The position numbers were made by a program, and so were the translations under genes. The notes under the pieces are model-generated. The model had not been told where the DNA came from and searched no databases. It saw only the letters and a list, made by a program, of their open reading frames with translations. This document shows positions 1-64,000 of a stretch of DNA of 64,000 nucleotides, one piece after another (the first letter of the stretch is position 1; the number at the start of each line of letters is the position of its first letter). The stretch lies in the NCBI RefSeq assembly GCF_037042905.1, contig NC_087246.1, forward strand, positions 35,650,001 through 35,714,000. Reading direction: 5' to 3'. This DNA comes from Lytechinus pictus (Eukaryota).

Positions 1-500
1 GCCGTTCCGAAGACCCCCATTTTAAGATCAAGTTCTAGTTCCAAAGCCCCCTATTTTCGACTTTGGTGTGGCACATAGGTATCATGTTATAATTCGAGTA
101 GCCCCCCCCCCCTTGGGATAGAAGTGTTTCCGGAAGTATAGGCTAAGCGAATTCTGAACTATATAGCACCTCCTAATGGCACAGGTGCCATTACTCGGAT
201 AATCTCATCCCTTGCGATGCTATTTTTGTACCATTTTTTTATTTGTAATTTGTATTTGTATTTTGATAATTAAAGGCCAATGACAAGGCCATTCCTAAAT
301 GATCTCAAGGCCCGTCTCGAGGATCATAACACTGCATATTATTTTCCATAAAATACAGTTATTGACTATATAGCTATTTTCTATTGACCCATATTGACCT
401 TCTGAAATCTTACCTTGGGCCTAGAACATAATGATGATCTCTATACTAGTAACTATGTTACACTTTCCCCTAAAATAATTTTGTATCTCTCTCTAAACAG

Positions 501-827
501 GTGCAAAGTGAGATAATTCCAGGTACGAGTGTGTTCGGCAGAGGTCGTATCAGATACTCTCGCGGATGCATGGAAGAGGACGTTTGCCAAGCAAACGACT
601 GTCGGAAAACCCCTGAGAATTGCATTAGTTGCTGCGATGGTGACTTATGCAACGCTGCCACGTTAAAGAACCACCTTGTAGATAATATGCTAACCCGACC
701 ATGTTACCGTTGCCAATATTCGGACATACGAGGAACCCGGAGTGACGCTCATTGCGGACCAAGTGACTTTGATGCATCTGCCTCGGACTCTCAGGTATAC
801 GGTATCGACTGCCCGGGTTTATGCTAC
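501..827 (+). CDS. Ly6/uPAR (three-finger, Quiver/sleepless-like) multi-domain protein, penultimate coding exon (5' exons lie outside the window)
   Basis: Acceptor ctctctaaacag|GTG at 500/501; donor TAC|gtgagt at 827/828; phase 0/0, 109 codons. Encodes RGC...CCDGDLCN (end of one LU domain), then CYRC...C...CPGLCY (start of the next). Confidence 0.85.
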
Positions 828-2039
828 GTGAGTATAAGAAGTTGCTTTTTAAGAATCGTTTCCTCCAAAATATATATATATCTTGATGTTTTAACAGATT
901 TTGTTGTAAAATGCAGACCTCATAGTATCAGCTGATCAATAATACTGTTTAGTGATTGTGACGTCAATTGACGGATATGCCAAAAACAGTACTTGCTAGC
1001 TAACAAACCTTTCAGATATTTTCGCAAGGCATCCGTTCTTTATCATGTTGGCGATGGTCATGGAACACCAATCTGCCAATTAGTCGTGATCAATCACCAC
1101 TTGCGATCAAGGAACATTACCAATCTATCACCACTGGGGGCCTTTATGAGGAGTACATGACGATAACGTCTGGTGATTTCGTAATTAAGAGACTTTGAGG
1201 GGAACTGTATTCTCATTGTATTTCATTATGGTTTATGTCGAGGGTTGCTTGTTTACAAGTTTTTAATTAACTTTTTGTTTGCAATCCTGGTATTTCATGC
1301 GCTGCATTTGTATATATCAATTATTTTATCTTGATTTTTATCTTATACCAAATAAATGTTAATCTGAATTTGAATCTGAAATATTATTTTCAGTTGGATT
1401 TTCGGATGTAAATGATCTATCAATGCCAGAAAACGAAGAAGGGGGTTGGAGAGAAGACAAGAAAGTGGGAGAAGGATTAAGGAGAAGATAACAAAAGACG
1501 GGTAAAGAAAAAGAAAACAGAAATATGGGGAAAATTTAGGAATTAATAGAAAAACAAGGAAACAGACTTTATTTTGGTCAGAGAGAAATTAAAAAAAAAA
1601 AGAGTAAAGAAGGTAATGCAGAAAACGAAATGTATATGAGAAGATAATAACAAAGTACAATAATAAGAACCTTTCATTATTTTCACGATAATTCAGGCAG
1701 AAACGGTCTCTCCAATATGCAATGAGCTGCGGACCCTTATCTTTTTTTAAAGTCCGATAGTCTGGCCACTAGCTACCAGTTCTTACTGCATACTGTGCTG
1801 CAAATCCATTGATAAATATAATATTGTTTTTATATTTGCATAATATTTCAAATTGAGATTTCAGAAATAAGATATTGTCGCGAAAGGTACTTGTCATCTT
1901 TTCCTAAACTCCCCCTGAAGCCCTGCATCAAAGTTTTGTTTCTTGTGGAAAAAACATTCCGATTTTGAGAGTCGGTGTTCATCTTGTCTAATGAATCTAT
2001 AATGCTGTTGTTTTCTTACTTCTCCTATTGATTTCAAAG

Positions 2040-2285
2040 ATCGCTAGACTCCAATACGAGCATGCTGTTGAAATCTTTCGAGGTTGCCAGTACCATGGTA
2101 GGTACTGTACCTATGACAGACAAGCAGTCGACGGCGTACCTGCAAATGAATTGGTTGATTATCGTACTGGACGTCACTTTGAGCTCTCATGTTGTGTTGA
2201 CGACAATTGTAACACCGCTACTGCCCTCTCCGTTGGATTAGTGACAATCCTTTTCTCAGCTACCCTCGGTGTGTTTGTCATCTAA
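2040..2285 (+). CDS. Ly6/uPAR protein, last coding exon with GPI-anchor-type hydrophobic tail
   Basis: Acceptor tttcaaag|ATC, in frame with the 501-827 exon. Encodes IFRGC...C...SCCVDDNCN, then small residues (TATA) and hydrophobic LSVGLVTILFSATLGVFVI-stop. Completes a 10-Cys LU domain. Confidence 0.85.
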   Translation: MARLQYEHAVEIFRGCQYHGRYCTYDRQAVDGVPANELVDYRTGRHFELSCCVDDNCNTATALSVGLVTILFSATLGVFVI

Positions 2286-4680
2286 ATCAAGTCGCCGTCG
2301 CCGGATGTATAAGCAAGCCACGGGAGGGTGTGTGTGTGTGTGTGGGGGGGGGGGGGGCTTTCGTAGAATGAGGTATTCATCAGACTATTTTAGTGAATTT
2401 GTTTTCGAGAGGATGCCACTTTTTGTTCATTCCTTTTACATTTTCATAGCTTGCAAATAATGTTCGACACCATTTAATTCACCCGTTCATTGATTTCGAG
2501 CGCCTCAAGGCCTCTAGGCATCTTACGATTTTTCCACAATCCGATTCTGGAACAAATCGCTTTTTGCTTATTTTCTGAAAATTTAAATGAAAAGTATCTT
2601 TTTATTTGAAGTTCAAATTAATTTGGATGATTACAAGCCTTTGTTTGATACCAAAGGCCAAATTGGTTTCAAATCATAACTAATCGAACGATGCTATAAC
2701 GACTAGATATTAAATTTGATATTATTCTGATAATGATGGTAGCATAGTCAAATAATTTGAACACAAGTGTTCTTCCGATGATTTAAAACTTTACACAGTA
2801 AGATGTTCTATGTCTCTATTTTGGCATCAAATAAGACTACGTTTTACTCTATTGCAGACCAGTTGTAAAACGTGCGGTGGCGTTACGTTTGTCGGATAAC
2901 TCCCGATAATTTTTACTCACCGACGTACGACGTTCTATAAGGGCCGCATGACAGAGGACACCTCTCAAATCCTTATCGTAAATTGAAGAACTGGGGAAAA
3001 AGAGATAAAAAAAAAAGAAGTGGCTATACCGTAAACAAAACTTCTACGAAAAGGGGCAATTCAAATTATGAATCAAAATCTTGGAAAATAATATCTTTGT
3101 GATCCTTTTTTAGAATCCACTTGTAAATTGACTTGTGGGAAACGTGTTTAGGGAATTTAATCGCGAACGAGTTGCTGATAAAATAAAATAATGTTTCGTA
3201 ATCGTGATTTGCGGTTAGAATTAATACAATTATTCAAATTTTTATTTTATAGTGCGTTTAGTTGAATCTGGCATAGACCTGCCAATTTTAACGAAATCCT
3301 GTATGATGACCGAAATCCTTGCTGGAAAGAATAATGTGTCATCCAGTGTTTCCCACGGTGTGTTCACACGAAAACAATAAGAAAACACCTTCATATTATA
3401 CCAATTGTGTGAACTTACTGCTAAGACTCACACTGTATTAGGTGTCCACATATGCACTGTTAGAAAAAAAACCTGATTTTACCAAAAAAAAAACAAGAAG
3501 ATTTTGCAAAAATCAACAACAGAATCATTCTGTAAATTCATAAAACATAATTTTTTCTGCAATTTAACAGAACAGGTCTGTTTAAAAAGGGGAAAATTGT
3601 GTTTCCTTTAAGGAATTCTATAAGGTTCCATACACCAAATACCAATTTCCTGTAAGAGTACGCAATCTGGTAAGATTACAGGTGTTCTCGAGACTCTGCT
3701 GCAGGAACTTCTTTTATTTTAAGGATAAATTTTCTAACAGACGAGTGTGGATCACATCTTCACACGCAGTGTTTTAAATAGTGTTATTTTTTCAGCACGG
3801 ATGAATTTCTGAAGTAAAATGCAAATTCAAAATATGAAACTATTAAATCGAATTTGATAAGAAATTACATCCCCCTCTCCCGATGTAAAAGACTGAAAAT
3901 TGCCTGTTGAGCAGCAAAACATGTCTGTTCTTGTGAATTCATTGGAATTTATTTTAATCCACTTGGCTAAAATATCGGTCGGACTTGGATATGATTCTTA
4001 AACAATTATAGAATTGGCAGGTCTCTTGTGTTTGATATTTTGTAGAGTTCCAGTGACATGGCTCAGGTGATTTTTTATGTGTGTGCGTGTGTATTTAAAA
4101 AAAAATCTAAGAAAGTGTTTGTGGCATCAAATAGACATCTTTATACAACACATGGATAGATCCTTGACAGCTGCTTGGATGTAAGCGTGTCACATGACAT
4201 TCAGAGGAATCAGCTATAGCACGCTAAGATATGCTAGCCGTGCTAATGGTGCTATAGTCATGATAGTCGACTATTGCACGCTCGTGCTATAGTCGACTAT
4301 AGCACGCTGAAGTAAATGAGCCAGCACTGCAAGATCCCTGGGCACACTGAACCCATGGACGTGCCCCGTACACGTTAAGTGAATAAGCGGTATACGCGCA
4401 TAGTATACGTAATCACGTTTTCGTATCTCTGACCGAATGATGTGCGTAGCACTGCGCATATACACGTTGCAAAGCTGAACACAATGCGCGTACGTACGTT
4501 GCTAAGCTAATTATTCCCAGGGTACGGCTTCTTACCTTCTAGATTTCCTTCTGGATTTTATGGAATTCGTTCACAAATTGGACTTCATGGATCTATGACT
4601 TTATGGATCTATGTTGAAAGTACTTGACTCTCCTGGGATTACTGGAGTAAATCTACTCGACGCTCAAAAGACAACATTTA

Positions 4681-5138
4681 CCGTGTTTACACTTAATCGG
4701 CATTTGAATCGGCTCACGGTTCTGAACCGCGAGCCGATGCAGCATCGGCTTTTTCATAGCGTGTAAACGCGAGTAACTTGCATCGGCTCGCGGTTCAGAA
4801 CCGGCAATTTGCACCACCAAAGTAGTAGGTTCTGAACCGCGAGCCGATGCAGAATCGGCTTTTTTACTACGTGTAAACAGAAATCCGATTCTGCATCGGC
4901 AATTTGTGCGCATTTCATTTACTTTACCATTGTGACGTAATTGTAAGCGCACTGATCCAGCGTTGTCTTTATTATGACGTTTATTGTTGGTGTGCGTATC
5001 ATTTCAGGTTTTTGTCGGGTTTTTGTATCGGCTCGCGGTTCTGAACCGCGAGCTGTAACAACGTGTAAACGCAAACCAAAAGCCGATTCTGCATCGGCTT
5101 TTGGTTCTGAACTAAATGCCGATTAAGTGTAAACACGG
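4681..5138. mobile_element. Palindromic MITE, TA-flanked (Tc1/mariner-type target site)
   Basis: Terminal inverted repeats CCGTGTTTACACTTAATCGGCATT / AATGCCGATTAAGTGTAAACACGG with TA on both sides. Internal GGTTCTGAACCGCGAGCCGA repeats occur in both orientations. Confidence 0.8.
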
Positions 5139-5229
5139 TATCTGTAAACAAAATAAGATCTAACGCGCGTTAGTCATAGACTAGACCTGTAGATCTAGTC
5201 TAAACTGTAAGCTTTCGGTGTTGTATAAA

Positions 5230-5393
5230 ACAAATAGTCAATGTTGTATTCGTGCGACGTTCCGAATATTACATTCGTTGCAAGTTGAAACAGTCTATTT
5301 AACTCCGCTTCGCGTCGTTGAATAGACTGTTTCAACTTGCACACTCATGCAATATTCGGAACGATCGCACTCATCAACATTGAATATTTGTAT
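5230..5393. repeat. Fold-back (hairpin) element, probable MITE
   Basis: Inverted arms, e.g. TGCAAGTTGAAACAGTCTATT ... AATAGACTGTTTCAACTTGCA and GTTCCGAATATT ... AATATTCGGAAC. Confidence 0.7.
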
Positions 5394-7929
5394 AGTATTG
5401 TAAACTAGTCTTGATGAATATTCATTTTTATTAAACATGAAAACGTGATGTTAACCTCGATATAAACTGCAGTGGCCATTTGATCTTCATCGGAAAATGA
5501 CAATAAATGAAAATAAATGAAAATGACCAAAATAGTGGTCTGTGCAAAATAATTATGCAATGGATACTGTAAACATAGTGAAGTTGAGTAACTGACGAAA
5601 TTGATAGAAATGCTCAAGGAATCTGAACACGCTCAAACATTTCAAGAATCACATCATATAAATGTGATTTAACGTGACTGATGACATATTTATGATAGGA
5701 GCTTCATATCCCAAAACAATACCTGTCTCGATAATTGCACATTTTGCGTAAAAATAATTCAGCCTTAATTGGTCTTTGCTGTTATCTCGACCCTAAATTT
5801 AGAATCATATGTTAAGGACGATTTACGAAAGATTTGCAGTGTTACAACGTGTGATTAGAATAGAAATTCTTTTTATGACAATGCGGACCAGCTAGGCCCG
5901 GAGGTTTTACTGGTACGGAGCAAGAGGCGACCGCCAATTGATTTTAGATTAAAAAAAAAAAACATGGAAGAGAAACAAAGGCTAAAAGAGGGAAGAATAA
6001 AAATAGAAAGAAAGAAAAGAGAAGAGTGTGAAAAGTAGAAATCTCAAATTCCCTGTGTATACAAACTACAATACACTCTACAAAAAGAAGGTTTACCCGA
6101 TATTGGGGAAAAAATGGGAACATGCATTTTGGTTGGGTAGAATTTTACGCAATGTTGAGTTGAAATAGCCCAATATGGGGTGAAAAAAATACCCAGCAAA
6201 CATGCATGTTCCCTTTCTACCCAATATTGGGTAAAATTTTACTCAGAGTGTATAGCTCTGGTATTCCAGCGAATTCCTACTTCCCTGATTATACAATTGA
6301 TGAAAAAAATACGGTAATTTTAGTTTGTCTTGCCCCCCCCCCAAAAAAAAAATGTCCCAGCGCCGCCTCTAACCCAGACGCATACATGGGTGTGAATAGA
6401 TAAAAGATTGTATTTACTACCTTCATTCATGTGAATTAAAATATTCTGGTATTTGATGTAAATACAAATGATTTTAGGAAGGAATATTTTCGTTTACCAT
6501 TTATCATTGTCCTCAATTTGTCTGAGTAAAATCGAAGTTTTCTACAAAATAGATTTGAGTTTTGAGTTTTGCTCGGTCACATACTTCTTCCGGGTCATTT
6601 CTACCCTGAACATAGTTTTTTTCCAAACTCGTTGCGCAACTGTCCGATTTCCGGCTGATCTAAGATTCCGGTCAACCTGACCGGGGATTTTATTCAGGAT
6701 GTTTACCTTAGACAAAAATGACAAAATTCAAGATATTTTTTTCAAAACTAAAAGTCAACGATTTCAAAAGTTATTTATTCATATTTGAATAAAATGTTTT
6801 AGATTGTTTTATGTTTGTTCTGTGTTTGATTCACTTAATTTAAATGACATTTGCATTAAAATCATGTAATAATCTTTGTGTGATTGTACTATCTTTTAAA
6901 ATTTATTGTTTTGATTTCTTTTTACAGCAATTTTGTACATCAAATGCTATGCCCTGGGGAAAATATAGGTTTAAGGTGGTTTGTCTACCTACAGTGTTTT
7001 GCTAGTAGTACACAGAGCCTGATATAAGAGGCAAATTTATTTTTTTCTTATAATGTGCACTTTGTGTGACTATTTCTATTGATGTAATGCGTCAGTATGA
7101 TAAATGTGTTAAATGAGATTAAAGAAATCAATCACATTTTGACCCATTAGTATTTTAATGTATTATTCATTTGTGATAAAAATGGCGTTAGGGAAAGAGA
7201 GATTATATCGAAAGTAACAGTGGTTCTTTTTCATTTTGACGGCGATGTACCATTGAAAACGACGTGACATTATTAAAAAAATGAAGTGCTGATTTATCAC
7301 TTACTAATCGGCACTCCGAAGTGCAGTCATAATACAAGCACCCATGGTGCAAAATTAACGCTTCATTTCTTCTGTGATAATTTCACGTAATTAAAAGAAA
7401 TGATAAAAAAAAATAATGAAAAATGTATCAGAAAGAGAAAAGGAATAGAAAGAGAGAAAAGGGATCGGAAAAAGACAGTTTGTTCGATGGTAAAAAAAGG
7501 AATAAAATAAATCACTCCTTTTCGGGCCATCTTGCCCCCGCCCCTATCCTATGAATCTACGACCCTGCCAATGTTCTTTTTTTTTTCGGTTGTAAGGATG
7601 TTGCCAAAAGACTGTACTGAGGGAGAGATCTATACAAGAGATAGAGAGAATGGAGCTTGAGGAAGTGAGACGGAGAGAGATAGAACTGAAGGGTGAAAAC
7701 GAGAGGGGGGGGGGGAGAAAGACGAGAGAGGGAGGGATAGAACGAGAGCGCAAGAAAGTGAAAAAAATGGGAGAAAAGTTGGGAAAGAAATGAGGAGAAG
7801 AGGAAATGGTAGAGAAAGAGAGGGGGAGAGAGAGATGGGGGGGGGGGGTAAGTAACGGGAAATCATATCAATATGTCACAGTTTATGATTTCATATTTTT
7901 CGAAGTTGATAGTTTTTCATTCATCCATT

Positions 7930-8720
7930 TGTTATTTGAAGAGTTAAGTTGCAAAAGGAGTTTAGGTCCACTTTTTACCATTCCGAGAAAAACCATGTTT
8001 TTTATTCTCACTTACTGCAATATTCTTATGAGAAACTAAATTGTCATGATGTACTACCCTATCATGTGAACATAAAATTGGGTATAAAATAATCTACCTG
8101 TCTTCAATTTGTTTCAATATATTCTTTTAAATATTATCACTGTGGACCTAATACCTTTTGCAAGTAAACTTAAATGAATCCAATCTATTTTGACTTAAAA
8201 AGTGATTTTTCTTTGCCACTTTTATTCACGTTTTCATGTGAATTTCAATTTTTTTTTTGTTTTCATCAGAACGACTAAAAATTCATAGGTTTTGAGACAG
8301 AAAACAATAAAATTTATGAACAATGAACCTAACCCCGTTTGACAAATGAGCTCTTCAGAATAGTTTGTTTGCAAAAGGCGTTAGGTCCAATCCAAGAAAA
8401 TCATTTTTATATTCTCCCATATTGCAATATTCTTATGCGAAACTAAATTTTCATTATACCATACTATGATAACAAAAAATTGGGTATAAAAGAAATCTAC
8501 CTGTCTTCATATTTCTTAAAATATTCTTTTTCAAAAAAATTATGTGTGGACCTAACCCCTTTTGAAAAAAAGTGATTTTCTTTGCCATCTTAGATCACTT
8601 TTTAATGGGAATTTCAACTTTTCTTTGGTATCATCTTATAGAGCTACTAAAAATCTATACATTGAGACAAAAAAAAAATCAAATTTGATGAAAAATGGAC
8701 ATAACCCCTTTTGCAAGTGT
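7930..8720. repeat. Degenerate repeat with ~400-bp direct duplication and internal inverted GCAAAAGG..TTAGGTCCA motifs
   Basis: TTTTATTCTC..TGCAATATTCTTATG.GAAACTAAATT...AAAATTGGGTATAAAA..AATCTACCTGTCTTCA is seen at ~8000-8110 and again at ~8405-8510. Confidence 0.55.
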
Positions 8721-9211
8721 TCTGAAACAAGATGACGTTCGAATTCTGTGATTGAGCTGTCACTTGATTAAAATACATGGACACAAACTCGATTGTGTTT
8801 CTAACCATTCTAAAAATGCATGCATGTTTCAAGTTTCACCGGAGTGTAATTTGATGAGAAAAATGATAATTTTTTATATTTTGTAATCAAAATTTAGAAA
8901 AAATTAGCACTCGACAGGTACAAATTACCACCAAAGATGGAAATAAGTATGCTTTATACATATTTATTCTTTGTATAAGTCACCTATGTTTTGCTTGTTT
9001 ACAGATCTACCATATAAGACAAGTTGTAATTCAGCCATTGGCCCGAGGGATGTTTCAACGTAACAATACATAAAGACCTTTATTATGCGAACAATTGAGG
9101 TCGCCCCATTAAACAGAGGAAGAGAGAGGGGGAAAGAGGATGATAACAACCCCTTCGGTTTGGTAAGGAAATGGAAGTAGAATGTGATTACTGTAGTATA
9201 TATTTTCTTAA

Positions 9212-9815
9212 AGGACAAGTCCACCCCGACAAAAACTTGATTTGAATAAAAAGAGAAAAATCCAACAAGCATAACACTGCAAATTTCATCAAAATCGGAT
9301 GTAAAATAAGAAAGTTATGACATTTTAAAGTTTCGCTTAATTTCACAAAACAGTTATATGCACATCCTGGTCGGTATGCAAATGAGGAGACTGATGACGT
9401 CATTCACTCACAATTTCTTTTGTATTTTAATATATGAGATGTGAAATATTCTAATTTCCTCCTCATTGTCAAGTGAAACAGTGATTAATTCCTCCCTGAA
9501 CATGTGGAATTAGCATTGTTTATTACTATATGGTTCAGTCAAGTCGGTCCCTATGGTCAAATCTGTAAAAAAATGAAATATTGTATAATTCAAACAATAA
9601 AAAACAAAAGAAATAGTGAGTGATGGACATCATCGCATGACTCATTTGCATGTCTCTGAGTTGTGCATATCACAGTTTTGTGAAAAATAAGCGAAACTTT
9701 AAAATGCCATAACTTTCTTATTTTACACCCGATTTTGATGAAATTTTCGGTGTTATGCTAGTTTGATTTTTCTCTACTTATTCATATCAATATTTAGCTG
9801 GGGTGGACTTGACCT
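9212..9815. mobile_element. Non-autonomous DNA transposon with TTAA target duplication (Kolobok- or piggyBac-type)
   Basis: ttaa|AGGACAAGTCCACCCC ... GGGGTGGACTTGACCT|ttaa, with long imperfect inverted arms. A degenerate relative lies at 31429-31900, with fragments near 34455, 46300-46520 and 59040-59175. Confidence 0.8.
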
Positions 9816-12535
9816 TTAAACATTGATGAGCCTGTCACGGTAGAATTGTTTATTTCGTGCATAGGCGGGGGTTGTACGAAGATTTAGAAGAAAACAACTG
9901 TTATTATTCACGTGAAGTTACATGCGAGTATATAGCTTTACCATGGTTGTAACATAAATACAATCCCATAAAATGCCATTTGCTCAGAAGATAAAATGGT
10001 TTGTTTAACATGCGATATCATCGAACACTTTATAACAAGATACATGGTCCTGGGAAGCGGGGGCAGTGCTGAACCCCCAAGATTTCCCCGGGGTGCTGCG
10101 TGTGTTATACACCACAAAGGCAGCCCCCCCCCCTGGAAATCAGGTAGGTATATGCTAAAAATAGAAATTTAACCAAATTCACCTTCATTTTGTTGTAAAA
10201 CTTTTTTTATAGCCAAATTTTGTCTGAGCCAAATCACCTTCCTTGTGAAATATCGTCTTTTTTTCGCTTGTCAAAATTTTCTTCCGAACCAACACCCCCT
10301 ATTAACAACAATTTCAACCATGAACCATCAAACTTAAAATATTTCGAAATTGATTTTACCGTATTCCATAAAAACAGTATCTGACGTTGTCCATCAAAAT
10401 GTGTGACCCTCTTTCTTGGCATTGAAGTATGATGTCAAGAATGAAATGTCAAGCGCTGACATCCACGTGCCCCATCCCCTTCGATCAACAGCTCCTGTAC
10501 TGGCTGTATATATACGGTGCGACTGAAGCAGTCAACATTTAGAAATTAGGCAACATTCCGTTACCGCACTTCACACCCTAAATATCTTTAAATGTGAATC
10601 CGTGTACAAATCTAATACAATTTAATTTTAAGCCAACATTCTTAATTTATTTTTTTTACTGACTAAACTTAATAAAAAAAAAATTTAACTGTGAACCCTT
10701 TTTTTTTTTTTTTTTTTTTTTTTGGGGGGGGGGGGGTCAAATTTCTCGGTTAAAACCCCTCCTTGAACAAAAAAACTGGATCCGCTCCTACATACAATAT
10801 CCATCACAACCTGAAGAGAGGATCGGAGTGTTACCAAGTCTATATTTTTCTCAATAAGGTGGGGTTGAGGCTGCAACCAAAATCACCACCTCTCCCCACT
10901 ACTAGGATGTTATCAATGTCCCGAAAATCCATCCATGCGGAATCAACTTCTGATCTCGCCACTCTTCTTCCCTCCCCCTCATATTCTATACTCATAGTAT
11001 TACCTTTTTGGGGTTCCTTGAAATAGTTTGAATTATTCGATGTTAAGTTTTTACCCAAACAGGACTCAACGAACTCAGCAAATTGAATGCGTAATTAGCA
11101 TTGAATGCGTAATTAGCAAAGTTACGCAGGTCCACGGTCAAATCAAACAATAGGGAGCTTTAGTTATCACGATCTTGGCAGGACACATTTCGGAGGGAGA
11201 GGGGGGGGGGTGCATTATTAGAATAGGTCACCAGCCGTGATTACATTTTTACGTTGACCTCCATTATGTACTAATTCCAGAAACAAATTACATCTGACAT
11301 GTGATCATTGGCCATGTGTATGCATACACATACAGAAATAAAGGAAACAAATCTCTTTTTTTTAATTGGAAAATTATGTAGGTCTTCCTAGCTCTTATCT
11401 GAGATTTTCTATTTGTTTTCTTTTATGACCCCCCGAAGAGATTCTACAAATTCACGTGTATTGCGATAAATGTCTTCTCGTCATACCTATAAACTGCATT
11501 TTATTTGGTGATGTGTAATCTACTATTGGGACTTTATTACTTTAATACAAATATTTGCATCTCTAATACAGAAATAAAAACGGATGCTGGGCGATCATGA
11601 TAATATGAATAAGAATAAAGAAAAATCTGAAACATTTCTCTCACGTTCTGCAAGGTGTCGATTCTTGAGCTGAACCGGATACTTTCGCCCCGAGGTACAT
11701 ATATCAATAAACATTATTTTACTAACTGACAGACATTTATTTTGATAAATATCAATTTATATCAAGCTCAGCGATGGAGGAATGCCCTCATGGGCATGTA
11801 TGTCTCCCTTGTGATCAAAACGAAATACAGCCTTAAACAATAAAGCAAAATTGTCTGATCGACACTTCAGAAGAAAAGAATGAAGGAAATATAGAAGAAA
11901 AAAAAAACAATGAGAGAGAGAGGGGGGAGGGGGGATGGGAGGGGTGGAGCACGATAGAGGGATGTCGTCAGTTATCAGCCAGGATCAGAGAACAGGACAA
12001 AACGAGACAATAATTTTTTTCTTCAAATACTTGTCAGTGATAACCGTGTCCTCGTAAAACAAAAAGGTAAACTCAATCACCAAAGGATGTGACATCTTCT
12101 ACTCACTGATTGTAAACGACTCAACTTGGCATGATTAGTTCTTAGGTCGATGTTCAAGTTTAATTGCGCGGCTGGTTCTTGCAATACTCTGAACACATTT
12201 CGTCAGACTAGGCCCATATACTTACAAATAGCGAGCAAGATGTGAAAAGTTTCATTGATATGCGAAAACCTAATTAAGCCTGTTCATCTGATTTAGGAAA
12301 ATCCTAACTCCGTTGTCTTCATAAACAGTTTGAACACGTGCCGAATAGAGGTAAGGATACTTTTCATTGTACATTTTTTCAGTAAATATGTAAGTTTTCG
12401 ACAACTTATCCATAGATTTCGCTTCGCCAGATGTCTGGGCCAAAATACCCGTAAAACCATGTCTGTGCGTTTCTTCTTTCGCTCTTAAAGTTCCCATATT
12501 CCCGATCCAATTTCTAGCTCTAACTTGTCCAACAT

Positions 12536-12822
12536 CATGGCCCTAGAAAGCAGGGGTGCTGAAGCACTCTACAATTTTTTTTTCTGCGGGTGATGTGCAT
12601 TTACTCCTGGAAATCAGGTTGGTCTTTGCTAAAATGATGAAATTTTCCCACGTTAGCCTTCATTTTTAGCGGCAACCTTTTATTTGGTCATTTTTGTGAC
12701 TAAAATCACCTCCACTTTGGAGATTTAAAAAAAAAAAAAAATTATCTTTTTTATTTTTGGCGTGTCATTTTTCATTCAAACTCAGCATGCACCCCTCTTC
12801 AAAAATCATTCCTATGCCCCTG
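12536..12822. mobile_element. hAT-type MITE
   Basis: CATGGCCCTAGAAAG ... ATTCCTATGCCCCTG ends; near-perfect 8-bp TSD TCCAACAT/TCTAACAT; a related sequence starts at ~10043. Confidence 0.55.
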
Positions 12823-13382
12823 TCTAACATCTAATATATAGTTCCCAATCAAAAGTGCGCGACTATATATTTTGACTGTAAGCGACGAATGCTCCCCAAA
12901 TCGAACATTCGCAATCCCAAAATATCATTGACCTGCAATCAAAAAATTGATCTTAGGTGCTAATTACGGCATAATGGCATCCAATTTTAGACCAAATGGA
13001 GTAGAAGCACAGTCATATTAATCCCATCATTGCCCATATAGAACTTTCTACTGGAAATTCGGTTTGAATTGATTCAGAGTAAACGGTTTTCGGAGTCTCT
13101 CCTGAACCCTTAGCATACATGGTAGAGGTTAAAATAATGCTTGAAAAAAAACTTGTGAACATTTTCTTTGAGTGATACCATTTTTACCTGTTAGTAATAA
13201 AGATATTATGGCCATTGCTGGTGTAATCATTCCCCTACTTTTAATATCATATTTTTAAAAGCTTAATCATTGTAACTATATTAAGGCGCAATTGAAATAA
13301 ACTCCTCTCTAAAAAAAAATGCTTTACGGGATTGTGATGTAATCACAATAATAGAGATCCTCCCGATCATTGGGTATACGGT

Positions 13383-13935
13383 GCGATTACACTTCGTAAT
13401 TCCGAAGGTTCGTAATTCCGAAGGTTCGTAATTCCGAAGGTACTTTATTCCGAAGGTTCGTAATTCCGAAACACGTAAATTGCCTATACCTCGATGTTCG
13501 TTAATCCGAAAACGTAAAAAGTTTCGTTAATCCGAACATTTGTGGCGTTATTCCGAAGGTTCGTTATTCCGAAGGTTCGATAATGCGAAAACGAAATATA
13601 AAGGTTCGATGTTCCTAAGGCTCGATAATCCGAAAACGAAATAAGGTACGTTGTTCCGAAGGTTCGTAAATCCGAAAACGAAATAAGGTTCGTTGTTCCG
13701 AAGGTTCGTTAGTCCGAAAACGAAATAAGGTTCGTTAATCATTTCGTTTTCGGACTTACGAACCTTCGGAATTACGAACCTCATTTCGTTTTCGGATTAA
13801 CGAACCTTCGGAATTACGAACCTCACTTCTTTGTCGGACTAACGAACCTTCGGAATTACGAACCTTCGGAAATACGAACCTTCGGAATAACGAACCTTCG
13901 GAATATCCGAACCTTCGGAATTACGAATGTATGCG
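13383..13935. mobile_element. Fold-back element built from 16-bp TTCGTAATTCCGAAGG minisatellite arms
   Basis: Left arm carries (TTCGTAATTCCGAAGG)n and right arm its reverse complement (CCTTCGGAATTACGAA)n. Flanked by direct repeat ATACGGT (13376-13382, 13936-13942). Confidence 0.75.
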
Positions 13936-15378
13936 ATACGGTCCATGGTGAGGCCAATCATCGGAGAAGGCTCTAACTGGGGGAAAAATAGAAAAAAATC
14001 TTTAGCGTTAGAGATCATGAAATTTTGATTTATGAATCATGCTGAATTTGATCTATGAACCAGCTGTGCAGTCCATCTGGCTCTTCACATCATTTAGGTC
14101 TAACCAATGATTATGGGTTCTATGTTTTTTTTGCATTAGATTTTATACTGGAAGAAAAAAAAAACGAATTATAATCAAAACGTCGTCGTGTATGAATGGA
14201 GATATGCTCCAATTAGGACTGTTCCGTACCCCTCGTTTCCATTACAAGATTTGGTTTTATGCTATCCTAACACATCAAAACAACCCATCTATACACGTAT
14301 AATTATGTTCCGTACAATTGTTGTTCAACCGAGGGAAGTGGTTGGGGTATCAATGTATGGTTGTTGGTACGTGTATCTCATCACTAAAAACGCATTATCT
14401 CTATACCCACCTCCCTGTGTAGATGTGATTCGGAAACAATAAGCTTACACTTGGATCTTTAAATCGGAAAGAAAGGTAGAAAATGGACTGTCGTCGGAAA
14501 CCTAGTTTAGTGATAATCACATCCCAAAACTCATTTTGCTTAAAACTAGAAATTGTTTTATTTGTACATCTGATCGTATTTTTGTGGACATTTCAAAGTC
14601 TTAGGATGTAAAGATTGCATTCAGAGTCATAGACAAAGATCTGAAATTTGTGTGATAGGAAATGGAACACGCGTTCGGGATGCTGTAGGAAGACTGCGAG
14701 CAAAGCGAGCGAGAATCACAAGTTACCTCTGGAAATACTTTTTTATGATGGATCGGAAAAGAAGTAGGCATAAGTACAGTAGGCATAAGTATATACAAGC
14801 ACAGCTTCACAGTGGACCTCTCCATTTCCAGCATGTTATTTTCAGCCACAAGTATTCAATGATCCATATTAAGTTTCACATGTATAATTTAGATGAGTAT
14901 ATATAGTGCGTTACATGTTTCTTTATTACATTTCAATTGTTATAACTGTATTTATGATGGATTTTGTCTACTGTTTTGTTGGAAATGAGAAAAAAATAAA
15001 ACTGAAACTAAGTATAACAGAGTGCAATTATGGTATTTGATATAATAATTTACCCCCCCCCCCCATCCACCAAAAATGTTGGCAGTGATCACCAATGTGC
15101 AACTCTGATTTAAAAAAAGTGTAAACGACTAGTATTTGTTTCCAAAGATGAAGAAAGTATACTAGTCAATACCTAACGAATTAGATTTGTATTGGGAGTA
15201 TACTCTACTGTTGATAAAGAAACCATCAGTACACGGTGATAAATACACTATCTTTAAATTGAAAGGATGATGATAAATTATCGTCTGTTTGAACGAACTC
15301 TTGTACTAATATATTTTTTTATACGATCATTTCAATTCTTTCAAACCATTTGTAGGATTGTCATTGCTGTGATTGATC

Positions 15379-15559
15379 ATGCAAATAAGAAGCGTAGTCG
15401 CCGTCGTCTTCGGGGCCCTGGAGAACCTCATCCACGCTGGCATCATCTTCGGTTGGCCCTCTCTCGTATTCGTCCTCAAGGATATTGGTTACTATGGCAA
15501 CAAATGCCCAGCTGACCCGACCCCAACAGGTGCTCCTACAAGAAACGCTACAAACAGTG
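15379..15559 (+). CDS. SLC43A3: SLC43A3-like (equilibrative nucleobase transporter / SLC43 family MFS transporter), coding exon 1 of 10; whole CDS 15379-29027, 634 aa
   Basis: MQIRSVVAVVFGALENLIHAGIIFGWPSLVFVLKDIGYY matches the SLC43 N-terminal FGWPSLVFV motif. Acceptor at 15355/15356 implies an upstream non-coding exon. Donor G|gtaatg, phase 1. Confidence 0.85.
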
Positions 15560-16809
15560 GTAATGATTGTTTGTTTCTCTTTGGATGATTTGAAATCATT
15601 TCTGATATGTTCGTTCTTTTCATTCTCGTGTGGGGCTCTCAGCTGCAGTATGGGGCAAACCGCAACGTGCAGAACAAACCAAAAAACAAGAAAAAAAAAA
15701 GGCTCGTTAATTATTTGCTGATAGATTGAACAAACATAGTCTAGTCTACTTATGATAGGATTGAGTTGGTGTTCATATTTGTACAGGAGCTGGTGATTGG
15801 TTTTTTGTGTCTTTGAAGAAGTTCAAAATATTGCCGATTGGTGTCTAGCTCGTATTCTCATCCCGAAATGTCTAATCCATTTTTTTGTCTACAGCCAGCT
15901 CGTCTGATAAAATGTTGGTCAAAAAAGTGTATTTCATAGTTAAACTTTATTTCGTCTAGTATATGCTTGGTAGATTATATGGCTTGATGAACTGTTTTTT
16001 ATCAAAATTTTCATCAGAAAAATATTTTTAAAAAGTAGACTAACTGAACTATAAAAAAAAGTTTGTCAAGACCATGTGCAGTGTTGACGAAAGGGCAATT
16101 AAACCAAATTGGTAGTACACAAAATGGGTTTGGCCCATGCGTGTGATGTCGTCCAACCGCTTGTAGATCAATCCAAAATAATGACCGGAGTTGGTCAAAA
16201 CAATAAGTGAAATCACGGGTGAATAATAATCAAATGAATGGTGATATGGACCCTTATAAAGATATTTGGCTAAAACCTATATCGAGACCGATCATTGCCG
16301 GTATTTTAGCTAATAGAAAATTTGTTAATGACGGGTACTAATGGCTAGCTCTATTAACCGGTCATATTTTTGTGACGAGAATAGTGCAACAAATAAAAAT
16401 GACTCACACACTGTCTTGTTTACAAAACATATGATACACAACATTATTTTGCTCGGGCATTAGAATCACGGGCCGAGATGCTTTTTTCATGCCTCAAACT
16501 ATATACCTAGCTATAACTTTGTCAATATGTGTAAAAAAAAATCATCGTTATCTTTGGTATAGTCCCAAAGCCCTCGGCTATGATTCGGGCGTGTACCTCA
16601 TGAGTTTAAGTACTGTAAATGCCCTTGATTATGTTTATAAATGGTCAACAGACCAATCATGAATTAGACTCAATGAAAAAACATAATCATCATTTTCGGG
16701 GAAATTTACCTCCTTTATTATGATTATTTACTACATAATTATGAAATACCTAATATTTGGGGTTAAGTTTTCATTAATAAGAACGTACGTCCTCGTCAAA
16801 ACCTTTCAG

Positions 16810-17014
16810 GCCGACTCGACAGTTCGATCACCACCATGCCAATCTCGCCGACGATGACGACGACGTCGTCGACGGATGAAGTGTTTTGTGAGGAGCAGGA
16901 TGCAGCCCTGGTGTTGGTGTATACTGTAGCCACCGTGATGCTCCCGCTTAGTATGTTACCAGCAGGATATCTTCTTCTCATAGTTGGTAGCAGAATATCT
17001 AGGATTGTCTTCAG
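16810..17014 (+). CDS. SLC43A3: SLC43A3-like coding exon 2
   Basis: tttcag|GC ... AG|gtaatg; encodes CEEQDAALVLVYTVATVMLPLSMLPAGYLLLIVGSRISRIVF (C..QD..L.LV.T motif of SLC43). Confidence 0.85.
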
Positions 17015-17085
17015 GTAATGTCAATTTGTTTATTTTAGGTGGAGAGAGTGTGGGTGTGTCGTGAAATCCCAATCAAATATAAATG

Positions 17086-17441
17086 NNNNNNNNNNNNNNN
17101 NNNNNNNNNNNNNNNNNNNNNNNNNNNNNNNNNNNNNNNNNNNNNNNNNNNNNNNNNNNNNNNNNNNNNNNNNNNNNNNNNNNNNNNNNNNNNNNNNNNN
17201 NNNNNNNNNNNNNNNNNNNNNNNNNNNNNNNNNNNNNNNNNNNNNNNNNNNNNNNNNNNNNNNNNNNNNNNNNNNNNNNNNNNNNNNNNNNNNNNNNNNN
17301 NNNNNNNNNNNNNNNNNNNNNNNNNNNNNNNNNNNNNNNNNNNNNNNNNNNNNNNNNNNNNNNNNNNNNNNNNNNNNNNNNNNNNNNNNNNNNNNNNNNN
17401 NNNNNNNNNNNNNNNNNNNNNNNNNNNNNNNNNNNNNNNNN
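17086..17441. other. Assembly gap (N run) inside an SLC43A3-like intron
   Basis: Run of N characters; the flanking exons still join in frame across it. Confidence 0.99.
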
Positions 17442-18884
17442 ATATTATCATTGTTATTCATAGTATCATCGTTCTTTTCAATAATGTTATGTTAATATTA
17501 TTACCATGCTCATTTAAAACATTATCACTATTATTATTAATATCATTATCATTGTTTTAATCGTCATAATAATCATCATTTCCAATTGACATTTGAAAGA
17601 ACACCTTAAACCTTTAAAAATCAATTAATACTTCCCACTTTGCAAGGGGCAGATTGAGCTCCGTCTTACAAAGACTTGTTATCAATCCGATCAACCTCAA
17701 CTATATGAAAATCTACCAATGTCATAATTCTTCATCATAATGATTTTTGCAGTCGTTTCTGTACCTAATTGATAAATCAGCAATTAATTAACATCTTCAT
17801 GTAATTACAGTGATATAAATGAAAACATTATAAATGTATTGGAACGTCGGAATCCGATCGGCAAACAATCTCTAGATATTCCAAATAAGAGATACAAACT
17901 TTGGAATGAATAAAAAAAAGCCTTCCACCAAAACTTTGTTAGTTTTTTTTTATTGTTGGGTTTAGATAAACAATATAAAACCACTCCTTTAACTTCTGGA
18001 AACTGAATGCGGTTGACATTTTCCCCGATCTATAAAACATCGAATACATAAATTCAACAACTGCCACAAAAATGATAAAAATCAATCTCCCTTATATTTC
18101 CTCAAATGGTTTACTTATTTGAATATTTTAATGATGTTTTACTTGGCATGAATAATCAGAGATTTGCACGTAGACTTAAACGCTACATAACGGAATAATA
18201 TACAACGTGAGGTACTGTTCTCTGTAATAGCCAGAACGCGTTTGGCAGCAATGGAAATACAATTGTACATTGTGTATATTATAATAACTCATCTGTTGGT
18301 AATGACATTTATTATTGACTGTCGGTACCATTTCGCACGGAATGCAATCCATAGTCGAGTGTCTTTATAGGAAGATTTTGATTTAAATAGAAAAAAAAAG
18401 TATAGAGATAAAAGAAAATTCAAAGTTCATTGACATTGTTTTCGATAGACATTGTTTTCGATTGACCACAATGTACAATCAATCGTAAAAATTAAGCGTT
18501 CGGTTAATCGCTACCTTTTGTGTTACAGATTACAGGGTATCTTTGTAACACCTGAGGGTTTGGTGCTCTCAGAACACCCATTCATGTTAAACACCATAGT
18601 TTCCAGAGAACACATGAACAGATTCCCGTCGTTCGTGGTGACGTTCGTAAATGTCAAAGTATTTATTAAAAATGCCTCCAGGACGAAGATTTACTTTGAC
18701 TGATTTGATATCGAATTTTGATTTTATTTCCACATTTCAATAACAAAAGTATATGCAAGTTTAATCATTTTCCAACATTAAAAAATAAGGAGACGTTTTC
18801 CAAAAACAATAAGTTGGCCATCTACAAAAGATTGAAAAAAACATTTTCAGTTGAATTTATGTTATGTCGTTATTTCTATTGCAG

Positions 18885-19008
18885 TATAATGATGGTATGT
18901 GGATACGTGTGTCTGGCCATGAGTTCACCCGAAATACCAAGCCTGCTGTATCCTGCATCAATCTTACTAGGTGCAGCAGGACTCATCATTATCCTCGCAA
19001 GCTTTGAG
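18885..19008 (+). CDS. SLC43A3: SLC43A3-like coding exon 3
   Basis: ttgcag|T ... GAG|gtgagt; IMMVCGYVCLAMSSPEIPSLLYPASILLGAAGLIIILASFE, two TM segments. Confidence 0.85.
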
Positions 19009-19516
19009 GTGAGTATACCGGCCACACGTTTGGTTATTTCAAGTCCGGTGCTGGCATTGGTGCTGATGTTGGTGTTGGAATTTGGGTTGCTTCCCCTAGC
19101 CCCAAAATAAATTCTGAGTTTGTAAAACTGATCCAGATCACATTATTGGCATCTCAAAAAACAGTGAGTGACTGTTCAGGAACATCTTCATTTTATGTTT
19201 GGTGTTATACTCGTGTAAAAATTGACCTAACACCAACACCAATATGTCAACACTGAACTTGAAATCACCCGTTGGAAGCGTCCTCTGTCTGTCGTACGGG
19301 TTCAATGGCATTTGCGGCGGCGACAAATGCTCCGATTGAAAATCTGCACGTTAAGCCAAACATAAAATCCAACCATTTAAACTAAACCCTAATCCCTATC
19401 TTTACATTATCTCAACTAAAAACTCTATTACAATCCTCGATCTCTATACCCTATGCCCTCTAAGATATCAAAGCCCAGGGCAATTGTCGCAGGAGCAAAT
19501 GTCATATCACCATCGT

Positions 19517-21079
19517 CAGCGGCGTAACAGGGTTCGGTGGCCAGGGGGGGCAAGAGCCAAAAATTTCCCGGTCATATCATGGAACTGGCAATGGCGTCAT
19601 AAGGCAAAATTTTTGTGGGGGCGATATGGCGTATCAGGCAAATATATATATATATAAAAGCGAGCGAGCAAAATTTTTTGACATTTTTATTGCAAAAGTC
19701 AAATTTTGTGATAGATTTTGACATAATGTTAAAAATATGATATCATATTCACCCTCCTCTCTTTCCTTTTTTTTTCTCTTTTTTTGTACGCCACGGTGAA
19801 CAGGATTTTTGTTATGATTGTGAGCATCAGGGCGAAGCTCTATGTGCTCGAGGGGGCCGAGTATGGCGCTTCTGGCAAGAAGTAGCTTAATATAGGTCCC
19901 GAGCGAGCGAAGCGAGCGAGATAAAAAAAAAAACACCTTTTCATGAGAATCTAACATGAAGATAGATTTTAACGTGATATTCAGAAAAATATAATACACT
20001 TTCCCTTCTTTCCTCATTTTTTTTTGTTTGGTTGTAGAACTTTTGGGGGACATGGTCCAAACTCATCCATATAACAGTGCTTTATGGGTGGGGTCCAGGG
20101 CAGAGCCCCGGAACCTCTTGATATCAAAGCCATTTTAAACCTTACAGATGGCCACTTATTTTAATCAAATTGCGTGTATATTTATATAGCTAAAACACAA
20201 CACATAAATTCAATGCAGTTGTGTATCGTATTCATCCAAATATTGTGAGGGGCACACCATAGCAAATATGGGAAAATTTGTAAAAAGTCGCCAGCGAGCG
20301 AAGCGAGCCAGAAATAAAATGGCCTGTTAAAATGAAATTCTACTTATGTGATAGATTTTAACATCATTATAGCAAATATCATGTCATATATTTTTTTTCA
20401 TTCATCTCATTTCGCTGCCTCCTTTATTTTCTTTTATTTCCCCTTGGCTGTGAAACCACCCCCCGATACGCCAGTGCTTCAACGTACAACTTCATGCAGG
20501 AAGGGTCCATATAGGGGCCCGTTATAGAACCCATTAAAGGTTACAGATGAAGAGCCCCCACTGCACGGGGTCTTGACTCTTGGACAGAGCCTTTGGAGAT
20601 TTAGCAAGTTTATGATAGACTTTCATACGACATTATGCTATATACCATCCATTTTTCTTCCCGCTCGTTATCTCAATCCTCAGCAGCCCGGTAGTGTACG
20701 TTATCTTGTCCCTATTCTTTATTTTCCAATTTAGATTTTGGCTAATTCTATTCTGCCTTTATAATTCCCGCTTTTGTTTGCCTTTTTGTCATCTTTAACT
20801 TATTTCCCTGTCTTACTAATCATGATAATGTATTTGTATATCGGGGCGAATTGTTCTTTCTCACTTGTTCTTTTTTCCTTCTTTTTCCCGTTATCTTTCC
20901 GTTTTCCCTTTTTTATGCTTTTTCTTAGTTTTCTTTTCCCTTCCCCTTTTTTCTTTCCTTTCCCTTTCCCTTTCTTCCCCTTTTTTTTTATTTTTCCCGT
21001 TTTTTTTTTAATTTTCCCGGTGAGCTTCGCCAGGGGGGGCAGTTTGCCCCCCCTGCCCCCCCGCCTGTGTACGCCACTG
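19517..21079. mobile_element. Non-autonomous hAT-type element (~1.56 kb), probably with a nested related element
   Basis: TIRs CAGCGGCGTAACAGG / CCTGTGTACGCCACTG and a perfect 8-bp TSD ACCATCGT (19509-19516, 21080-21087). Internal GCGAGCGAAGCGAGC motifs; no transposase ORF. Confidence 0.8.
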
Positions 21080-21159
21080 ACCATCGTACGACAGCCCAAG
21101 GAGCTTTTGTTTTGGACGACGTATATGCTTCTGCAACGGTTGCCAACGACTATCTGTGC

Positions 21160-21490
21160 GGTGGTTACGGTGGGGTTACGGTAATTAGTTTTTGCACCGA
21201 GACGCAAAACGAATTGGATAAATTTATTGAAAATGTCCATCAAATGGCAATGAACAGCTGGAAGGTCTTTGTAGAAAGTTTCGTCCTAAGTTTTGGAGCT
21301 GACGAAAAATGGCAAATATGTCGTTTGTCCAGAATCCAGGACGAAACATCTCATTGATTCACCAAGTTTCGACAATGACTTGTTTGCCTTTGGTATGAAG
21401 GACATTTTAAAATACCTTTTCTATGTTCTTGAAACCATTCTGAATCACGGTGCGAAACTCTCTATACGTTTCTCCTGCGAAAAAAAATCG
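21160..21490 (+). repeat. Interspersed repeat family (6 copies: ~21160-21490 +, 23295-23570 +, 38120-38345 -, 40000-40200 -, 47330-47640 +, 61145-61430 +)
   Basis: Shared core AATGAACAGCTGG...TTCGTCCTAAGTTTTGGAGCTGAC...TCGTTTGTCCAGA.TCCAGGACGAAAC...TTCGACAAAGACT; some copies are partial. Confidence 0.7.
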
Positions 21491-22744
21491 TTTCGATCTC
21501 TAGGATTGGACGTATATTGAGATACTGACAAGAAATCATGTGATCTCTATTGTCATATTGTAGATTTTAGAACATTGCTGATTCTCCCAGGGAACAGTCC
21601 TAAGTCGGAGAACCGATTAGAGTCAGTGAAGCCTGCGCTGATGGTTCAATCGGCAATTTCATCGTCGGAGAAGAATCTGTCTTGCAAAGCGAAAGCCTAT
21701 TATGCGACCGCGACCGCATCAATTAGTAAACGACCATGTCAGCTGCCTGACATGCGACCTATATACCGCGTCAGTGCCCTAACGCCCTACCGCGTCTTTT
21801 ATGGGTTCCAAGACATTTGCTCCGGCGACAACTGCTCCGAATGAAAATCTGATGTTGTTGTTTTATTTTGATACTTGGCGTTCAGTCTTAAAGACTGTTT
21901 GCGCCTTTATGGAGATCGATAGTCAAACTGAATATCAGGAATTCATTGGAAACTGGGTGTGCCCAGTTCTCGTATCACGGCCAACCTGCTGCGTACATCA
22001 AGCAAACTTTCTCTCCATGGACCTTGGGCACTCAAATGACTGATTTAATTGCATGACACCACTTGCAGCATTTAGGGTCAGAAACATAAATACCTGACAT
22101 GTCATTTGTACTATAATTGCACTATTACTATTTTACTTCGGTTTTCTTTGCCTGACAATAAACCACGTCTATTTTCTGTCTGACACACATCCACCTTGAC
22201 GACACTAAATGACACAGGAATGACAGTTTTAATAATGGCCTTTATCACGCCGAGTGTGGAGTGTGACGATTGCTTGAAAACATACCATACCATACAATAA
22301 TTGCCTCAGTCCCAACTACGTACTGATTAACCTTCAAACTTTGTTTCCATACGATACCATACTATATATCGCCTCAGTCCCAATTACGCACTGATTAACC
22401 GTCAAACTTTTTTCTTGTTTGGAGAATTAAGACAGTGTTTATTCCTTGACAAACAAAATCGTCAATAACTGCCTGATATACGATGGCCTGTGTTGCATAA
22501 CAAATGGCCATATTAATTGCCTGAAAAATCCAAGTCTGCCGACATTCGGTGAAATACATTGTCTGATCACCGTTTGTGGCCTAACATGAGACCCTTGAAA
22601 GGGGGTCTTACAATAATTGTGTAGTTGCCTTTCCAGTTGTGAAATCCCCTGTAATTACACACCCACAACCATTTCAGTGACCTGAATCCACTGCAAAAAG
22701 CTCACATTGTAGTAACTAATATCATTTTATATCCTTATATACAG

Positions 22745-22837
22745 ATAGCAAATCTATTTCCAACTCAAAAGTCGACCGTGATCGGGGTGATGAATGGTTG
22801 TTACGACACTTCAACCCTTATCTTCTTTCTAATAAAG
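22745..22837 (+). CDS. SLC43A3: SLC43A3-like coding exon 4
   Basis: atacag|ATA ... AAG|gtaagt; IANLFPTQKSTVIGVMNGCYDTSTLIFFLIK matches the SLC43 NLF...ST.I...NG..D.S motif. Confidence 0.9.
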
Positions 22838-23615
22838 GTAAGTATACATGTATGTCGTACACACTAGCGTATGAGGAGGGGTGTCACGTGCTCTGGATGC
22901 CACTTTCAGGGGGGGGGGGGTGAAACGAATAAAAAAAATGCAGAAAATCGGAAAAGAACGGAAAGAAACCATCGTGCCAGCGGCTTAAATATAAGTAACC
23001 CAATGTGCTTTCCTGTTTAAAGTAAGTAAATTCAATGCTTTTATTTCATCTCCAATTCAAACACAATACTAAGAAATGTAAATAGGATACAAATTAAGGG
23101 ATTGACATTTAAAAAAGCAGTACAAAGAAGGGCGTATATGGAAATGGAAATGAGGGGTCCACTAAAAACAATATCCCACTCGTCCTAAAAAATACATTCA
23201 TATTCCATGAATACAAATCATCATTATGTCAGTTTGATTGGTTTGTGCTTTCAAGTACAAATTCTTCCAGAGTAAAGAGTTTTCACTCCTCAATGCACGA
23301 CGAATTCAAGAACACAGTAAAGATGTAATGATGATGCCTTATAAATGACAATGAACAGCTGGGAGGTATTTGGCAAAAATCGTGAACCGGCCGGAACAGC
23401 AGTTCCGTCCTAAGTTTAGGAGCTGACGAAAAAATCCAAATAAATCGTTTGTCCAGAGTGAAGGACGAAACAGGTGTTTTGATTCGCAAATTTTCGACAA
23501 AGACTCCTTGGTTATTATGTTTTTGAATCCGGATAGTGCGTCGTGGAGCGCAAACTCTTTCATCGAACTGATAAACTTTGTCGATAGTTAATCGACTCAT
23601 TTACTATCATCATAG

Positions 23616-23940
23616 ATCGCTTACGAGAACGGAATTTCATTAGAGGTCTCCTCCCTAGCGCTGGCATGTACTACCGTCTTCTTTTTTGTCAATATATGCC
23701 TTCTTCCCCGGCATCATATTCCCTGGCCACTCCCTGATGACTACTTCCTTCATGTGCCCTGCTTACCCGATCCCGAATTCGATACGATCAGCGAGGTTGA
23801 GATGGTCGTCGAGAACGAGAATGGGATGGTGCTTTGTTCTGCGGAAGGCGATCTCACAACGAGCCGCACACTTTGTGACGTAGGAACGCAAACGTTCGAG
23901 TTTGATAATCTCGGGTTTGAGGACCCGGTGGTGACGAAAG
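23616..23940 (+). CDS. SLC43A3: SLC43A3-like coding exon 5
   Basis: catag|ATC ... G|gtgtgc; IAYENGISLE...LLPRHHIPWPLPDDY matches the SLC43A3 YE.GIS and P..HIP.PLP..Y motifs. The 3' boundary is less certain. Confidence 0.8.
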
Positions 23941-24838
23941 GTGTGCCGATTATCTATTCTATTGATTTTAAATTATGGTTGTTTTTCGTAGAATTGATGT
24001 AATATAAACTAGAAAGTGTGAGAGAAAATCTTTCCTACTATTCATGGTTTTGTTTGAGCTCAGGCCTTTTTTGTCCCATGTCGTATTAAAGTTCAAGTTC
24101 AAGGAGAAGAAAAAAGTAAACCACTTTATGCCACAAACTATAATATAGTTTTTCTTTTGTTCCACGTCTCATATGTCAGCGTGAATAATAAAAAAAATGT
24201 TATTTGTATTTTGTATCCCTCTCCCACGGATTTTGGCCCATATAAATGGATAAGCGTCCCTCTATGGGATTTCAATGTAAATACGACCAGTAGCGTACCG
24301 TGGGCCACGGCAAAGGTGGGGGTGGGGCACGGGCAAAAAATTTGAATCACCACTTTAACTTACCGAGCGCAAAGATATAGGATTGTGTAGATATCAATAC
24401 CTCAATTTTCCATGGCTAAAAATGTCCGATTTTGAGGAAAAACTTGTTAATAGGGCAACGTGTTTATCTTGCTCAAGTGATGAAACTGTTTTACAGGTAT
24501 CGTCTTTGTTTTTTAACAATTCAGGTTTTATCATATAAAATATAATAGGCTCTTTGTCTTGAAATTGAACGTTCCGTAGACTTCCACTGAATGAAATGGT
24601 AGATTTGAACCACAACACATTTAATAACAATGATAATATGATAATATTATTAATGATAATAATAATAATAACAATAATAATAATGCTGATGTCTTAATTA
24701 AGCGCACATACCGTCCGAAGACGCTCATGGCGCTAGCCCAGCAACACTTCATTTAGATATATAAAGAAAAACTACAAATATACATGTAGGCCTAAACAAA
24801 TTCTACAAATTTATTATAATTTACCTTTTTTTTCACAG

Positions 24839-25282
24839 TAAAAAAGAGAGTGTCCTTACATGTTGAGGATATCATCAATGAACGCCGTGCATCGAAACAG
24901 AGTTGGAGCACCGGCATTACCGGGGAACGGCGTTTATCCAAGCAAAGTTGGAACATCGGGGAACGGCGTTTATCCAAGCAAAGTTGGGACACCGGGGACC
25001 GACGTTTATCCAAGCAAAGTGTGAACAGTAAAATAAGCTCAAGGAACTCGTTAGATAGCCGCATGAGTCAGAAAGAGCTCGCCAAGAGACGAGAGAGCAT
25101 TCATGAAGAGAATTCAGAACTGAAAAGGGATGAGGCCTACCCAACATTCTTTTCCTGTTTGAAGAGTCCGATGTTTTTCTTCATGTCGTTTTGGGCCATC
25201 GTCATCCAACTCCAACTGCTCTTCGTTTTGGCGATTATGAACCCTTGGCTTACGTGGCTAGCCGACGGTGATATTGATGTCG
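24839..25282 (+). CDS. SLC43A3: SLC43A3-like coding exon 6 (large loop with RRLSKQS repeats plus TM7)
   Basis: tttcacag|TA ... G|gtaata; ends PTFFSCLKSPMFFFMSFWAIVIQLQLLFVLAIMNPWLTWLADGD. Confidence 0.85.
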
Positions 25283-25319
25283 GTAATAGACCCTTTTGTC
25301 TTCTTATCAATCAATCAAC

Positions 25320-25384
25320 CCTCCTCCTTTTCTTTTCTCCTCAACCTTTTCCTCCTCCTCATCATCATCATCATCACCTTCATC

Positions 25385-25416
<32 letters not shown>

Positions 25417-25700
25417 CATCATTATCATCATATCATTGTCATCATCTCCATTATCATCATCATCATCCTAATCATCATAATCGTCATCAACATTATCATT
25501 ATCAACAAGATCATCAACAACATCATCATCATTATCATCTCCATCATCATCATCATCCTCTTCGTCAACATCATCATCCTCATCATGAATATCGATACTA
25601 TATGTATCATCATAACATATAATACTATTTTATCGTTCCTTATTATGTGCCCTCCTTCCCTCTTCTCCCCCATCATCGCCACAATCAATATCAACATCAG
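25320..25700. repeat. (CAT)n-type microsatellite in intron
   Basis: Degenerate CAT/CAC/CAA trinucleotide run directly after the exon 6 donor. Confidence 0.9.
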
Positions 25701-25894
25701 TAAGCACGTTCGTATCACCTAATCACCATATTCATCAATACCCTTTTTTACGAATAAGATGAAGTCCGAGTGATCTTAGTCCCAATGTGAATTTCTATCT
25801 ATGAAATATATGGGATATTTCTTAATATTTATCTATGAACGATGTGGTACACGTAAACTTGGTTACCGTTTCTTATTATGCTTTTATGTTGCAG

Positions 25895-26014
25895 TGAGTC
25901 AATACACTAATGTGCTTGCGTTGATGAGTTTTGTGAGTATGATTGGAGGACCCCTTGGAGGTCTGCTATTAGATAGGAGAAAACTCACCTTGTGTGCAGC
26001 ACCACTGGAATCAG
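25895..26014 (+). CDS. SLC43A3: SLC43A3-like coding exon 7
   Basis: ttgcag|TG ... G|gtaagc; VSQYTNVLALMSFVSMIGGPLGGLLLDR (VS.YTN and P..GLL.DR motifs). Confidence 0.88.
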
Positions 26015-26437
26015 GTAAGCCTCCCCCCCCTCTTTTTTCTCTCCCTCTCGCTCTCTCTAGGTATCAATTTCATTAATCAAATAATGATTTATTTCATCAT
26101 CATACAGAATAATAGAAATAAATATAATTAACGCAATCATCGGTACAAACCGGGGAACTGAGGATGTGTGGGGTGCTGTAAAAAATATACGTTCATTTAT
26201 GAATGAATCATCAGCCCGAAAATCAAGCGCAATACTTTTTATTAAAATGCATACTGGATTTGTAGTTGATTTGCACTCAGTTAAAACTCAATCAACAGTT
26301 AATTAAGCTTGATTCAGGGACTAATGATTGATTTGCAATTAATTGTAAGTTTCTTGCAACGTCTCTTTTCCCATAGGGCCTTAACATGTCCATCTTGCAA
26401 CTTGTTACTTTCACAAATTCTATTTTTCATTCTTTAG

Positions 26438-26627
26438 AACCTGCGTATGGTCCATTGACTGATCTGCGAAACAGTTGGTTGGCAGTGACTTGCACGACTG
26501 TTATGTCAATCGCCTACTCGGTATGCATGCTGGTTCGAATCCTCCCTCTCCAGTATTTGACCTTTGCCCTCTTGACCTTGTGTAGGTCAATGTTGTATGG
26601 CGTATCGGCAGGTGTGGTTCCACTCAC
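26438..26627 (+). CDS. SLC43A3: SLC43A3-like coding exon 8
   Basis: ctttag|AA ... AC|gtgagt; ILPLQYLTFALLTLCRSMLYG matches the SLC43A3 PILPLQY.TF.L....RS.LYG motif. Confidence 0.9.
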
Positions 26628-26929
26628 GTGAGTATTGTATTGTTTTCAATGTCCTTCCATTTTATGTTTCATCGTTAATATATTCTTTTACAATTATCAA
26701 AGCCGTGCAGAATTGACAAAATTCGCTGTTTTGTACCCTTTTTTTCAATAAGAGTGGAAAGACTATAAATAGGCTATAAAATGGCGAGTTGCCTTAGCTT
26801 ATTTGAAAAGATGTACTACAGTTGTTGACTTACCGTTAATGAGCACAATCATTGATTTAACATGGCGATTGAACTTGAAGATTGTCTTGACCTTTTGAAG
26901 AGTTTTGCCGGGACTGGGAGGCGCAATAC

Positions 26930-27179
26930 ACGTCCAGGTGAACACCCTAGTGCATGCGTTGTGACACAGGACCAACATTTGCGTCCTTTCCGATAGACGG
27001 AGTGTTTTCTAACTGCGCTCACACCTGTACTGGATACAGCAATGGGGCATGATTACATACAACGCTCTAGCACCAGATTTTTGGTAGACGCGCTTTTGCA
27101 TGGGCGGGACTCGAACCCCATGAAATCATATTATCTTATCCGAAACAGACGCTCGAACCCACTGAGCTACGGTGCCTCC
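26930..27179 (-). mobile_element. tRNA-derived SINE
   Basis: Minus-strand head GGAGGCACCGTAGCTCAGTGG (A box) ... GGTTCGAGTCCCGCCC (B box), followed by a non-tRNA body. 3' boundary approximate. Confidence 0.6.
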
Positions 27180-27183
27180 TAAA

Positions 27184-27535
27184 TAATAACAATAATAATC
27201 CACATTTACATAGCGCTTAATACATCGGAACGACGTCTCTAAGCGCTTTATAGATTATTACCCCGGTCATCGGATCCTTGCATGCCCGCATACAATGTAT
27301 GCACCTTCTCCATTCCCTGGGGAGCATTCCAACAAGAGTTCAAAGACTCAATTGCCAGGCATACTACATAGGCTTTCGCATCATAACGGGTACCCATTTA
27401 ATACCTGGGTGGAGAGTGGCAACTAAATATTGTGGATTGACGCCTTGTCAAAGGACGCTAGGCCATGACAGGATTCGAACACACGACCCTCTGATTACAG
27501 GCGAGAGTCAGAACCTCTACACCACGACACTTCCA
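27184..27535 (-). mobile_element. tRNA-derived SINE with (TTA)n-type tail
   Basis: Head GGAAGTGTCGTGGTGTAGAGG ... GTTCGAATCC, central CCCAGGTATTAAATGGGTACC motif, simple-repeat tail. Confidence 0.75.
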
Positions 27536-27759
27536 CAGCTAACTACGAAATATTTAGACATCTAGTTACGATTCAATTTCTTTTAGAATGATTCCTTAAA
27601 GGAGTTGACATCAATTTAAATCAAAATACTCTTAAAGGAACCTGAACATTTTCCCTCAAGATTATTAGAATATTCATAACATAGGCATATTCACTAAAAA
27701 AATTGGCTAAGGTGAGGGGAGCAACTGAACAATATTTTTTTTTTTCATTTCGATTGCAG

Positions 27760-27883
27760 GTTTCCGATGAAATTCTATGGGATCGTTTATGGTATGACCT
27801 ACTTATTAATAGGTATCTGTGGCTTCCTACAATATCCACTTTTCATCCTGATCCAAAACGTGCTCATGGGTGACCCTCAATAT
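27760..27883 (+). CDS. SLC43A3: SLC43A3-like coding exon 9
   Basis: ttgcag|G ... TAT|gtaagt; FPMKFYGIVYGMTYLLIGICGFLQYPLFILIQNVLMGDPQY (FP...G...G and LQYP.F motifs). Confidence 0.9.
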
Positions 27884-28928
27884 GTAAGTAAACTATATGC
27901 TTCTTAAATACACCTGTATTTTGTTCACAAACCTTATTAAATGACAAAGAATTAGTTATTTGTGCAATATACGGCGACCATTGTGCGTATAGGAAGGGGG
28001 GGGGGGGACTAAGGGGCGCTTGAAAGTTCAACGTCCAATAAATCAATAGATAACAGGAAAGGAGAAATCGAAAAAAGAAATGTTTGAAATGTGATATGAA
28101 CTTAGATATTTCCAAAAGAACGACACGATATCAACTTGAAGAGAAATAAAACGAAAAGAACATAACATTTTAAATATGCATGTTTCAAGGTTCACCCCAG
28201 TCCTCATCAATTTTCGTGATATCCAAAATGTATAAATACCAATGACTCTGTTTAAGATTTTTTGATCATTACGCCATCGAATTGACTATATTCTCCTAAG
28301 TAACTTCCTCTTCCTTCCAGAGTCTTTCTTCATGTAAGTGTTTATCCTCTAACCCAGTTGAATAATTTGCTAACAACGGCAACTCTGCCACCAAATAGTT
28401 CTAACAAGGTCAACTGGTGGCTTTCACAAAATTCATTATATTTTTGGTATACACATATCTATTTTGTACATGCGTAATACAATTGGTAGCTGTTATGCGC
28501 ATGTGCGTTACGATATTTTTGCCACAATGACCTACTGACAGAAGTCACTTTGCAAATCTTTTCCTTTGACGGATATGTCTCCAAAGTTTGTAAGGTTTTT
28601 GAAGCCCAATGCCATTTTGCAATTCCAAAAGACTATTTCTCTAGTGTGTGTGCATTGCTTCACAGACACTGAGTATTTTCTGTTAACATATCTTCTTTTA
28701 ACCATGTTTAACGCTTTCCTCAAATATTGTGGTATTCTTAAATATAAATCTATTTGCAGATGGTGTCTTGCTTACCCCGCTTGAGGGCACTATTTCATTT
28801 TAGATCAATCGAAATATCAAGCATACCCGGGATCACTTACACATCATGTTCAAATATTTGTTTCACTTCGCCTATGCCCTTGGCCCCTTGTTTAACCTTT
28901 ATCTGATAACATTTGCTTCTTTTTTCAG

Positions 28929-29027
28929 GTCTTGATCGGATTTATTGTGGCCAATGTTCTAACTTTTTCCTATCCTATCTACATCATTTACCACGTGAAA
29001 ACCAGAATGGCTCAGCATCCGGGATAG
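28929..29027 (+). CDS. SLC43A3: SLC43A3-like coding exon 10 (last TM and stop)
   Basis: tttcag|GTC; VLIGFIVANVLTFSYPIYIIYHVKTRMAQHPG-TAG. The ten exons sum to 1905 nt = 635 codons with all phases matching. Confidence 0.88.
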   Translation, partial: VLIGFIVANVLTFSYPIYIIYHVKTRMAQHPG

Positions 29028-30068
29028 TATACACTCGTCATCTCATATGCGAGAAAAATATACAACGTTTTCATTAAATTTTGTACGTTTTCTTCATAAA
29101 AAATAGATTAAATAACCTTGCATGCTGTCGTACAAATTACTGTTTAACAACCTTACAAAACTGCTAGACAATATAGCAGAATGTCTTTTTGTTAATTCCT
29201 GTTTCGAACAAAACAAAACTTTCAAGGAATGAGTGTTTTTTACCGTGTGACGTCAGTTCTTTTAGTCGGTTGCTCTTCATGATCAATTTTCATATCCGTT
29301 TGATTGGCATTTTTGGTTCGCTTTAATAATGATGATGTAAAATGATGCTGATATTTACAAGTTATACATTATCATCTGTACGGGACATAGCTATTAAATA
29401 GCTCGTCCGTCACAGCTGCCGATGTGAAAAGAGTATTTAAACGGTCAATGCCAACATTGGTCAAATGTTTATGATATAAGAGAGTCCGACCAATAATTTT
29501 GATGATTCATTACCTGTTTATGAAAGATTACCCAATTTTTGTGTTGATTTTATCCACTTTTCTTATCAGACAGATATTCACAAATATATTGATTGTTTTG
29601 ACTTATACCTATTAGGAGCGTCACGTGGATGTAAAAGTTGATTTAAAGATTACATTGAAAAAAAAGAAAATATGCACAAAATATCAAATTACGAAACATC
29701 ATGTATCGCGTACCTATTTTTTGAAAATGTGTGTCTCAAATGACCTATACCAGTTCACTGTTAAGCCTCATATTTTAGGGTGAAATGTTCAACCATCCGA
29801 TGATCTAGAAACTTTTAAAAAATAAATGCAAATACACACCCTTCTTTCTGGTTTGTATTGCATTCACGTAGCTAATTCAAATATGAATATTTTAATATGC
29901 AGTTCACATATCTGATTACTGTTACGGGGACTTCTCAGAGACTATCTTTAATCCTTTTTGTAATAGAAGATAGCAGATAACATCTTTGGAATGTGTTTAT
30001 TCTTGGATAAATGCGGTTTAATTTCAAAGGCTATCAGACCCAAATTCAGGTTAATCATTCGGGATATA

Positions 30069-30298
30069 CAGTGATGCTCAAAAGTTAGTGAACCCCACTC
30101 GAAAATGAACATATTTTAGAATCTTTCATTTCTGCCATGTTTTAGATATTAAATTTTGATTTCAGGTGATAAAATATTACATTAAAACAAGTTTGTTTCT
30201 ATTGGCTCACAAAACATGGTAATGAGGTTGTTTTCATTTACCCTCATCATGAAGGAGCGCATTCTGTGAAGGGGTTCACTAACTTTTGAACAAAAGTG
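30069..30298. mobile_element. Tc1/mariner-type MITE
   Basis: ta|CAGTGATGCTCAAAAGTTAGTGAACCCC ... GGGGTTCACTAACTTTTGAACAAAAGTG|ta. Confidence 0.65.
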
Positions 30299-33200
30299 TA
30301 CATCCCTTAAATCTAGGAACATCCAGGTTGTTTAAAAAATATATCAAATTCAGTTGTCGGGCTTAAACAACGTGCATATAACTTCTTTACATTGTACACA
30401 GGCTAATGATAATGCCTGTAGTATTTTTATTTCATGAGATGAGGGATAGGAGGGCATACGTGCTATGTCGGGAATCGAACTCATGATTTTAACGAGTATC
30501 GGTGTTTTTGACCAACTCAATCAAGGCACCTCGAGTACCTTCTTATTACCATAATATTATGTTTCATAGTAGTTCAGGATTTTATGTAACCAAGGTTTCA
30601 TAGCAAACCAAAAACAGTGAGTATTCATTTATTGTTTATCGTTTATCAACCCATACGAATGAATTGTATACGTCTGTTGTTCGTCTCGATACTCTGGTCT
30701 AGCACAATTTAAAGAAGAGCGTCCTAATGTACCCCAGACCGTCACTTACATACAGACCGCTAAATAAAACAGTTTTTTTATTGATAAAATAGATGTCGTT
30801 GTGAAACGTATGCATCGAGATAGAGCAGAAGAAAAAAATATATTTTCTATGTATGCCGCATTTCCATTTTTAATATTTAATATCCTTATTCATATATGGG
30901 ATTTTGCTCTTGCCCGTCGGCGACTTTTTTCAATCATGCACTGACATGAGAGGGCTGTTTTGGAGGCTTTGAATCAGACTACAAATCTTGGAACTTTTTC
31001 ATAGTCTTCCCTCATTTTTTTTCAAAATCATTGCAAAATCGTCCTAGGAGAGAATCGAACTTACGGCTTGTGCTATATCAATCGAGCTGATCGACGAGTT
31101 GGAAGTTACGCTTTATCCTAACGTTTCATGTCGCCAGGAATATTTATGAGGCGTAGTCTGACTAAACAACCCAATTATATCGTAATTTCTTATTCGTGAA
31201 AAAGTTACGGCCCCGGTCTACTGCCCTCTCATGCCAGGTAAGTCTGCGAATCGAACGTAGAAGACGAGATGAGTTAGGGTTAGGTGAAAAAGTATTGACG
31301 GGAAAATAAAATCACTACCCGTCTTTTCCCACCATTTGTTTCCTATTTAGGACATATTTATTTATTTTTTGTCCCTAGAAGCTTTAAGTTCAGTTACGTA
31401 TGACATTACGAACAACTTGATTTGTTAAAGGGGTATTGGCTGAAAATGATTTGAAGAAATAATTAAAGTAAATTCAGATAAACAAAACAGAGAGTTTCTT
31501 ATTAAAATCTGACAAGGAATAACAAAGTGATGACATTTTTTTTCATTATTGCGGTAGAACAGTTCTACGGATGTCTTTATGAATATGTGATGAGCAAGTT
31601 GATGATTTCAGATCACCATTTATTTTGTATTTCATTATATGAAATTAGATTTATTACATTTTTCCACCAAGAATAACAAAATTATAGGAAAGGCAGCTTA
31701 TTGGGACATGACACCATCAGCCCTTTTATTGTGCATTCATGGCGGCGTGCATATAACTGTTTAACACAAAATATCACTAAAGTATAACATTCAATGAGTT
31801 TATTATTTGTTATTACATTTGGATAAAATGTTCAACACCTTGTTGAATGAATTTAATTATATATTCCTTTTATATAATTGTTTTCAACCTGAGTACCCTT
31901 TTAAGTTCAAAATGGGATGTCTGAAGTTTTGATAACTTTTTATTCTTCAGAAAAGCGCTATATATACAAAACCTACCCTTGTTATGGATATGTTTTATTA
32001 TTAATATAATTTTCAATCTAATTTAGATGTGTATCTCAGATGCACATTTTAATCATCAGCTTGAATCACTTTCAAGCCTATTAATCGGTTGGTCTCCTGC
32101 ATTCCTCTAAGTTATCATTTTGTTAAATGATAAATAATAATGAATGTAATAATACAATTTGTCGATATTTATTATCATTGCTTATATTACGACCAATGTA
32201 ACATTGTTTTGTACTTTTGTTATAAATCTATTACCTTTATGTCATATTGTATACTCATCACTGATGTGAATGTAGAGATTAAAAAAAATCAATCAATAAT
32301 AAATGCATCAAATATGCGTCATCGATCAGGAAGACTACTCTTAGGAATGGAAGAATAAAATAAAGTTACAGGAGTATTAAAAAGCAAAATATTAAAAAGT
32401 TGAGTTATGATGTTTGAATATGTGCTTGTAAAGATAAACCTTGTGAAGAATACCCAAACAATTATTGGTAGGAATTTTAACTAACATAAACAATGTTTTG
32501 AAAATATGCCATTAAGAATGAGTTTTTCCAATATATGATTAAGATATGTTCAAGTCAATTTGATGGCCGGTGATTCTGTCCACGTGATATTTTATTATCA
32601 AAATATAAAAATAAAAATACTTTGCTGGGAGTGTCTGAATATTATGAGCGGAAGCTCAAAAAGAAAAAAGGAATCGTATATCACTATTAGATATCACTTG
32701 TAGGTAATATATACGACTTTCTTCATGCGACGAGTACATTAATTAGCCCAATGTGGTATGAAAATGGGGCATTTGAAATCAGGTGGATTTATTTAGATTA
32801 GGGTGTTGATCCGAAATGTCTCTAAAGTTTGCAGCTATCGCTTCTAGTTTTACACTGATCGTTATCACTGATTCAGTCCTACGGTGTTAAATGATGATGA
32901 CGAATTGTATTCAGTGAAAATAAGATAAGGCGCATTTCACGACCCTCCTATCGGATCGAGTCAAATCGGATACGGCAGGATTTGTGGTGAAAGGTAGAAT
33001 AACATAATTTTATATTTCGTGTTTATCCTTAAGTTCGCATTACAGGAATTATTTTTCGCGTTTATCAACATTTTTACCGCTATTATTAATAAAGCAGTTA
33101 TGTTTTTAAATCGAAGAATTTAGTTATCGAGTTCAGAAAAAGGTTACGAAAAATGGGAGGTATTAAAGAAGGGGGGGGGGGGGGTTAGAAGAAAGAGAGA

Positions 33201-34515
33201 GAGAAAGAAATGCACGCATGGATTGGAGGTGGAGGCAGCAATAAAAAAATCAACAGATTGTTTATCGGCTTAAAATCATTGTCAATTCAGATTACTAAAT
33301 ATATGTGTTCTTTGCTTAGAAAAACATATATAACATACTAAACAAATGGATTTTCTTAACCTTGTCAATCACCCCTTATGAGTGAGTGCCCTATTAGTTA
33401 TTACCTTAGTTGAGCTTTAATAGCCTATATGAATTGAATCTCTTTTCCTATAATATCACGTCTCAGTGTGTGTGTGTGTTTTACTTTTCTCTCTTTTATC
33501 ATTCAAATTATAATTTGCAGCAGTTCGTTGCATTTTGAGGGGAAACTACATTTTCTTTCCGCTTGCACGTAATCCTGGTAAATTGCATAAACCGAAAGAG
33601 CAGAAAAATCAAACTTCTCTTCATCTCATAGTATCAATATCCATTAATTTTCAAGTATTTTTATAAAACACAGAAATGATATGCAGATATACAGAAATTA
33701 TACTTGATAGAGTATTAACACAAATAATTATTTTATAAAATACTTAATGATGTTGAGTACATGTGATAAAAAATATATTCATCTAACGAACGTATCAACC
33801 AATTTGCAAAAAGCTAGCATAAAATTCGTTCTGCGATTATACGAATAAAAATTCATTTACCGTATATCCAAACGTCGAAGGAAAAGTTTCAGTCATTATC
33901 TTTACGCCGTAGAGATATAAGATAAGTTTGCATGTGCCTCAAAGGGCGATAGTAGACGACGTTACCGTTTTGATTTTCTTTAGCGTCAGATCATAGATCT
34001 GCAGCGTTGGGCTTAATAGCAAAATACTAACAGAAAATTTCAAATTCAAGTTCAAACCCAACGACAAGTAGAATTGAAATAATAATACAACACATAAAAC
34101 TGATACAGCAGATGTATCAGCAAAGACGGATGTAAAATAAGAGGACGTCGATATCCTGGTTGGTGTGAAATGGAGAGGATTTTTGTTTTATTTTATCAGA
34201 GTTATGAAAATATTAAAAGGCAGGATATCAATCCACGTTTTACATTACTGAAGGAAAATTACATTATTGAAAATTCAAATCATAAACGGAGAATATAATC
34301 TTTTATTTGCATATCCACGGTGTGCTTGGTGTTTTGTAGAATAAAAAGAAAAATAAATAGGTGAAAATCAAAACTTTCTTATTTTACATCAGATTTATAC
34401 GATTTCCATCTCGCTGATATGCTTGTTTGACTTATATGAAAGCAGTCATATTTCATGGGTGGACTTGACCATTCAGCCGAATAGGTTGGGTTGTTGAGTC
34501 GAGTCCCTGACCCGT

Positions 34516-34601
34516 TTATACTCCACCGCCCGGTGGGCCTGGAGGTGTGTTTGGTCTAGGTGTGTTTGACGGTCCAGAAGGTGGCAGGGCTTGACGTATT
34601 C
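34516..34601 (-). CDS. Unassigned secreted 6-Cys protein, paralog A, last exon (Pro-rich tail)
   Basis: acccag|GA; in phase 1 reads RIRQALPPSGPSNTPRPNTPPGPPGGGV-TAA; homologous to the last exons of B, C and D. Confidence 0.8.
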
Positions 34602-36498
34602 CTGGGTACAGATATTAACAAAAGGTAAAACATATTCAAACTTTACGAGGTTTGTTGCTGATATTTTGGTTGTTTGATTTCTGCAGGAAGGCCCACAAAA
34701 GTGGACTACATTTTTGTACAAAGCAATATTACGTGTGAAATAAAAATCGGAATCATCAATGTCATCACACCAGTAAAATTATTTAGTTTTTCTTCTTAAT
34801 TTCTACTCCCTGTGCCGTAATAAATGATAATATAGAAAATAGTGATTAGATTGAAATACCGGCATTTATAATTCCTTATTCGCGAGGTGATATCAACAAT
34901 GATGATAATAAAATAAACAATACTTTATAAATAGATCACAAAGTTATTAAAATGTGTACTTTAGAAAGAATAAGATGATTTGTATAAAGGATGTTTTTGA
35001 AAATAGAAATCAAACTACCAAAAGGAATTCGAGATTTCTGCCACAATTTCTAAACACCTATATGTTCTTGAAACTTGCAGAAACCTAGAAATTACCTTTC
35101 TAAATTGTAAAAAATAAATAAATAACAGGCCCTAACAAACTTAAGGGGAAAATGTTAGTTAATTCATAAAAGATGGAGTTAGAATTATTTATGATGACGT
35201 TGTACTTCCAAATGCGCTGGCAGTGTCTGCACGCTGCCCTTATCGACAATTTTGGAGTAATTATTTTGAAGAAAGCATGTATTATACAATAAGATCAGGC
35301 CGAAATATGAATATGCATTTTTTTTTGGGGGGGGTTAACCTTTTCCCCATTTAACCTAAGATTTATGTAGTTATCTCCCCATTCAGTTGATTCTTGCTTG
35401 TTTTCTGTTACTGTGTTTAACCTAGACAGCAAATGGTGTTTGTCAGGTGTCCTTGGAATAACTCATCACGATTAACTTTCATGTAGCTCTGTTTTTCTCC
35501 AATTAACTGTCGTTCAGGTACACACTCAGACACACACACATCCAAACACACCCTCAGACACCCACACACATACTGACAATACATGAAATATATAGATGGG
35601 GTTGGTGTGCGTGAGGGTGTGTATGTTTGTGCGTGTCAGTGCTCGTGCGTGTACGCACTTATCGAAAACGAGGACACACACCAAACCGAGGACGCCCCGG
35701 TACAGGACTATTGAGTGAATAACAGTTAATGAGTGATATTTTGATAGCCATGGTTTAGTATAAACTTGGATCAACTTAGACCACACTTTTATGGAATGCC
35801 AGTTGTCAACTGATACATCAATCCAAATTATTCTTATCCTGCTGGAAAGAATTGTCAAAAAATAATTGACACTTAAAAGGGGAAGAATAGGAAAATACAA
35901 ACATATTATGAATTTCGATGAATTACTTGATACAGTATAATTGCCATGAATGTGGAAGAAATATTATGAAGCCCAGCATTCCATAGAAGTGTTATTCATA
36001 ATTTTAGTTTAGACTAGGGTTAAACCTAGATTTTATTATTAGAACAGCATTCACTAAGCCCTCGATTCGCAACCATCTACAATGTCCTCGGTTGGATAGG
36101 AAATGGCCAAGATTTCTGGCATAGACATGTATGGTTTGCAATCATATCCGAATTTAACTTACCGACGATAAATGGTCAAGGATAACTATAATTTTCTTTG
36201 GCTTCATCACACAAACCTCTATTTATTTTTTTCAGATTATCTTATCATATAATGATTTTCAAAATGTTAATTGCTATATTATGACAACCCAATGTTTTAA
36301 ATAAGTTTTGAGAACGCGAGAAAATAAACTGGAATGAAATCACTAGGGGTGTAACCCCTTACACTAATATGGCTACAATGCTTCCTATGCCAAAAATTAC
36401 GGTACCTATCACACATAAACTGTATGGGATATGTTATGCAATTTTTGCTGTTTGGTTGTAACACCTAAAAAAAGAGGAAATGCAGTTATGGCACTTAC

Positions 36499-36780
36499 GT
36501 TCGCAAAGGTCAACAGTTCGTCCAAGATTGCATATATGCTCAAAAGCGGCGCATGGGTCACGTAATTGGATGACGTCGGTGCCGCTTGAGGAGCACAATC
36601 TCATGTCCCTCGCCATCCTGAACAGTGTTAGCATGTATCGATCACGGCTCCAGTCCCTATCCTTCTCATAGACTTCCTTTAGGACTTTCCAGTTGCAGAA
36701 ACCATATCCCTCATCTATCTTCTCGTAGTTATAATAGGGGCAAATCCGCTTTAGACGGCCCATGGGATTGTACATCGGCC
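36499..36780 (-). CDS. Paralog A, six-cysteine domain exon
   Basis: tttcag|GG ... C|gtaagt, 282 nt, phase 1/1; GPMYNPMGRLKRICPYYNYEKIDEGYGFCNWKVLKEVYEKDRDW...LC...DPCAAFEHICNLGRTVDLCE. Confidence 0.85.
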
Positions 36781-37477
36781 CTGAAAGTTTACAATAAGAA
36801 ATTATGAACATCAGTTGCAACGAGTAATTCTAGAATCAAACGGTTTAAAAATACAATGTCCATAATCTCCCTATCGTAAAAGTTAATGAAAATGTAAAAA
36901 AGAATAACTAATGGTCCATAAAGACGAGGCTAATTTGAATTGACCGCGTTTAGGGGATATGGATTGCCTTATTCTGATCTCGAATGATTAAAATGAGACC
37001 CTGCCAGAGGATTTCCTGTTAACATTGGACAAAAACTGAGCAAGATGATCGACAATTGCCTCTTTCTCTCTTAATTTCTTTTATATATTTTTCTCTTCTC
37101 CCTGTTCATTTTCGTTTTCTTTCTCTCTCCTTTTAAATACCCTTCCCTTTCTTTCCATTCCCCCTTTCCCTTCTCCTTTTTTTTATTGTGGCGGGGGAGG
37201 GGGGAGGCCCTTCGACCCCAATTTACCTTCACCTGTGTCTTATCACAGTCTTATAAACTTGACATCTGTTTAATACAAAACTTACTTATCTGTATCAATG
37301 CGGTTTCCCGTTGCAATTGTCAAAATAAGATTGTTATGCGTTATCTTATTTCATTTTGGTGATTCGGAACAATAACGCATTGTTCGGAGCATCTGTCACG
37401 AATGCGTGATCACATGAAATTATATAATGTATAGGTGTGAGTCAAGAGGGGTGTTGATGGGGACAGGATAGACTTGC

Positions 37478-37586
37478 CTGGACCATAACCGCCGTATCTA
37501 CCTCCGTATCCTCCGTATATGCCATAAAATCCGTATACTTGCGAAAAGCTGATCACAATAAAGAGACACGAGGTCAAAGTCTTCAT
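37478..37586 (-). CDS. Paralog A, signal peptide plus Gly/Tyr-rich exon (ATG in this exon); protein 158 aa
   Basis: tatcag|AAC ATG; MKTLTSCLFIVISFSQVYGFYGIYGGYGGRYGGYGP; donor G|gcaagt (GC-AG intron), phase 1. Confidence 0.8.
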
Positions 37587-38412
37587 GTTCTGATATAGGA
37601 AAAAGAGAAATAGTTTACCTGTATAAATTCGTTTTACAGCTCAATATTCATCTTATTTCTATTTTTCGGAAACAAGCCCAAATTATTATTTAATGTAATT
37701 ATTTGCTCAATGGGATTTACTTATAGTTTACATTTTAAAGAAACATATAAATCTCAAATATGGCAAATGTTTTGACAATTGGCATATCTAATAACATTCA
37801 GGTAAGATCTTGCTTGCATATAGCAGTGATAAATCTGTTCTGTTTTTTTTTTGTTAAAGAGAATAGAAACGTTGTTGAGAGGGTTATGTTAAAATAGTGA
37901 AATATAAGACTGACACGTAATTGATATAATAGTAACATAACTTCCTTGTATTATGGCTATTCTCCATTACAGCCACATAAATTTGAGTATAACCAATTAT
38001 TTTACCCTACCCTATTACTGCAAAGTATAGGTGTTGGTGAACACACGATTCGGCAGGCATGCTATAAAGGACTTTTCAACCCTGTTCTTTAGTATAGAGT
38101 TCTCCCTCCACGACACAAAACGGAGAACGTAGACAAATGTACTGTCGAATGCCCTTCATGCAATGAACAACCAAGAAGTCTTTGTCGAATATTGGTGAAT
38201 CAAAAGAGTAGTTTCGTCCCACACTCTGGATAATCGACATGTCTTGCATTTTTTTGTCAACTCCGAAACTTACTACGAAACTGTTTTTCCGGATTATTAA
38301 CTTTCAACAAAGACTTATCGGCTGTCCTTTGTCATTTGGTATTTTTAATAATTCTCTGTGTTCTTATATCCGTCGTGCGTAGCGATTCGAAACTGCCTAG
38401 TATGATCTTACA

Positions 38413-38703
38413 CCGGGAGAGCGTTTTAGGAAAGGACTTTGTTTTCCAACAGGTCCCATTTTATCCGATCGTTAACATAGTAATATTGCTTCTCAGCCAA
38501 TCAAAATCTAGGAAAGTTATCACATCAGGGGCCCGTTTCATAAAGAGTAACAACTGTTGTAACTTTGCCATTATGGCAACTACCATGGCAACCTTGATTT
38601 TGATTGGCTGCTGAGCCCTGTTACCATGGTAATTGCCATAATTGCAAAGTTACAACAGTTGGAAGTCCTTTATGAAACAGGCTCCAGACAAGGCTCCCCT
38701 AGT
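38413..38703. mobile_element. Nested MITEs of the GGG.CCGTTTCATAAA-terminus family (other members 40416-40543, 41471-41622, 46707-46883, 50614-50795)
   Basis: Inner element GGGGCCCGTTTCATAAAG ... CTTTATGAAACAGGCTCC (~38527-38687) sits inside an outer GGGAGAGCGTTTT ... GGCTCCCC element. Similar termini at the other listed copies. Confidence 0.65.
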
Positions 38704-39035
38704 TGGAAAGTGGCAAATATAACTGAACGTCTCGACTAAGAACGTTGGTGAAAGGCTGTGATTCGAGTGGTTCAAATAAGAATCCTCATTACTCAAAGCC
38801 TAAAGGGCAAGTATAGCCCTACAAAACTGTTTTTTTTTTTTTTTTATAAACAGAGGAAAGTCAAACAAGTATAATGCTGAAAATTCATCTTAAACGAGAG
38901 ATAATATACTATTTGAAATAACGTTATAGTTTTGGCCGGTCTAGAGTCAGTTTCTGGATGTGTCTGCGGCATTATGCTTGTGCACTGTAAAAGGCCAATA
39001 AAGCAAAGGAAAGGCTTGTAAACCACCAGACTTAC

Positions 39036-39175
39036 CGCTGCAGTGACTGTACCAAGATGTAGATTCGCTACGAATTCAATTATTAAAAATAGCTTTCCAG
39101 TTCAAAACCTTAAGACGTTAATTCAACTATTACCCAGAGTCGAATGGTGATCCCCACCGATCAATGGCATTTATA
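39036..39175 (-). promoter_or_regulatory. Paralog A core promoter and non-coding first exon
   Basis: GGTATAAAT (TATA at 39175) with TCACCATT about 30 nt downstream. Exon ends GTC ACT GCA GCG|gtaagt, in the position of the coding micro-exon of B, C and D. Confidence 0.6.
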
Positions 39176-40799
39176 CCAGTATACCATTCCACAAGGTGCG
39201 AAATATTATCCATTGGGCCTGTATTTGAGAAAGCCTCTCCACTTACTACTACGCCTGCTAGCCGTGCTTGATCTGAACATTTCGGCTAACATTACTCCTA
39301 ATATCTAACCCACGCCAGACTTCATGAACTATTGACCGTTAAAGAAACGAAAACAAAAATGACATAAAATGCGATCCATATATCGTAATGGGGGATATAT
39401 TTCTTTGTAAATCGGATTTTTATTAGAAAAATAGAAGGGATATCATTTAAGAAGACATATAGGAGTACACGGGGAGTACATTGACAGAATGACCAAAGAA
39501 CATCGGACCACGACTTTAACCACTTTCTGTTGCTGTAAGTTCGTGATTCCTTTCGACCAGGGACATCTGACGTTTATCTTTATGGACATACGACATGATG
39601 GTGATATTGAATCATCTTTAACATATGGTCACACAAGAATATAGATTTAAACCTAAGTTTGAAGAAAAAATTGTACATTTCATGAATTATTGCACATATA
39701 GCTTTAATCAATTTAAACTATATAAAGCTTTGTATGGACATATTGGACAATAAGCTATACTATGATGTTGCTATCTAATCATGTTCTTATAAAAATGGTC
39801 GCACAATGATATAAATTAAAGTTTAAAGCATGTCTTTTGTTTTGATAAATTCACCCCAAAAGTGCAAGTCATTATTCCAATTCGTTCCTAGAATATAATA
39901 ATACATGTTTCTAAAACTTCCCAACGATGCAATGAAAATATCTTTGCAGCACCAACCCCGCGAATGTCGGGAAGAGTGAGTGCCACCGTGTCTGAAAACA
40001 TTGCGAGGTTCCCAGACAAGGTGGTCAGCATTTTTTTGGACTCCCAAATAGCAACCACTACACAGACGCTTTCTAGAACGTAGAACATCTCTTGAAAATA
40101 GCCCTTCGTGACAAAGAAGTCTTTGTCGAAAATCGGTGAATCAAACAGCAGTGTCATTCGTGACTATAGTCTCTGGACAAACGACATATTTTACGACAAT
40201 CAGCTGTCCCGATTTACCAATTTTTGACAAAGTAGTATTAGCAGATCATCGTAATTTGACGGGCATTTTAAATATATTTACTATGTTGCAGAATCCTTCC
40301 CCGTTTTAATTGCGAAAACCCGCATGACGTCACAGCGACCGTAGTTTATCTGAGACGTAGCAGATACGAATCCTTTGGCGAGATATGGACTTAAAGTATG
40401 TCAAACAGCCTTTCTGGGGAGCGTTTCATTAAAAAGTTATCAGGTCTGACAACTTTCCTTGATTGTGATTGGCCGAGAGGCAGTGTTACCATAGTAACTG
40501 TCGGATAAAACAGTACTTGTCCTTTCATAAAACGCTCCCCTGGTCTCCAAGTGGACTCCGCAACGTATCAGAGATGTATCTGAGACTTTGCAAGGACATT
40601 GCAGATTCGCTAAGACATCTCAGCAATCAGGGATGTAAATAGTCTCCGCGATGTCTATGCGTAAATAATGGAGACGTCTCGGAGCCCAGATTCCTCTTAA
40701 GGGTCTGTCTCACCAAAGGAGACGTCTCTACAACATCCCAGAGACAATCGCTGACATGTTTCAAACGTAAAAAAAAAATCTTCTTTCTAAACAAGGAAA

Positions 40800-40907
40800 A
40801 CCATAACCGCCGTATCTACCTCCGTATCCTCCGTATATGCCATAAAATCCATATACTTGCGAAAAGCTGATCACAATAAAAAGACACGAGGTCAAAGTCT
40901 TCATATT
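40800..40907 (-). pseudogene. Orphan duplicate of paralog A signal/Gly-Tyr exon (homology with upstream intron extends to ~41065)
   Basis: cttcag|AAT ATG; MKTLTSCLFIVISFSQVYGFYGIYGGYGGRYGGYG is identical at protein level to A. The GCAAGT donor is missing and no dedicated downstream exons were found. Confidence 0.75.
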
Positions 40908-41815
40908 CTGAAGAAGAAAAAAGAAGAAGAATAGTTTACTTAAATTCGTTCTACAGCGCAATAATCATCTTATTTTTGTCTATTTTTCGGAAACAGGCCC
41001 AAATGATTATTTGGTATAACTATTTGCTAAATGGGATTTATTTGCAATTTACACTTATATATTTACACGTCGCTAGAGACAAGGTGGTAAGTAATTTGCA
41101 CTGCAGTCGCGGGGACGATGCTGCAAATTCTCCGAGTAGTCGCTATGCCTCATCGGAGTTTTTTCGTAGTTAAAGCTAAGTCCCAAAAATGTTTTTGAGA
41201 CATCACAGCGACTACTTGGAGACTTTGTAGCGATATCCCCGTTTCCGTCGGGCAAATCGCTTGTCAGCTTGTTTCGAGACGTCTCCGAGATGTCGAAGAG
41301 ACATGCATGCCTTTGTTTTGAACGACAAAACCATTTTTAAAGTTGGAGACTGAAGTACCTGAGATGTCGCAGAGGTGATCGTCGCGCGTGATCCTTTCCG
41401 GCAAAGCGTCATCGAATAGAGTACTGATGATGGTCACTGCTCGTGATGTCACTTAATCTTTGGAGAGGATCAGGGGACCGTTTCATGAAAGTTGTAAGCA
41501 CTGACAAGTTGTCTTTCTCCGACAGTTACCATAGTAACAGTCAGAGCCAGTGCCTTTCAGCCAATCAAAACCAAGGATTTCACTTAAATTGTCAGCACTG
41601 ACAACTTTCATGAAACACCCACTAGATTGTACAGCATCATCGAATAATACTGGAGCCTTACACTCACAAAGGCCGGGAACGACCAACACATCATCTTTTT
41701 TTTAATCATCCAACGCTTGATTATTTCCATTAACTCGAAGTGACTTGGAGAGAGTGTAATACTTTGGTATCGAGGTATCCTTGAGATTTAATGTGCTAAT
41801 TAAGATAATTATAGC

Positions 41816-41939
41816 CATGGGCGGAAATCTCTCCTTAAAGGTAGGGGGGACACAATTGAGTTTTCCGTGTTTATGTTCTACAGAATTACTAACTCAAACA
41901 CACACACATACATATGTATATATATATATATAACCAAAG

Positions 41940-41978
<39 letters not shown>

Positions 41979-44009
41979 TTATAGCCATTTTTCGAAGAGG
42001 GTATATTCCTAACTAAAGACGAAAGGCCTCAATAAATAATGCGAGCGCGAAGCGCGAGCCCAAATATGTTGATATTTCATAAATTGTGACCTGGAAATTG
42101 AACATTCTGAATATTTGTTGTGATCATGAACTAAATTCGAACCTACCTAAACCATTAATGCGAGCGCGAAGCGCGAGCTGAAAGTTGTTGGTTTTCCAAC
42201 CTAAAAACTAGACATTCGTAACACTTTTTCAAATCATAAACAGGATAGGAATCTAATAAAATAATGCTAGATCGAAGCGCTAGCTGAAGGTTTTCGATTT
42301 TCCAACCCATAAACTGGACATTCGTAACATGTTTTCAAATCATGAACAGGATAGGAATTTAACTAAATAATAGATGCGAGCGCGAACTGAAAATTGTTGA
42401 TTTTCCAACCTAAATACTGGACATTCATAGCACTTTAAAAAGAATATGAACAGAATATGAATCTAAACAATTAATGTGAGCGCGAAGCGGGAGCTGGAAG
42501 TTTTTGGATTTTCCAACCTAAATACTAAACATTCTTAGTACTTAAAAAAAAGTATGAACAGGATAGGAATCTAAACAATTAATGCGAGCACGAAGTAAGA
42601 GGTGAAAGTTTGTATTCTCCAACCTAATAACTGGACAATCGTCACACTTTTTCATATCATGAACATGATAAGAATTGTACTAAACAATATTAGATTCGAG
42701 CCCGAAGTGTGTGCTGAAGATATGTCATTTCCGGCCTACAAATTTGTATTATTAGCATATTTTAAAATCAATGACAGGGTAGCTATCTAACACAATTTTA
42801 ATTTGTGTGAGCGCGAAGCGTATCCTGTTTTTTTTTCCGACCAAAAAAAGTCATCTTCTTTTCACCTTATAGCAATAAACGGGATAGTATCTGACTTAAC
42901 CATATTACTGATGCGAGCGTGAAGCAAAAAATGATTTTTTTTATATTCAGATCTGAAAACTGGATCTTTCAAGCAATTTTGAAATAAAGAACAAGCAGTT
43001 TATCTCAATAAGCAATGCGAGCGCAAAGCGCGAGCTAATTTTTTTTTAGATTTTAACCTACAAATTATGAAAAAGATGGATATCTTCCTAAATAAATGAT
43101 TTGATTTTATATATTTCGATCTAAAAAGTGAAAAAAAATTACCACGTTTTGAAATAAAGAGATGGCTGTGTATTGATGCAAAGCGCGAGCAAATTCTTTA
43201 TTTTTATACTATGACCTGAAAGTTTTCTTTTTTTCCACTTATTCCCCTCCCCTTCCATCATTTAATTTTCTTCCTCGTCCTATCTTCTTATTTTTTCTCC
43301 TCACCTTCCTATTTTGCACCGCCAATAGGGGGCGGACCGCCGCTTCGCCCCCTTGATCTACCTATGATGACCCTCCCGCGGCAGGAATTTTGTGTAAAAA
43401 TGGAATATAAAAGTCTCGTTAATAGAGTATTCAAAAACAAATTTTGGGGGATTAGACATAGTTAAAATTCACTGCGAAGGATTATTCATAACTGATGAAA
43501 ACTATTCTTTTTACTGAGTACGCGAACAATGAAAATATTATTATATTCCAAGTAAATTTGGAATAAAGGGAAAATGAATTGGTTAAACAAAGATATGTTT
43601 TTACGGGTTATGGAACATTATCGTCTACCATCTATGCACTAAATTTACTTATAAGCGTCCAGAGGCGATTTTCTTTTTTCGTCATTTTTATTAGTTATGA
43701 AATTGACAATGGCCATCGATGTCATCAATGTCATCACTCTTTGGCTGGCATATAGGGCTAGATGCGAGTACGAGAATAGTCGGGCCGGTATGCCTTTTGT
43801 TTTCCTATCCAAGTTCTTGACAAAAACTATCTGTTTACATATATTTCGAAATTCGAGGATACATGTGTATAATTTCGATTTTGAATTATATATTTTTTTC
43901 CATAATAAAAGACCACAAATAGTAGGGGGGACATTTGATATTATGTCCCCCCCTTTCCAAAATGGTAGGGGGACGCGTCCCCCCTGTCCCCCTGGGATTT
44001 CCGCCCATG
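41816..44009. mobile_element. Non-autonomous hAT-type element (~2.2 kb) with internal ~100-120-bp tandem array
   Basis: Perfect 14-bp TIR CATGGGCGGAAATC / GATTTCCGCCCATG and perfect 8-bp TSD ATTATAGC (41808-41815, 44010-44017). Units with GCGAGCGCGAAGCGCGAGC repeat from ~42040 to ~43200. Confidence 0.85.
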
Positions 44010-45861
44010 ATTATAGCGTTTGAATGTCTACTACCAATTTGACTTAAAGACTGTCTATAACCCCTTTCCATGCCTACCATACATTCTGCGATACGAGTGC
44101 GACTATTTTCATTCGTAATAGTTCCAAGAGATTGTTTTGGCTGAAGAGATAAGCTATTAAAATCTATGTACGTTTATTCGATTGATACTATTGTTTCTAA
44201 AAAGTAATATACCGCTTTTATGTCATCTAGAGCATGATGTGCTGTGCCCTCTGCACGAAACATGATCTTTGCGTTGACGACACACACATGGCATTAAAAC
44301 GCACACCCACACACACTGGTATTGACAAGACTCTTGACGCTGTCCCTATCTAGCTCATGCTCTCATTCTTTCTCCCTTTTTTACCGTTCAAACTTACACG
44401 AATATTGTATAGATTTTCAAACACATAGTGAGTTACACTGTTTGGTAACTATATAAGCTTCAAGTTTAAAATTACAAGTTAGATGGGAAAAAAATAATCA
44501 TAAAGATACATGAATATTTGAAATCTTCAATTTCTGCATGTAAATATACAGATGATGTGATGTAAATGCGCTATATCTTCATGTGCAATTATTCACAAAC
44601 AATCTAAATGTTAATATTTACTTCTGTATCAAAAGGAAATCACGAACAAAGTGTCATTTAGCGTAAAACACCTTAGTCAATTTCAAAATCGGAAAATTTA
44701 AACTCAATTTGAAATCACAATTCAGCCATCAATATTGTATGCTTGTGTGAAAATCAATATTCTAAGAACTCTCGCTTTTTAAATCGTAGTGCTTCTCCCG
44801 GTTTTTTTTTCTTCAGAGGTCATAGGCAGGGCCCGCTGGGAGAACAGTTTTCGGAACTGAAGTGGCTACCCTGGTGCCGTTATTATTATTATTATTATTA
44901 TTGTTATTATTTTAGACATACTCGGAATGAGTACGTTGCAAATTTCAGATTTTGATACTTGCTTGTGAAGTCGTTATAAAAGTCTATTTAGTACTCGGTC
45001 AAATCTACTTAACATTTGACCGTCTAAAGATGCTTCTGGATGTTTTCTGTCAAAATGCTCACACGTTTTTTGTTGTAACGAGTTTAAATTTGAGATGAAA
45101 GCATTTTATAATATAAGAGTTGAAGTGAATAATTATGTGAACATTCTCATTTTTTTCATATTGATTGTCTGGCAGGGCATCACGGGAATGAAAATGAGAC
45201 TTGCACATGATATCCATAGACTGATTTCCCGTTTCCTAAGACAAATTTCTCCAAAGATTGTGTTACTCACGACTTCATTCTTAGTCATCATGGTGTGTTT
45301 TAGGGGGATTAAGTCCACTTTGAAAACCTATTGAGTGACGATGTATGAAACGATGGAATGAGCATTGATTTCACCATGGCTTATCCAACTCTACCACCCC
45401 CTCTCCAATTTGATTTCCTAATTCATATGTCGAGTCACCAATCTCTTTCCCCCCGTTTTTCATTAAAGGGATACATTAAAAGGGTTTTTCATTAAAGCGC
45501 GAAGCGCGCTCGATTGCCAGATATACTGACCTAATAGAGACATTTTAAGGACTGTGCAATTAAAAGGGTATGTATCTCAATGACAAAATAATGCAAGCGC
45601 GAAGGGCGAGCTGGAATTTTTTATATGCAATCACTTTAAACAGTCACTACATAAAACAATTAACTCGAAGTGCGAAGAAATATATTTGCTGTACATGTAT
45701 ATTGACTTGAAAACGGGATGTTTTAGTACAAGATTGTATATCTAATTAAACAGACAATGTAAGCACCAGGAATGATGAACACATAGACCCTAAGCAAATT
45801 ATGTTTCTAAGGTTATGAAAAAATATTTCTTATGTAATATTATATAAAATATATTATAATA

Positions 45862-46128
45862 TAGGATTTGTATAGCGTACGTATCCACCTTGCTAGGTGC
45901 TCAAGGCGCTCCTATACTACCCCGGCTTAGCTATAGTCTACCAATTCAGGTGCTCACAGCTTTTTGAGGAATTACTTCCTGCCGGTCCCCATTTACCTCA
46001 CCTTGGTTGAGTGCAGCACAATGTGGGTTAATTTCTTGCTGAAGGAAAACACGCCATAGCTTGGAGTCGAACCCACGTCCTTCAGAATGAAAGACGAGAG
46101 TCTTAACCACTAGACCACGACACCCCCA
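45862..46128 (-). mobile_element. tRNA-derived SINE
   Basis: Minus-strand head GGGGTGTCGTGGTCTAGTGG (A box) ... GGTTCGACTCC (B box); body CAACCAAGGTGAGGTAAATGGGGACCGGCAGGAAG; inserted in an (ATATA)n tract. Confidence 0.75.
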
Positions 46129-46187
46129 CAACAATATAATATGATATAATATAATATAATACAATATCATTTCTTCTCCCCACTACG

Positions 46188-46218
<31 letters not shown>

Positions 46219-47897
46219 GGGGGGGGGGGGGCTTTCCCGCCCCGTAGTTATGCTACTCTCCATATATGTGTGTATAATATGTCTCCATTGTTATGAAAAT
46301 AGTTGAAGCAGTGAATATTAAATAAGTTGTTAATCCATTTTATATTTCTTAGAGGACAAAATTTGAATGAAAGTGGGGGATATGACATCATCAGTTTGCT
46401 CATTGAATTTTTTAATGAAGACAGGCATATTCTTTGAAATGTCATTACTTCGTTATTCCTTTTGATGACATTTTAAATTTTCATTTGTATGATTTTTTTT
46501 CTGTTCAAGTCATATTATTTATATTTTCACACCCACGCACATCTCCATTTCTGCTATTGATCATTAACATATCTGTAATTGCTCTCCCCTGTCGTTCTCT
46601 CTCTCTCTCCATCTCCCCCGCTACGTCACCCATGCCCATCACGCATCTTTTCTCCCACTGTCTCTCTCTCCCCCTCCCATCATCCCCCCTTCTTTCAAAA
46701 TCTCTCCTGGGTGGTGTTTCATAAAGCTGTTCGTAAAGTTACGCACAACTTTACGAACGACTGGAACATGTTCTTATACATAAATCAGCTACATAGGGAT
46801 ATATCATATAGCACAAGAAAGGGTCACCAGTCGTGCGTAAAGTCGTTCGTAACTTACGAACAGCTTTATGAAACGGGCCCCTGATCTCATGTGCATATTC
46901 GTGTACAGTCCAACGGTGTACACACCTACAAAAGCACTTCGTGGATAACGCATTATACAAGAAAAGAAACTGTCCCACGTGATTATATACATCACACTTT
47001 TTCAATTTATTGTATAAACAAAAAATAATAAACTAAGACAGGTATAAACATCATTCTAAACGTAAATTCTCCCTCGTTTCCCTCAATGGAGAAGCTCTTA
47101 AGATTGGAAATAAGTAAGCTTGCTGTGGAAAGTGTTAAAGCTCTTTCATTAAAACACTACGATGTCGATAATCTAATCTGGGTTTTAAATGTAAAAATCC
47201 AGTAAGAATTGATGTGCATGAATGGCATACAAGAATGTGTTTTCTTGGGAATGTAGAACACATCCCATTGTTTATAAATTCGTTGATAGGATGCTTTCGC
47301 CTCCACGAGATAGGATGCTTTCGCCTCCACGACACATGACGTATTCAAGAACATAGTAAATGTATTGGGAATGCGCGTCAAGTGACAATGAACAGCTGGG
47401 AAGCCTTTGTTGAGTGAACATTGGTGACCCGGAAGAACAGTTTCGTCCTAAGTTTTGGAGCTGACAAAAAATTGCAAATATTTTGTCGTTTGTCCAGAAT
47501 CCAGGACGAAACTGCCGTTTTGATTCGCAACTTTTCGACAAAGACTTCTTGGTTTATTCATTGTCATGAAAGACATTTGGCAATAATTTTATATGTTCTT
47601 GAAAACGTCGTGCGTCGTGCAGCGAAAACAGCCATTTATCTGTAAGGGAATGCCACATCTGAACAATTTGCCACCATATGCCTGTTTAACGTATGTCCAG
47701 GCGTTATATCGTTTACTCCCATCATAGTAATCCCTTCCATTTTCGTGAAGACCGCGTTAACGGAAGAGAGGCTACCTTGACTGTTCTGTGATCTTTTTCA
47801 ACTGCATTAAAGCATGTTAGGGAATCGGACTTCAACATTTTCTACATGCATAATATTAAGTTAAGTTGAACGAATGTGTATATCTCCGACACGAGTT

Positions 47898-47992
47898 TTA
47901 TATACCACGGCCACGAGGTGTTGCAGGAGGTTGTGGTCGCGGGGTGGGTGCAGGAGCAGCTGGAGGTCGTGGCCTGGCTCGGGCTCGTAGAG
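47898..47992 (-). CDS. Paralog B, last exon (Pro/Arg-rich tail)
   Basis: ctttag|CT; TLRARARPRPPAAPAPTPRPQPPATPRGRGI-TAA. Confidence 0.82.
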
Positions 47993-48598
47993 CTAAAGTA
48001 AGCAATATAATAATAAAAAAATATGAGGATTAATTCATGGCTTAAGAAGTACAAAATACCATTCAACAAACAAACAAAGCGGATTAATGAAAGAGAGTGG
48101 TAATTCCAATTCATATTTCGTCTGATACACAAATTGAAACAACGTAATTCTCGTAACCCAATTTTAACTTTGTGGTTTTGAAACCGATTTTGCAGGAAAT
48201 CCTTCTTCCTTGCGAAATGAATAACTTTTAAACTTAGAGAGTAATCGGAGAACTAATTCTCCATATCTTTCAATCCAGTTAAGCCCACCAATGGTGACCA
48301 ACAACATGCATGCACCAAAGCACATTTCACATTACATTTTGTTGTCGCCTACCACTTTGATCCATCCGATTTTTTTCTGTCCTTTGCAACCTCATTATGT
48401 CTATTCAGTATTTTAATTCACATATTTTCAGTTGTCTCCTTTGTGTATGTTTTCACATTGGACCATAATGCATGTGTTAAGTGCGTCAGTCACGTGCACA
48501 GTGAAATGCAAATCCACTTCATGTTCACTCTTAGAAGATCCATGGAAAAATTCGAGGATTATATATGGAATATATGCCCAAATATATGTAACACTCAC

Positions 48599-48895
48599 TT
48601 GAACAATAATCAACTGTTCGACCACTGCAAGCAGCATCGAAGCCCTGGCAAGGATCATGGATTGGAATTATTTGGTTCGCCTCTAGGTGACCGCCGACGA
48701 AGCACAACAGGCCGCTTCGAGATATCCCGTAGAGTTCCCGAAATGCATGTCGATCGTGGCGGCTGAAATCTTTCACCTTGTCGAATACCTCTTTCAGGAC
48801 CTTCCAATAGCACCTGCCATGCCCTTCATCCCACCTCTCTTTTTGATATATATAACAGTACTGACTGAAGCGGGCGCCTGGGTTGTGTCCTCCTC
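48599..48895 (-). CDS. Paralog B, six-cysteine domain exon
   Basis: tttcag|GA ... A|gtgagt, 297 nt, phase 1/1; GGGHNPGARFSQYCYIYQKERWDEGHGRCYWKVLKEVFDKVKDF...LC...DPCQGFDAACSGRTVDYCS. Confidence 0.85.
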
Positions 48896-50306
48896 CTGAA
48901 AATTTTAAAAGGGTAAACGGGGGTAAACATGGTAATCGAATGTTTATCACGTGATCATAGTACCAATAATGTATCAACGTTATTATGGAACTACTGCATT
49001 CAACAAAAAGTGATCGTCCACGCTCATCAGGTGTAAGAAAATTTCAAATGAGTGAAAGTCGGTCGGTATCTAAGTCTTTTCCACTTAGGCCTAGATCAAA
49101 TCACTTCTAGGTTGATTGAAAGACAACTGAAGTCAAGCTTACGATATTCAGGGATAAATTTAAAGTGTATTTACGGGTATTGTTACTTATCTGCCGAATG
49201 GTGTGCTCTTTGGGGGATCCGAAAACTAATTGTCAAAGCATTATCAATATGTTAATAAAAATTCACGATTTTTTTAATTCACCTACAAAATAAAATTGCG
49301 CAAAGCGGTACAGACCTACATTTTTTTTGTTTTATCTCGAAATGTTGTGTTATTAGGTTTTCACTTAATTTGTCAAATTTAGAATAAGAACATTGCATTA
49401 GACTTATGAGAGAAATAAATATAACCCATGTGAGATGTGTGTGCAATCATTAGGCCTACGGTTTATGACTTTCATGCGATCGAATTTCTTGACATTGATC
49501 GAATAGTGCATTTTACGTGGCTCTCAATGAAAGTAAAGTTAAGCAACTCACGGAATCCTAGCGCAAATGCATGGCGCAAAATTAAATGCAGTTTTAATTT
49601 AAGGTATTGAAAGTGACAAAATCTCTCTATGAAATACTGTGTTTACCCCAAAAAAAAAAAGAGGAAGGTATTTCATGGAGCTCCATAATAAATGAGATTT
49701 TAGCCAATCAGAGGCAACGATTTCAGCAGCTTATAGCAGGTGTCAGAGAAAAAAATACTACTGACAATGTTTATTCATATTATACCTGCTTACTACTTAG
49801 GCCAACTCAACTATGTCATAGTTGAATATAAACATGGATGATGAAACACAAAATATTACACAAAGTGAAGAGCAATATATATCCGAATTGTTATAAAAAT
49901 GACTTCATACTAAGAAGAAAAACCACTATAATACTAACAAAATAAACAATTGAATTCTGAAGTTGGCGTATAAGAATTGTTTATATTCGCCGGCGTGACA
50001 ACTTTCAAATGTTACAAAACTGTGTGCTATCATAAATTTCTGATTTTTTTTCCTAATTTCATTTGAAATTCCACCTTGTGGATTCACATAAAGTTTAATG
50101 GTTCGATCTTGGACCATGTTTCAGAAAATGTAGTATTTAAGTACAATTAATTGACGAGTATGCTCCTAACAAATCTTATTGCATGGTGTCCGTATCTAAT
50201 AACAGTAACTTGAAATTGAAGGTTTTTTTAATGAAACGTTGCCTTCTTTGTAAATTTGGTATAAGCTTCAGTAGGACAAGTTATTGAATGAAGAGAGACT
50301 AGTTAC

Positions 50307-50409
50307 CTCCAAACCCTCCATACATGCCATAGCCTCTGTGTCCGCCAAACCCCTGAGAAACACAGCAACCTATCATAACAGACAAGGAGACTCCAAGGAG
50401 AAGTCCTTT
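50307..50409 (-). CDS. Paralog B, signal peptide plus Gly/Tyr-rich exon
   Basis: tcacag|AAA ... G|gtaact; KGLLLGVSLSVMIGCCVSQGFGGHRGYGMYGGFG, phase 0/1. Confidence 0.8.
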
Positions 50410-51143
50410 CTGTGATGAAAAGACAAAATTGTTTTAGAATAAAAAGTTTATGATCGAGCATTTAAAAACATTCAAATCAATTTTGTTTTTTTTACAGTTG
50501 ATGCCTCCCACAAAACAAAATAATAACTAGGAATAGGGCAAGTCGTTTTATGAGGTAACTTCCTTACTTTTCTTGACAACACGAATGCCAAAGACCGACT
50601 AAACGATCTAGACCTGGTGGGTGTTTCATAAAGCTGTTCGTAAGTTAACATTTAAGAGCAACTTTAAGAACGACTGGTGAACATCTCTTACGCGCGAAGT
50701 AATCACCAATGAACATATCATTTACCACAAGAAAGGATCACCAGTCGTTCTTAAAGTCGCTCTTAACTTACGAACAGCTTTTTGAAACGGCCCTCTTGTA
50801 TACTATTTCAAATGACATCTTCCCGGACGGTTTGGGGTCTGACTCGTTTGCCCGACTGTGTAGTGTAAACTTGAACTTTTTATCTGTTCTTGATCTTACA
50901 ACAGTAGGTACAAATTTAAATCTTCGTATTCTGGTTGTTTAGCATGAAAGGCTTATGAGATAGTTTCAAAAGTCCGATAAGGTCCTTTCTTGAAAAAATA
51001 ATAATTTTGTAATGAATAACTAAGGGTAATCGAGTGAAACAGGCTCAGTATTATCATAAGTAACCGGATATCACAAATTTCTCCTTAATGGAGAATAAAA
51101 TGAAAGTGCTTGAAGCGCGTACAACAAATATCATCCCACTTAC

Positions 51144-51155
51144 CATTGTAGTCAT
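51144..51155 (-). CDS. Paralog B, 4-codon first coding exon (MTTM); protein 168 aa
   Basis: AAAATG ACT ACA ATG|gtaagt, phase 0, downstream of a TATA/Inr pair. Confidence 0.7.
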
Positions 51156-51219
51156 TTTGTAGTTTTACAAGGCTGGAAAATCAAAGAAGAAAATACTGTT
51201 GAACATTTTTCTCGAAACC

Positions 51220-51254
51220 AAGTGACATTCGCCCACATCGTATTAGTATTTATA
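51220..51254 (-). promoter_or_regulatory. Paralog B core promoter (TATA plus Inr)
   Basis: TATAAATA starts at 51254; the A of TCACTT is at 51223, 31 nt downstream. Confidence 0.65.
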
Positions 51255-53422
51255 CTCCCTTTCTCATTGTACAAATTTAATCCATCCATGTGTCACTATG
51301 GAACAAGCTCCACTTACATTCGTTCATGAATATTCCAAAAATAAAGTTTGGAATTTAACACCAAGTGACGATTAAAATATGATTATCACACAATATCATG
51401 TTTGAGTCTTTAAGGAACAGGATATGGCAAGTTGTTTTGTCTATAAAGTCTGGATGAACATTAGTTTTGAATCCTAACTACCAAAAATCTAGACTGTATC
51501 CCCCCTCCTCAATACGTCATGCGTCAACTGTTAACTTGCTCAAAACCAAAACTGAAACCCGACCCTTCTCAAGACAGTTTTCGATAAATAAATCACTTTT
51601 TGTAATGTATTTTGTCGAAACACAGGCTTTTATCAGTCTCCTTTATCACTTATTTATATAGTTTTGTTTGTGTCTTTAATCATGGTTACTGTTAAGCTGT
51701 TATGTATTATAAAGCGCATATGAGTATATCCACGTATAAAATGCGCAAAATTAGTGTACAATTATTATTATTGTAATCATTTTTTTTAAGAAAAAGCTTG
51801 AACAGTGTTTTTTTTTCAAGTATTCAAATGGGGCTTGAAAATTCTATGAAGAAAAATTATACTTATTGACCATGAAAACTAGTGTTAAGAATCCAAAATG
51901 GCCGCTAGCAGCCATTTTGAAAAAAAAAGTCATGTGTAATCTGTGCTAAAAAACTGTTATATCGATTTGGGGATTAAGGATATTGATTTGGGGTTTGAGG
52001 GATCAAGAAAATTGAAATTATGAAGCCATTTAACGAGTTGAAATAGTTGTAACCTTCTAATCAACCACAATCGAAAAAAAAATCAAAATAGCCACTGACG
52101 GCAACTTTTTTTTTTAGGAGGGACCATTCTTGTTCATTTGTGCTCATAGAGATGTTCAACAGATCGAGGGGGGGGGTGGAGTAGGGGCAAATGAATCAAA
52201 AGCTGCCATTTGAATTTGATTTTTCATAAAATTAATTAATCTCAATCGCAAGTGAGAAAAACTAATATTTAGTGATTTAATGTTTATAGTATGATACAGA
52301 TCTATCCAAAATATCGATTTTAGTGTGTCGGGGCTCAAAGAAATTAAAATCTTATTCAGAGTTATTTGACGAGTTAAGCTGGTTTTGACCTATGTATTCG
52401 AGATTAACATTCAAACAAAATCAACACTTAGACGTCATATTTCGATTTATTAAACTATTTTGAGCAGCTTTCTAGGCACAATCATAACCAAAAAGGACAT
52501 TTTCAAATTACCGGTCGGCGGCCATTTAGAATGTTAAGCTCTCTTGAAAAGGCATAACAGACCTTTACGCTCCAATGTCACAGAAGTGCCAAGACTTAAA
52601 TATAATATAAAAAACCGGGCTTGTAAATTCTGGACCCTCATATACATGTATGAGTAAAGTAAGGACAATTGCTAACATAGATAACGATTTTTTTTTTTGG
52701 AAAATCAAATGCACATTGTAGCAAAACAATAAGGGAACTGTGATATGTTGAGTAGAGGGGGGGGGGTGAGGGGTCTTCAAATGAACTGAATAAAGATTAA
52801 AGTTAGAACATCTGGGGTTTTAGACGAAATGACCGCTAGCAAAAATTAATATTAGACCAAATGGTTTATGGAAAGAGGGGCAATTAGACCAGATTGATAG
52901 TATAACAGGTGTAGGTAGCGGAAGGGGGCGGGGGCCTGGTGCCCAAAAGTTTAACGACCAATGAATTCAAAATAAGAGAAAGGACGAAGGAAAAGGGGGG
53001 AAAACAGAAATATGAAATATGATATCATCCGTTAAAGTCTATCACAAAATTTGATAGTCATCTAAAAGGCCAAAATTTTCTTTCGTTTGCTTCGGTCGAT
53101 CACATCTTTTAAGATTTTTTTTCCTACATACATACTCCATTTTGTGCCCCATCAAAACTGTAGGCTCCCTTCCCCACTTGTTAGAAGTTCTTCTATTGGG
53201 TCCACCTGCTATATAGTAGACCACACGACACACGAATAAAACCCAATCACACAGAGTTGACCTTATCAGATAATGTTCCACTTTCTATTTTTACAAATGT
53301 GCTTATAATTCATCAATACAAGTTGGCATTAATCCAGTGGTTATTTTCAGAAATAATTCAGCGGTTATATCACATCTCAATTACTAATCTGAATGGATTA
53401 GAGGTTACCCATTTTGGAAAGG

Positions 53423-53458
53423 TATAAGTAGAGTGAATAAGTGAGGGGTCACCACATT
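53423..53458 (+). promoter_or_regulatory. Paralog C core promoter (TATA-like plus Inr-like)
   Basis: GGTATAAGTA...GTGAGGGGTCACCACATT aligns with the paralog A promoter GGTATAAAT...GTGGGGATCACCATT. Confidence 0.55.
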
Positions 53459-53542
53459 GTTGTCGCGGTACAAGTGTACCAATCCTCTGGAGCTTTTATA
53501 ACAATACTTGCAGGATATCAGTCGATTCGAAGCAGCAACAGA

Positions 53543-53554
53543 ATGACAGCATCG
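53543..53554 (+). CDS. Paralog C, 4-codon first coding exon (MTAS); protein 160 aa
   Basis: AGAATG ACA GCA TCG|gtaagt, phase 0. Confidence 0.7.
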
Positions 53555-54877
53555 GTAAGTATTTTTTTTTCCACTCGATTGGTATTGTGTGTGTCTCATG
53601 ACTTCTCAATTGTTTAAACTCATGGCCGTACGCATCGAGGTGAGGGTAAGGACAGGGGGCAAAGGGACAGTTGCCCCCCCCCCCCCAGAGAAAATGGAAA
53701 CGTACATATACATGTACATGTATTACTGAAAATTTTCATAAAATTTAACAAATGTGTGTACGAAATCCTTCTTTTTTTTCTCAGAAAATGCAGAAGCGCC
53801 CCCATGACATGCTCGGTCGCATCGCTCCCTCTATTTAGAGCTTCTTCAAAAACTGTATGTGCCCCCCCCCCCCGATAAAAATGCGTATGGTCATGCTACA
53901 GTTTCATTAAACGATAAATCGTTTTATTTCATGTTTTCTTTAATGCATCATGATGTGATGAATTCGCTTTAACAGATTTGAACCACAATACGACACTATT
54001 TTACTATTGTATCTTTTTTTAATAAAAAGGTTTAAAACTTTGATTTCTAAAAAAATCTATTTTCCCTTGTTATTTCTGATTACTACTTTATTTATGTCTT
54101 TGCAGTGTAACCCTTGTTTCAATTATAAGTTTTTTTTAATTAAGTTTTTTCCTATTCAGTACAGTTGAATGATAATTCTAAAGAAAAAAAAAGTGCTAAT
54201 TAAGGCCATACTAATTTTGTCTTCTGAATTTCATTCACCAAGAGCAAACGCAAGAATGTATAACAGACGACCTAAGCAAAGGAAACGAGAGCTTCGGTGT
54301 TTGTTCGTTTTAATTTACATTTTGTTTATTACTGCGTTTGCTTTTCGAAAATTAATTATCTTGTAAACAAATAGCTGGAAACAATGAAAATACTGAATGG
54401 ATTTCATGTGTGGCAGTAACAAACTAATATATATATTTATTCCAAATAAAATATATTTTTGATAATAAAAAAAAAATAGATATGCATTTGATATAAAGTT
54501 TATAAATAGATTATGTAATATGTTTCTGTGCCTTATTATTCCCTATATACCATGGAGAGTGGTAAAGCAGGATGTACTAGTATTCATCAACTATTTGTTA
54601 GAAAAGACTTTTAAGAAGCATTTGTCACAAAAATAAGGGAAAACAAATTCAGGTGATCTTTTAGATCACACGTAAACACCCGATCTTAATGGGATGATTT
54701 ACAAATTTACAGTGGTCATTTTGGCTTGGATTATTTTATTGTTCTGTTTAAATCTTGTATCACCAATTTAGAATTTCTCTCATTTTGTAATACTGCAATT
54801 TAAACAATATTGAACTTTTATTTTTGTACTTTCAGTAAAGTATACTGGAAGCAATATAGCAGAGCCCGCCATCTGAT

Positions 54878-55130
54878 TAAATAAAAAAAATTAAAACATA
54901 GTAATTTATACAATAACAGAAGAGGATTAATACGAAATAATGACAAGCCAAAAGAAATACGCTGTACGGACTGTTGTCAGAAGTACTATTATGTTGAATG
55001 ATAAATAAATAAAAAAATTAAAACATAGTAATTTATACAATAACAGAAGAGGATTAATACGAAATAATGACAAGCCAAAAGAAATACGCTGTACGGACTG
55101 TTGTCAGAAGTACTATTATGTTGAATGATA
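54878..55130. repeat. Near-perfect 127-bp tandem duplication in paralog C intron 1
   Basis: TTAAAACATAGTAATTTATACAATAACAGAAGAGG...ATGTTGAATGATA occurs twice with period 127. Confidence 0.9.
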
Positions 55131-55164
55131 TAATATTATTACTACTCGTATGGTATCATTTCAG

Positions 55165-55261
55165 AAGCTATCGCTCCTTGCTCTCTGTCTATCTCTTTTG
55201 GTTTCTGCATCTGTTTCACAAAATTGGGACACATTTGGTGAATATGGATTCGGTGGATTTG
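55165..55261 (+). CDS. Paralog C, signal peptide plus Gly/aromatic-rich exon
   Basis: tttcag|AAG ... G|gtgagt; KLSLLALCLSLLVSASVSQNWDTFGEYGFGGF, phase 0/1. Confidence 0.82.
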
Positions 55262-56020
55262 GTGAGTACATCATTACATGATATTGACTGAACTTGAGGG
55301 ATATACCACTTATATTTCCCAAAATATTATCATGATCGCCCGAGTCGTGACGAGGGCAATGTGTGTAATGTAAGTGAGGGGATCATTTATGGTTTCTCCA
55401 GTAAATTAATGCAAGGAAGTGTTATCTATTCTTCATTACCTATAGTTCCATTTCAGAATACAGTCTTTGTCTGTAGTTTTGTCATATCCAATAAATATTT
55501 TTAGGAGAGTTGTTTATGCAATTAGGTGCTTAGAGGAATATACTTGCATTAGTCTGGGATTGTATTTTCGAAACAGTTATTGAGACAGTCAGTGTTACAT
55601 TCTCGAACCATTTCAGTAAAAGTGCCAATGTATAAATGTATAAGTACCAACAACTCTGTATTTTTCTAGGCTGATGATTTGGTGTATTTACTTATAACAT
55701 GTTTTCGTCATTGTTTTTAATCCTTCAAATCAATATTGTGTCTTCCGATAAGATAAAGGCAACGCCATGTTTCCTCCTTCTCCTCCACATAACCTTCATT
55801 GATCATTGCAAGAAAACATTGGACTGCCAACTGTAAAAAAATAAAATATTATACTCCACATACTGAGAGTATGCCTTAGCTGCATGCCTGGTTGCCCCCA
55901 CCCCCTTCCCCCTCAAAAATGGGGAAAACATAATAATGAATTGCCAATCAAAATGATCAAAGTGGGTTTGTGTTTTGCTTCGTATTAAACGCCGCACATC
56001 GGATTATTACCATTTCAATC

Positions 56021-56062
<42 letters not shown>

Positions 56063-56146
56063 GGGGGGGGGGGGTTCGTTATATATAATTATATTGTTTA
56101 CGGATGATTGAATGTATGTTTTTAATGCTTCTCTCTAATTTTTTAG

Positions 56147-56431
56147 GACCAGAACTAGCCCCCGGTGCTCGCATGGCTAATTACTGTAATCTGTTTAACA
56201 AGGAGAAGCATGACCAAGGAAAGGGATGCAATGGGCAGGTCTTAAAGAAAGTTTATGATAAAGACAAGGATATTAACCAAAATGAATCTATGTTAAGGAT
56301 CTTCAGACTGGCGAGGAGAGGGGCATTTTGTTACAAGGAAGGAGCTCATATTGTGACTATAAGATCACCCTGTCATGCAATGGAAATTTCTTGTCGTCCA
56401 TATTCCCGTAGTTTGGTCGATAACTGTTGGA
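56147..56431 (+). CDS. Paralog C, six-cysteine domain exon
   Basis: ttttag|GA ... A|gtgagt, 285 nt, phase 1/1; GPELAPGARMANYCNLFNKEKHDQGKGCNGQVLKKVYDKDKDI...ARRGAFCY...SPCHAMEISCR...VDNCW. Confidence 0.85.
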
Positions 56432-57606
56432 GTGAGTACATTTTTATGTTTTTTGTTTTATTTCTGCACTCTTAACAATGTTGGGCAATACTGTCCACAC
56501 GACAATCGGTTAAAACTTTATCAAATTCTGGGTGGTCTGAAACCAATTACGTGTGCTTTGGATGAACACTGCACAGCATCGGTCGAAAGCTACCCAGAGG
56601 TGGATACATTTTTTAAACAAATTGTTACGTAGATAGTATGTTGCCCAACATTTTAAGAGTGAAATGGGTTTCCGCATAATCGAGATTATTTGATGGGTGC
56701 TGTGTGTGATAGTCATTTTGCGATTTGGAAATCGTTTTTCTTTCTCTTTCTTTCCCCACGACGTACACCGCGTAATATCCGTTAGATACACACACAACGA
56801 GTTGTGTCCTTATCTTATGACAGTTTTTACGCATTATCAGTAGGTTAGAAACTCCGATTTTTATCCGGGGCCTGTGAGGGAACAGAATAGGATACCCGTA
56901 TAGCATATCCAATCATTTTTCATAAACATTTACCACGTTTACTGACAATCGGAAGGGAACCGTCTGGGAACGGTCCGATGCCCGCTCGTTGGCCGTACGA
57001 TGTCCTTTCCAGCACCGATATGGCTTTCTTCGTCCTAACGAATATTAATCTGACCCCGAATGTATAGTGTCAAATTGCCTGCCTGAAATATATTTTGTGT
57101 GAGATGTAGATATCACATGTGATTTCTAATTATTTCTATTTATCAAAGTAAAATAGAGGGAAATGATTCATTGCCACACAGCGTGTCTAATTACAATGAC
57201 TAATGTGGTGAAAAGGCATGACATGTACATATATGACGTATAGTTTTGTTGCCTTATGATAGCAATTTATTTAATACTTTGCAACCCCCCCCCCCCCCCA
57301 AGAACAAAACAAAAAAAATGAGAAAAACGATGTAATTTTATACTCTTCATATGCATTACCTTTCGTAAGGGAAGGTGCAAATTTACACGCTTTGAAGCGA
57401 ATGCATGCACCATAAAAGGTGCAAAGCTGCACTATTATTTATCACTATTTTCGTTTAATTCCGGGTTTCTATTTAAGGTAAAATATTAAACCTCTTTGTA
57501 CGATTAAGACACAGCCACAGCTGTTATCAAATCTAATATGCGTGTGCTATAATATACAAGGCATGACTCTAAACATTTTTCTGTCTTTGTTATTTTTCCG
57601 TAACAG

Positions 57607-57695
57607 AAGTGACTCGTCCACCAACTCGTCGACCAGACACTCCTGGCCCTAATCCACCTCAGGCCCCCGAAACCCCACGTGGACGAGGCATCTAA
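57607..57695 (+). CDS. Paralog C, last exon (Pro-rich tail)
   Basis: taacag|AA; KVTRPPTRRPDTPGPNPPQAPETPRGRGI-TAA. Confidence 0.82.
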
Positions 57696-59493
57696 CCATC
57701 CATCGGAAAAGGAGCGTTGGACACAAAGACTCGGTTTGATGATAGAGAGTGGCGACAGAGTTCGATGTGGCTTTCAAGTAACATCGAATTCCTGTCATGG
57801 CTTACTTTACTACTCAGCTGAACATTATTACAAGAATCGGGAGGACAATTTGTGTTCAGCAAATACTAGCAGAGCTTCGAAGTTCATCGGTAATGCTCCA
57901 GTCCGATCGACCAACAAAACTCTCACAAATTAGGCTCCAAGCCGACCGATAGCATGCCATTTGAAATAAGGTGGTAGATTTGATTGGCATTGAGTCGGTC
58001 TCGTTGGTGTGACTGAAACAGATCTGAGGCGGTTCTGTATCTTTACCATGGCGGCCCATATGCAAGGTGATCCAGGGATCGAATCAAGATTACCACCTGG
58101 GTATTTTGGATGCACTTTTACCGTCGAGAGGGATGTTTGGAAAGGAATGCTACCGTCCCGATGACTCAAGAACGCCGTTTATACCACTCGCCTTTCTCTA
58201 GTTAGCATTTTTACTCCCCCTTGTTGAAGTAATATAGTTTTGGCTCAGATAGGCTATGATTAACATATAGGTTTCATGCTGAGTTTAAAGCCGGTCAGAC
58301 AGTAGGCTACGTTTAGATGTTGTTGTAAAGAAAGAAACCTTTTACAGTATTTGTTTTTAATGTGAATATTTTGAAGAAAAAAATAAAAGTAACAATCATA
58401 TAATACTGGTCATGTGACATTAATTATATAAGTTATATTCTTCTTAGTCGTAAAGATATACTTTTCTTTTTGACTTCGAGTTCATAATCTCACGAGATCC
58501 TGCATTAGCTTAGACCTAACAGGCATCTATCAACTTTATTCGAGAAGAAATGATAGAATGGGCGATGGAGCGATTTTAGACAACGAACAAATGAAAAAGG
58601 AAAGAATAAAGAGGAAAAATTATAATGTGATACAGATTAAGAGAGAAAGAAAACAAGAGAGAGAGAGAGAGAAGGAAAGAGAGAACATCTTAGAAGGGAT
58701 GGAGAACATAGTTTCTTAATAAAACTGCTGCGTCTTTCAGCAAACTTTGGCGTTTCACATCTGATTTCCCACATTCTCATCATTTTGTCTATTCTTGGAA
58801 AGAAGGGAGGAAAAATACTCTGTGGAAGATTACAGCCAAAAATACGTGGCAGAAACTTTTGATGAAATTGCTTACGGATGGAGGAAGCAGAAAAAAAAAT
58901 GCAAGAACACTCGGCGCTTCGGGCAGGTTGACTCATGAAGACGGACAGTCAACCTGTCCGAAACGTCGAGTCAATCTAGGACTTACCACATGGGGCACGG
59001 CAAACCCGTTCCACAAGTAACCAGGATGTACATACAACTACTTTGTGAAATTGAGCAAAACTTTGGAATATTATACCTTTCTTATTTTGATGAAAATTTT
59101 CACTTCATATGCGTGTTTAATTTTTCGCTTTTTATCAGAATCAGCTTTTTTTTAAATGGGGTGGACGGGACCTTACACATTTATATTTTGTGATTAAAAA
59201 AAAAAACATGTAAGCAAAATAAAACGGTCCACCAAATTGTACCAATTTGGCTTTTCCGTTTATCCCCTGTGACAAAAGGGCACATGATAAAATGTTCAAC
59301 GGCATAGATGCCGTGGCCGGGTATCGAACCGCAAGCTTTATTGTATCATGCACTTGAGGCCACTCTGCTAAGGCACCTCATGATAAGTTACACGGAAAAA
59401 AATCAAGACAAATACATACGATGACTCACACTTCACACACATTTACTAGTATGTAATTTGATGATCGGGGACTCACCATTAATCTACAAAGTG

Positions 59494-59658
59494 CACTGTA
59501 AAAATGAAGTGCTAATTTAGCACTTACGGAGCTTGTATAGTGACTGCACTACGAGTGTTGATTTTCTAGTTCAAATTCAAACTAGAAAATCAGCACTCGT
59601 AGTGCAGTCACTATACAAGCACTGTAAGTGCTAAATTAGCACTTTATTTTTTACAGTA
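59494..59658. mobile_element. Near-perfect palindromic MITE with CACTGTAAAAA terminus
   Basis: Arms AAGTGCTAATTTAGCACTTAC..GCTTGTATAGTGACTGCACTACGAGTG.TGATTTTCTAGTT and their reverse complement surround a very short spacer. Confidence 0.75.
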
Positions 59659-61722
59659 TGGGGACTTGTTGCATACACTAAAAAAAAAAAAAAAATCGAA
59701 TTTTATCCAAGAAACGGACTCAGTTCCAAAAGTAACGAGAGAATAGTTCGCTGACGCTCCCTACCCCAAATACACTCAACCTGAATTCAATTGGCACTAC
59801 GGGAACTTTTTACAAATCACATGTTTACTATGAAGCGGTTTATGAGGAGTTGATTGGTTTGGTAATCTGGATTGGGAACGTCTCCGGTTGTAAGTCCCCG
59901 GTAAAATGTAAGAATATCCTCAGAATTAGGTCATTACAAACTCACACACGCCACGCGCCCTCACACACATACACCCACCCACCCTCCCACACGCACGTAC
60001 ACACGAACCAAACCCTCACATATACACCCCCACCCATACACCAGTTTATCCACAAATTCCACGTTTCTTTTTGTGAGTCGATTATGTACTTATGGTATGT
60101 AATTTTAAAATGGAATAAGCATTAATTGCCGAATAACCCCAAACTATATTTCCTTGTCCTAGGAATGTAAAGAGGCAATATGTTAACAATATCAATTAAA
60201 AATGTTCTGAAAGGACATGAGAAGGAATTAAGCTCAATTCTTACATTATTTGCTTTAGCCAATGACGTATTTTGATGGACGAAAGATGGTTTTCTGTTAC
60301 TCTATTTTGTATCGCATGGCAAACCAATTCCTATCTAACTCGTGATAAAAATCAAGAGTATTACTCACAGACCTATTGTATAACTCTTTCTACCGTTTCC
60401 TCGATCCTTCTCCCTCAATTTTTTTCTATATATTTTCTCATGTTACAGCCGTGTTCCCCTCTGTACCATTTGTATTCACAATTTCCACTTCTTTACATTT
60501 TCAAATATCTTGTACTCACACAAACAAATCACAAAGTTCCCATCCGTTTTTAGATCTCTATTGCTGACAAGCAAATATACATTTACGTCCACATTTTATC
60601 ATCCATGCACGGACTTAGGTGTCTCGTGATGTACAGTATAAAAAAAAATTATTTTTTTTACAGAGTTACGCTGTAGAACAAATTACCTAATACTACATAC
60701 ATGTATATTTATTTTTCAACACACAGAAACAAATATTCAATAAATATGAACAATTCATCACGTGAACGGTATACTCGGCAATAATTATTATGTATATTTT
60801 TTTACATCATCATTTTATATAAGATCATGTCAATGCTTAACGCAATGTTATCACTACTTTAAAATACAATTCACTTATTGAATCTTTCCGTTTAAAAAAT
60901 ACCATATGCACAATGTAAAAGCAAAATATATATGGTCTCACTACTACTGAAGGTTTCCATGGTGAAGAAGAAGAGTGTAGTGGGTTTCACGGTACACCGT
61001 GTACCACTTGCCCACGAAAGATGCATGGTGTACCGTGAAACCCTCTACACTCATTATCTCACTGATTTGGGTATTTCTTCAGATCGCTGGGTGATGGTGC
61101 ATGAAACATATAATAGTAGAGGGTTTTCGCTTCCACGCTTCCATTCAACATGTTCAAGAACAACGTGAAAGTATTGAAAAAGCCCGTCAAATGACGATGA
61201 ACAGCTAGGGTCTTTGTCTAAAATTCTTGAATGGAACCGGAACAGCAATTGCATCGTAAGTTTCGGAGCTGCCAAAAAAAATGCAAGCATGTCATCTTTC
61301 CAGGTTCCAAGTTTCAACGAGCCTCGGCAAAGACTGCATTGTCATGAAGGGGATTTGACAATATATAGATTCTCTACTTTCCAGAAAGAGTCTGCTTAGC
61401 TGTTGCGAAAAATCCTTAACGAAAACCTGGTCAATCCATTGTCAGCTAAACGTCATACGGGATTTTTCGCAACAGCTAAGCAGACACTTTCTGGATAATA
61501 AACCGACCGATTCTCTTGCATAATGTCAAATGACATACCATCGATCGAGTTCCAATCGGATTTATTGGTGTGCCCGTAGCATAAATCATATCACATCATT
61601 GATGTGATTTCATTGAAGGAATCCAACCTCTGTAAAGTGAACTTTGGTGGCATGCCGGATGGCATGACAATCCAAATGACGACTGTAGAGAAGTTTTGGT
61701 AAACGAAATCGCTGTAAAATGT

Positions 61723-61823
61723 TTACATTCCCCAGCCATACCAGCCCGGCGGGCCTGGAACAGGAGGATTTGGTCGATTGGTCACTGCAGGACCGGCTGG
61801 TGGAGGATTCTGCTGAGCTGCCC
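61723..61823 (-). CDS. Paralog D, last exon (Pro-rich tail)
   Basis: ttttag|GG; RAAQQNPPPAGPAVTNRPNPPVPGPPGWYGWGM-TAA. Confidence 0.8.
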
Positions 61824-62099
61824 CTAAAATGAGATAGAAAATAGTAAGAGAATATTGTGAAGCTTAAGTTAGAACAGTCAAATCATAAAGGAGTCATGGT
61901 TATGCGTATAATCGAAAAAGGAGCACTCTTTGTCTAACCTTTTGTAAAATGTTGCCAATGCAAAAACTTCATCACAATTTGAAAATAGAAATCTACAGAA
62001 TAGTCCGTTGTCTCTCTTGCTAAGATTCAAGGTGTTAAGTGAGCCTAATAAAGCACTTGGATCAACTTAAGTGTTTGAAAGAAAATATCGTACTTATAC

Positions 62100-62396
62100 T
62101 CCAGCAGCTATCAATCCTTGGTGGACTCTGTTGGATAAAAGGGGGGCCGCGACAGGCAAGTTGCATAGCATCACAGGCTCCTCTTATATTCATCACTTGT
62201 GGTCCGTTGGCATAGCAGAGCACTCCCCGTCTTGCCCGTCTAAAGAGCTGCCTCATGAACCCATCGTGGTAGATATCCTTATCTTTGTCGTAGACTTCCT
62301 CGAGAACATCCCTGTTGCAGCGACCCTCGTCGAACATTTCCGAACCAAACAAGCCACAGTACTCGGACATTCGACCGTGTGGATTATAGCCTGGGC
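62100..62396 (-). CDS. Paralog D, six-cysteine domain exon
   Basis: atacag|GC ... A|gtataa, 297 nt, phase 1/1; GPGYNPHGRMSEYCGLFGSEMFDEGRCNRDVLEEVYDKDKDI...ARRGVLCY...GACDAMQLACR...IDSCW. Confidence 0.83.
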
Positions 62397-63475
62397 CTGT
62401 ATTTTTTTTTTTTTTGGGGGGGGGGAAAGAAATCAGTCATACTTCTCCTCGCTTTTGCAATATTGGCTGCAATCTGCCATTTATATACGCCATGGCATCA
62501 CTACAGGCATAGGAGGGAGCCCTTTAAAAGGGGACCTCGAGGGAGTTTATAATACTCATAACATTAACATAATAATAACATTCTTAATCTAACGTGACAA
62601 GACCATGATGGGTTTATAAAATATTTCTGCACCTATTCAATTCAGGTTCGACAACTATACTTCATAAAAAGAAATAACATCAAATTATTAAGAAAAACAG
62701 GAGATCAATATACATTCTAAAAATATAAAGAAATGACGGGAAATGTTCCATTATTTGGAGATGAAGCTTTAATCTATGAAAAAGTTAATCAATTTTATGG
62801 AAATTATGTAAATTATGCAAATACGCTATACAATGGCTTTAATTCGATGATAATAGGTCACTCATTGAATTAAAAAGCGAGGCAAACATATTGCGTTCAA
62901 TGATGTGTTTAAGTTGTTAAAATAGTCCGTTACTTCGTATGCAGTTTTTCATCTGGAAAAAAAATCGAAGTTTCACTTAGATGATTTAATAGTGCATTCT
63001 TAAATCGTATTGTACTGGCAATTATCAAATTCTCCTCGAACTTAAACGTTAGTTTTCCATTTGCGTTTGACAAGAAAACTCAATACACATGAAATTGTTG
63101 TTATTTTTTTGTATTAAAGGATGTTGATACCTTAAAGGCACAGTTTAACATTAATTTTAATTTGAAAGATTTGAGCTGCAGGGTTCCACTTGTGATATTT
63201 TATAAGAATGAACATGATGAAGACAAGTAAAACTAAAATCGCGCCCCAAAACCATTATTTAGTGCATCAAAACATATGACTATAAAGTGACAAGAAACGC
63301 CATATCATGCACCTCACATAATTATATGTGTTATATATCTCCTCTAGTAGATGATTTTTAAGCCACAGAAATCTTAAAATTGCCTGCAGGAATTTGATTT
63401 CTTTTAAAAGATGTGAACAGTATTAAGCACAACATGAATCAAAATAAATGAAGTAACACATTTTAGTATACTTGC

Positions 63476-63566
63476 CCCAATAGCCATCATACATGCCGTA
63501 CATTCCGTATACTTGAGAGAACGAGGTACATATTATCACAGATAAACAGAGAGATATTACTGTATT
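63476..63566 (-). CDS. Paralog D, signal peptide plus Gly/Tyr-rich exon
   Basis: tttcag|AAT ... G|gcaagt (GC donor); NTVISLCLSVIICTSFSQVYGMYGMYDGYW, phase 0/1. Confidence 0.8.
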
Positions 63567-63626
63567 CTGAAAATGGTAATAAAAACAAAAGTATATATGA
63601 ATGAATATATCTCCACTGACCATTGA

Positions 63627-63668
<42 letters not shown>

Positions 63669-63683
63669 ATATATACATGTATA

Positions 63684-63801
63684 TGCTCTGCTTGTTATCA
63701 TTTATGTATCGTGACATAAACATCCTAAACATTTTGAAGTTTAAACTTCAAAATGTTTAGGATGTTTATGTCACGATACATAAATGATAAAAAGCAGAGC
63801 A
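63684..63801. repeat. 118-bp spacerless palindrome in paralog D intron 1
   Basis: Centre GTTT|AAAC at 63742/63743; 63695-63790 is a perfect inverted repeat with one mismatched pair further out. Confidence 0.95.
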
Positions 63802-63991
63802 GAAAAACGCTGCTTCGGCTTCTATTGTGTAAACAAGAGATTAATCAATGGTTTTGCACTTGATCGAAACATTAAAATAAGAGTTTCCAACTCCTTTTCA
63901 AATTTTAAGACATACATAAGTATGTTTGTGGTTTCTATTGATAATAGGCAATAGAATGATACAACTAACAGTTTTGAATTATTGTACTCAC

Positions 63992-64000
63992 CGTTGCAAT
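63992..64000 (-). CDS. Paralog D, first coding micro-exon, truncated by the window edge ([M]IAT)
   Basis: ATT GCA ACG|gtgagt, phase 0; aligns with codons 2-4 of MTAS (C) and MTTM (B). Confidence 0.6.

Follow-up and report, generated by a model that had tools for sequence, protein, structure and literature searches.

Several groups of small secreted proteins offer points of comparison for a cysteine-rich domain set between low-complexity regions. The saposin-like proteins (SAPLIPs: saposins, NK-lysin and granulysin) are small helical domains with three disulfides, include both acidic and basic members, and follow the cysteine pattern C-x3-C ... C-x(~10)-C ... C-x5-C, which joins the N and C termini. 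The composite antimicrobial peptides of crustaceans (hyastatin, penaeidins and type II crustins) combine a signal peptide, Gly-rich and Pro/Arg-rich parts, a six-Cys domain and cationic charge. Sea urchins themselves possess spicule-matrix proteins (SM50, PM27, SM37 and SM30), which are secreted, basic in pI, encoded in tandem clusters and defined by a C-type lectin domain, with Pro/Gly-rich repeats that contain G-(W/M)-G and are of the PGMG type in PM27 and SM50. Finally, Gly/Tyr-rich arms are found beside the binding domains of arthropod cuticle proteins and also in mussel foot proteins, and in the sea-urchin fertilisation envelope peroxidases cross-link tyrosines.

An earlier note on a 64,000-nucleotide stretch of the Lytechinus pictus genome (C2:35,650,001-35,714,000, hereafter the window), made from the sequence alone, described a cluster of four paralogous genes, A to D, which share a 4-exon plan and encode small secreted proteins with a Gly/Tyr-rich stretch, a six-Cys domain and a Pro-rich tail. 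We find that A-D are intact paralogues under selective constraint, and that they belong to an orphan family restricted to sea urchins. We propose, with a probability of roughly 0.35, that they function extracellularly, as binding proteins associated with a matrix or a surface, and that their Gly/Tyr arm can be cross-linked; this reading is based on analogy.

Spliced models were built for all four genes, and their coordinates and intron phases (0,1,1) agree with those first described. When the exons of gene A were used in a tblastn search of the window, the Cys-domain exon recurred three times elsewhere (48905-48588, E 1.7e-22; 62406-62152 and 56146-56394, E 5.6e-19); matches to the tail and signal exons came up too. 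The models encode proteins of 158 (A), 168 (B), 160 (C) and 168 aa (D), with phases 0,1,1 in B, C and D, while the start codon of A sits within its signal exon. B, C and D are exactly the RefSeq proteins of LOC129272338 (XP_054765470.1), LOC129272329 and LOC129272318 (XP_054765446.2, with the corrected donor described below), each labelled 'uncharacterized protein'; there is no correct public model for gene A. The genes as first placed are thus upheld; the family was, as claimed, undescribed, but three of its four genes here were already annotated. Coordinates of the features are collected in Table 1.

Table 1. Features of the four-gene cluster (window positions).
Feature	Position	Strand	Basis or remark
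Gene A first coding exon: ATG, signal peptide ending ...FS (next residue Q), Gly/Tyr stretch; phase-1 donor GCAAGT	37478..37586	-	frame and donor kept in L. variegatus
Gene A exon for the six-Cys domain: phase 1 on entry and on exit, donor GTAAGT	36499..36780	-	97% identity to L. variegatus LOC121406910
Gene A tail exon: Pro-rich, C-terminal ...PPGPPGGGV, stop codon	34516..34601	-	spliced model
Candidate 5' non-coding exon of A: out-of-frame ATG, then GTAAGT donor	39247..39280	-	inferred only
Extra copy of A's signal/Gly-Tyr exon: acceptor and ORF intact, 100% aa identity, no donor	40800..40904	-	
Gene B exon 1: ATG + 3 codons (MTTM), donor GTAAGT, phase 0	51144..51155	-	model = XP_054765470.1
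TATA-like TATAAATA near gene B exon 1	51247-51254		
Gene B exon 2: remaining signal peptide, Gly/Tyr(Phe) stretch	50307..50409	-	spliced model
Gene B exon 3: six-Cys domain	48599..48895	-	spliced model, alignment
Gene B exon 4: Pro-rich tail with C-terminal ...PRGRGI, stop codon	47898..47992	-	tail identical in L. variegatus
Gene C exon 1: MTAS, donor GTAAGT, phase 0	53543..53554	+	model = LOC129272329
Gene C exon 2: signal peptide, Gly/Phe/Tyr stretch	55165..55261	+	spliced model
Gene C exon 3: six-Cys domain, the one folded (pLDDT 86.7)	56147..56431	+	
Gene C exon 4: Pro-rich tail with C-terminal ...PRGRGI, stop codon	57607..57695	+	spliced model
Gene D exon 1: MIAT	63992-64003 (in window 63992..64000)	-	junction 63992 to 63566 in RNA contig
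Gene D exon 2: signal peptide, Gly/Tyr stretch, GC donor GCAAGT	63476..63566	-	contig offsets fit junction 63476 to 62396
Gene D exon 3: six-Cys domain, donor GTACGA at 62093	62094..62396	-	RNA joint 61822/3 to 62093/4
Gene D exon 4: Pro-rich tail with C-terminal ...GWYGWGM (CDS 61723-61823), and at least 300 nt of 3'UTR	61416..61823	-	

Gene D is demonstrably transcribed and spliced: contigs from the public RNA run X3 span all three of its introns. Two details of gene structure are corrected: the exon-3 donor of D is placed by an RNA contig 6 nt 3' of the most obvious site, and the intron after the Gly/Tyr exon is GC-AG in both A and D, with direct RNA support for that of D. For gene A an alternative donor, GTCCAG, was considered and dropped, since it is lost in L. 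variegatus whereas GCAAGT is kept. The ATG of D lies at 64001-64003, 1-3 bases past the window end, with a 5'UTR that extends to at least 64078 and a TATA-like TATAAGAG near 64125-64132. Two further RNA runs, X1 (for B) and X2 (for B and D), shared 5-6% of words with the query stretches, and when placed on the gene D stretch, D only, gave no matching contigs. Run X3 contains D and is not listed for B. Direct RNA evidence covers gene D, and A, B and C are supported by sequence models, RefSeq (for B and C) and conservation; all four are real genes, as transcribed or strongly conserved family members.

Each protein is ordered as a signal peptide, a Gly/Tyr(Phe) stretch of 12-20 residues, a six-Cys domain of ~95 residues and a Pro-rich tail, with a mass of ~16 kDa once the signal peptide is removed and a pI of about 8-9.5. 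The N-terminal hydrophobic core (Kyte-Doolittle 2.4-3.0 over 11 residues, helical at residues 5-25 in the AlphaFold model of B) is followed by small residues and Q, and cleavage probably falls between S and Q, leaving Gln as the mature N-terminus. The domain occupies a single phase-1/phase-1 exon with a signal peptide upstream, the arrangement that defines family membership. Its six cysteines are invariant in an alignment of A-D with two further paralogues, are all present in every full-length domain exon of the L. pictus genome, and in A-D are spaced C-x13-16-C-x33-35-C-x13-17-C-x6-C-x7-15-C. AlphaFold folds the domain of C into helices and a beta-hairpin with confidence (pLDDT 86.7, pTM 0.77), and in full-length B assigns pLDDT values below 50 to the Gly/Tyr stretch, 86-95 to the domain and 79-90 to the tail. 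The Gly/Tyr(Phe) stretch is thus disordered in the prediction. Because AlphaFold places the tail with high confidence, with pLDDT as the sole measure, the models suggest that it docks on the domain; its conserved terminal motif is PPG(R/G)G-hydrophobic or GWGM.

The earlier note had seen no known domain and a lineage-restricted secreted family, and both statements held up. Pfam hmmscan (E up to 1-10) of the four domain exons and seven full-length members matched no family, including Kazal, Kunitz, EGF, ShK, WAP, C-type lectin, EF-hand and insect OBP (PBP_GOBP), with one sub-threshold match to WXXGXW at E 0.17; an NCBIfam scan gave no match, and the family profile had 0 matches among PDB sequences at E up to 10. 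In a profile search of 1.84 billion proteins, the named relatives were all from sea urchins (Lytechinus, Strongylocentrotus and Diadema), and no protein named strongylocin or centrocin was among the matches. Two ankyrin-repeat proteins in that search were judged spurious (hhalign against P0016:200-330 gave a probability of 4.6%, and the Ank Pfam domain is absent from the members scanned), as was one further long protein. At the level of predicted structure, nothing significant outside the family came from Foldseek (PDB, AFDB clusters, Swiss-Prot), from VIA-align wide with two models or from ESM Atlas searches that used fold or features; the sole matches were the family's own S. purpuratus models. 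The RefSeq entries that do belong to it (L. variegatus LOC121409559 and LOC121406910; S. purpuratus LOC105441533, LOC105441530, LOC105442045 and others; and Diadema setosum) are likewise uncharacterized, with none named or assigned to a domain family. A full-text literature search by 18 LOC identifiers and two RNA run accessions gave no paper and a keyword search nothing relevant; the main text of the L. variegatus spine transcriptome paper does not list family genes, and a venom review mentions nothing resembling them. Tryptic peptides of S. purpuratus members were sought in skeletal proteome supplements, where none of 6 (tooth and test/spine; PMC2614417, PMC2527298) and none of 12 (spicule; PMC2909932) was found; this absence is weak evidence because these studies searched an older gene set, Glean3 of 2006, from which the family may be missing.

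The cluster of four is correct as to its paralogues but understates the family: A-D lie at the left end of a tandem array of 13 copies that spans about 120 kb, and the genome holds at least 18 copies of the six-Cys domain. Paralogues are 41-50% identical, and A-D form one clade of basic proteins. In other members the domain is paired with different ends, as in acidic relatives with Thr-rich mucin-like tails (P0041, P0007) and relatives with a hydrophobic C-terminus (P0046, P0029). In P0052, which is orthologous to paralogue E and comes from L. variegatus, a PPGRxGWGM unit is repeated four times.

Comparison with L. variegatus confirms the selection that intact frames and Cys spacing had indicated. 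By synteny and tree the L. variegatus orthologues are collinear and one-to-one, and orthologues of A and C are present in S. purpuratus. Between the two Lytechinus species exons are 94.7-96.5% identical with zero indels, against 71-86% identity and many indels in introns, and dN/dS lies at 0.06-0.12 (A 0.064, B 0.084, C 0.101, D 0.124). The C-terminal motif PPG(R/G)G[IVMF] is kept from Lytechinus to Diadema. The L. variegatus gene A model (150 aa) translates the signal exon in a different frame and omits the Gly/Tyr part; since it bypasses the conserved GC donor, it is probably wrong. It begins its ORF at the place that matches the candidate 5' exon of L. pictus. The extra exon copy near gene A loses homology at the exon end and has no counterpart at the collinear L. 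variegatus place.

How might such proteins act? If A-D are binding proteins of a matrix or surface, the disulfide-locked domain with its docked tail would form the recognition unit, the flexible N-terminal Gly/Tyr arm would tie the protein to matrix through either tyrosine cross-links or aromatic/cation adhesion, and different paralogues would serve different tissues or stages. Flexible Gly/Tyr(/Arg)-rich segments serve matrix binding or cross-linking in arthropod cuticle proteins and the mussel foot protein mfp-3, which are analogues only, with no homology and a different central domain. A role in binding, rather than as an arms-race effector, is favoured by the low dN/dS, tails included (that of B being identical in L. 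variegatus), by the conserved orthologues and by the pairing of one domain with varied ends, the usual deployment of a binding module. Against a matrix or surface role count the shortness of the Gly/Tyr arm for a structural part and, weakly, the missing skeletal peptides. The matrix, adhesive or defence role first suggested remains one of analogy. Defence would take the form of humoral effectors, cationic and antimicrobial or membrane-active, in which the Gly/Tyr arm, a helical domain that is stabilised by disulfides and may be saposin-like, and a tail rich in Pro and Arg are assembled as in the crustacean composite peptides. The basic charge, Gly/Tyr stretch and PRP-containing tail would suit such proteins equally well, but selection on conserved orthologues points away from an arms race, and we consider defence effectors unlikely. 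Structural similarity to SAPLIPs is weak and below significance, recurrent, and spans nearly the whole saposin chain. No SapB_1 or SapB_2 match was found in the domain exons and full-length members scanned (hmmscan, E up to 1-10), and the A-D spacing does not fit the SAPLIP cysteine pattern. Compared with the crustacean peptides, the urchin Cys domain is 2-3x larger and helical, WAP or any other known domain is absent, and the parts stand in a different order.

Still less probable, in our view, are secreted signalling ligands, whose receptor would read the C-terminal motif or domain surface, or carriers of a hydrophobic ligand after the manner of the six-Cys helical odorant-binding proteins. 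Very strong purifying selection on small proteins, extending to the extreme C-terminus, the conserved N-terminal Gln, a compact helical domain in the models and the seemingly different expression of paralogues would all fit, but the proteins lack dibasic processing sites and amidation signals, 13 or more tandem copies with mucin-tailed and hydrophobic-tailed relatives would be unusual for hormones, and the fold searches matched neither odorant-binding proteins nor cytokines. It is very doubtful that these are occluded matrix proteins of the calcite skeleton, with a role like that of the basic SM50/PM27 group, even though sea-urchin restriction, basic proteins, a tandem array like the SM gene clusters and Pro/Gly tails with the repeated PPGRxGWGM unit speak for it. 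The family lacks the defining lectin domain (no Lectin_C in Pfam scans), has four exons where spicule-matrix genes have two, yielded none of the 6-12 peptides sought in the skeletal proteome supplements, and has transcripts in hardly any public run, though embryonic sea-urchin RNA-seq, in which spicule genes are abundant, is common. Beside these readings we tentatively entertain a wider one, that the six-Cys domain would be a new fold and superfamily arisen in or confined to sea urchins, and that the A-E clade would be a new extracellular class, its PPGRG-hydrophobic tail docked on the domain and its Gly/Tyr arm anchoring or inserting. Such proteins would help to build some tissue or secretion peculiar to echinoids, be it an adhesive, a ligament, a cuticle or a defence, which all proteomic and functional work has so far missed.

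These results amend the annotation, in that gene A has no correct model, its L. variegatus counterpart is probably mis-framed and two members have conserved GC-AG introns. The family may also be missing from the gene sets used in the published proteome studies of the sea-urchin skeleton. More broadly, a phylum that serves as a developmental and biomaterials model holds a family of about 18 genes that is well conserved and undescribed, and whose fold is predicted with confidence and has no detectable relative. Knock-outs are feasible in L. pictus, and the function of the family is therefore directly testable. Should the Gly/Tyr arm prove adhesive or cross-linking, or the domain membrane-active, the family would be of interest for biomaterials or innate-immunity research.

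Three kinds of repeated exon, encoding the signal peptide with its Gly/Tyr stretch, the Cys domain and the Pro-rich C-terminus, were found by a six-frame scan and a tblastn search of the window with the exons of gene A, the Cys-domain exon (between-paralogue E-values 1.7e-22 to 5.6e-19) and the Pro-rich terminal exon each being present four times. Spliced models for the four paralogues, built by reading the DNA that flanks each tblastn match, give proteins of 158 (A), 168 (B), 160 (C) and 168 (D) amino acids, which are 41-50% identical to one another with the six cysteines invariant, and the model ends match to the base the gene coordinates of the earlier note. B, C and D begin with an exon of 12 nt (ATG plus three codons) followed by a phase-0 intron, the start codon of A lies within its signal exon, and the signal/Gly-Tyr and Cys-domain exons both end in phase 1. 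The ATG of D occupies window positions 64001-64003, immediately beyond the window end, and a TATA-like element is found about 125 nt upstream at the 5' end of this gene. The protein models of B, C and D agree in every residue with RefSeq XP_054765470.1 (LOC129272338), LOC129272329 and XP_054765446.2 (LOC129272318), respectively, and the genes are mostly in RefSeq already; the new element lies in recognising the family, with its size and array structure, the strong constraint upon it, the orphan fold predicted for it, the GC-AG introns and what we consider a mis-annotation of A.

Features located in the window (unprefixed positions) and elsewhere in the L. pictus assembly (contigs C2, which holds the window, C3 and C19)
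Feature	Position	Strand	Basis
Cys-domain exon match	36790-36434	-	tblastn with gene A exons
Cys-domain exon match	48905-48588	-	tblastn with gene A exons
Cys-domain exon match	62406-62152	-	tblastn with gene A exons
Cys-domain exon match	56146-56394	+	tblastn with gene A exons
N run	17,086-17,441		masked sequence in window
Array copies beyond window	C2:35,717,740-35,807,017		domain profile
Non-array copy	C2:29,289,285		domain profile
Non-array copies	C19:3,568,464; C19:3,584,822; C19:13,044,798		domain profile
Non-array copy	C3:12,933,237		domain profile

RNA contigs were aligned to the gene D stretch only, D being chosen because 48% of the words of such a stretch occur in the public run X3, which dates from 2024. 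One X3 contig of 1200 nt covers the 3'UTR and exon 4 of D (61416-61822/3), omits 270 nt with GT..AG ends (minus strand), spans exon 3 (62093/4-62388) and enters exon 2 (63474-63562), with offsets that agree with the predicted junction 62396|63476, where the intron is of the GC-AG type and the contig placement has a 2-nt 'GC' ambiguity. Another contig crosses the junction 63566|63992 and extends to 64078 in the 5'UTR. All three introns of D, the predicted junctions of which the earlier note had left to be checked against spliced transcripts, are confirmed by these contigs. The RNA also places the exon-3 donor 6 nt past the most obvious site; the protein is thereby two residues longer and matches the current RefSeq entry exactly. 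X3 is not among the runs listed for the gene B stretch, and thus the paralogues probably differ in expression.

The L. variegatus locus, retrieved via its proteins, is collinear and carries D, C (on the opposite strand), B and A, followed by an MFS-type gene. Exon lengths and splice sites are identical in the two Lytechinus species for every exon, including the GCAAGT donor of A, and the exons are 94.7-96.5% identical with zero indels, whereas identity falls to 71-86% in the orthologous introns, whose alignments contain hundreds of gap columns. Together with dN/dS values of 0.064 (A), 0.084 (B), 0.101 (C) and 0.124 (D), this bears out the selection claimed for the four genes. Conservation extends to the low-complexity parts, and the Pro-rich tail of B is identical in both species.

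The L. variegatus RefSeq model of A (P0001, LOC121406910; 150 aa) begins further upstream, at an ATG corresponding to window position 39280, reads the signal exon in a different frame, uses a GT donor directly after the 'SQ' codons and thereby has neither signal peptide nor Gly/Tyr stretch. We regard this model as mis-built, since conservation extends to both the signal-peptide frame and the GC donor, and since the RNA contigs confirm the homologous GC-AG intron in D. The window sequence at 39247-39280 (-), which matches the upstream-ATG region of the L. variegatus locus (L013), is a candidate 5' exon of A and, if truly so, its ATG would be an out-of-frame upstream start. Further upstream, at 40800-40904 (-) with flank to 41056, lies a duplicate of the signal/Gly-Tyr exon of A that is specific to L. 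pictus, as it was not found in the collinear L. variegatus region; it is 100% identical in protein and 88% in DNA over about 255 bp, its acceptor is intact, homology stops exactly at the exon end, and a splice donor is absent.

Elsewhere in the window, an open frame at 501-935 (+) shows a Cys pattern that finishes in ...CCDGDLCN and matches Pfam UPAR_LY6_2 below threshold (E 0.0039; 17.8 bits, cut-off 31.5 bits); it probably represents an exon from a Ly6/uPAR-type gene. Hydrophobic open frames at about 18,700-26,100 (+) are collinear with an L. variegatus gene of 635 aa that has a faint MFS_1 match, and one of them, 24850-25722 (+), continues into His-rich and Ile-rich low-complexity sequence.

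In every precursor a hydrophobic core is followed by small residues and, in all clade members, by Q. Signal cleavage is likely at S|Q, and would give an N-terminal Gln, at which pyroglutamate may form. AlphaFold2, run on the domain of C with a 23-sequence alignment, gave a model (pLDDT 86.7, pTM 0.77) of two short and two longer helices, a beta-hairpin and one more helix at the end. In the full-length B model the signal peptide is helical, the Gly/Tyr stretch falls below pLDDT 50, the domain reaches 86-95 and, unexpectedly, the Pro-rich tail has values of 79-90 without secondary structure, which suggests that it may pack on the domain. Searches of Pfam, NCBIfam and PDB sequences returned zero known domains, the best Foldseek E-values outside the family were 0.9 (PDB) and 0.4 (AFDB), and Atlas TM-scores were 0.43 or lower; in the structure comparison that the earlier note had proposed, the predicted fold is thus without any known relative that can be demonstrated.

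When 1.84 billion representative proteins were searched with a HMMER profile, 24 matched, 21 of them family members; the other three, two proteins with ankyrin repeats and one further long protein, were rejected as spurious. The named members are all echinoid (Lytechinus pictus, L. variegatus, Strongylocentrotus purpuratus and Diadema setosum/antillarum), the other members deriving from Logan runs and one large ENA assembly, and none is named from starfish, sea cucumbers, crinoids or hemichordates, the RefSeq proteomes of which the search covered. This supports a family restricted, within the sensitivity of HMMER, to sea urchins, and with the empty domain searches it upholds the earlier view of a lineage-restricted secreted family lacking a known domain. 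The named relatives are annotated as 'uncharacterized protein', apart from P0052, an L. variegatus protein orthologous to array member E (C2:35,747,6xx), which was auto-named 'collagen alpha-1(IX) chain-like' solely owing to a tail of four PPGRxGWGM units, a motif that in single-unit form terminates most proteins of the A-E clade.

A domain profile search found 18 copies in the L. pictus genome, 14 more than the window holds; further copies past its end, as sought earlier, are among them. Thirteen of the 18 lie within C2:35,686,500-35,807,017, with A-D the first four, and the others are on C2 (one), C19 (three) and C3 (one); exon phases are identical in the two outside copies inspected. An in-frame TAG is all that distinguishes the copy at C2:35,717,740 from that at 35,721,545. 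The copies at C2:35,767,675 and 35,777,339 differ at a single residue, a sign of recent duplication of this pair. In a maximum-likelihood tree A-D group with two more array members, orthologues from L. variegatus and relatives from S. purpuratus in a single clade (support 100/100), and the other clades comprise acidic or neutral proteins. P0046 and P0029, older S. purpuratus models of C19-type members, have a hydrophobic C-terminal segment, suggesting that membrane-anchored or GPI-anchored forms of the domain may exist.

What these proteins do can be weighed only tentatively, and none of 18 LOC identifiers of family genes is mentioned in the full texts searched. Occlusion in the skeletal matrix appears quite improbable; tryptic peptides of S. 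purpuratus members are absent from the tooth, test/spine and spicule proteome supplements (PMC2614417, PMC2527298, PMC2909932), a negative that is weak because the spectra had been matched to Glean3, an older gene set, and the LOC numbers of the family genes suggest later annotation. A putative ligand or carrier is unlikely, and other functions share the remainder. A defence effector is doubtful yet tenable, and would be consistent with the basic charge, PRP-type motifs in the tail, the tandem expansion of the genes, a weak saposin resemblance and a Gly/Tyr arm like that of the nematode Gly/Tyr antimicrobial peptides.

We favour, at a probability of roughly one in three, a putative stable extracellular protein that binds matrix or surfaces. 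Counted towards this are the very low dN/dS, tails included, the one-to-one orthologues, the recurrence of the domain in other clades, where it is combined with mucin-like or hydrophobic C-termini, and the flexible Tyr-rich arm, which might undergo cross-linking.

What the first reader, a model, noticed from the sequence alone, without database searches (positions are those of the whole stretch)
34516..63566. Exon-by-exon conflicting relationships among paralogs (mosaic genes)
Exon 2 groups A+D (start N, SFSQVYG.YG.Y, GC donor) against B+C (start K, VSQ, end GGFG, GT donor). Exon 4 groups the same way: A+D have RPN.P and PGPPG, B+C end TPRGRGI. Exon 3 instead groups A+B (DEG.G.C.WKVLKEV, DPC..F, GRTVD.C) against C+D (VYDKDKDI, ARRG..CY..G, C.AM...CR, D.CW). 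These two unrooted four-taxon splits are incompatible. Inference: the Cys-domain exon was exchanged or gene-converted between neighbours, so two core types occur with each of two flank types.
Basis: partly seen in the sequence, partly recalled or inferred. Interest (0 to 1): 0.72.

Follow-up and report, generated by a model that had tools for sequence, protein, structure and literature searches.

The report
Mosaic paralogs in urchin gene cluster
Four neighbouring sea-urchin genes for small secreted cysteine-rich proteins probably exchanged their middle exon or its flanks long ago, which is an ordinary kind of gene conversion, and this genome on its own shows it only weakly.

Summary
The window is Lytechinus pictus. 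It holds four intact tandem genes, A to D, which NCBI lists as "uncharacterized". Each encodes a signal peptide plus a Gly/Tyr-rich stretch (exon 2), a six-cysteine domain of about 95 residues (exon 3, phase-1 introns on both sides) and a Pro-rich tail (exon 4).

As phylogenetic characters they are weaker than claimed:
- Several are ancestral states: DEG.G.C.WKVLKEV, RPN.P, the K start, VSQ and GRGI.
- Others are Lytechinus-only derived states: SFSQVYG, the GC donor, DPC..F and GRTVD.C.
- In L. pictus alone, exon 3 favours AB|CD and the flanks carry no signal.

All four genes have positional orthologs in S. purpuratus, one of them unannotated there.
- Core: AB|CD is best and AD|BC is rejected (AU 0.028).
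- Flanks: AD|BC is best and AB|CD is rejected (AU 0.043).
- Site patterns are 17:5:6 in the core against 3:11:0 in the flanks (Fisher 0.002 to 0.03, depending on alignment).

With all eight genes the flanks no longer reject AB|CD (AU 0.23).

Verdict: an old exchange between paralogs is likely, about 55%, but not proven. It would be an ordinary phenomenon in an unnamed echinoid family.

The parts
34516..34601 (-). Gene A (LOC135153296) exon 4: Pro-rich tail ...RPNTPPGPPGGGV, stop included
   Evidence: Spliced model equals P0037
36499..36780 (-). Gene A exon 3: six-Cys domain, phase-1 introns on both sides
   Evidence: profile hit E 3e-45
37478..37589 (-). Gene A exon 2: start codon at 37584-37586, signal peptide, Gly/Tyr-rich stretch, GC donor (G|GCAAGT)
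   Evidence: GC donor also in L. variegatus A
40800..41056 (-). Solo partial copy of gene A exon 2 plus upstream intron. It has no usable donor and is absent from the collinear L. variegatus locus
   Evidence: 87% identity to 37482-37735; sequence; collinearity gap
47898..47992 (-). Gene B (LOC129272338) exon 4: ...PRPQPPATPRGRGI, stop included
   Evidence: equals P0005
48599..48895 (-). Gene B exon 3: six-Cys domain, very diverged (GGHL insertion, conserved CY and CW lost)
   Evidence: branch length 1.26
50307..50409 (-). Gene B exon 2, GT donor
51144..51155 (-). Gene B exon 1 coding part (MTTM)
   Evidence: sequence and P0005
53543..53554 (+). Gene C (LOC129272329) exon 1 coding part (MTAS)
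   Evidence: and P0033
55165..55261 (+). Gene C exon 2, GT donor
56147..56431 (+). Gene C exon 3: six-Cys domain
57607..57695 (+). Gene C exon 4: ...PNPPQAPETPRGRGI, stop included
61723..61823 (-). Gene D (LOC129272318) exon 4: ...RPNPPVPGPPGWYGWGM, stop included
   Evidence: equals P0035
62094..62396 (-). Gene D exon 3: six-Cys domain. The donor lies 6 nt downstream of the ancestral one, adding Ser-Ile, as in the S. purpuratus ortholog
63476..63566 (-). Gene D exon 2, GC donor (G|GCAAGT)
   Evidence: GC donor also in L. variegatus D
63992..64000 (-). Gene D exon 1 coding part (M)IAT; the ATG lies just beyond the window end
   Evidence: sequence and P0035

Best explanation
The region is a tandem array of four old paralogs, ordered MFS gene - A - B - C (inverted) - D - further family members. 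They belong to an unnamed, echinoid-restricted family of small secreted proteins. Exon 2 encodes the signal peptide and a Gly/Tyr-rich stretch. Exon 3 encodes one compact helical domain with six cysteines. Exon 4 encodes a Pro-rich tail. Exon 3 lies between two phase-1 introns, so it can be replaced without breaking the reading frame.

All four genes were already separate before Lytechinus and Strongylocentrotus diverged. The Cys-domain exon is closest between the adjacent genes A and B. Exons 2 and 4 are closest between A and D, and less clearly between B and C. The most likely cause is one interlocus gene conversion, or a double crossover in introns 2 and 3. It would have involved a tract of about 0.3-0.4 kb carrying exon 3, between neighbours A and B, before the two genera split. 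Equivalently, the flanks may have been converted instead. Later short-tract exchanges between A and D in the Lytechinus stem are possible.

Shown: the gene models, one-to-one orthology, conserved gene order, and different best trees for core and flanks. Inferred: that the difference reflects an exchange rather than homoplasy, and its direction, size and date.
For: Orthology and synteny:
- S. purpuratus locus L025 carries O1(+), Sp532 (=D)(+), Sp530 (=C)(-) and Sp533 (=B)(+). It also carries an unannotated intact fourth gene, SpA, in the position of A, followed by an MFS gene. An exon of that MFS gene matches window ~28.9 kb.
- A and SpA share a two-codon deletion and the junction YGPG|PM.NP.

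Core (exon 3):
- Nucleotide ML puts AB|CD first and rejects AD|BC: eight genes delta lnL 10, AU 0.018-0.026; S. purpuratus alone AU 0.028; L. pictus alone AU 0.034.
- The SpA-Sp533 alignment runs 402 nt at 75% identity and includes about 85-90 nt of intron 2. Sp532 and Sp530 do not share that intron stretch.

Flanks (exons 2+4):
- The best tree is AD|BC at protein level (support 78/85) and at nucleotide level.
- S. purpuratus alone rejects AB|CD (delta lnL 6.2, AU 0.043).
- In a parametric bootstrap under AB|CD, 0 of 200 replicates reached the observed 3.4 lnL advantage for AD|BC.

Core against flanks in S. purpuratus:
- Site patterns are 17-18:5-7:6 in the core and 2-3:11:0 in the flanks, Fisher p=0.0016-0.0017.
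- With exons aligned separately under ten settings, Fisher p=0.009-0.03.
- A MaxChi scan without preset boundaries picks exactly exon 3 (p=0.056).

Silent sites: A-D dS is 0.36 in the flanks against 1.20 in the core. A-B dS is 1.27 in the flanks against 0.84 in the core.

Intron phases are 1-1 around exon 3 in all eight genes.
Against: - The flanks are short (about 60 codons) and low in complexity (Gly/Tyr and Pro runs), so models fit them poorly.
- With all eight genes, the AU test on the flanks does not reject AB|CD (p=0.23-0.27).
- Protein-level AU tests under a site-heterogeneous model reject neither split clearly. For exon 3, the A+D grouping gets p=0.04-0.06. For the flanks, AB|CD gets p=0.31.
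- The parametric bootstrap is a test known to be liberal.
- The L. pictus flanks have no nucleotide signal (delta lnL 0.05).
- No pair of paralogs gives a significant fragment in a GENECONV-like permutation scan after correction. The best within-species pair is SpA-Sp533 in exon 3: p=0.004 raw, 0.11 corrected.
- The A-D similarity does not extend into introns.
- Lytechinus A and B sit on very long branches (0.89 and 1.26 changes per site), so their shared residues could be parallel change.
Confidence: 0.55

Rival explanations
1. No exchange took place. The four genes arose by tandem duplication with one history, AB|CD, which fits the gene order: A next to B, C next to D. The A-D and B-C resemblances in exons 2 and 4 would then be retained ancestral states plus chance or selected parallel change in short, compositionally biased sequence.
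For: - RPNPP also occurs in Sp530 (the C ortholog) and in SpA. GRG(I/M) and P.GP. occur in outgroup paralogs. The K start and VSQ-like signal-peptide ends are general.
- GGG and GWG differ from GRG by a single nucleotide.
- AB|CD is not rejected for the flanks with eight genes (AU 0.23-0.27) or at protein level (0.31).
- The L. pictus flanks carry no signal.
- No A-D intron similarity exists.
Against: - In S. purpuratus the flank patterns are 11 AD|BC against 0 AC|BD (binomial p=0.0005). Under AB|CD both patterns are homoplasies and should be about equal.
- Several of these sites are third codon positions, and A-D dS in the flanks is only 0.36. Convergence at protein level does not predict either.
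- The similarity continues about 19 nt past the stop codon.
- S. purpuratus alone rejects AB|CD for the flanks (AU 0.043).
Confidence: 0.3
2. The cause is recurrent, lineage-specific short-tract gene conversion (concerted evolution), not one old exon swap. A and D would keep exchanging short patches in exons 2 and 4, and A and B in exon 3, separately in Lytechinus and in Strongylocentrotus.
For: - Lytechinus A and D share derived states that both S. purpuratus orthologs lack. These are the GC donor of intron 2 (also in L. variegatus), F and V in SFSQVYG, and CCA GGC CCN CCG GGC in exon 4.
- S. purpuratus A and D share (I/L)VAFCL and near-identical 3' ends.
- Quartet counts for A-D flanks are species 8 against cross 1. 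Branch lengths there predict about 1:1.
- In the protein flank tree, Lytechinus A pairs with Lytechinus D, and SpA pairs with Sp532, both weakly (60/85 and 46/71).
- Lytechinus A and B share DPC..F, GRTVD.C and the loss of CY and CW, which SpA and Sp533 lack. Counts are species 19 against cross 3.
Against: - In nucleotide trees orthologs pair up in both partitions. The 'species-wise' topologies are worse: flanks delta lnL 5.4, core 4.8. Neither is rejected.
- The 8:1 count gives p~0.02 before correction for 12 comparisons.
- The A-B excess (19:3) is what the long Lytechinus branches predict, about 4:1.
- The asparagine codon at the start of exon 2 differs between L. pictus A (AAC) and D (AAT), and L. 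variegatus D has GAT.
- No intron similarity exists between L. pictus A and D.
Confidence: 0.15

Closest known systems
Interlocus (ectopic) gene conversion in tandem gene families, such as globin, opsin and MHC genes (from established knowledge)
   Same: The paralogs are linked. An internal tract of a few hundred bases has a different closest relative than the rest of the gene. In S. purpuratus the tract reaches into the adjoining intron.
   Different: The event is old and eroded. Silent sites are near saturation in L. pictus, no breakpoints can be mapped, and a GENECONV-like scan finds no conversion tract between paralogs after correction.
Exon shuffling of symmetrical phase 1-1 domain exons in secreted animal proteins (Patthy's rule; established knowledge)
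   Same: Exon 3 equals one folded domain (AF2 pLDDT 88). It is flanked by phase-1 introns in all eight genes, so it can be swapped without breaking the frame.
   Different: The module is seen only inside its own family, not in unrelated genes. What is inferred is exchange between paralogs, not the assembly of a new architecture.
Sea-urchin SpTransformer (Sp185/333) immune genes, known for mosaic 'element' patterns in clustered genes (recalled from the literature, not tested here)
   Same: A sea-urchin cluster of small, fast-evolving secreted proteins with Gly-rich parts and hints of recombination between members.
   Different: The two share no sequence relationship that I know of. Sp185/333 proteins lack a cysteine domain and have two exons. 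Here there are three coding exons plus a short first exon, with a six-Cys domain. No expression or immune data are available.
Saposin-like / NK-lysin fold
   Same: A small helical domain with six cysteines. Weak structural rows: granulysin Z 3.9, NK-lysin 3.3, saposin D 3.3.
   Different: The Z scores are far below the tool's own noise level for helical proteins. The cysteine spacing differs and the model has a beta hairpin. Foldseek found no PDB match at E<=1 and the Atlas search gave TM<=0.42. This is not a member.

Membership tests
Interlocus gene conversion / recombinant (mosaic) paralogs | Donor and acceptor are paralogs on the same chromosome | tested here: met
   Four genes within 29 kb, in a cluster of at least 12 family members on the same contig
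Interlocus gene conversion / recombinant (mosaic) paralogs | Adjacent segments support significantly different trees | tested here: inconclusive
   S. purpuratus: core rejects AD|BC (AU 0.028) and flanks reject AB|CD (AU 0.043); Fisher 0.002-0.03. Eight genes: flanks AU 0.23. L. pictus alone: flanks carry no signal. Protein-level AU tests are not significant.
Interlocus gene conversion / recombinant (mosaic) paralogs | The tract of raised similarity includes silent or non-coding sites | tested here: met
   The SpA-Sp533 tract of 402 nt includes about 85-90 nt of intron 2. A-D flank dS is 0.36 against 1.20 in the core. This is seen only in S. purpuratus; L. pictus paralogs share no intron similarity.
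Interlocus gene conversion / recombinant (mosaic) paralogs | A fragment between paralogs is significant in a permutation test of the GENECONV type | tested here: not met
   My own implementation on 322 variable sites. Best within-species pair: SpA-Sp533, p=0.004 raw and 0.11 after Bonferroni. L. pictus A-D in exon 2: 0.0185 raw. The one corrected hit (0.042) is a cross-species pair over a conserved motif, not a conversion tract.
Exon shuffling of a symmetrical domain exon | The exon is bounded by introns of the same phase | tested here: met
   Phase 1 on both sides in all eight genes
Exon shuffling of a symmetrical domain exon | The exon corresponds to an autonomous folded domain | tested here: met
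   The AF2 model of exon 3 alone has pLDDT 88 and pTM 0.78. The six cysteines are invariant across 17 family members.
Exon shuffling of a symmetrical domain exon | The same module is found in otherwise unrelated genes | tested here: not met
   A profile search of 1.84 billion proteins returned 16 hits. All that I fetched are small proteins with the same architecture. The named ones are echinoid: Lytechinus, Strongylocentrotus and Diadema.
Any curated protein family (Pfam) or solved fold | A significant profile or structural match | tested here: not met
   No Pfam family above threshold. Foldseek against PDB gave E>1. The Atlas gave TM<=0.42. The best VIA wide score was Z 4.7.

The most novel reading that the evidence does not exclude
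Exon 3 might act as a swappable cassette. In a fast-evolving, echinoid-specific secreted family, repeated exchange of a phase 1-1 Cys-domain exon and of short flank patches among tandem genes would create combinations of 'core' and 'flank' types. That would be a diversification mode reminiscent of sea-urchin Sp185/333 immune genes, working on an orphan fold.
Probability: 0.12. Interest if true: 0.6.

Novelty: new member of a known kind. Interest (0 to 1): 0.33.

Why it matters
If the exchange is real, it is a tidy example of a domain exon between same-phase introns being exchanged among tandem paralogs. It would be preserved in two sea-urchin genera for tens of millions of years. It also draws attention to an unnamed echinoid family: more than a dozen genes per genome, a confidently modelled six-Cys helical domain with no known structural relative, and much faster change in Lytechinus than in Strongylocentrotus. 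The mechanism itself is textbook, and the statistical support is marginal. The practical gains are smaller: corrected gene models, an unannotated S. purpuratus gene, and a warning that motif sharing among four very diverged paralogs is weak evidence without orthologs.

Tried and rejected
Searches that found nothing useful:
- Pfam scan of the four Cys domains: nothing above threshold.
- Structure searches with a good model: no convincing relative in PDB by Foldseek, in the ESM Atlas, or by VIA wide.
- ESM Atlas feature search: no usable hit.
- Paper searches for LOC and XP identifiers: none.
- RNA runs for gene D: none was listed. Expression and use of the GC donor therefore rest on the NCBI models only.
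- The last homolog search added no new species.

Tests that were not significant:
- Self-comparison of the four L. pictus loci found no intron similarity apart from a shared repeat, which rules out a recent conversion.
- Protein ML with a mixture model left the exon-3 relationships unresolved. L. pictus B did not join Sp533, and AU tests were not significant.
- The GENECONV-like scan found no conversion tract between paralogs after correction.
- MaxChi on L. pictus was not significant.

Ideas considered and set aside:
- That A and B arose independently in each genus. Exon 2 and 4 orthology, the A-specific deletion and the conserved position argue against it.
- That the excess of 'species' sites for A-B in exon 3 proves conversion after the species split. 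The long Lytechinus branches alone predict about 4:1.
- That the low A-D dS in S. purpuratus proves conversion after the species split. The 3-4 times shorter S. purpuratus branches can explain it.
Full report
**Identity of the region.** A protein search with exon 3 of gene D returned a 100% match to an uncharacterized Lytechinus pictus protein and a 64% match in Strongylocentrotus purpuratus. The window is G000:C2:35650001-35714000. I read the DNA and fixed splice sites by requiring exact translation into the NCBI proteins. This gave four intact genes:
- A (-): exons 37478-37589, 36499-36780, 34516-34601
- B (-): exons 50307-50409, 48599-48895, 47898-47992
- C (+): exons 55165-55261, 56147-56431, 57607-57695
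- D (-): exons 63476-63566, 62094-62396, 61723-61823

B, C and D also have a four-residue first coding exon. Both introns are phase 1 in every gene.

**What the genes encode.** Each protein has four parts:
- a signal peptide;
- a Gly/Tyr-rich stretch;
- a domain of about 95 residues with six invariant cysteines;
- a Pro-rich tail.

No Pfam family matches. An AlphaFold2 model of exon 3, built from a 17-member alignment, is confident (pLDDT 88, pTM 0.78). It shows four to five helices and a small hairpin. No convincing relative appears in PDB or the ESM Atlas. The weak saposin and NK-lysin rows (Z 3.3-3.9) lie below the noise level. A profile search of 1.84 billion proteins found only 16 relatives. 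Every named one is echinoid, and all are annotated as uncharacterized or "secreted protein". The L. pictus genome holds at least 14 such domain exons, 12 of them in this cluster. The function is unknown. I would guess an extracellular structural or defence role, but nothing here tests that.

**Orthologs.** The S. purpuratus locus (L024/L025) carries, in order: an outgroup-type gene, Sp532 (ortholog of D), Sp530 (ortholog of C, inverted) and Sp533 (ortholog of B). About 5 kb further on lies an unannotated but intact fourth gene, SpA. Its exons are at L025 15892-15991, 17055-17342 and 17633-17719. SpA shares with L. pictus A:
- a two-codon deletion in the signal peptide;
- the junction YGPG|PM.NP;
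- the position next to an MFS transporter gene, one exon of which matches window ~28.9 kb.

The four lineages, their order and their orientation therefore predate the split of the two genera. L. variegatus has all four genes at 97-98% protein identity.

- The "A+B" motif DEG.G.C.WKVLKEV also occurs in Sp532 (the D ortholog), in SpA and in Sp533, and partly in Sp530. It is ancestral, and C and D lost it separately.
- RPN.P also occurs in Sp530 and SpA.
- GRG(I/M), P.GP., the K start and the VSQ-like end of the signal peptide also occur in outgroup paralogs.
- SFSQVYG, the N start and the GC donor are shared by Lytechinus A and D but are absent from both S. purpuratus orthologs. All four S. purpuratus donors are GT. 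The GC donors are conserved in L. variegatus.
- DPC..F, GRTVD.C and the loss of CY and CW are shared by Lytechinus A and B but are absent from SpA and Sp533.

Few of the listed motifs, then, are clean synapomorphies of the deep splits.

**Tests within the window.**
- Strict two-against-two sites in L. pictus (AB|CD: AD|BC: AC|BD) are 2:2:1 for exon-3 amino acids. At nucleotide level they are 22:14:6 in exon 3 and 2:3:3 to 2:3:4 in the flanks, by alignment. Fisher gives p=0.63 and MaxChi p=0.34.
- Nucleotide ML on the four L. pictus genes supports AB|CD for exon 3 (AU 0.034 against AD|BC). It finds no signal in the flanks.
- The loci share no intron similarity.
- Silent sites are saturated, with pS 0.7-0.9.
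- Lytechinus A and B sit on very long branches, 0.89 and 1.26 changes per site, against 0.09 and 0.17 for their S. purpuratus orthologs. The A-B grouping seen within L. pictus alone could therefore be long-branch attraction.

**Tests with orthologs.**
- Protein ML (LG+C20) leaves exon 3 unresolved. AU tests give A+B p=0.15-0.23 and A+D p=0.04-0.06. The flank tree is AD|BC with support 78/85, and AB|CD is not rejected (p=0.31).
- Nucleotide ML with eight genes: the core prefers AB|CD and rejects AD|BC (AU 0.018-0.026). The flanks prefer AD|BC, but AB|CD is not rejected (AU 0.23-0.27).
- A parametric bootstrap under AB|CD never reached the observed flank advantage: 0 of 200 replicates, 99th percentile 1.45 against 3.4 observed. 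That kind of test is liberal.
- The S. purpuratus genes are slower and so more informative. On them alone the two partitions reject each other's tree, with core AU 0.028 and flanks AU 0.043.
- S. purpuratus site patterns are 17:5:6 in the core against 3:11:0 in the flanks, Fisher p=0.0017. With exons aligned separately under ten settings, p=0.009-0.03.
- A boundary-free MaxChi scan picks exon 3 exactly (p=0.056).
- A-B similarity extends about 85-90 nt into intron 2.
- A-D dS is 0.36 in the flanks against 1.20 in the core. A-B dS is 1.27 against 0.84.

**Interpretation.** The balance favours a real difference in history between the Cys-domain exon and its flanks, at about 55%. It would have arisen before the two genera split. 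The most economical cause is conversion of a tract of about 0.3-0.4 kb holding exon 3 between the adjacent genes A and B. The phase 1-1 structure makes such an exchange harmless to the reading frame. I cannot decide the direction, or whether the flanks rather than the core were replaced. A single history with homoplasy in short, low-complexity flanks remains quite possible, at about 30%.

A third reading, at about 15%, is recurrent lineage-specific short-tract conversion. The Lytechinus-only states shared by A and D suggest it, above all the GC donor, together with a species-to-cross site count of 8:1 in the A-D flanks. It is not significant after correction, and the nucleotide trees pair orthologs rather than paralogs within a species. 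The A-B excess of 'species' sites in exon 3 (19:3) is what the long Lytechinus branches predict, about 4:1. A GENECONV-like scan found no conversion tract between paralogs after correction.

**Novelty.** Gene conversion and exon-scale mosaicism among tandem paralogs are well known. This would be one more case, in an unnamed family with an orphan fold. I found no papers on these genes. The L. variegatus ortholog P0027 shows the same units, which fits a family whose tails change by small repeats.

Noticed in passing
window 40800-41056 (-): A solo copy of gene A's exon 2 plus about 150 nt of upstream intron, 87% identical to 37482-37735. It has no usable donor and the frame runs into a stop. It lies in a stretch of about 0.8 kb (roughly 40612-41418) that is missing from the collinear L. 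variegatus locus.
   Followed up: partly
L025 15892-17719 (+) (S. purpuratus AAGJ06000002.1): An intact three-exon gene (SpA), the positional ortholog of gene A. It is not among the called genes of that assembly. A 97% identical exon-3 product exists in a Logan assembly (P0044).
   Followed up: yes
L026 about 7660-7800 (L. variegatus gene A exon 2): The L. variegatus model XP_041453718 has a frame-shifted N-terminus. It appears to use a GT inside exon 2 instead of the conserved GC donor, so it is probably a mis-annotation.
   Followed up: partly
all four genes, window and L025: Lytechinus copies sit on branches 3 to 10 times longer than their S. purpuratus orthologs, in core and flanks alike. 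Either Lytechinus evolves faster across this cluster, or the S. purpuratus copies have been homogenised. I did not resolve which.
   Followed up: no
window 38099-38392, 40051-40299, 47319-47629, 61156-61411: A short interspersed repeat (about 300 nt, 65-72% identity, in both orientations) near three of the genes and near the solo exon copy. It is the only non-coding similarity among the loci.
   Followed up: no
L025 3228-3255, 12326-12350, 17720-17745 and the Sp530 counterpart: About 25 nt directly after the stop codon (TAAACCCGTGACGGTGCTACTC-like) are conserved in all four S. purpuratus paralogs. This may be a 3' UTR element. It is not conserved in L. pictus.
   Followed up: no
window 62094-62099 (-) and L025 2616-2622: In the D lineage the first six intron bases (GTATAA) became coding (Ser-Ile) through a donor shift. 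The change is shared by L. pictus, L. variegatus and S. purpuratus.
   Followed up: yes
window 28910-29035: An exon matching the MFS-type transporter gene that also flanks the cluster in S. purpuratus (76% identity over 34 codons). The end of the cluster is therefore syntenic.
   Followed up: partly

Follow-up and report, generated by a model that had tools for sequence, protein, structure and literature searches.

The question raised by this locus of Lytechinus pictus is how a stretch of 64,000 nucleotides (the window) came to carry four similar exons, each coding for a domain with six cysteines. It was originally predicted that the domain could be an unnamed module able to move between genes. 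Based on the results below, the window very probably contains four neighbouring, intact genes of an echinoid family of secreted six-Cys proteins, which has expanded by tandem duplication of whole genes.

Four copies of the domain were identified in the window by tblastn between the copies (E 1e-11 to 1e-26), and no fifth copy was detected by tblastn within the 64 kb. Each exon has a length divisible by 3 and encodes the whole domain (~95 residues), whose six invariant Cys follow approximately the spacing C-x14-C-x33-C-x13-C-x6-C-x8-C. The pairwise amino-acid identity among the four paralogous exons is 34-46%. The alignment reproduced the predicted consensus, in which P, R, E, D, G, VL, V, K, D, R, G and D are invariant besides the six Cys, and the invariance of the Cys extends to an alignment of 23 family members. 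Every domain exon has a polypyrimidine-AG acceptor, with a Gly codon split after base 1, and a donor placed after codon base 1, meaning that all four are flanked by phase 1 introns on both sides (phase 1/1). A conserved six-Cys module on one symmetric exon was also what the original prediction had described, and the splice sites and the reconstruction of the RefSeq coding sequences agree on it. The features of the four genes are as follows:

34516..37586, minus strand: gene 1, LOC135153296, 158 aa; spliced translation identical to RefSeq P0018
37586-37478, minus strand: gene 1 exon for the signal peptide and Gly/Tyr linker, with the ATG inside it; GC donor
36499..36780, minus strand: gene 1 six-Cys domain exon, 282 nt, phase 1/1, acceptor AG, donor GTAAGT
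34601-34516, minus strand: gene 1 Pro-rich tail exon and stop
40800..40904, minus strand: relic duplicate of the gene 1 signal-peptide exon; duplicated segment ~260 nt, 87% identical
47898..51155, minus strand: gene 2, LOC129272338, 168 aa; spliced translation identical to P0003
51155-51144, minus strand: gene 2 first exon, ATG plus 3 codons, located by pattern search
50409-50307, minus strand: gene 2 exon for the signal peptide and Gly-rich linker
48599..48895, minus strand: gene 2 six-Cys domain exon, 297 nt, phase 1/1, donor GTGAGT
47992-47898, minus strand: gene 2 Pro-rich tail exon, ending PRGRGI, and stop
53543..57695, plus strand: gene 3, LOC129272329, 160 aa; spliced translation identical to P0001
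53543-53554 and 55165-55261, plus strand: gene 3 first two coding exons
56147..56431, plus strand: gene 3 six-Cys domain exon, 285 nt, phase 1/1, donor GTGAGT
57607-57695, plus strand: gene 3 tail exon, ending PRGRGI, and stop
61723..63566, minus strand: gene 4, LOC129272318, 168 aa; spliced translation equal to residues 5-168 of P0040
63566-63476, minus strand: gene 4 exon for the signal peptide and Gly/Tyr linker; GC donor
62094..62396, minus strand: gene 4 six-Cys domain exon, 303 nt, phase 1/1, donor GTACGA
61823-61723, minus strand: gene 4 tail exon, ending GWYGWGM, and stop

The exons are real, but they do not form one gene; they lie on both strands, in four separate genes, with genes 2 and 3 arranged head-to-head and 2.4 kb between their ATGs. 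The spliced exons matched the full-length RefSeq protein in three of the four genes and, in gene 4, the protein minus four codons outside the window. These four codons (MIAT) were not found by a pattern search of the window and are presumably located past its end. A four-codon first coding exon is present in genes 2 and 3, and in gene 4 according to its protein model. For the gene 4 domain exon, phase 1 was predicted correctly, but its 3' end is different, lying at 62094, 6 nt beyond the position homologous to the donors of its paralogs. All four genes share a common architecture, consisting of a signal peptide (called by eye and hydropathy only) with a short Gly/Tyr/Phe linker, the six-Cys domain and a Pro-rich tail. 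The signal-peptide exon ends in phase 1, and the mature proteins contain only the six Cys of the domain.

Synteny with L. variegatus is preserved at this locus, where all four genes occur with unchanged order and orientation. The domain exons of the two species are 94-98% identical and gap-free, while the surrounding DNA is 71-90% identical with gaps. Compared with the L. variegatus orthologs, dN/dS was 0.05-0.08 per exon and 0.062 when pooled (38.5 synonymous and 10.5 non-synonymous differences), indicating strong purifying selection on the orthologs. The four genes appear to be intact and separately transcribed, as the RefSeq models together with purifying selection would suggest; the Logan and ENA contigs inspected were all genomic, and a look-up of RNA runs gave none.

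It could be argued that these are not working genes but repeat debris or relics of exons in decay, since an in-frame TAG occurs in a copy (L007) that lies outside the window and the signal-peptide exon at 40800-40904 is a relic, which lacks a usable splice donor and to which nothing corresponds at that place in L. variegatus. However, the copies in the window are open, spliced as in RefSeq, syntenic in a second species and under purifying selection, and this explanation, to which we give virtually no probability, was rejected for the four window genes.

A tandem cluster of 12 copies, contained within ~120 kb of this chromosome, begins with the four window genes. At least 14 copies are present in the genome, all of them separate genes, and the 14 are spaced 4-26 kb apart; those examined carry their own signal-peptide exons. 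The phase-1 donor after the last Cys is kept in all 14 copies, and the phases are alike in 10 copies besides those of the window. This arrangement bears on the proposed mobile extracellular domain, which would have spread into different genes and architectures by shuffling of its exon. A symmetric phase 1/1 exon that is also a complete folded domain is what such a process would use, and exons of this class are classically tied to exon shuffling. However, when 1.84 billion representative proteins were searched with a profile, without filtering by length, the domain was recovered only from proteins of 86-232 aa, in single copy and always between a signal peptide and a tail; it was never found beside unrelated domains or as tandem repeats. 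The one remaining match was weak, covered 32 residues of a repeat protein and is probably spurious. No other Pfam domains were found in family members, all 14 genomic copies are separate genes with 12 in tandem, and genes for secreted proteins in general often have a phase-1 intron following the exon for the signal peptide. Because each of these small proteins contains the domain once and no other architecture with it was found, its mobility is not supported, and we regard it as very improbable. A symmetric phase 1/1 exon, even when it encodes an entire domain, does not on its own count as evidence of shuffling.

Whole-gene tandem duplication, rather than exon shuffling, is therefore very probably the way in which the family expanded. 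Its members are small proteins (~130-230 aa), found in sea urchins only so far, with a gene plan of a signal-peptide exon (in some cases after a tiny first exon, and in this subfamily also encoding the linker), one phase 1/1 domain exon and a low-complexity tail exon. The paralogs, at 34-46% identity, are old, and strong purifying selection retains each of them. A signal peptide, six-Cys domain and low-complexity C-terminal tail are seen in the 4 window genes and in 19 other members, the tail being Pro-rich here and Pro/Thr-rich in other subfamilies.

Labelled homologs came only from Lytechinus, Strongylocentrotus and Diadema, and every one was annotated as "uncharacterized", with a single domain and the same architecture. 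The family appears to be unnamed and known so far only from sea urchins (Echinoidea), a range defined by word-indexed searches and by a single exhaustive search, the latter using a profile of four sequences; very divergent relatives in other classes of echinoderms could escape them. The family tree has deep subfamilies, with orthologs shared across genera. The presence of the family in both Diadema and camarodont urchins implies an early echinoid origin, given where the echinoid phylogeny places the two groups.

No Pfam match was found for the four exons at E up to 10, or for the 23 members at E up to 1, and no PDB sequence matched the domain; the view of it as an unnamed domain has thus withstood the search for a Pfam or DUF match. 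Two AlphaFold models were obtained, one from an alignment of the whole family (pLDDT 85.4, pTM 0.74) and one from clade B only (pLDDT 87.5, pTM 0.80). The predictions converge on a compact unit, as the order of the elements is identical in both models, with four helices followed by a beta-hairpin and then a fifth helix. The two motif blocks expected to be helical correspond to helices 3 and 4. Three disulfides presumably lock the domain, judging from the six invariant Cys in a secreted protein. No convincing structural relative of the models was found above noise (best Z 5.5), and Foldseek gave no match with E < 0.9. With a confident predicted fold, no detectable relative and strong conservation in sea urchins, the domain is a candidate for a new domain family.

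The only disulfide-rich secreted group that recurred among the weak structural matches (Z 3.2-4.2) was that of the saposin-like proteins, which are also mostly helical, of ~80-100 residues, with six Cys, and extracellular or luminal. Both models matched granulysin (Z 3.8 and 3.6) and saposin D (Z 3.5 and 3.5), and there were matches to NK-lysin (Z 3.2) and pERp1/MZB1 (Z 4.2, 86 residues aligned). The domain could then be a very divergent saposin-like (SAPLIP/canopy) lipid-binding fold, of similar size, helical content and number of Cys. This is improbable, as the Z values lie within the stated noise band of the tool, on a par with those for TetR N-domains and a designed protein, and the Foldseek result gives no support. 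None of the 23 members matched SapB (SapB_1/SapB_2) in Pfam at E up to 1, there was no sequence match to a saposin-like protein in PDB, and the domain has a beta-hairpin and a Cys spacing different from the saposin pattern.

Other known systems share some features with the family. Lineage-specific families of secreted, cysteine-rich proteins are common in animal genomes, and those that form tandem clusters of small proteins resemble this one in having a signal peptide, one disulfide-rich domain of ~100 residues, low-complexity flanks, a phase-1 intron after the signal-peptide exon, tandem growth, and both secreted and, apparently, GPI-anchored members. In contrast to that class, no named family is matched here by sequence or predicted fold, and the paralogs are old and conserved, not fast-evolving. 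Ly6/uPAR proteins also have a small Cys-rich domain, secreted and GPI-anchored members, and tandem clusters, but their fold is all-beta, of the three-finger type, and they have 8-10 Cys and a C-terminal CCxxxxCN motif. This identity was rejected, with no match to UPAR_LY6 in Pfam and models that are helical with one hairpin and contain six Cys. The eclosion hormone domain is shorter, with a closer and different Cys pattern, and is covered by Pfam; the Pfam searches, at the thresholds given above, rejected it as well. Echinoderms have eclosion-hormone-like precursors, Spnp11 and Spnp15, whose six conserved Cys presumably form three disulfides (PMC5627052). These are likewise small and secreted, but their genes are few per species compared with the 14-gene family described here.

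With regard to function, one possible role is as antimicrobial or other immune effectors, with clade A acting as cationic cysteine-stabilised peptides. The proteins are small and secreted, with amphipathic helices, they are encoded in a tandem multigene cluster, and the mature clade-A proteins have a pI of 8.9-9.9. However, effector families usually turn over fast, whereas this one has a dN/dS of ~0.06, strict 1:1 orthology between Lytechinus species and orthologs across genera. Members ranging from neutral to strongly acidic make up half of the family, and the sea-urchin peptides of the Strongylocin type are much shorter. An immune role is therefore distinctly unlikely.

A structural role in the extracellular or skeletal (calcite) matrix, or in an adhesive secretion, is a better possibility, although not one that we favour. 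The low-complexity ends would be the active parts, with the Cys domain as a knob for cross-linking or for binding mineral or matrix. The Gly/Tyr/Phe-rich linkers and Pro-rich tails would fit a matrix protein equally well, some members are very acidic (pI 4.1), and the tail of an L. variegatus paralog contains four PPGRxGWGM-like units; tails of this kind are reminiscent of the Pro/Gly repeats in the spicule-matrix proteins of sea urchins. Against this, the low-complexity parts are only 10-30 residues long, clade B either lacks them or has different ones, constraint is highest on the folded domain and not on the tails, and one subfamily appears to be GPI-anchored. The sea-urchin matrix proteome, in one study, describes other proteins, and family identifiers were not found in the searchable literature.

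The most likely function, which we put forward tentatively, is that of an extracellular binding module, with the folded domain acting as a soluble or surface-tethered ligand or as an adaptor. Surface charge (net +6 to -21) would distinguish the paralogs from each other, with the floppy ends serving as spacers or tethers; the pI of the domain ranges from 4.1 to 9.2 across the family. As L. pictus is genetically tractable, the function is open to direct testing. It is conceivable, if somewhat doubtful, that the domain is a new disulfide-stabilised alpha/beta fold defining an echinoid-specific signalling or recognition family, that is, a ligand system invented in this lineage and not a structural or defence one. 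Its members would be secreted basic, secreted acidic and GPI-anchored proteins, and neighbouring basic and acidic paralogs might act as pairs.

The subfamily considered to be GPI-anchored has a C-terminus resembling a GPI-anchor signal, in that it is hydrophobic and no cytoplasmic tail follows it. When a GPI-like member was used in a language-model feature search, Ly6-type clusters were returned with a low score of 0.76-0.78.

Four open frames bearing the six-cysteine motif were present in the six-frame ORF list of the window, and tblastn with each copy against the whole window found exactly four places, with E values of 1e-11 to 1e-26 and 34-46% identity between copies. These searches detected no fifth copy, as nothing else in the window, where 17086-17441 is a masked run of N, fell below an E value of 0.4. 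One copy is on the forward strand and three are on the reverse strand:

36499-36780, reverse strand: domain exon of gene 1 (LOC135153296), 282 nt
48599-48895, reverse strand: domain exon of gene 2 (LOC129272338), 297 nt
56147-56431, forward strand: domain exon of gene 3 (LOC129272329), 285 nt
62094-62396, reverse strand: domain exon of gene 4 (LOC129272318), 303 nt

Every domain exon starts at a polypyrimidine-AG acceptor, where a Gly codon is split after its first base, and ends with a donor after the first base of a codon, giving phase 1/1. The donor of the gene 4 domain exon (62094) is two codons downstream of the position homologous to that of its paralogs, with phase 1 kept. Alignment of the four exon translations gave 19 columns without variation, and all six Cys are among them, so that the six-cysteine module on a symmetric phase 1/1 exon, as described in the original prediction, was borne out by both the splice-site reading and the alignment. 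The unnamed, conserved six-cysteine module on a symmetric exon is therefore real.

The four copies are four separate genes and not exons of one gene. In a protein search, copy 3 was part of the 160-aa 'uncharacterized protein LOC129272329 [Lytechinus pictus]', and the remaining three copies corresponded to LOC135153296, LOC129272338 and LOC129272318. When all coding exons were mapped, the spliced translations were identical to the RefSeq models, from which the expression and splice junctions of the four genes were taken, save that gene 4 lacks its four initial codons here; its first coding exon was not found in the window. The genes have a common plan, in which an exon encoding a signal peptide and a short Gly/Tyr/Phe-rich stretch ends in phase 1, and the last exon encodes a Pro-rich tail of ~27-32 residues terminating in GRGI, GGGV or GWGM. 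A tiny leading exon (ATG and three codons) is found in genes 2 and 3, and in gene 4 by its protein model. A GC donor opens the intron that follows the signal-peptide exon in genes 1 and 4:

37476-37477, reverse strand: GC donor of gene 1 (G / GCAAGT, not GT)
63474-63475, reverse strand: GC donor of gene 4 (G / GCAAGT, not GT)

The gene 1 GC donor is also kept in L. variegatus.

It had also been proposed that the module could be a mobile domain. This was not supported, because the module was never found outside one architecture in the profile search and the copies arose via whole-gene duplication. A phase-1 boundary after the signal-peptide exon is ordinary for secreted proteins. An exhaustive HMMER search of 1.84 billion representative proteins returned 16 hits, 15 of them being proteins of 86-214 aa that each matched over a single stretch. 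The remaining hit, covering 32 residues (E 2e-4) of a 698-aa repeat protein, was regarded as spurious. A few further members came from two word-indexed searches with family alignments, and the Logan/ENA contigs with family members were unspliced genomic read-through where their DNA could be inspected. Labelled members were solely from L. pictus, L. variegatus, Strongylocentrotus purpuratus and Diadema, a range obtained from searches able to miss very divergent relatives. They were annotated as 'uncharacterized' or 'Secreted protein' with one exception, the automatic label 'collagen alpha-1(IX) chain-like', which is due to the Pro/Gly-rich tail.

The four-exon profile, run against all six frames of the whole assembly, identified 14 copies. 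Twelve are within ~120 kb of the window's chromosome, the first four being the window genes, and the other two are on another contig; in every genomic copy the acceptor and the donor, the latter just past the last Cys, are both phase 1. Across 23 members, only the six Cys remained invariant.

The domain is still unnamed, as a Pfam or DUF match was looked for among the members and nothing meaningful was obtained for the four exons (E up to 10), the 23 members (E up to 1) or the full-length proteins P0040, the gene 4 model, and P0043 (E up to 0.1). Neither the family LOC/XP identifiers nor peptide strings occurred in the searchable literature, and topical literature gave unrelated proteins only, i.e. 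tooth-matrix Ala/Pro-rich proteins and eclosion-hormone-like precursors. The eclosion hormone domain is shorter than the domain described here and is covered by a Pfam family, whereas no member of our family matches any. The likeness is in the cysteines, as the eclosion-hormone-like echinoderm precursors also carry six (PMC5627052).

The AlphaFold2 model of the gene 3 domain, built from the 23-sequence alignment (pLDDT 85.4, pTM 0.74), contains helices at residues 7-12, 15-24, 31-45 and 49-58, a hairpin at 62-66/69-73 and a helix at 76-83. The blocks VL..VYDK.KD and M..LFR.AR, which had been predicted to be helical, coincide with helices 3 and 4. A protein from clade B of the family, folded with a clade-B-only alignment to provide a partly independent test, showed the same order of elements (pLDDT 87.5, pTM 0.80), so the predictions converged. 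Sequence searches of the PDB with a single sequence and with the family profile gave no match, and Foldseek against the PDB gave a best E value of 0.9 (TM ~0.3). With both models, no match in the ESM Atlas shape search exceeded a TM of 0.46 (bacterial S4, TetR and similar domains), and VIA-align, which is independent of Foldseek, gave best Z scores of 4.5 and 5.5 among 48,161 chains, to a de novo designed helical protein. The ESM Atlas feature search with three proteins gave no score of 0.9 or above. Saposin-like chains came up repeatedly with Z scores of 3.2-4.2, the same level as TetR N-domains and well within the range that the tool states to be noise; the likeness would be a lead at most, and we consider a divergent saposin-like lipid binder very improbable.

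The L. variegatus locus carries the same four genes in unchanged order and orientation. Between the two species the domain exons are 94-98% identical with zero indels, and the surrounding introns and spacers align in gapped blocks of 71-90% identity. The dN/dS of the four domain exons (Nei-Gojobori, against L. variegatus) was 0.05, 0.06, 0.05 and 0.08, or 0.062 when pooled (dS 0.187, dN 0.012; 38.5 synonymous and 10.5 non-synonymous differences). The synteny, the gap-free domain exons and the low dN/dS therefore indicate four working genes with conserved, non-redundant roles. Fast-evolving effectors, or debris, were ruled out for the window genes by the low dN/dS and the conservation in L. variegatus. 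The tails were less constrained (dN/dS 0 to 0.41, from few sites), and it is in the tail exon that the family varies.

The maximum-likelihood tree has two clades. Clade A includes the window genes and two further cluster genes, and its members have basic mature proteins (pI 8.9-9.9). Clade B ranges from neutral to very acidic, with domain pI down to 4.1 and net charge to -21, and the orthologs of its subfamilies extend across Lytechinus, Strongylocentrotus and Diadema. On the other contig, the subfamily has a hydrophobic stretch of ~20 residues at the extreme C-terminus, which looks like a putative GPI-anchor signal. An antimicrobial role is improbable, as both the low dN/dS and the acidic members speak against it. 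The Gly/Tyr- and Pro-rich ends hint at a structural matrix or adhesive role, which is somewhat less doubtful, although still unlikely. We tentatively favour an extracellular binding or ligand module, a reading based on secretion and on a compact, presumably disulfide-locked domain bearing nearly all the constraint, as well as on 1:1 orthology that has stayed stable, charges that vary widely over a single fold, and relatives that are apparently GPI-anchored.

Genes 2 and 3 lie head-to-head and are transcribed away from each other, with start codons at 51155 (reverse) and 53543 (forward), 2.4 kb apart. A bidirectional control region may serve both. The DNA between them has 83-86% identity to L. 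variegatus, in blocks.

Several duplicates were also observed. The gene 1 signal-peptide exon and its upstream flank have been duplicated (40800-40904, reverse strand; wider 40802-41056; ~260 nt, 87% identity) ~3.3 kb upstream of the real exon, without a usable splice donor. Since the corresponding place in L. variegatus lacks it, the duplicate looks L. pictus-specific and partial. The copy L007 (1501-1782, reverse strand; G000:C2:35717740-35718021), ~3.7 kb past the window end, is a near-identical twin of L005, the next cluster gene, and is a young pseudogene copy because of an in-frame TAG in its domain exon. The L. variegatus clade A protein P0023, ortholog of the L. pictus gene at G000:C2:35747621-35747902, has four PPGRxGWGM-like tail units, compared with one in its relatives. 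In the RefSeq model of the L. variegatus gene 1 ortholog (P0002; 19211-23288 of the L. variegatus locus L016), the N-terminus …EDFDLVSFYCDQLFA comes from translating the signal-peptide exon in the wrong frame; it is probably a mis-annotation, and the correct frame restores the signal peptide seen in L. pictus.

Three other open frames were seen:

501-935, forward strand: Cys-rich open frame ending CCDGDLCN, with a weak, below-threshold match to Ly6/PLAUR PF16975 (E 0.004)
18718-19110, forward strand: long open frame with hydrophobic stretches and a weak claudin/PMP22-like match (E 0.04)
24850-25722, forward strand: long open frame with repeated 'ERRLSKQSW' units, then a hydrophobic stretch, then a long His run

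The first probably represents one exon of a Ly6/uPAR-type gene that has no relation to the six-cysteine family. The other two could belong, as exons, to a single membrane-protein gene or to several, upstream of the cluster.
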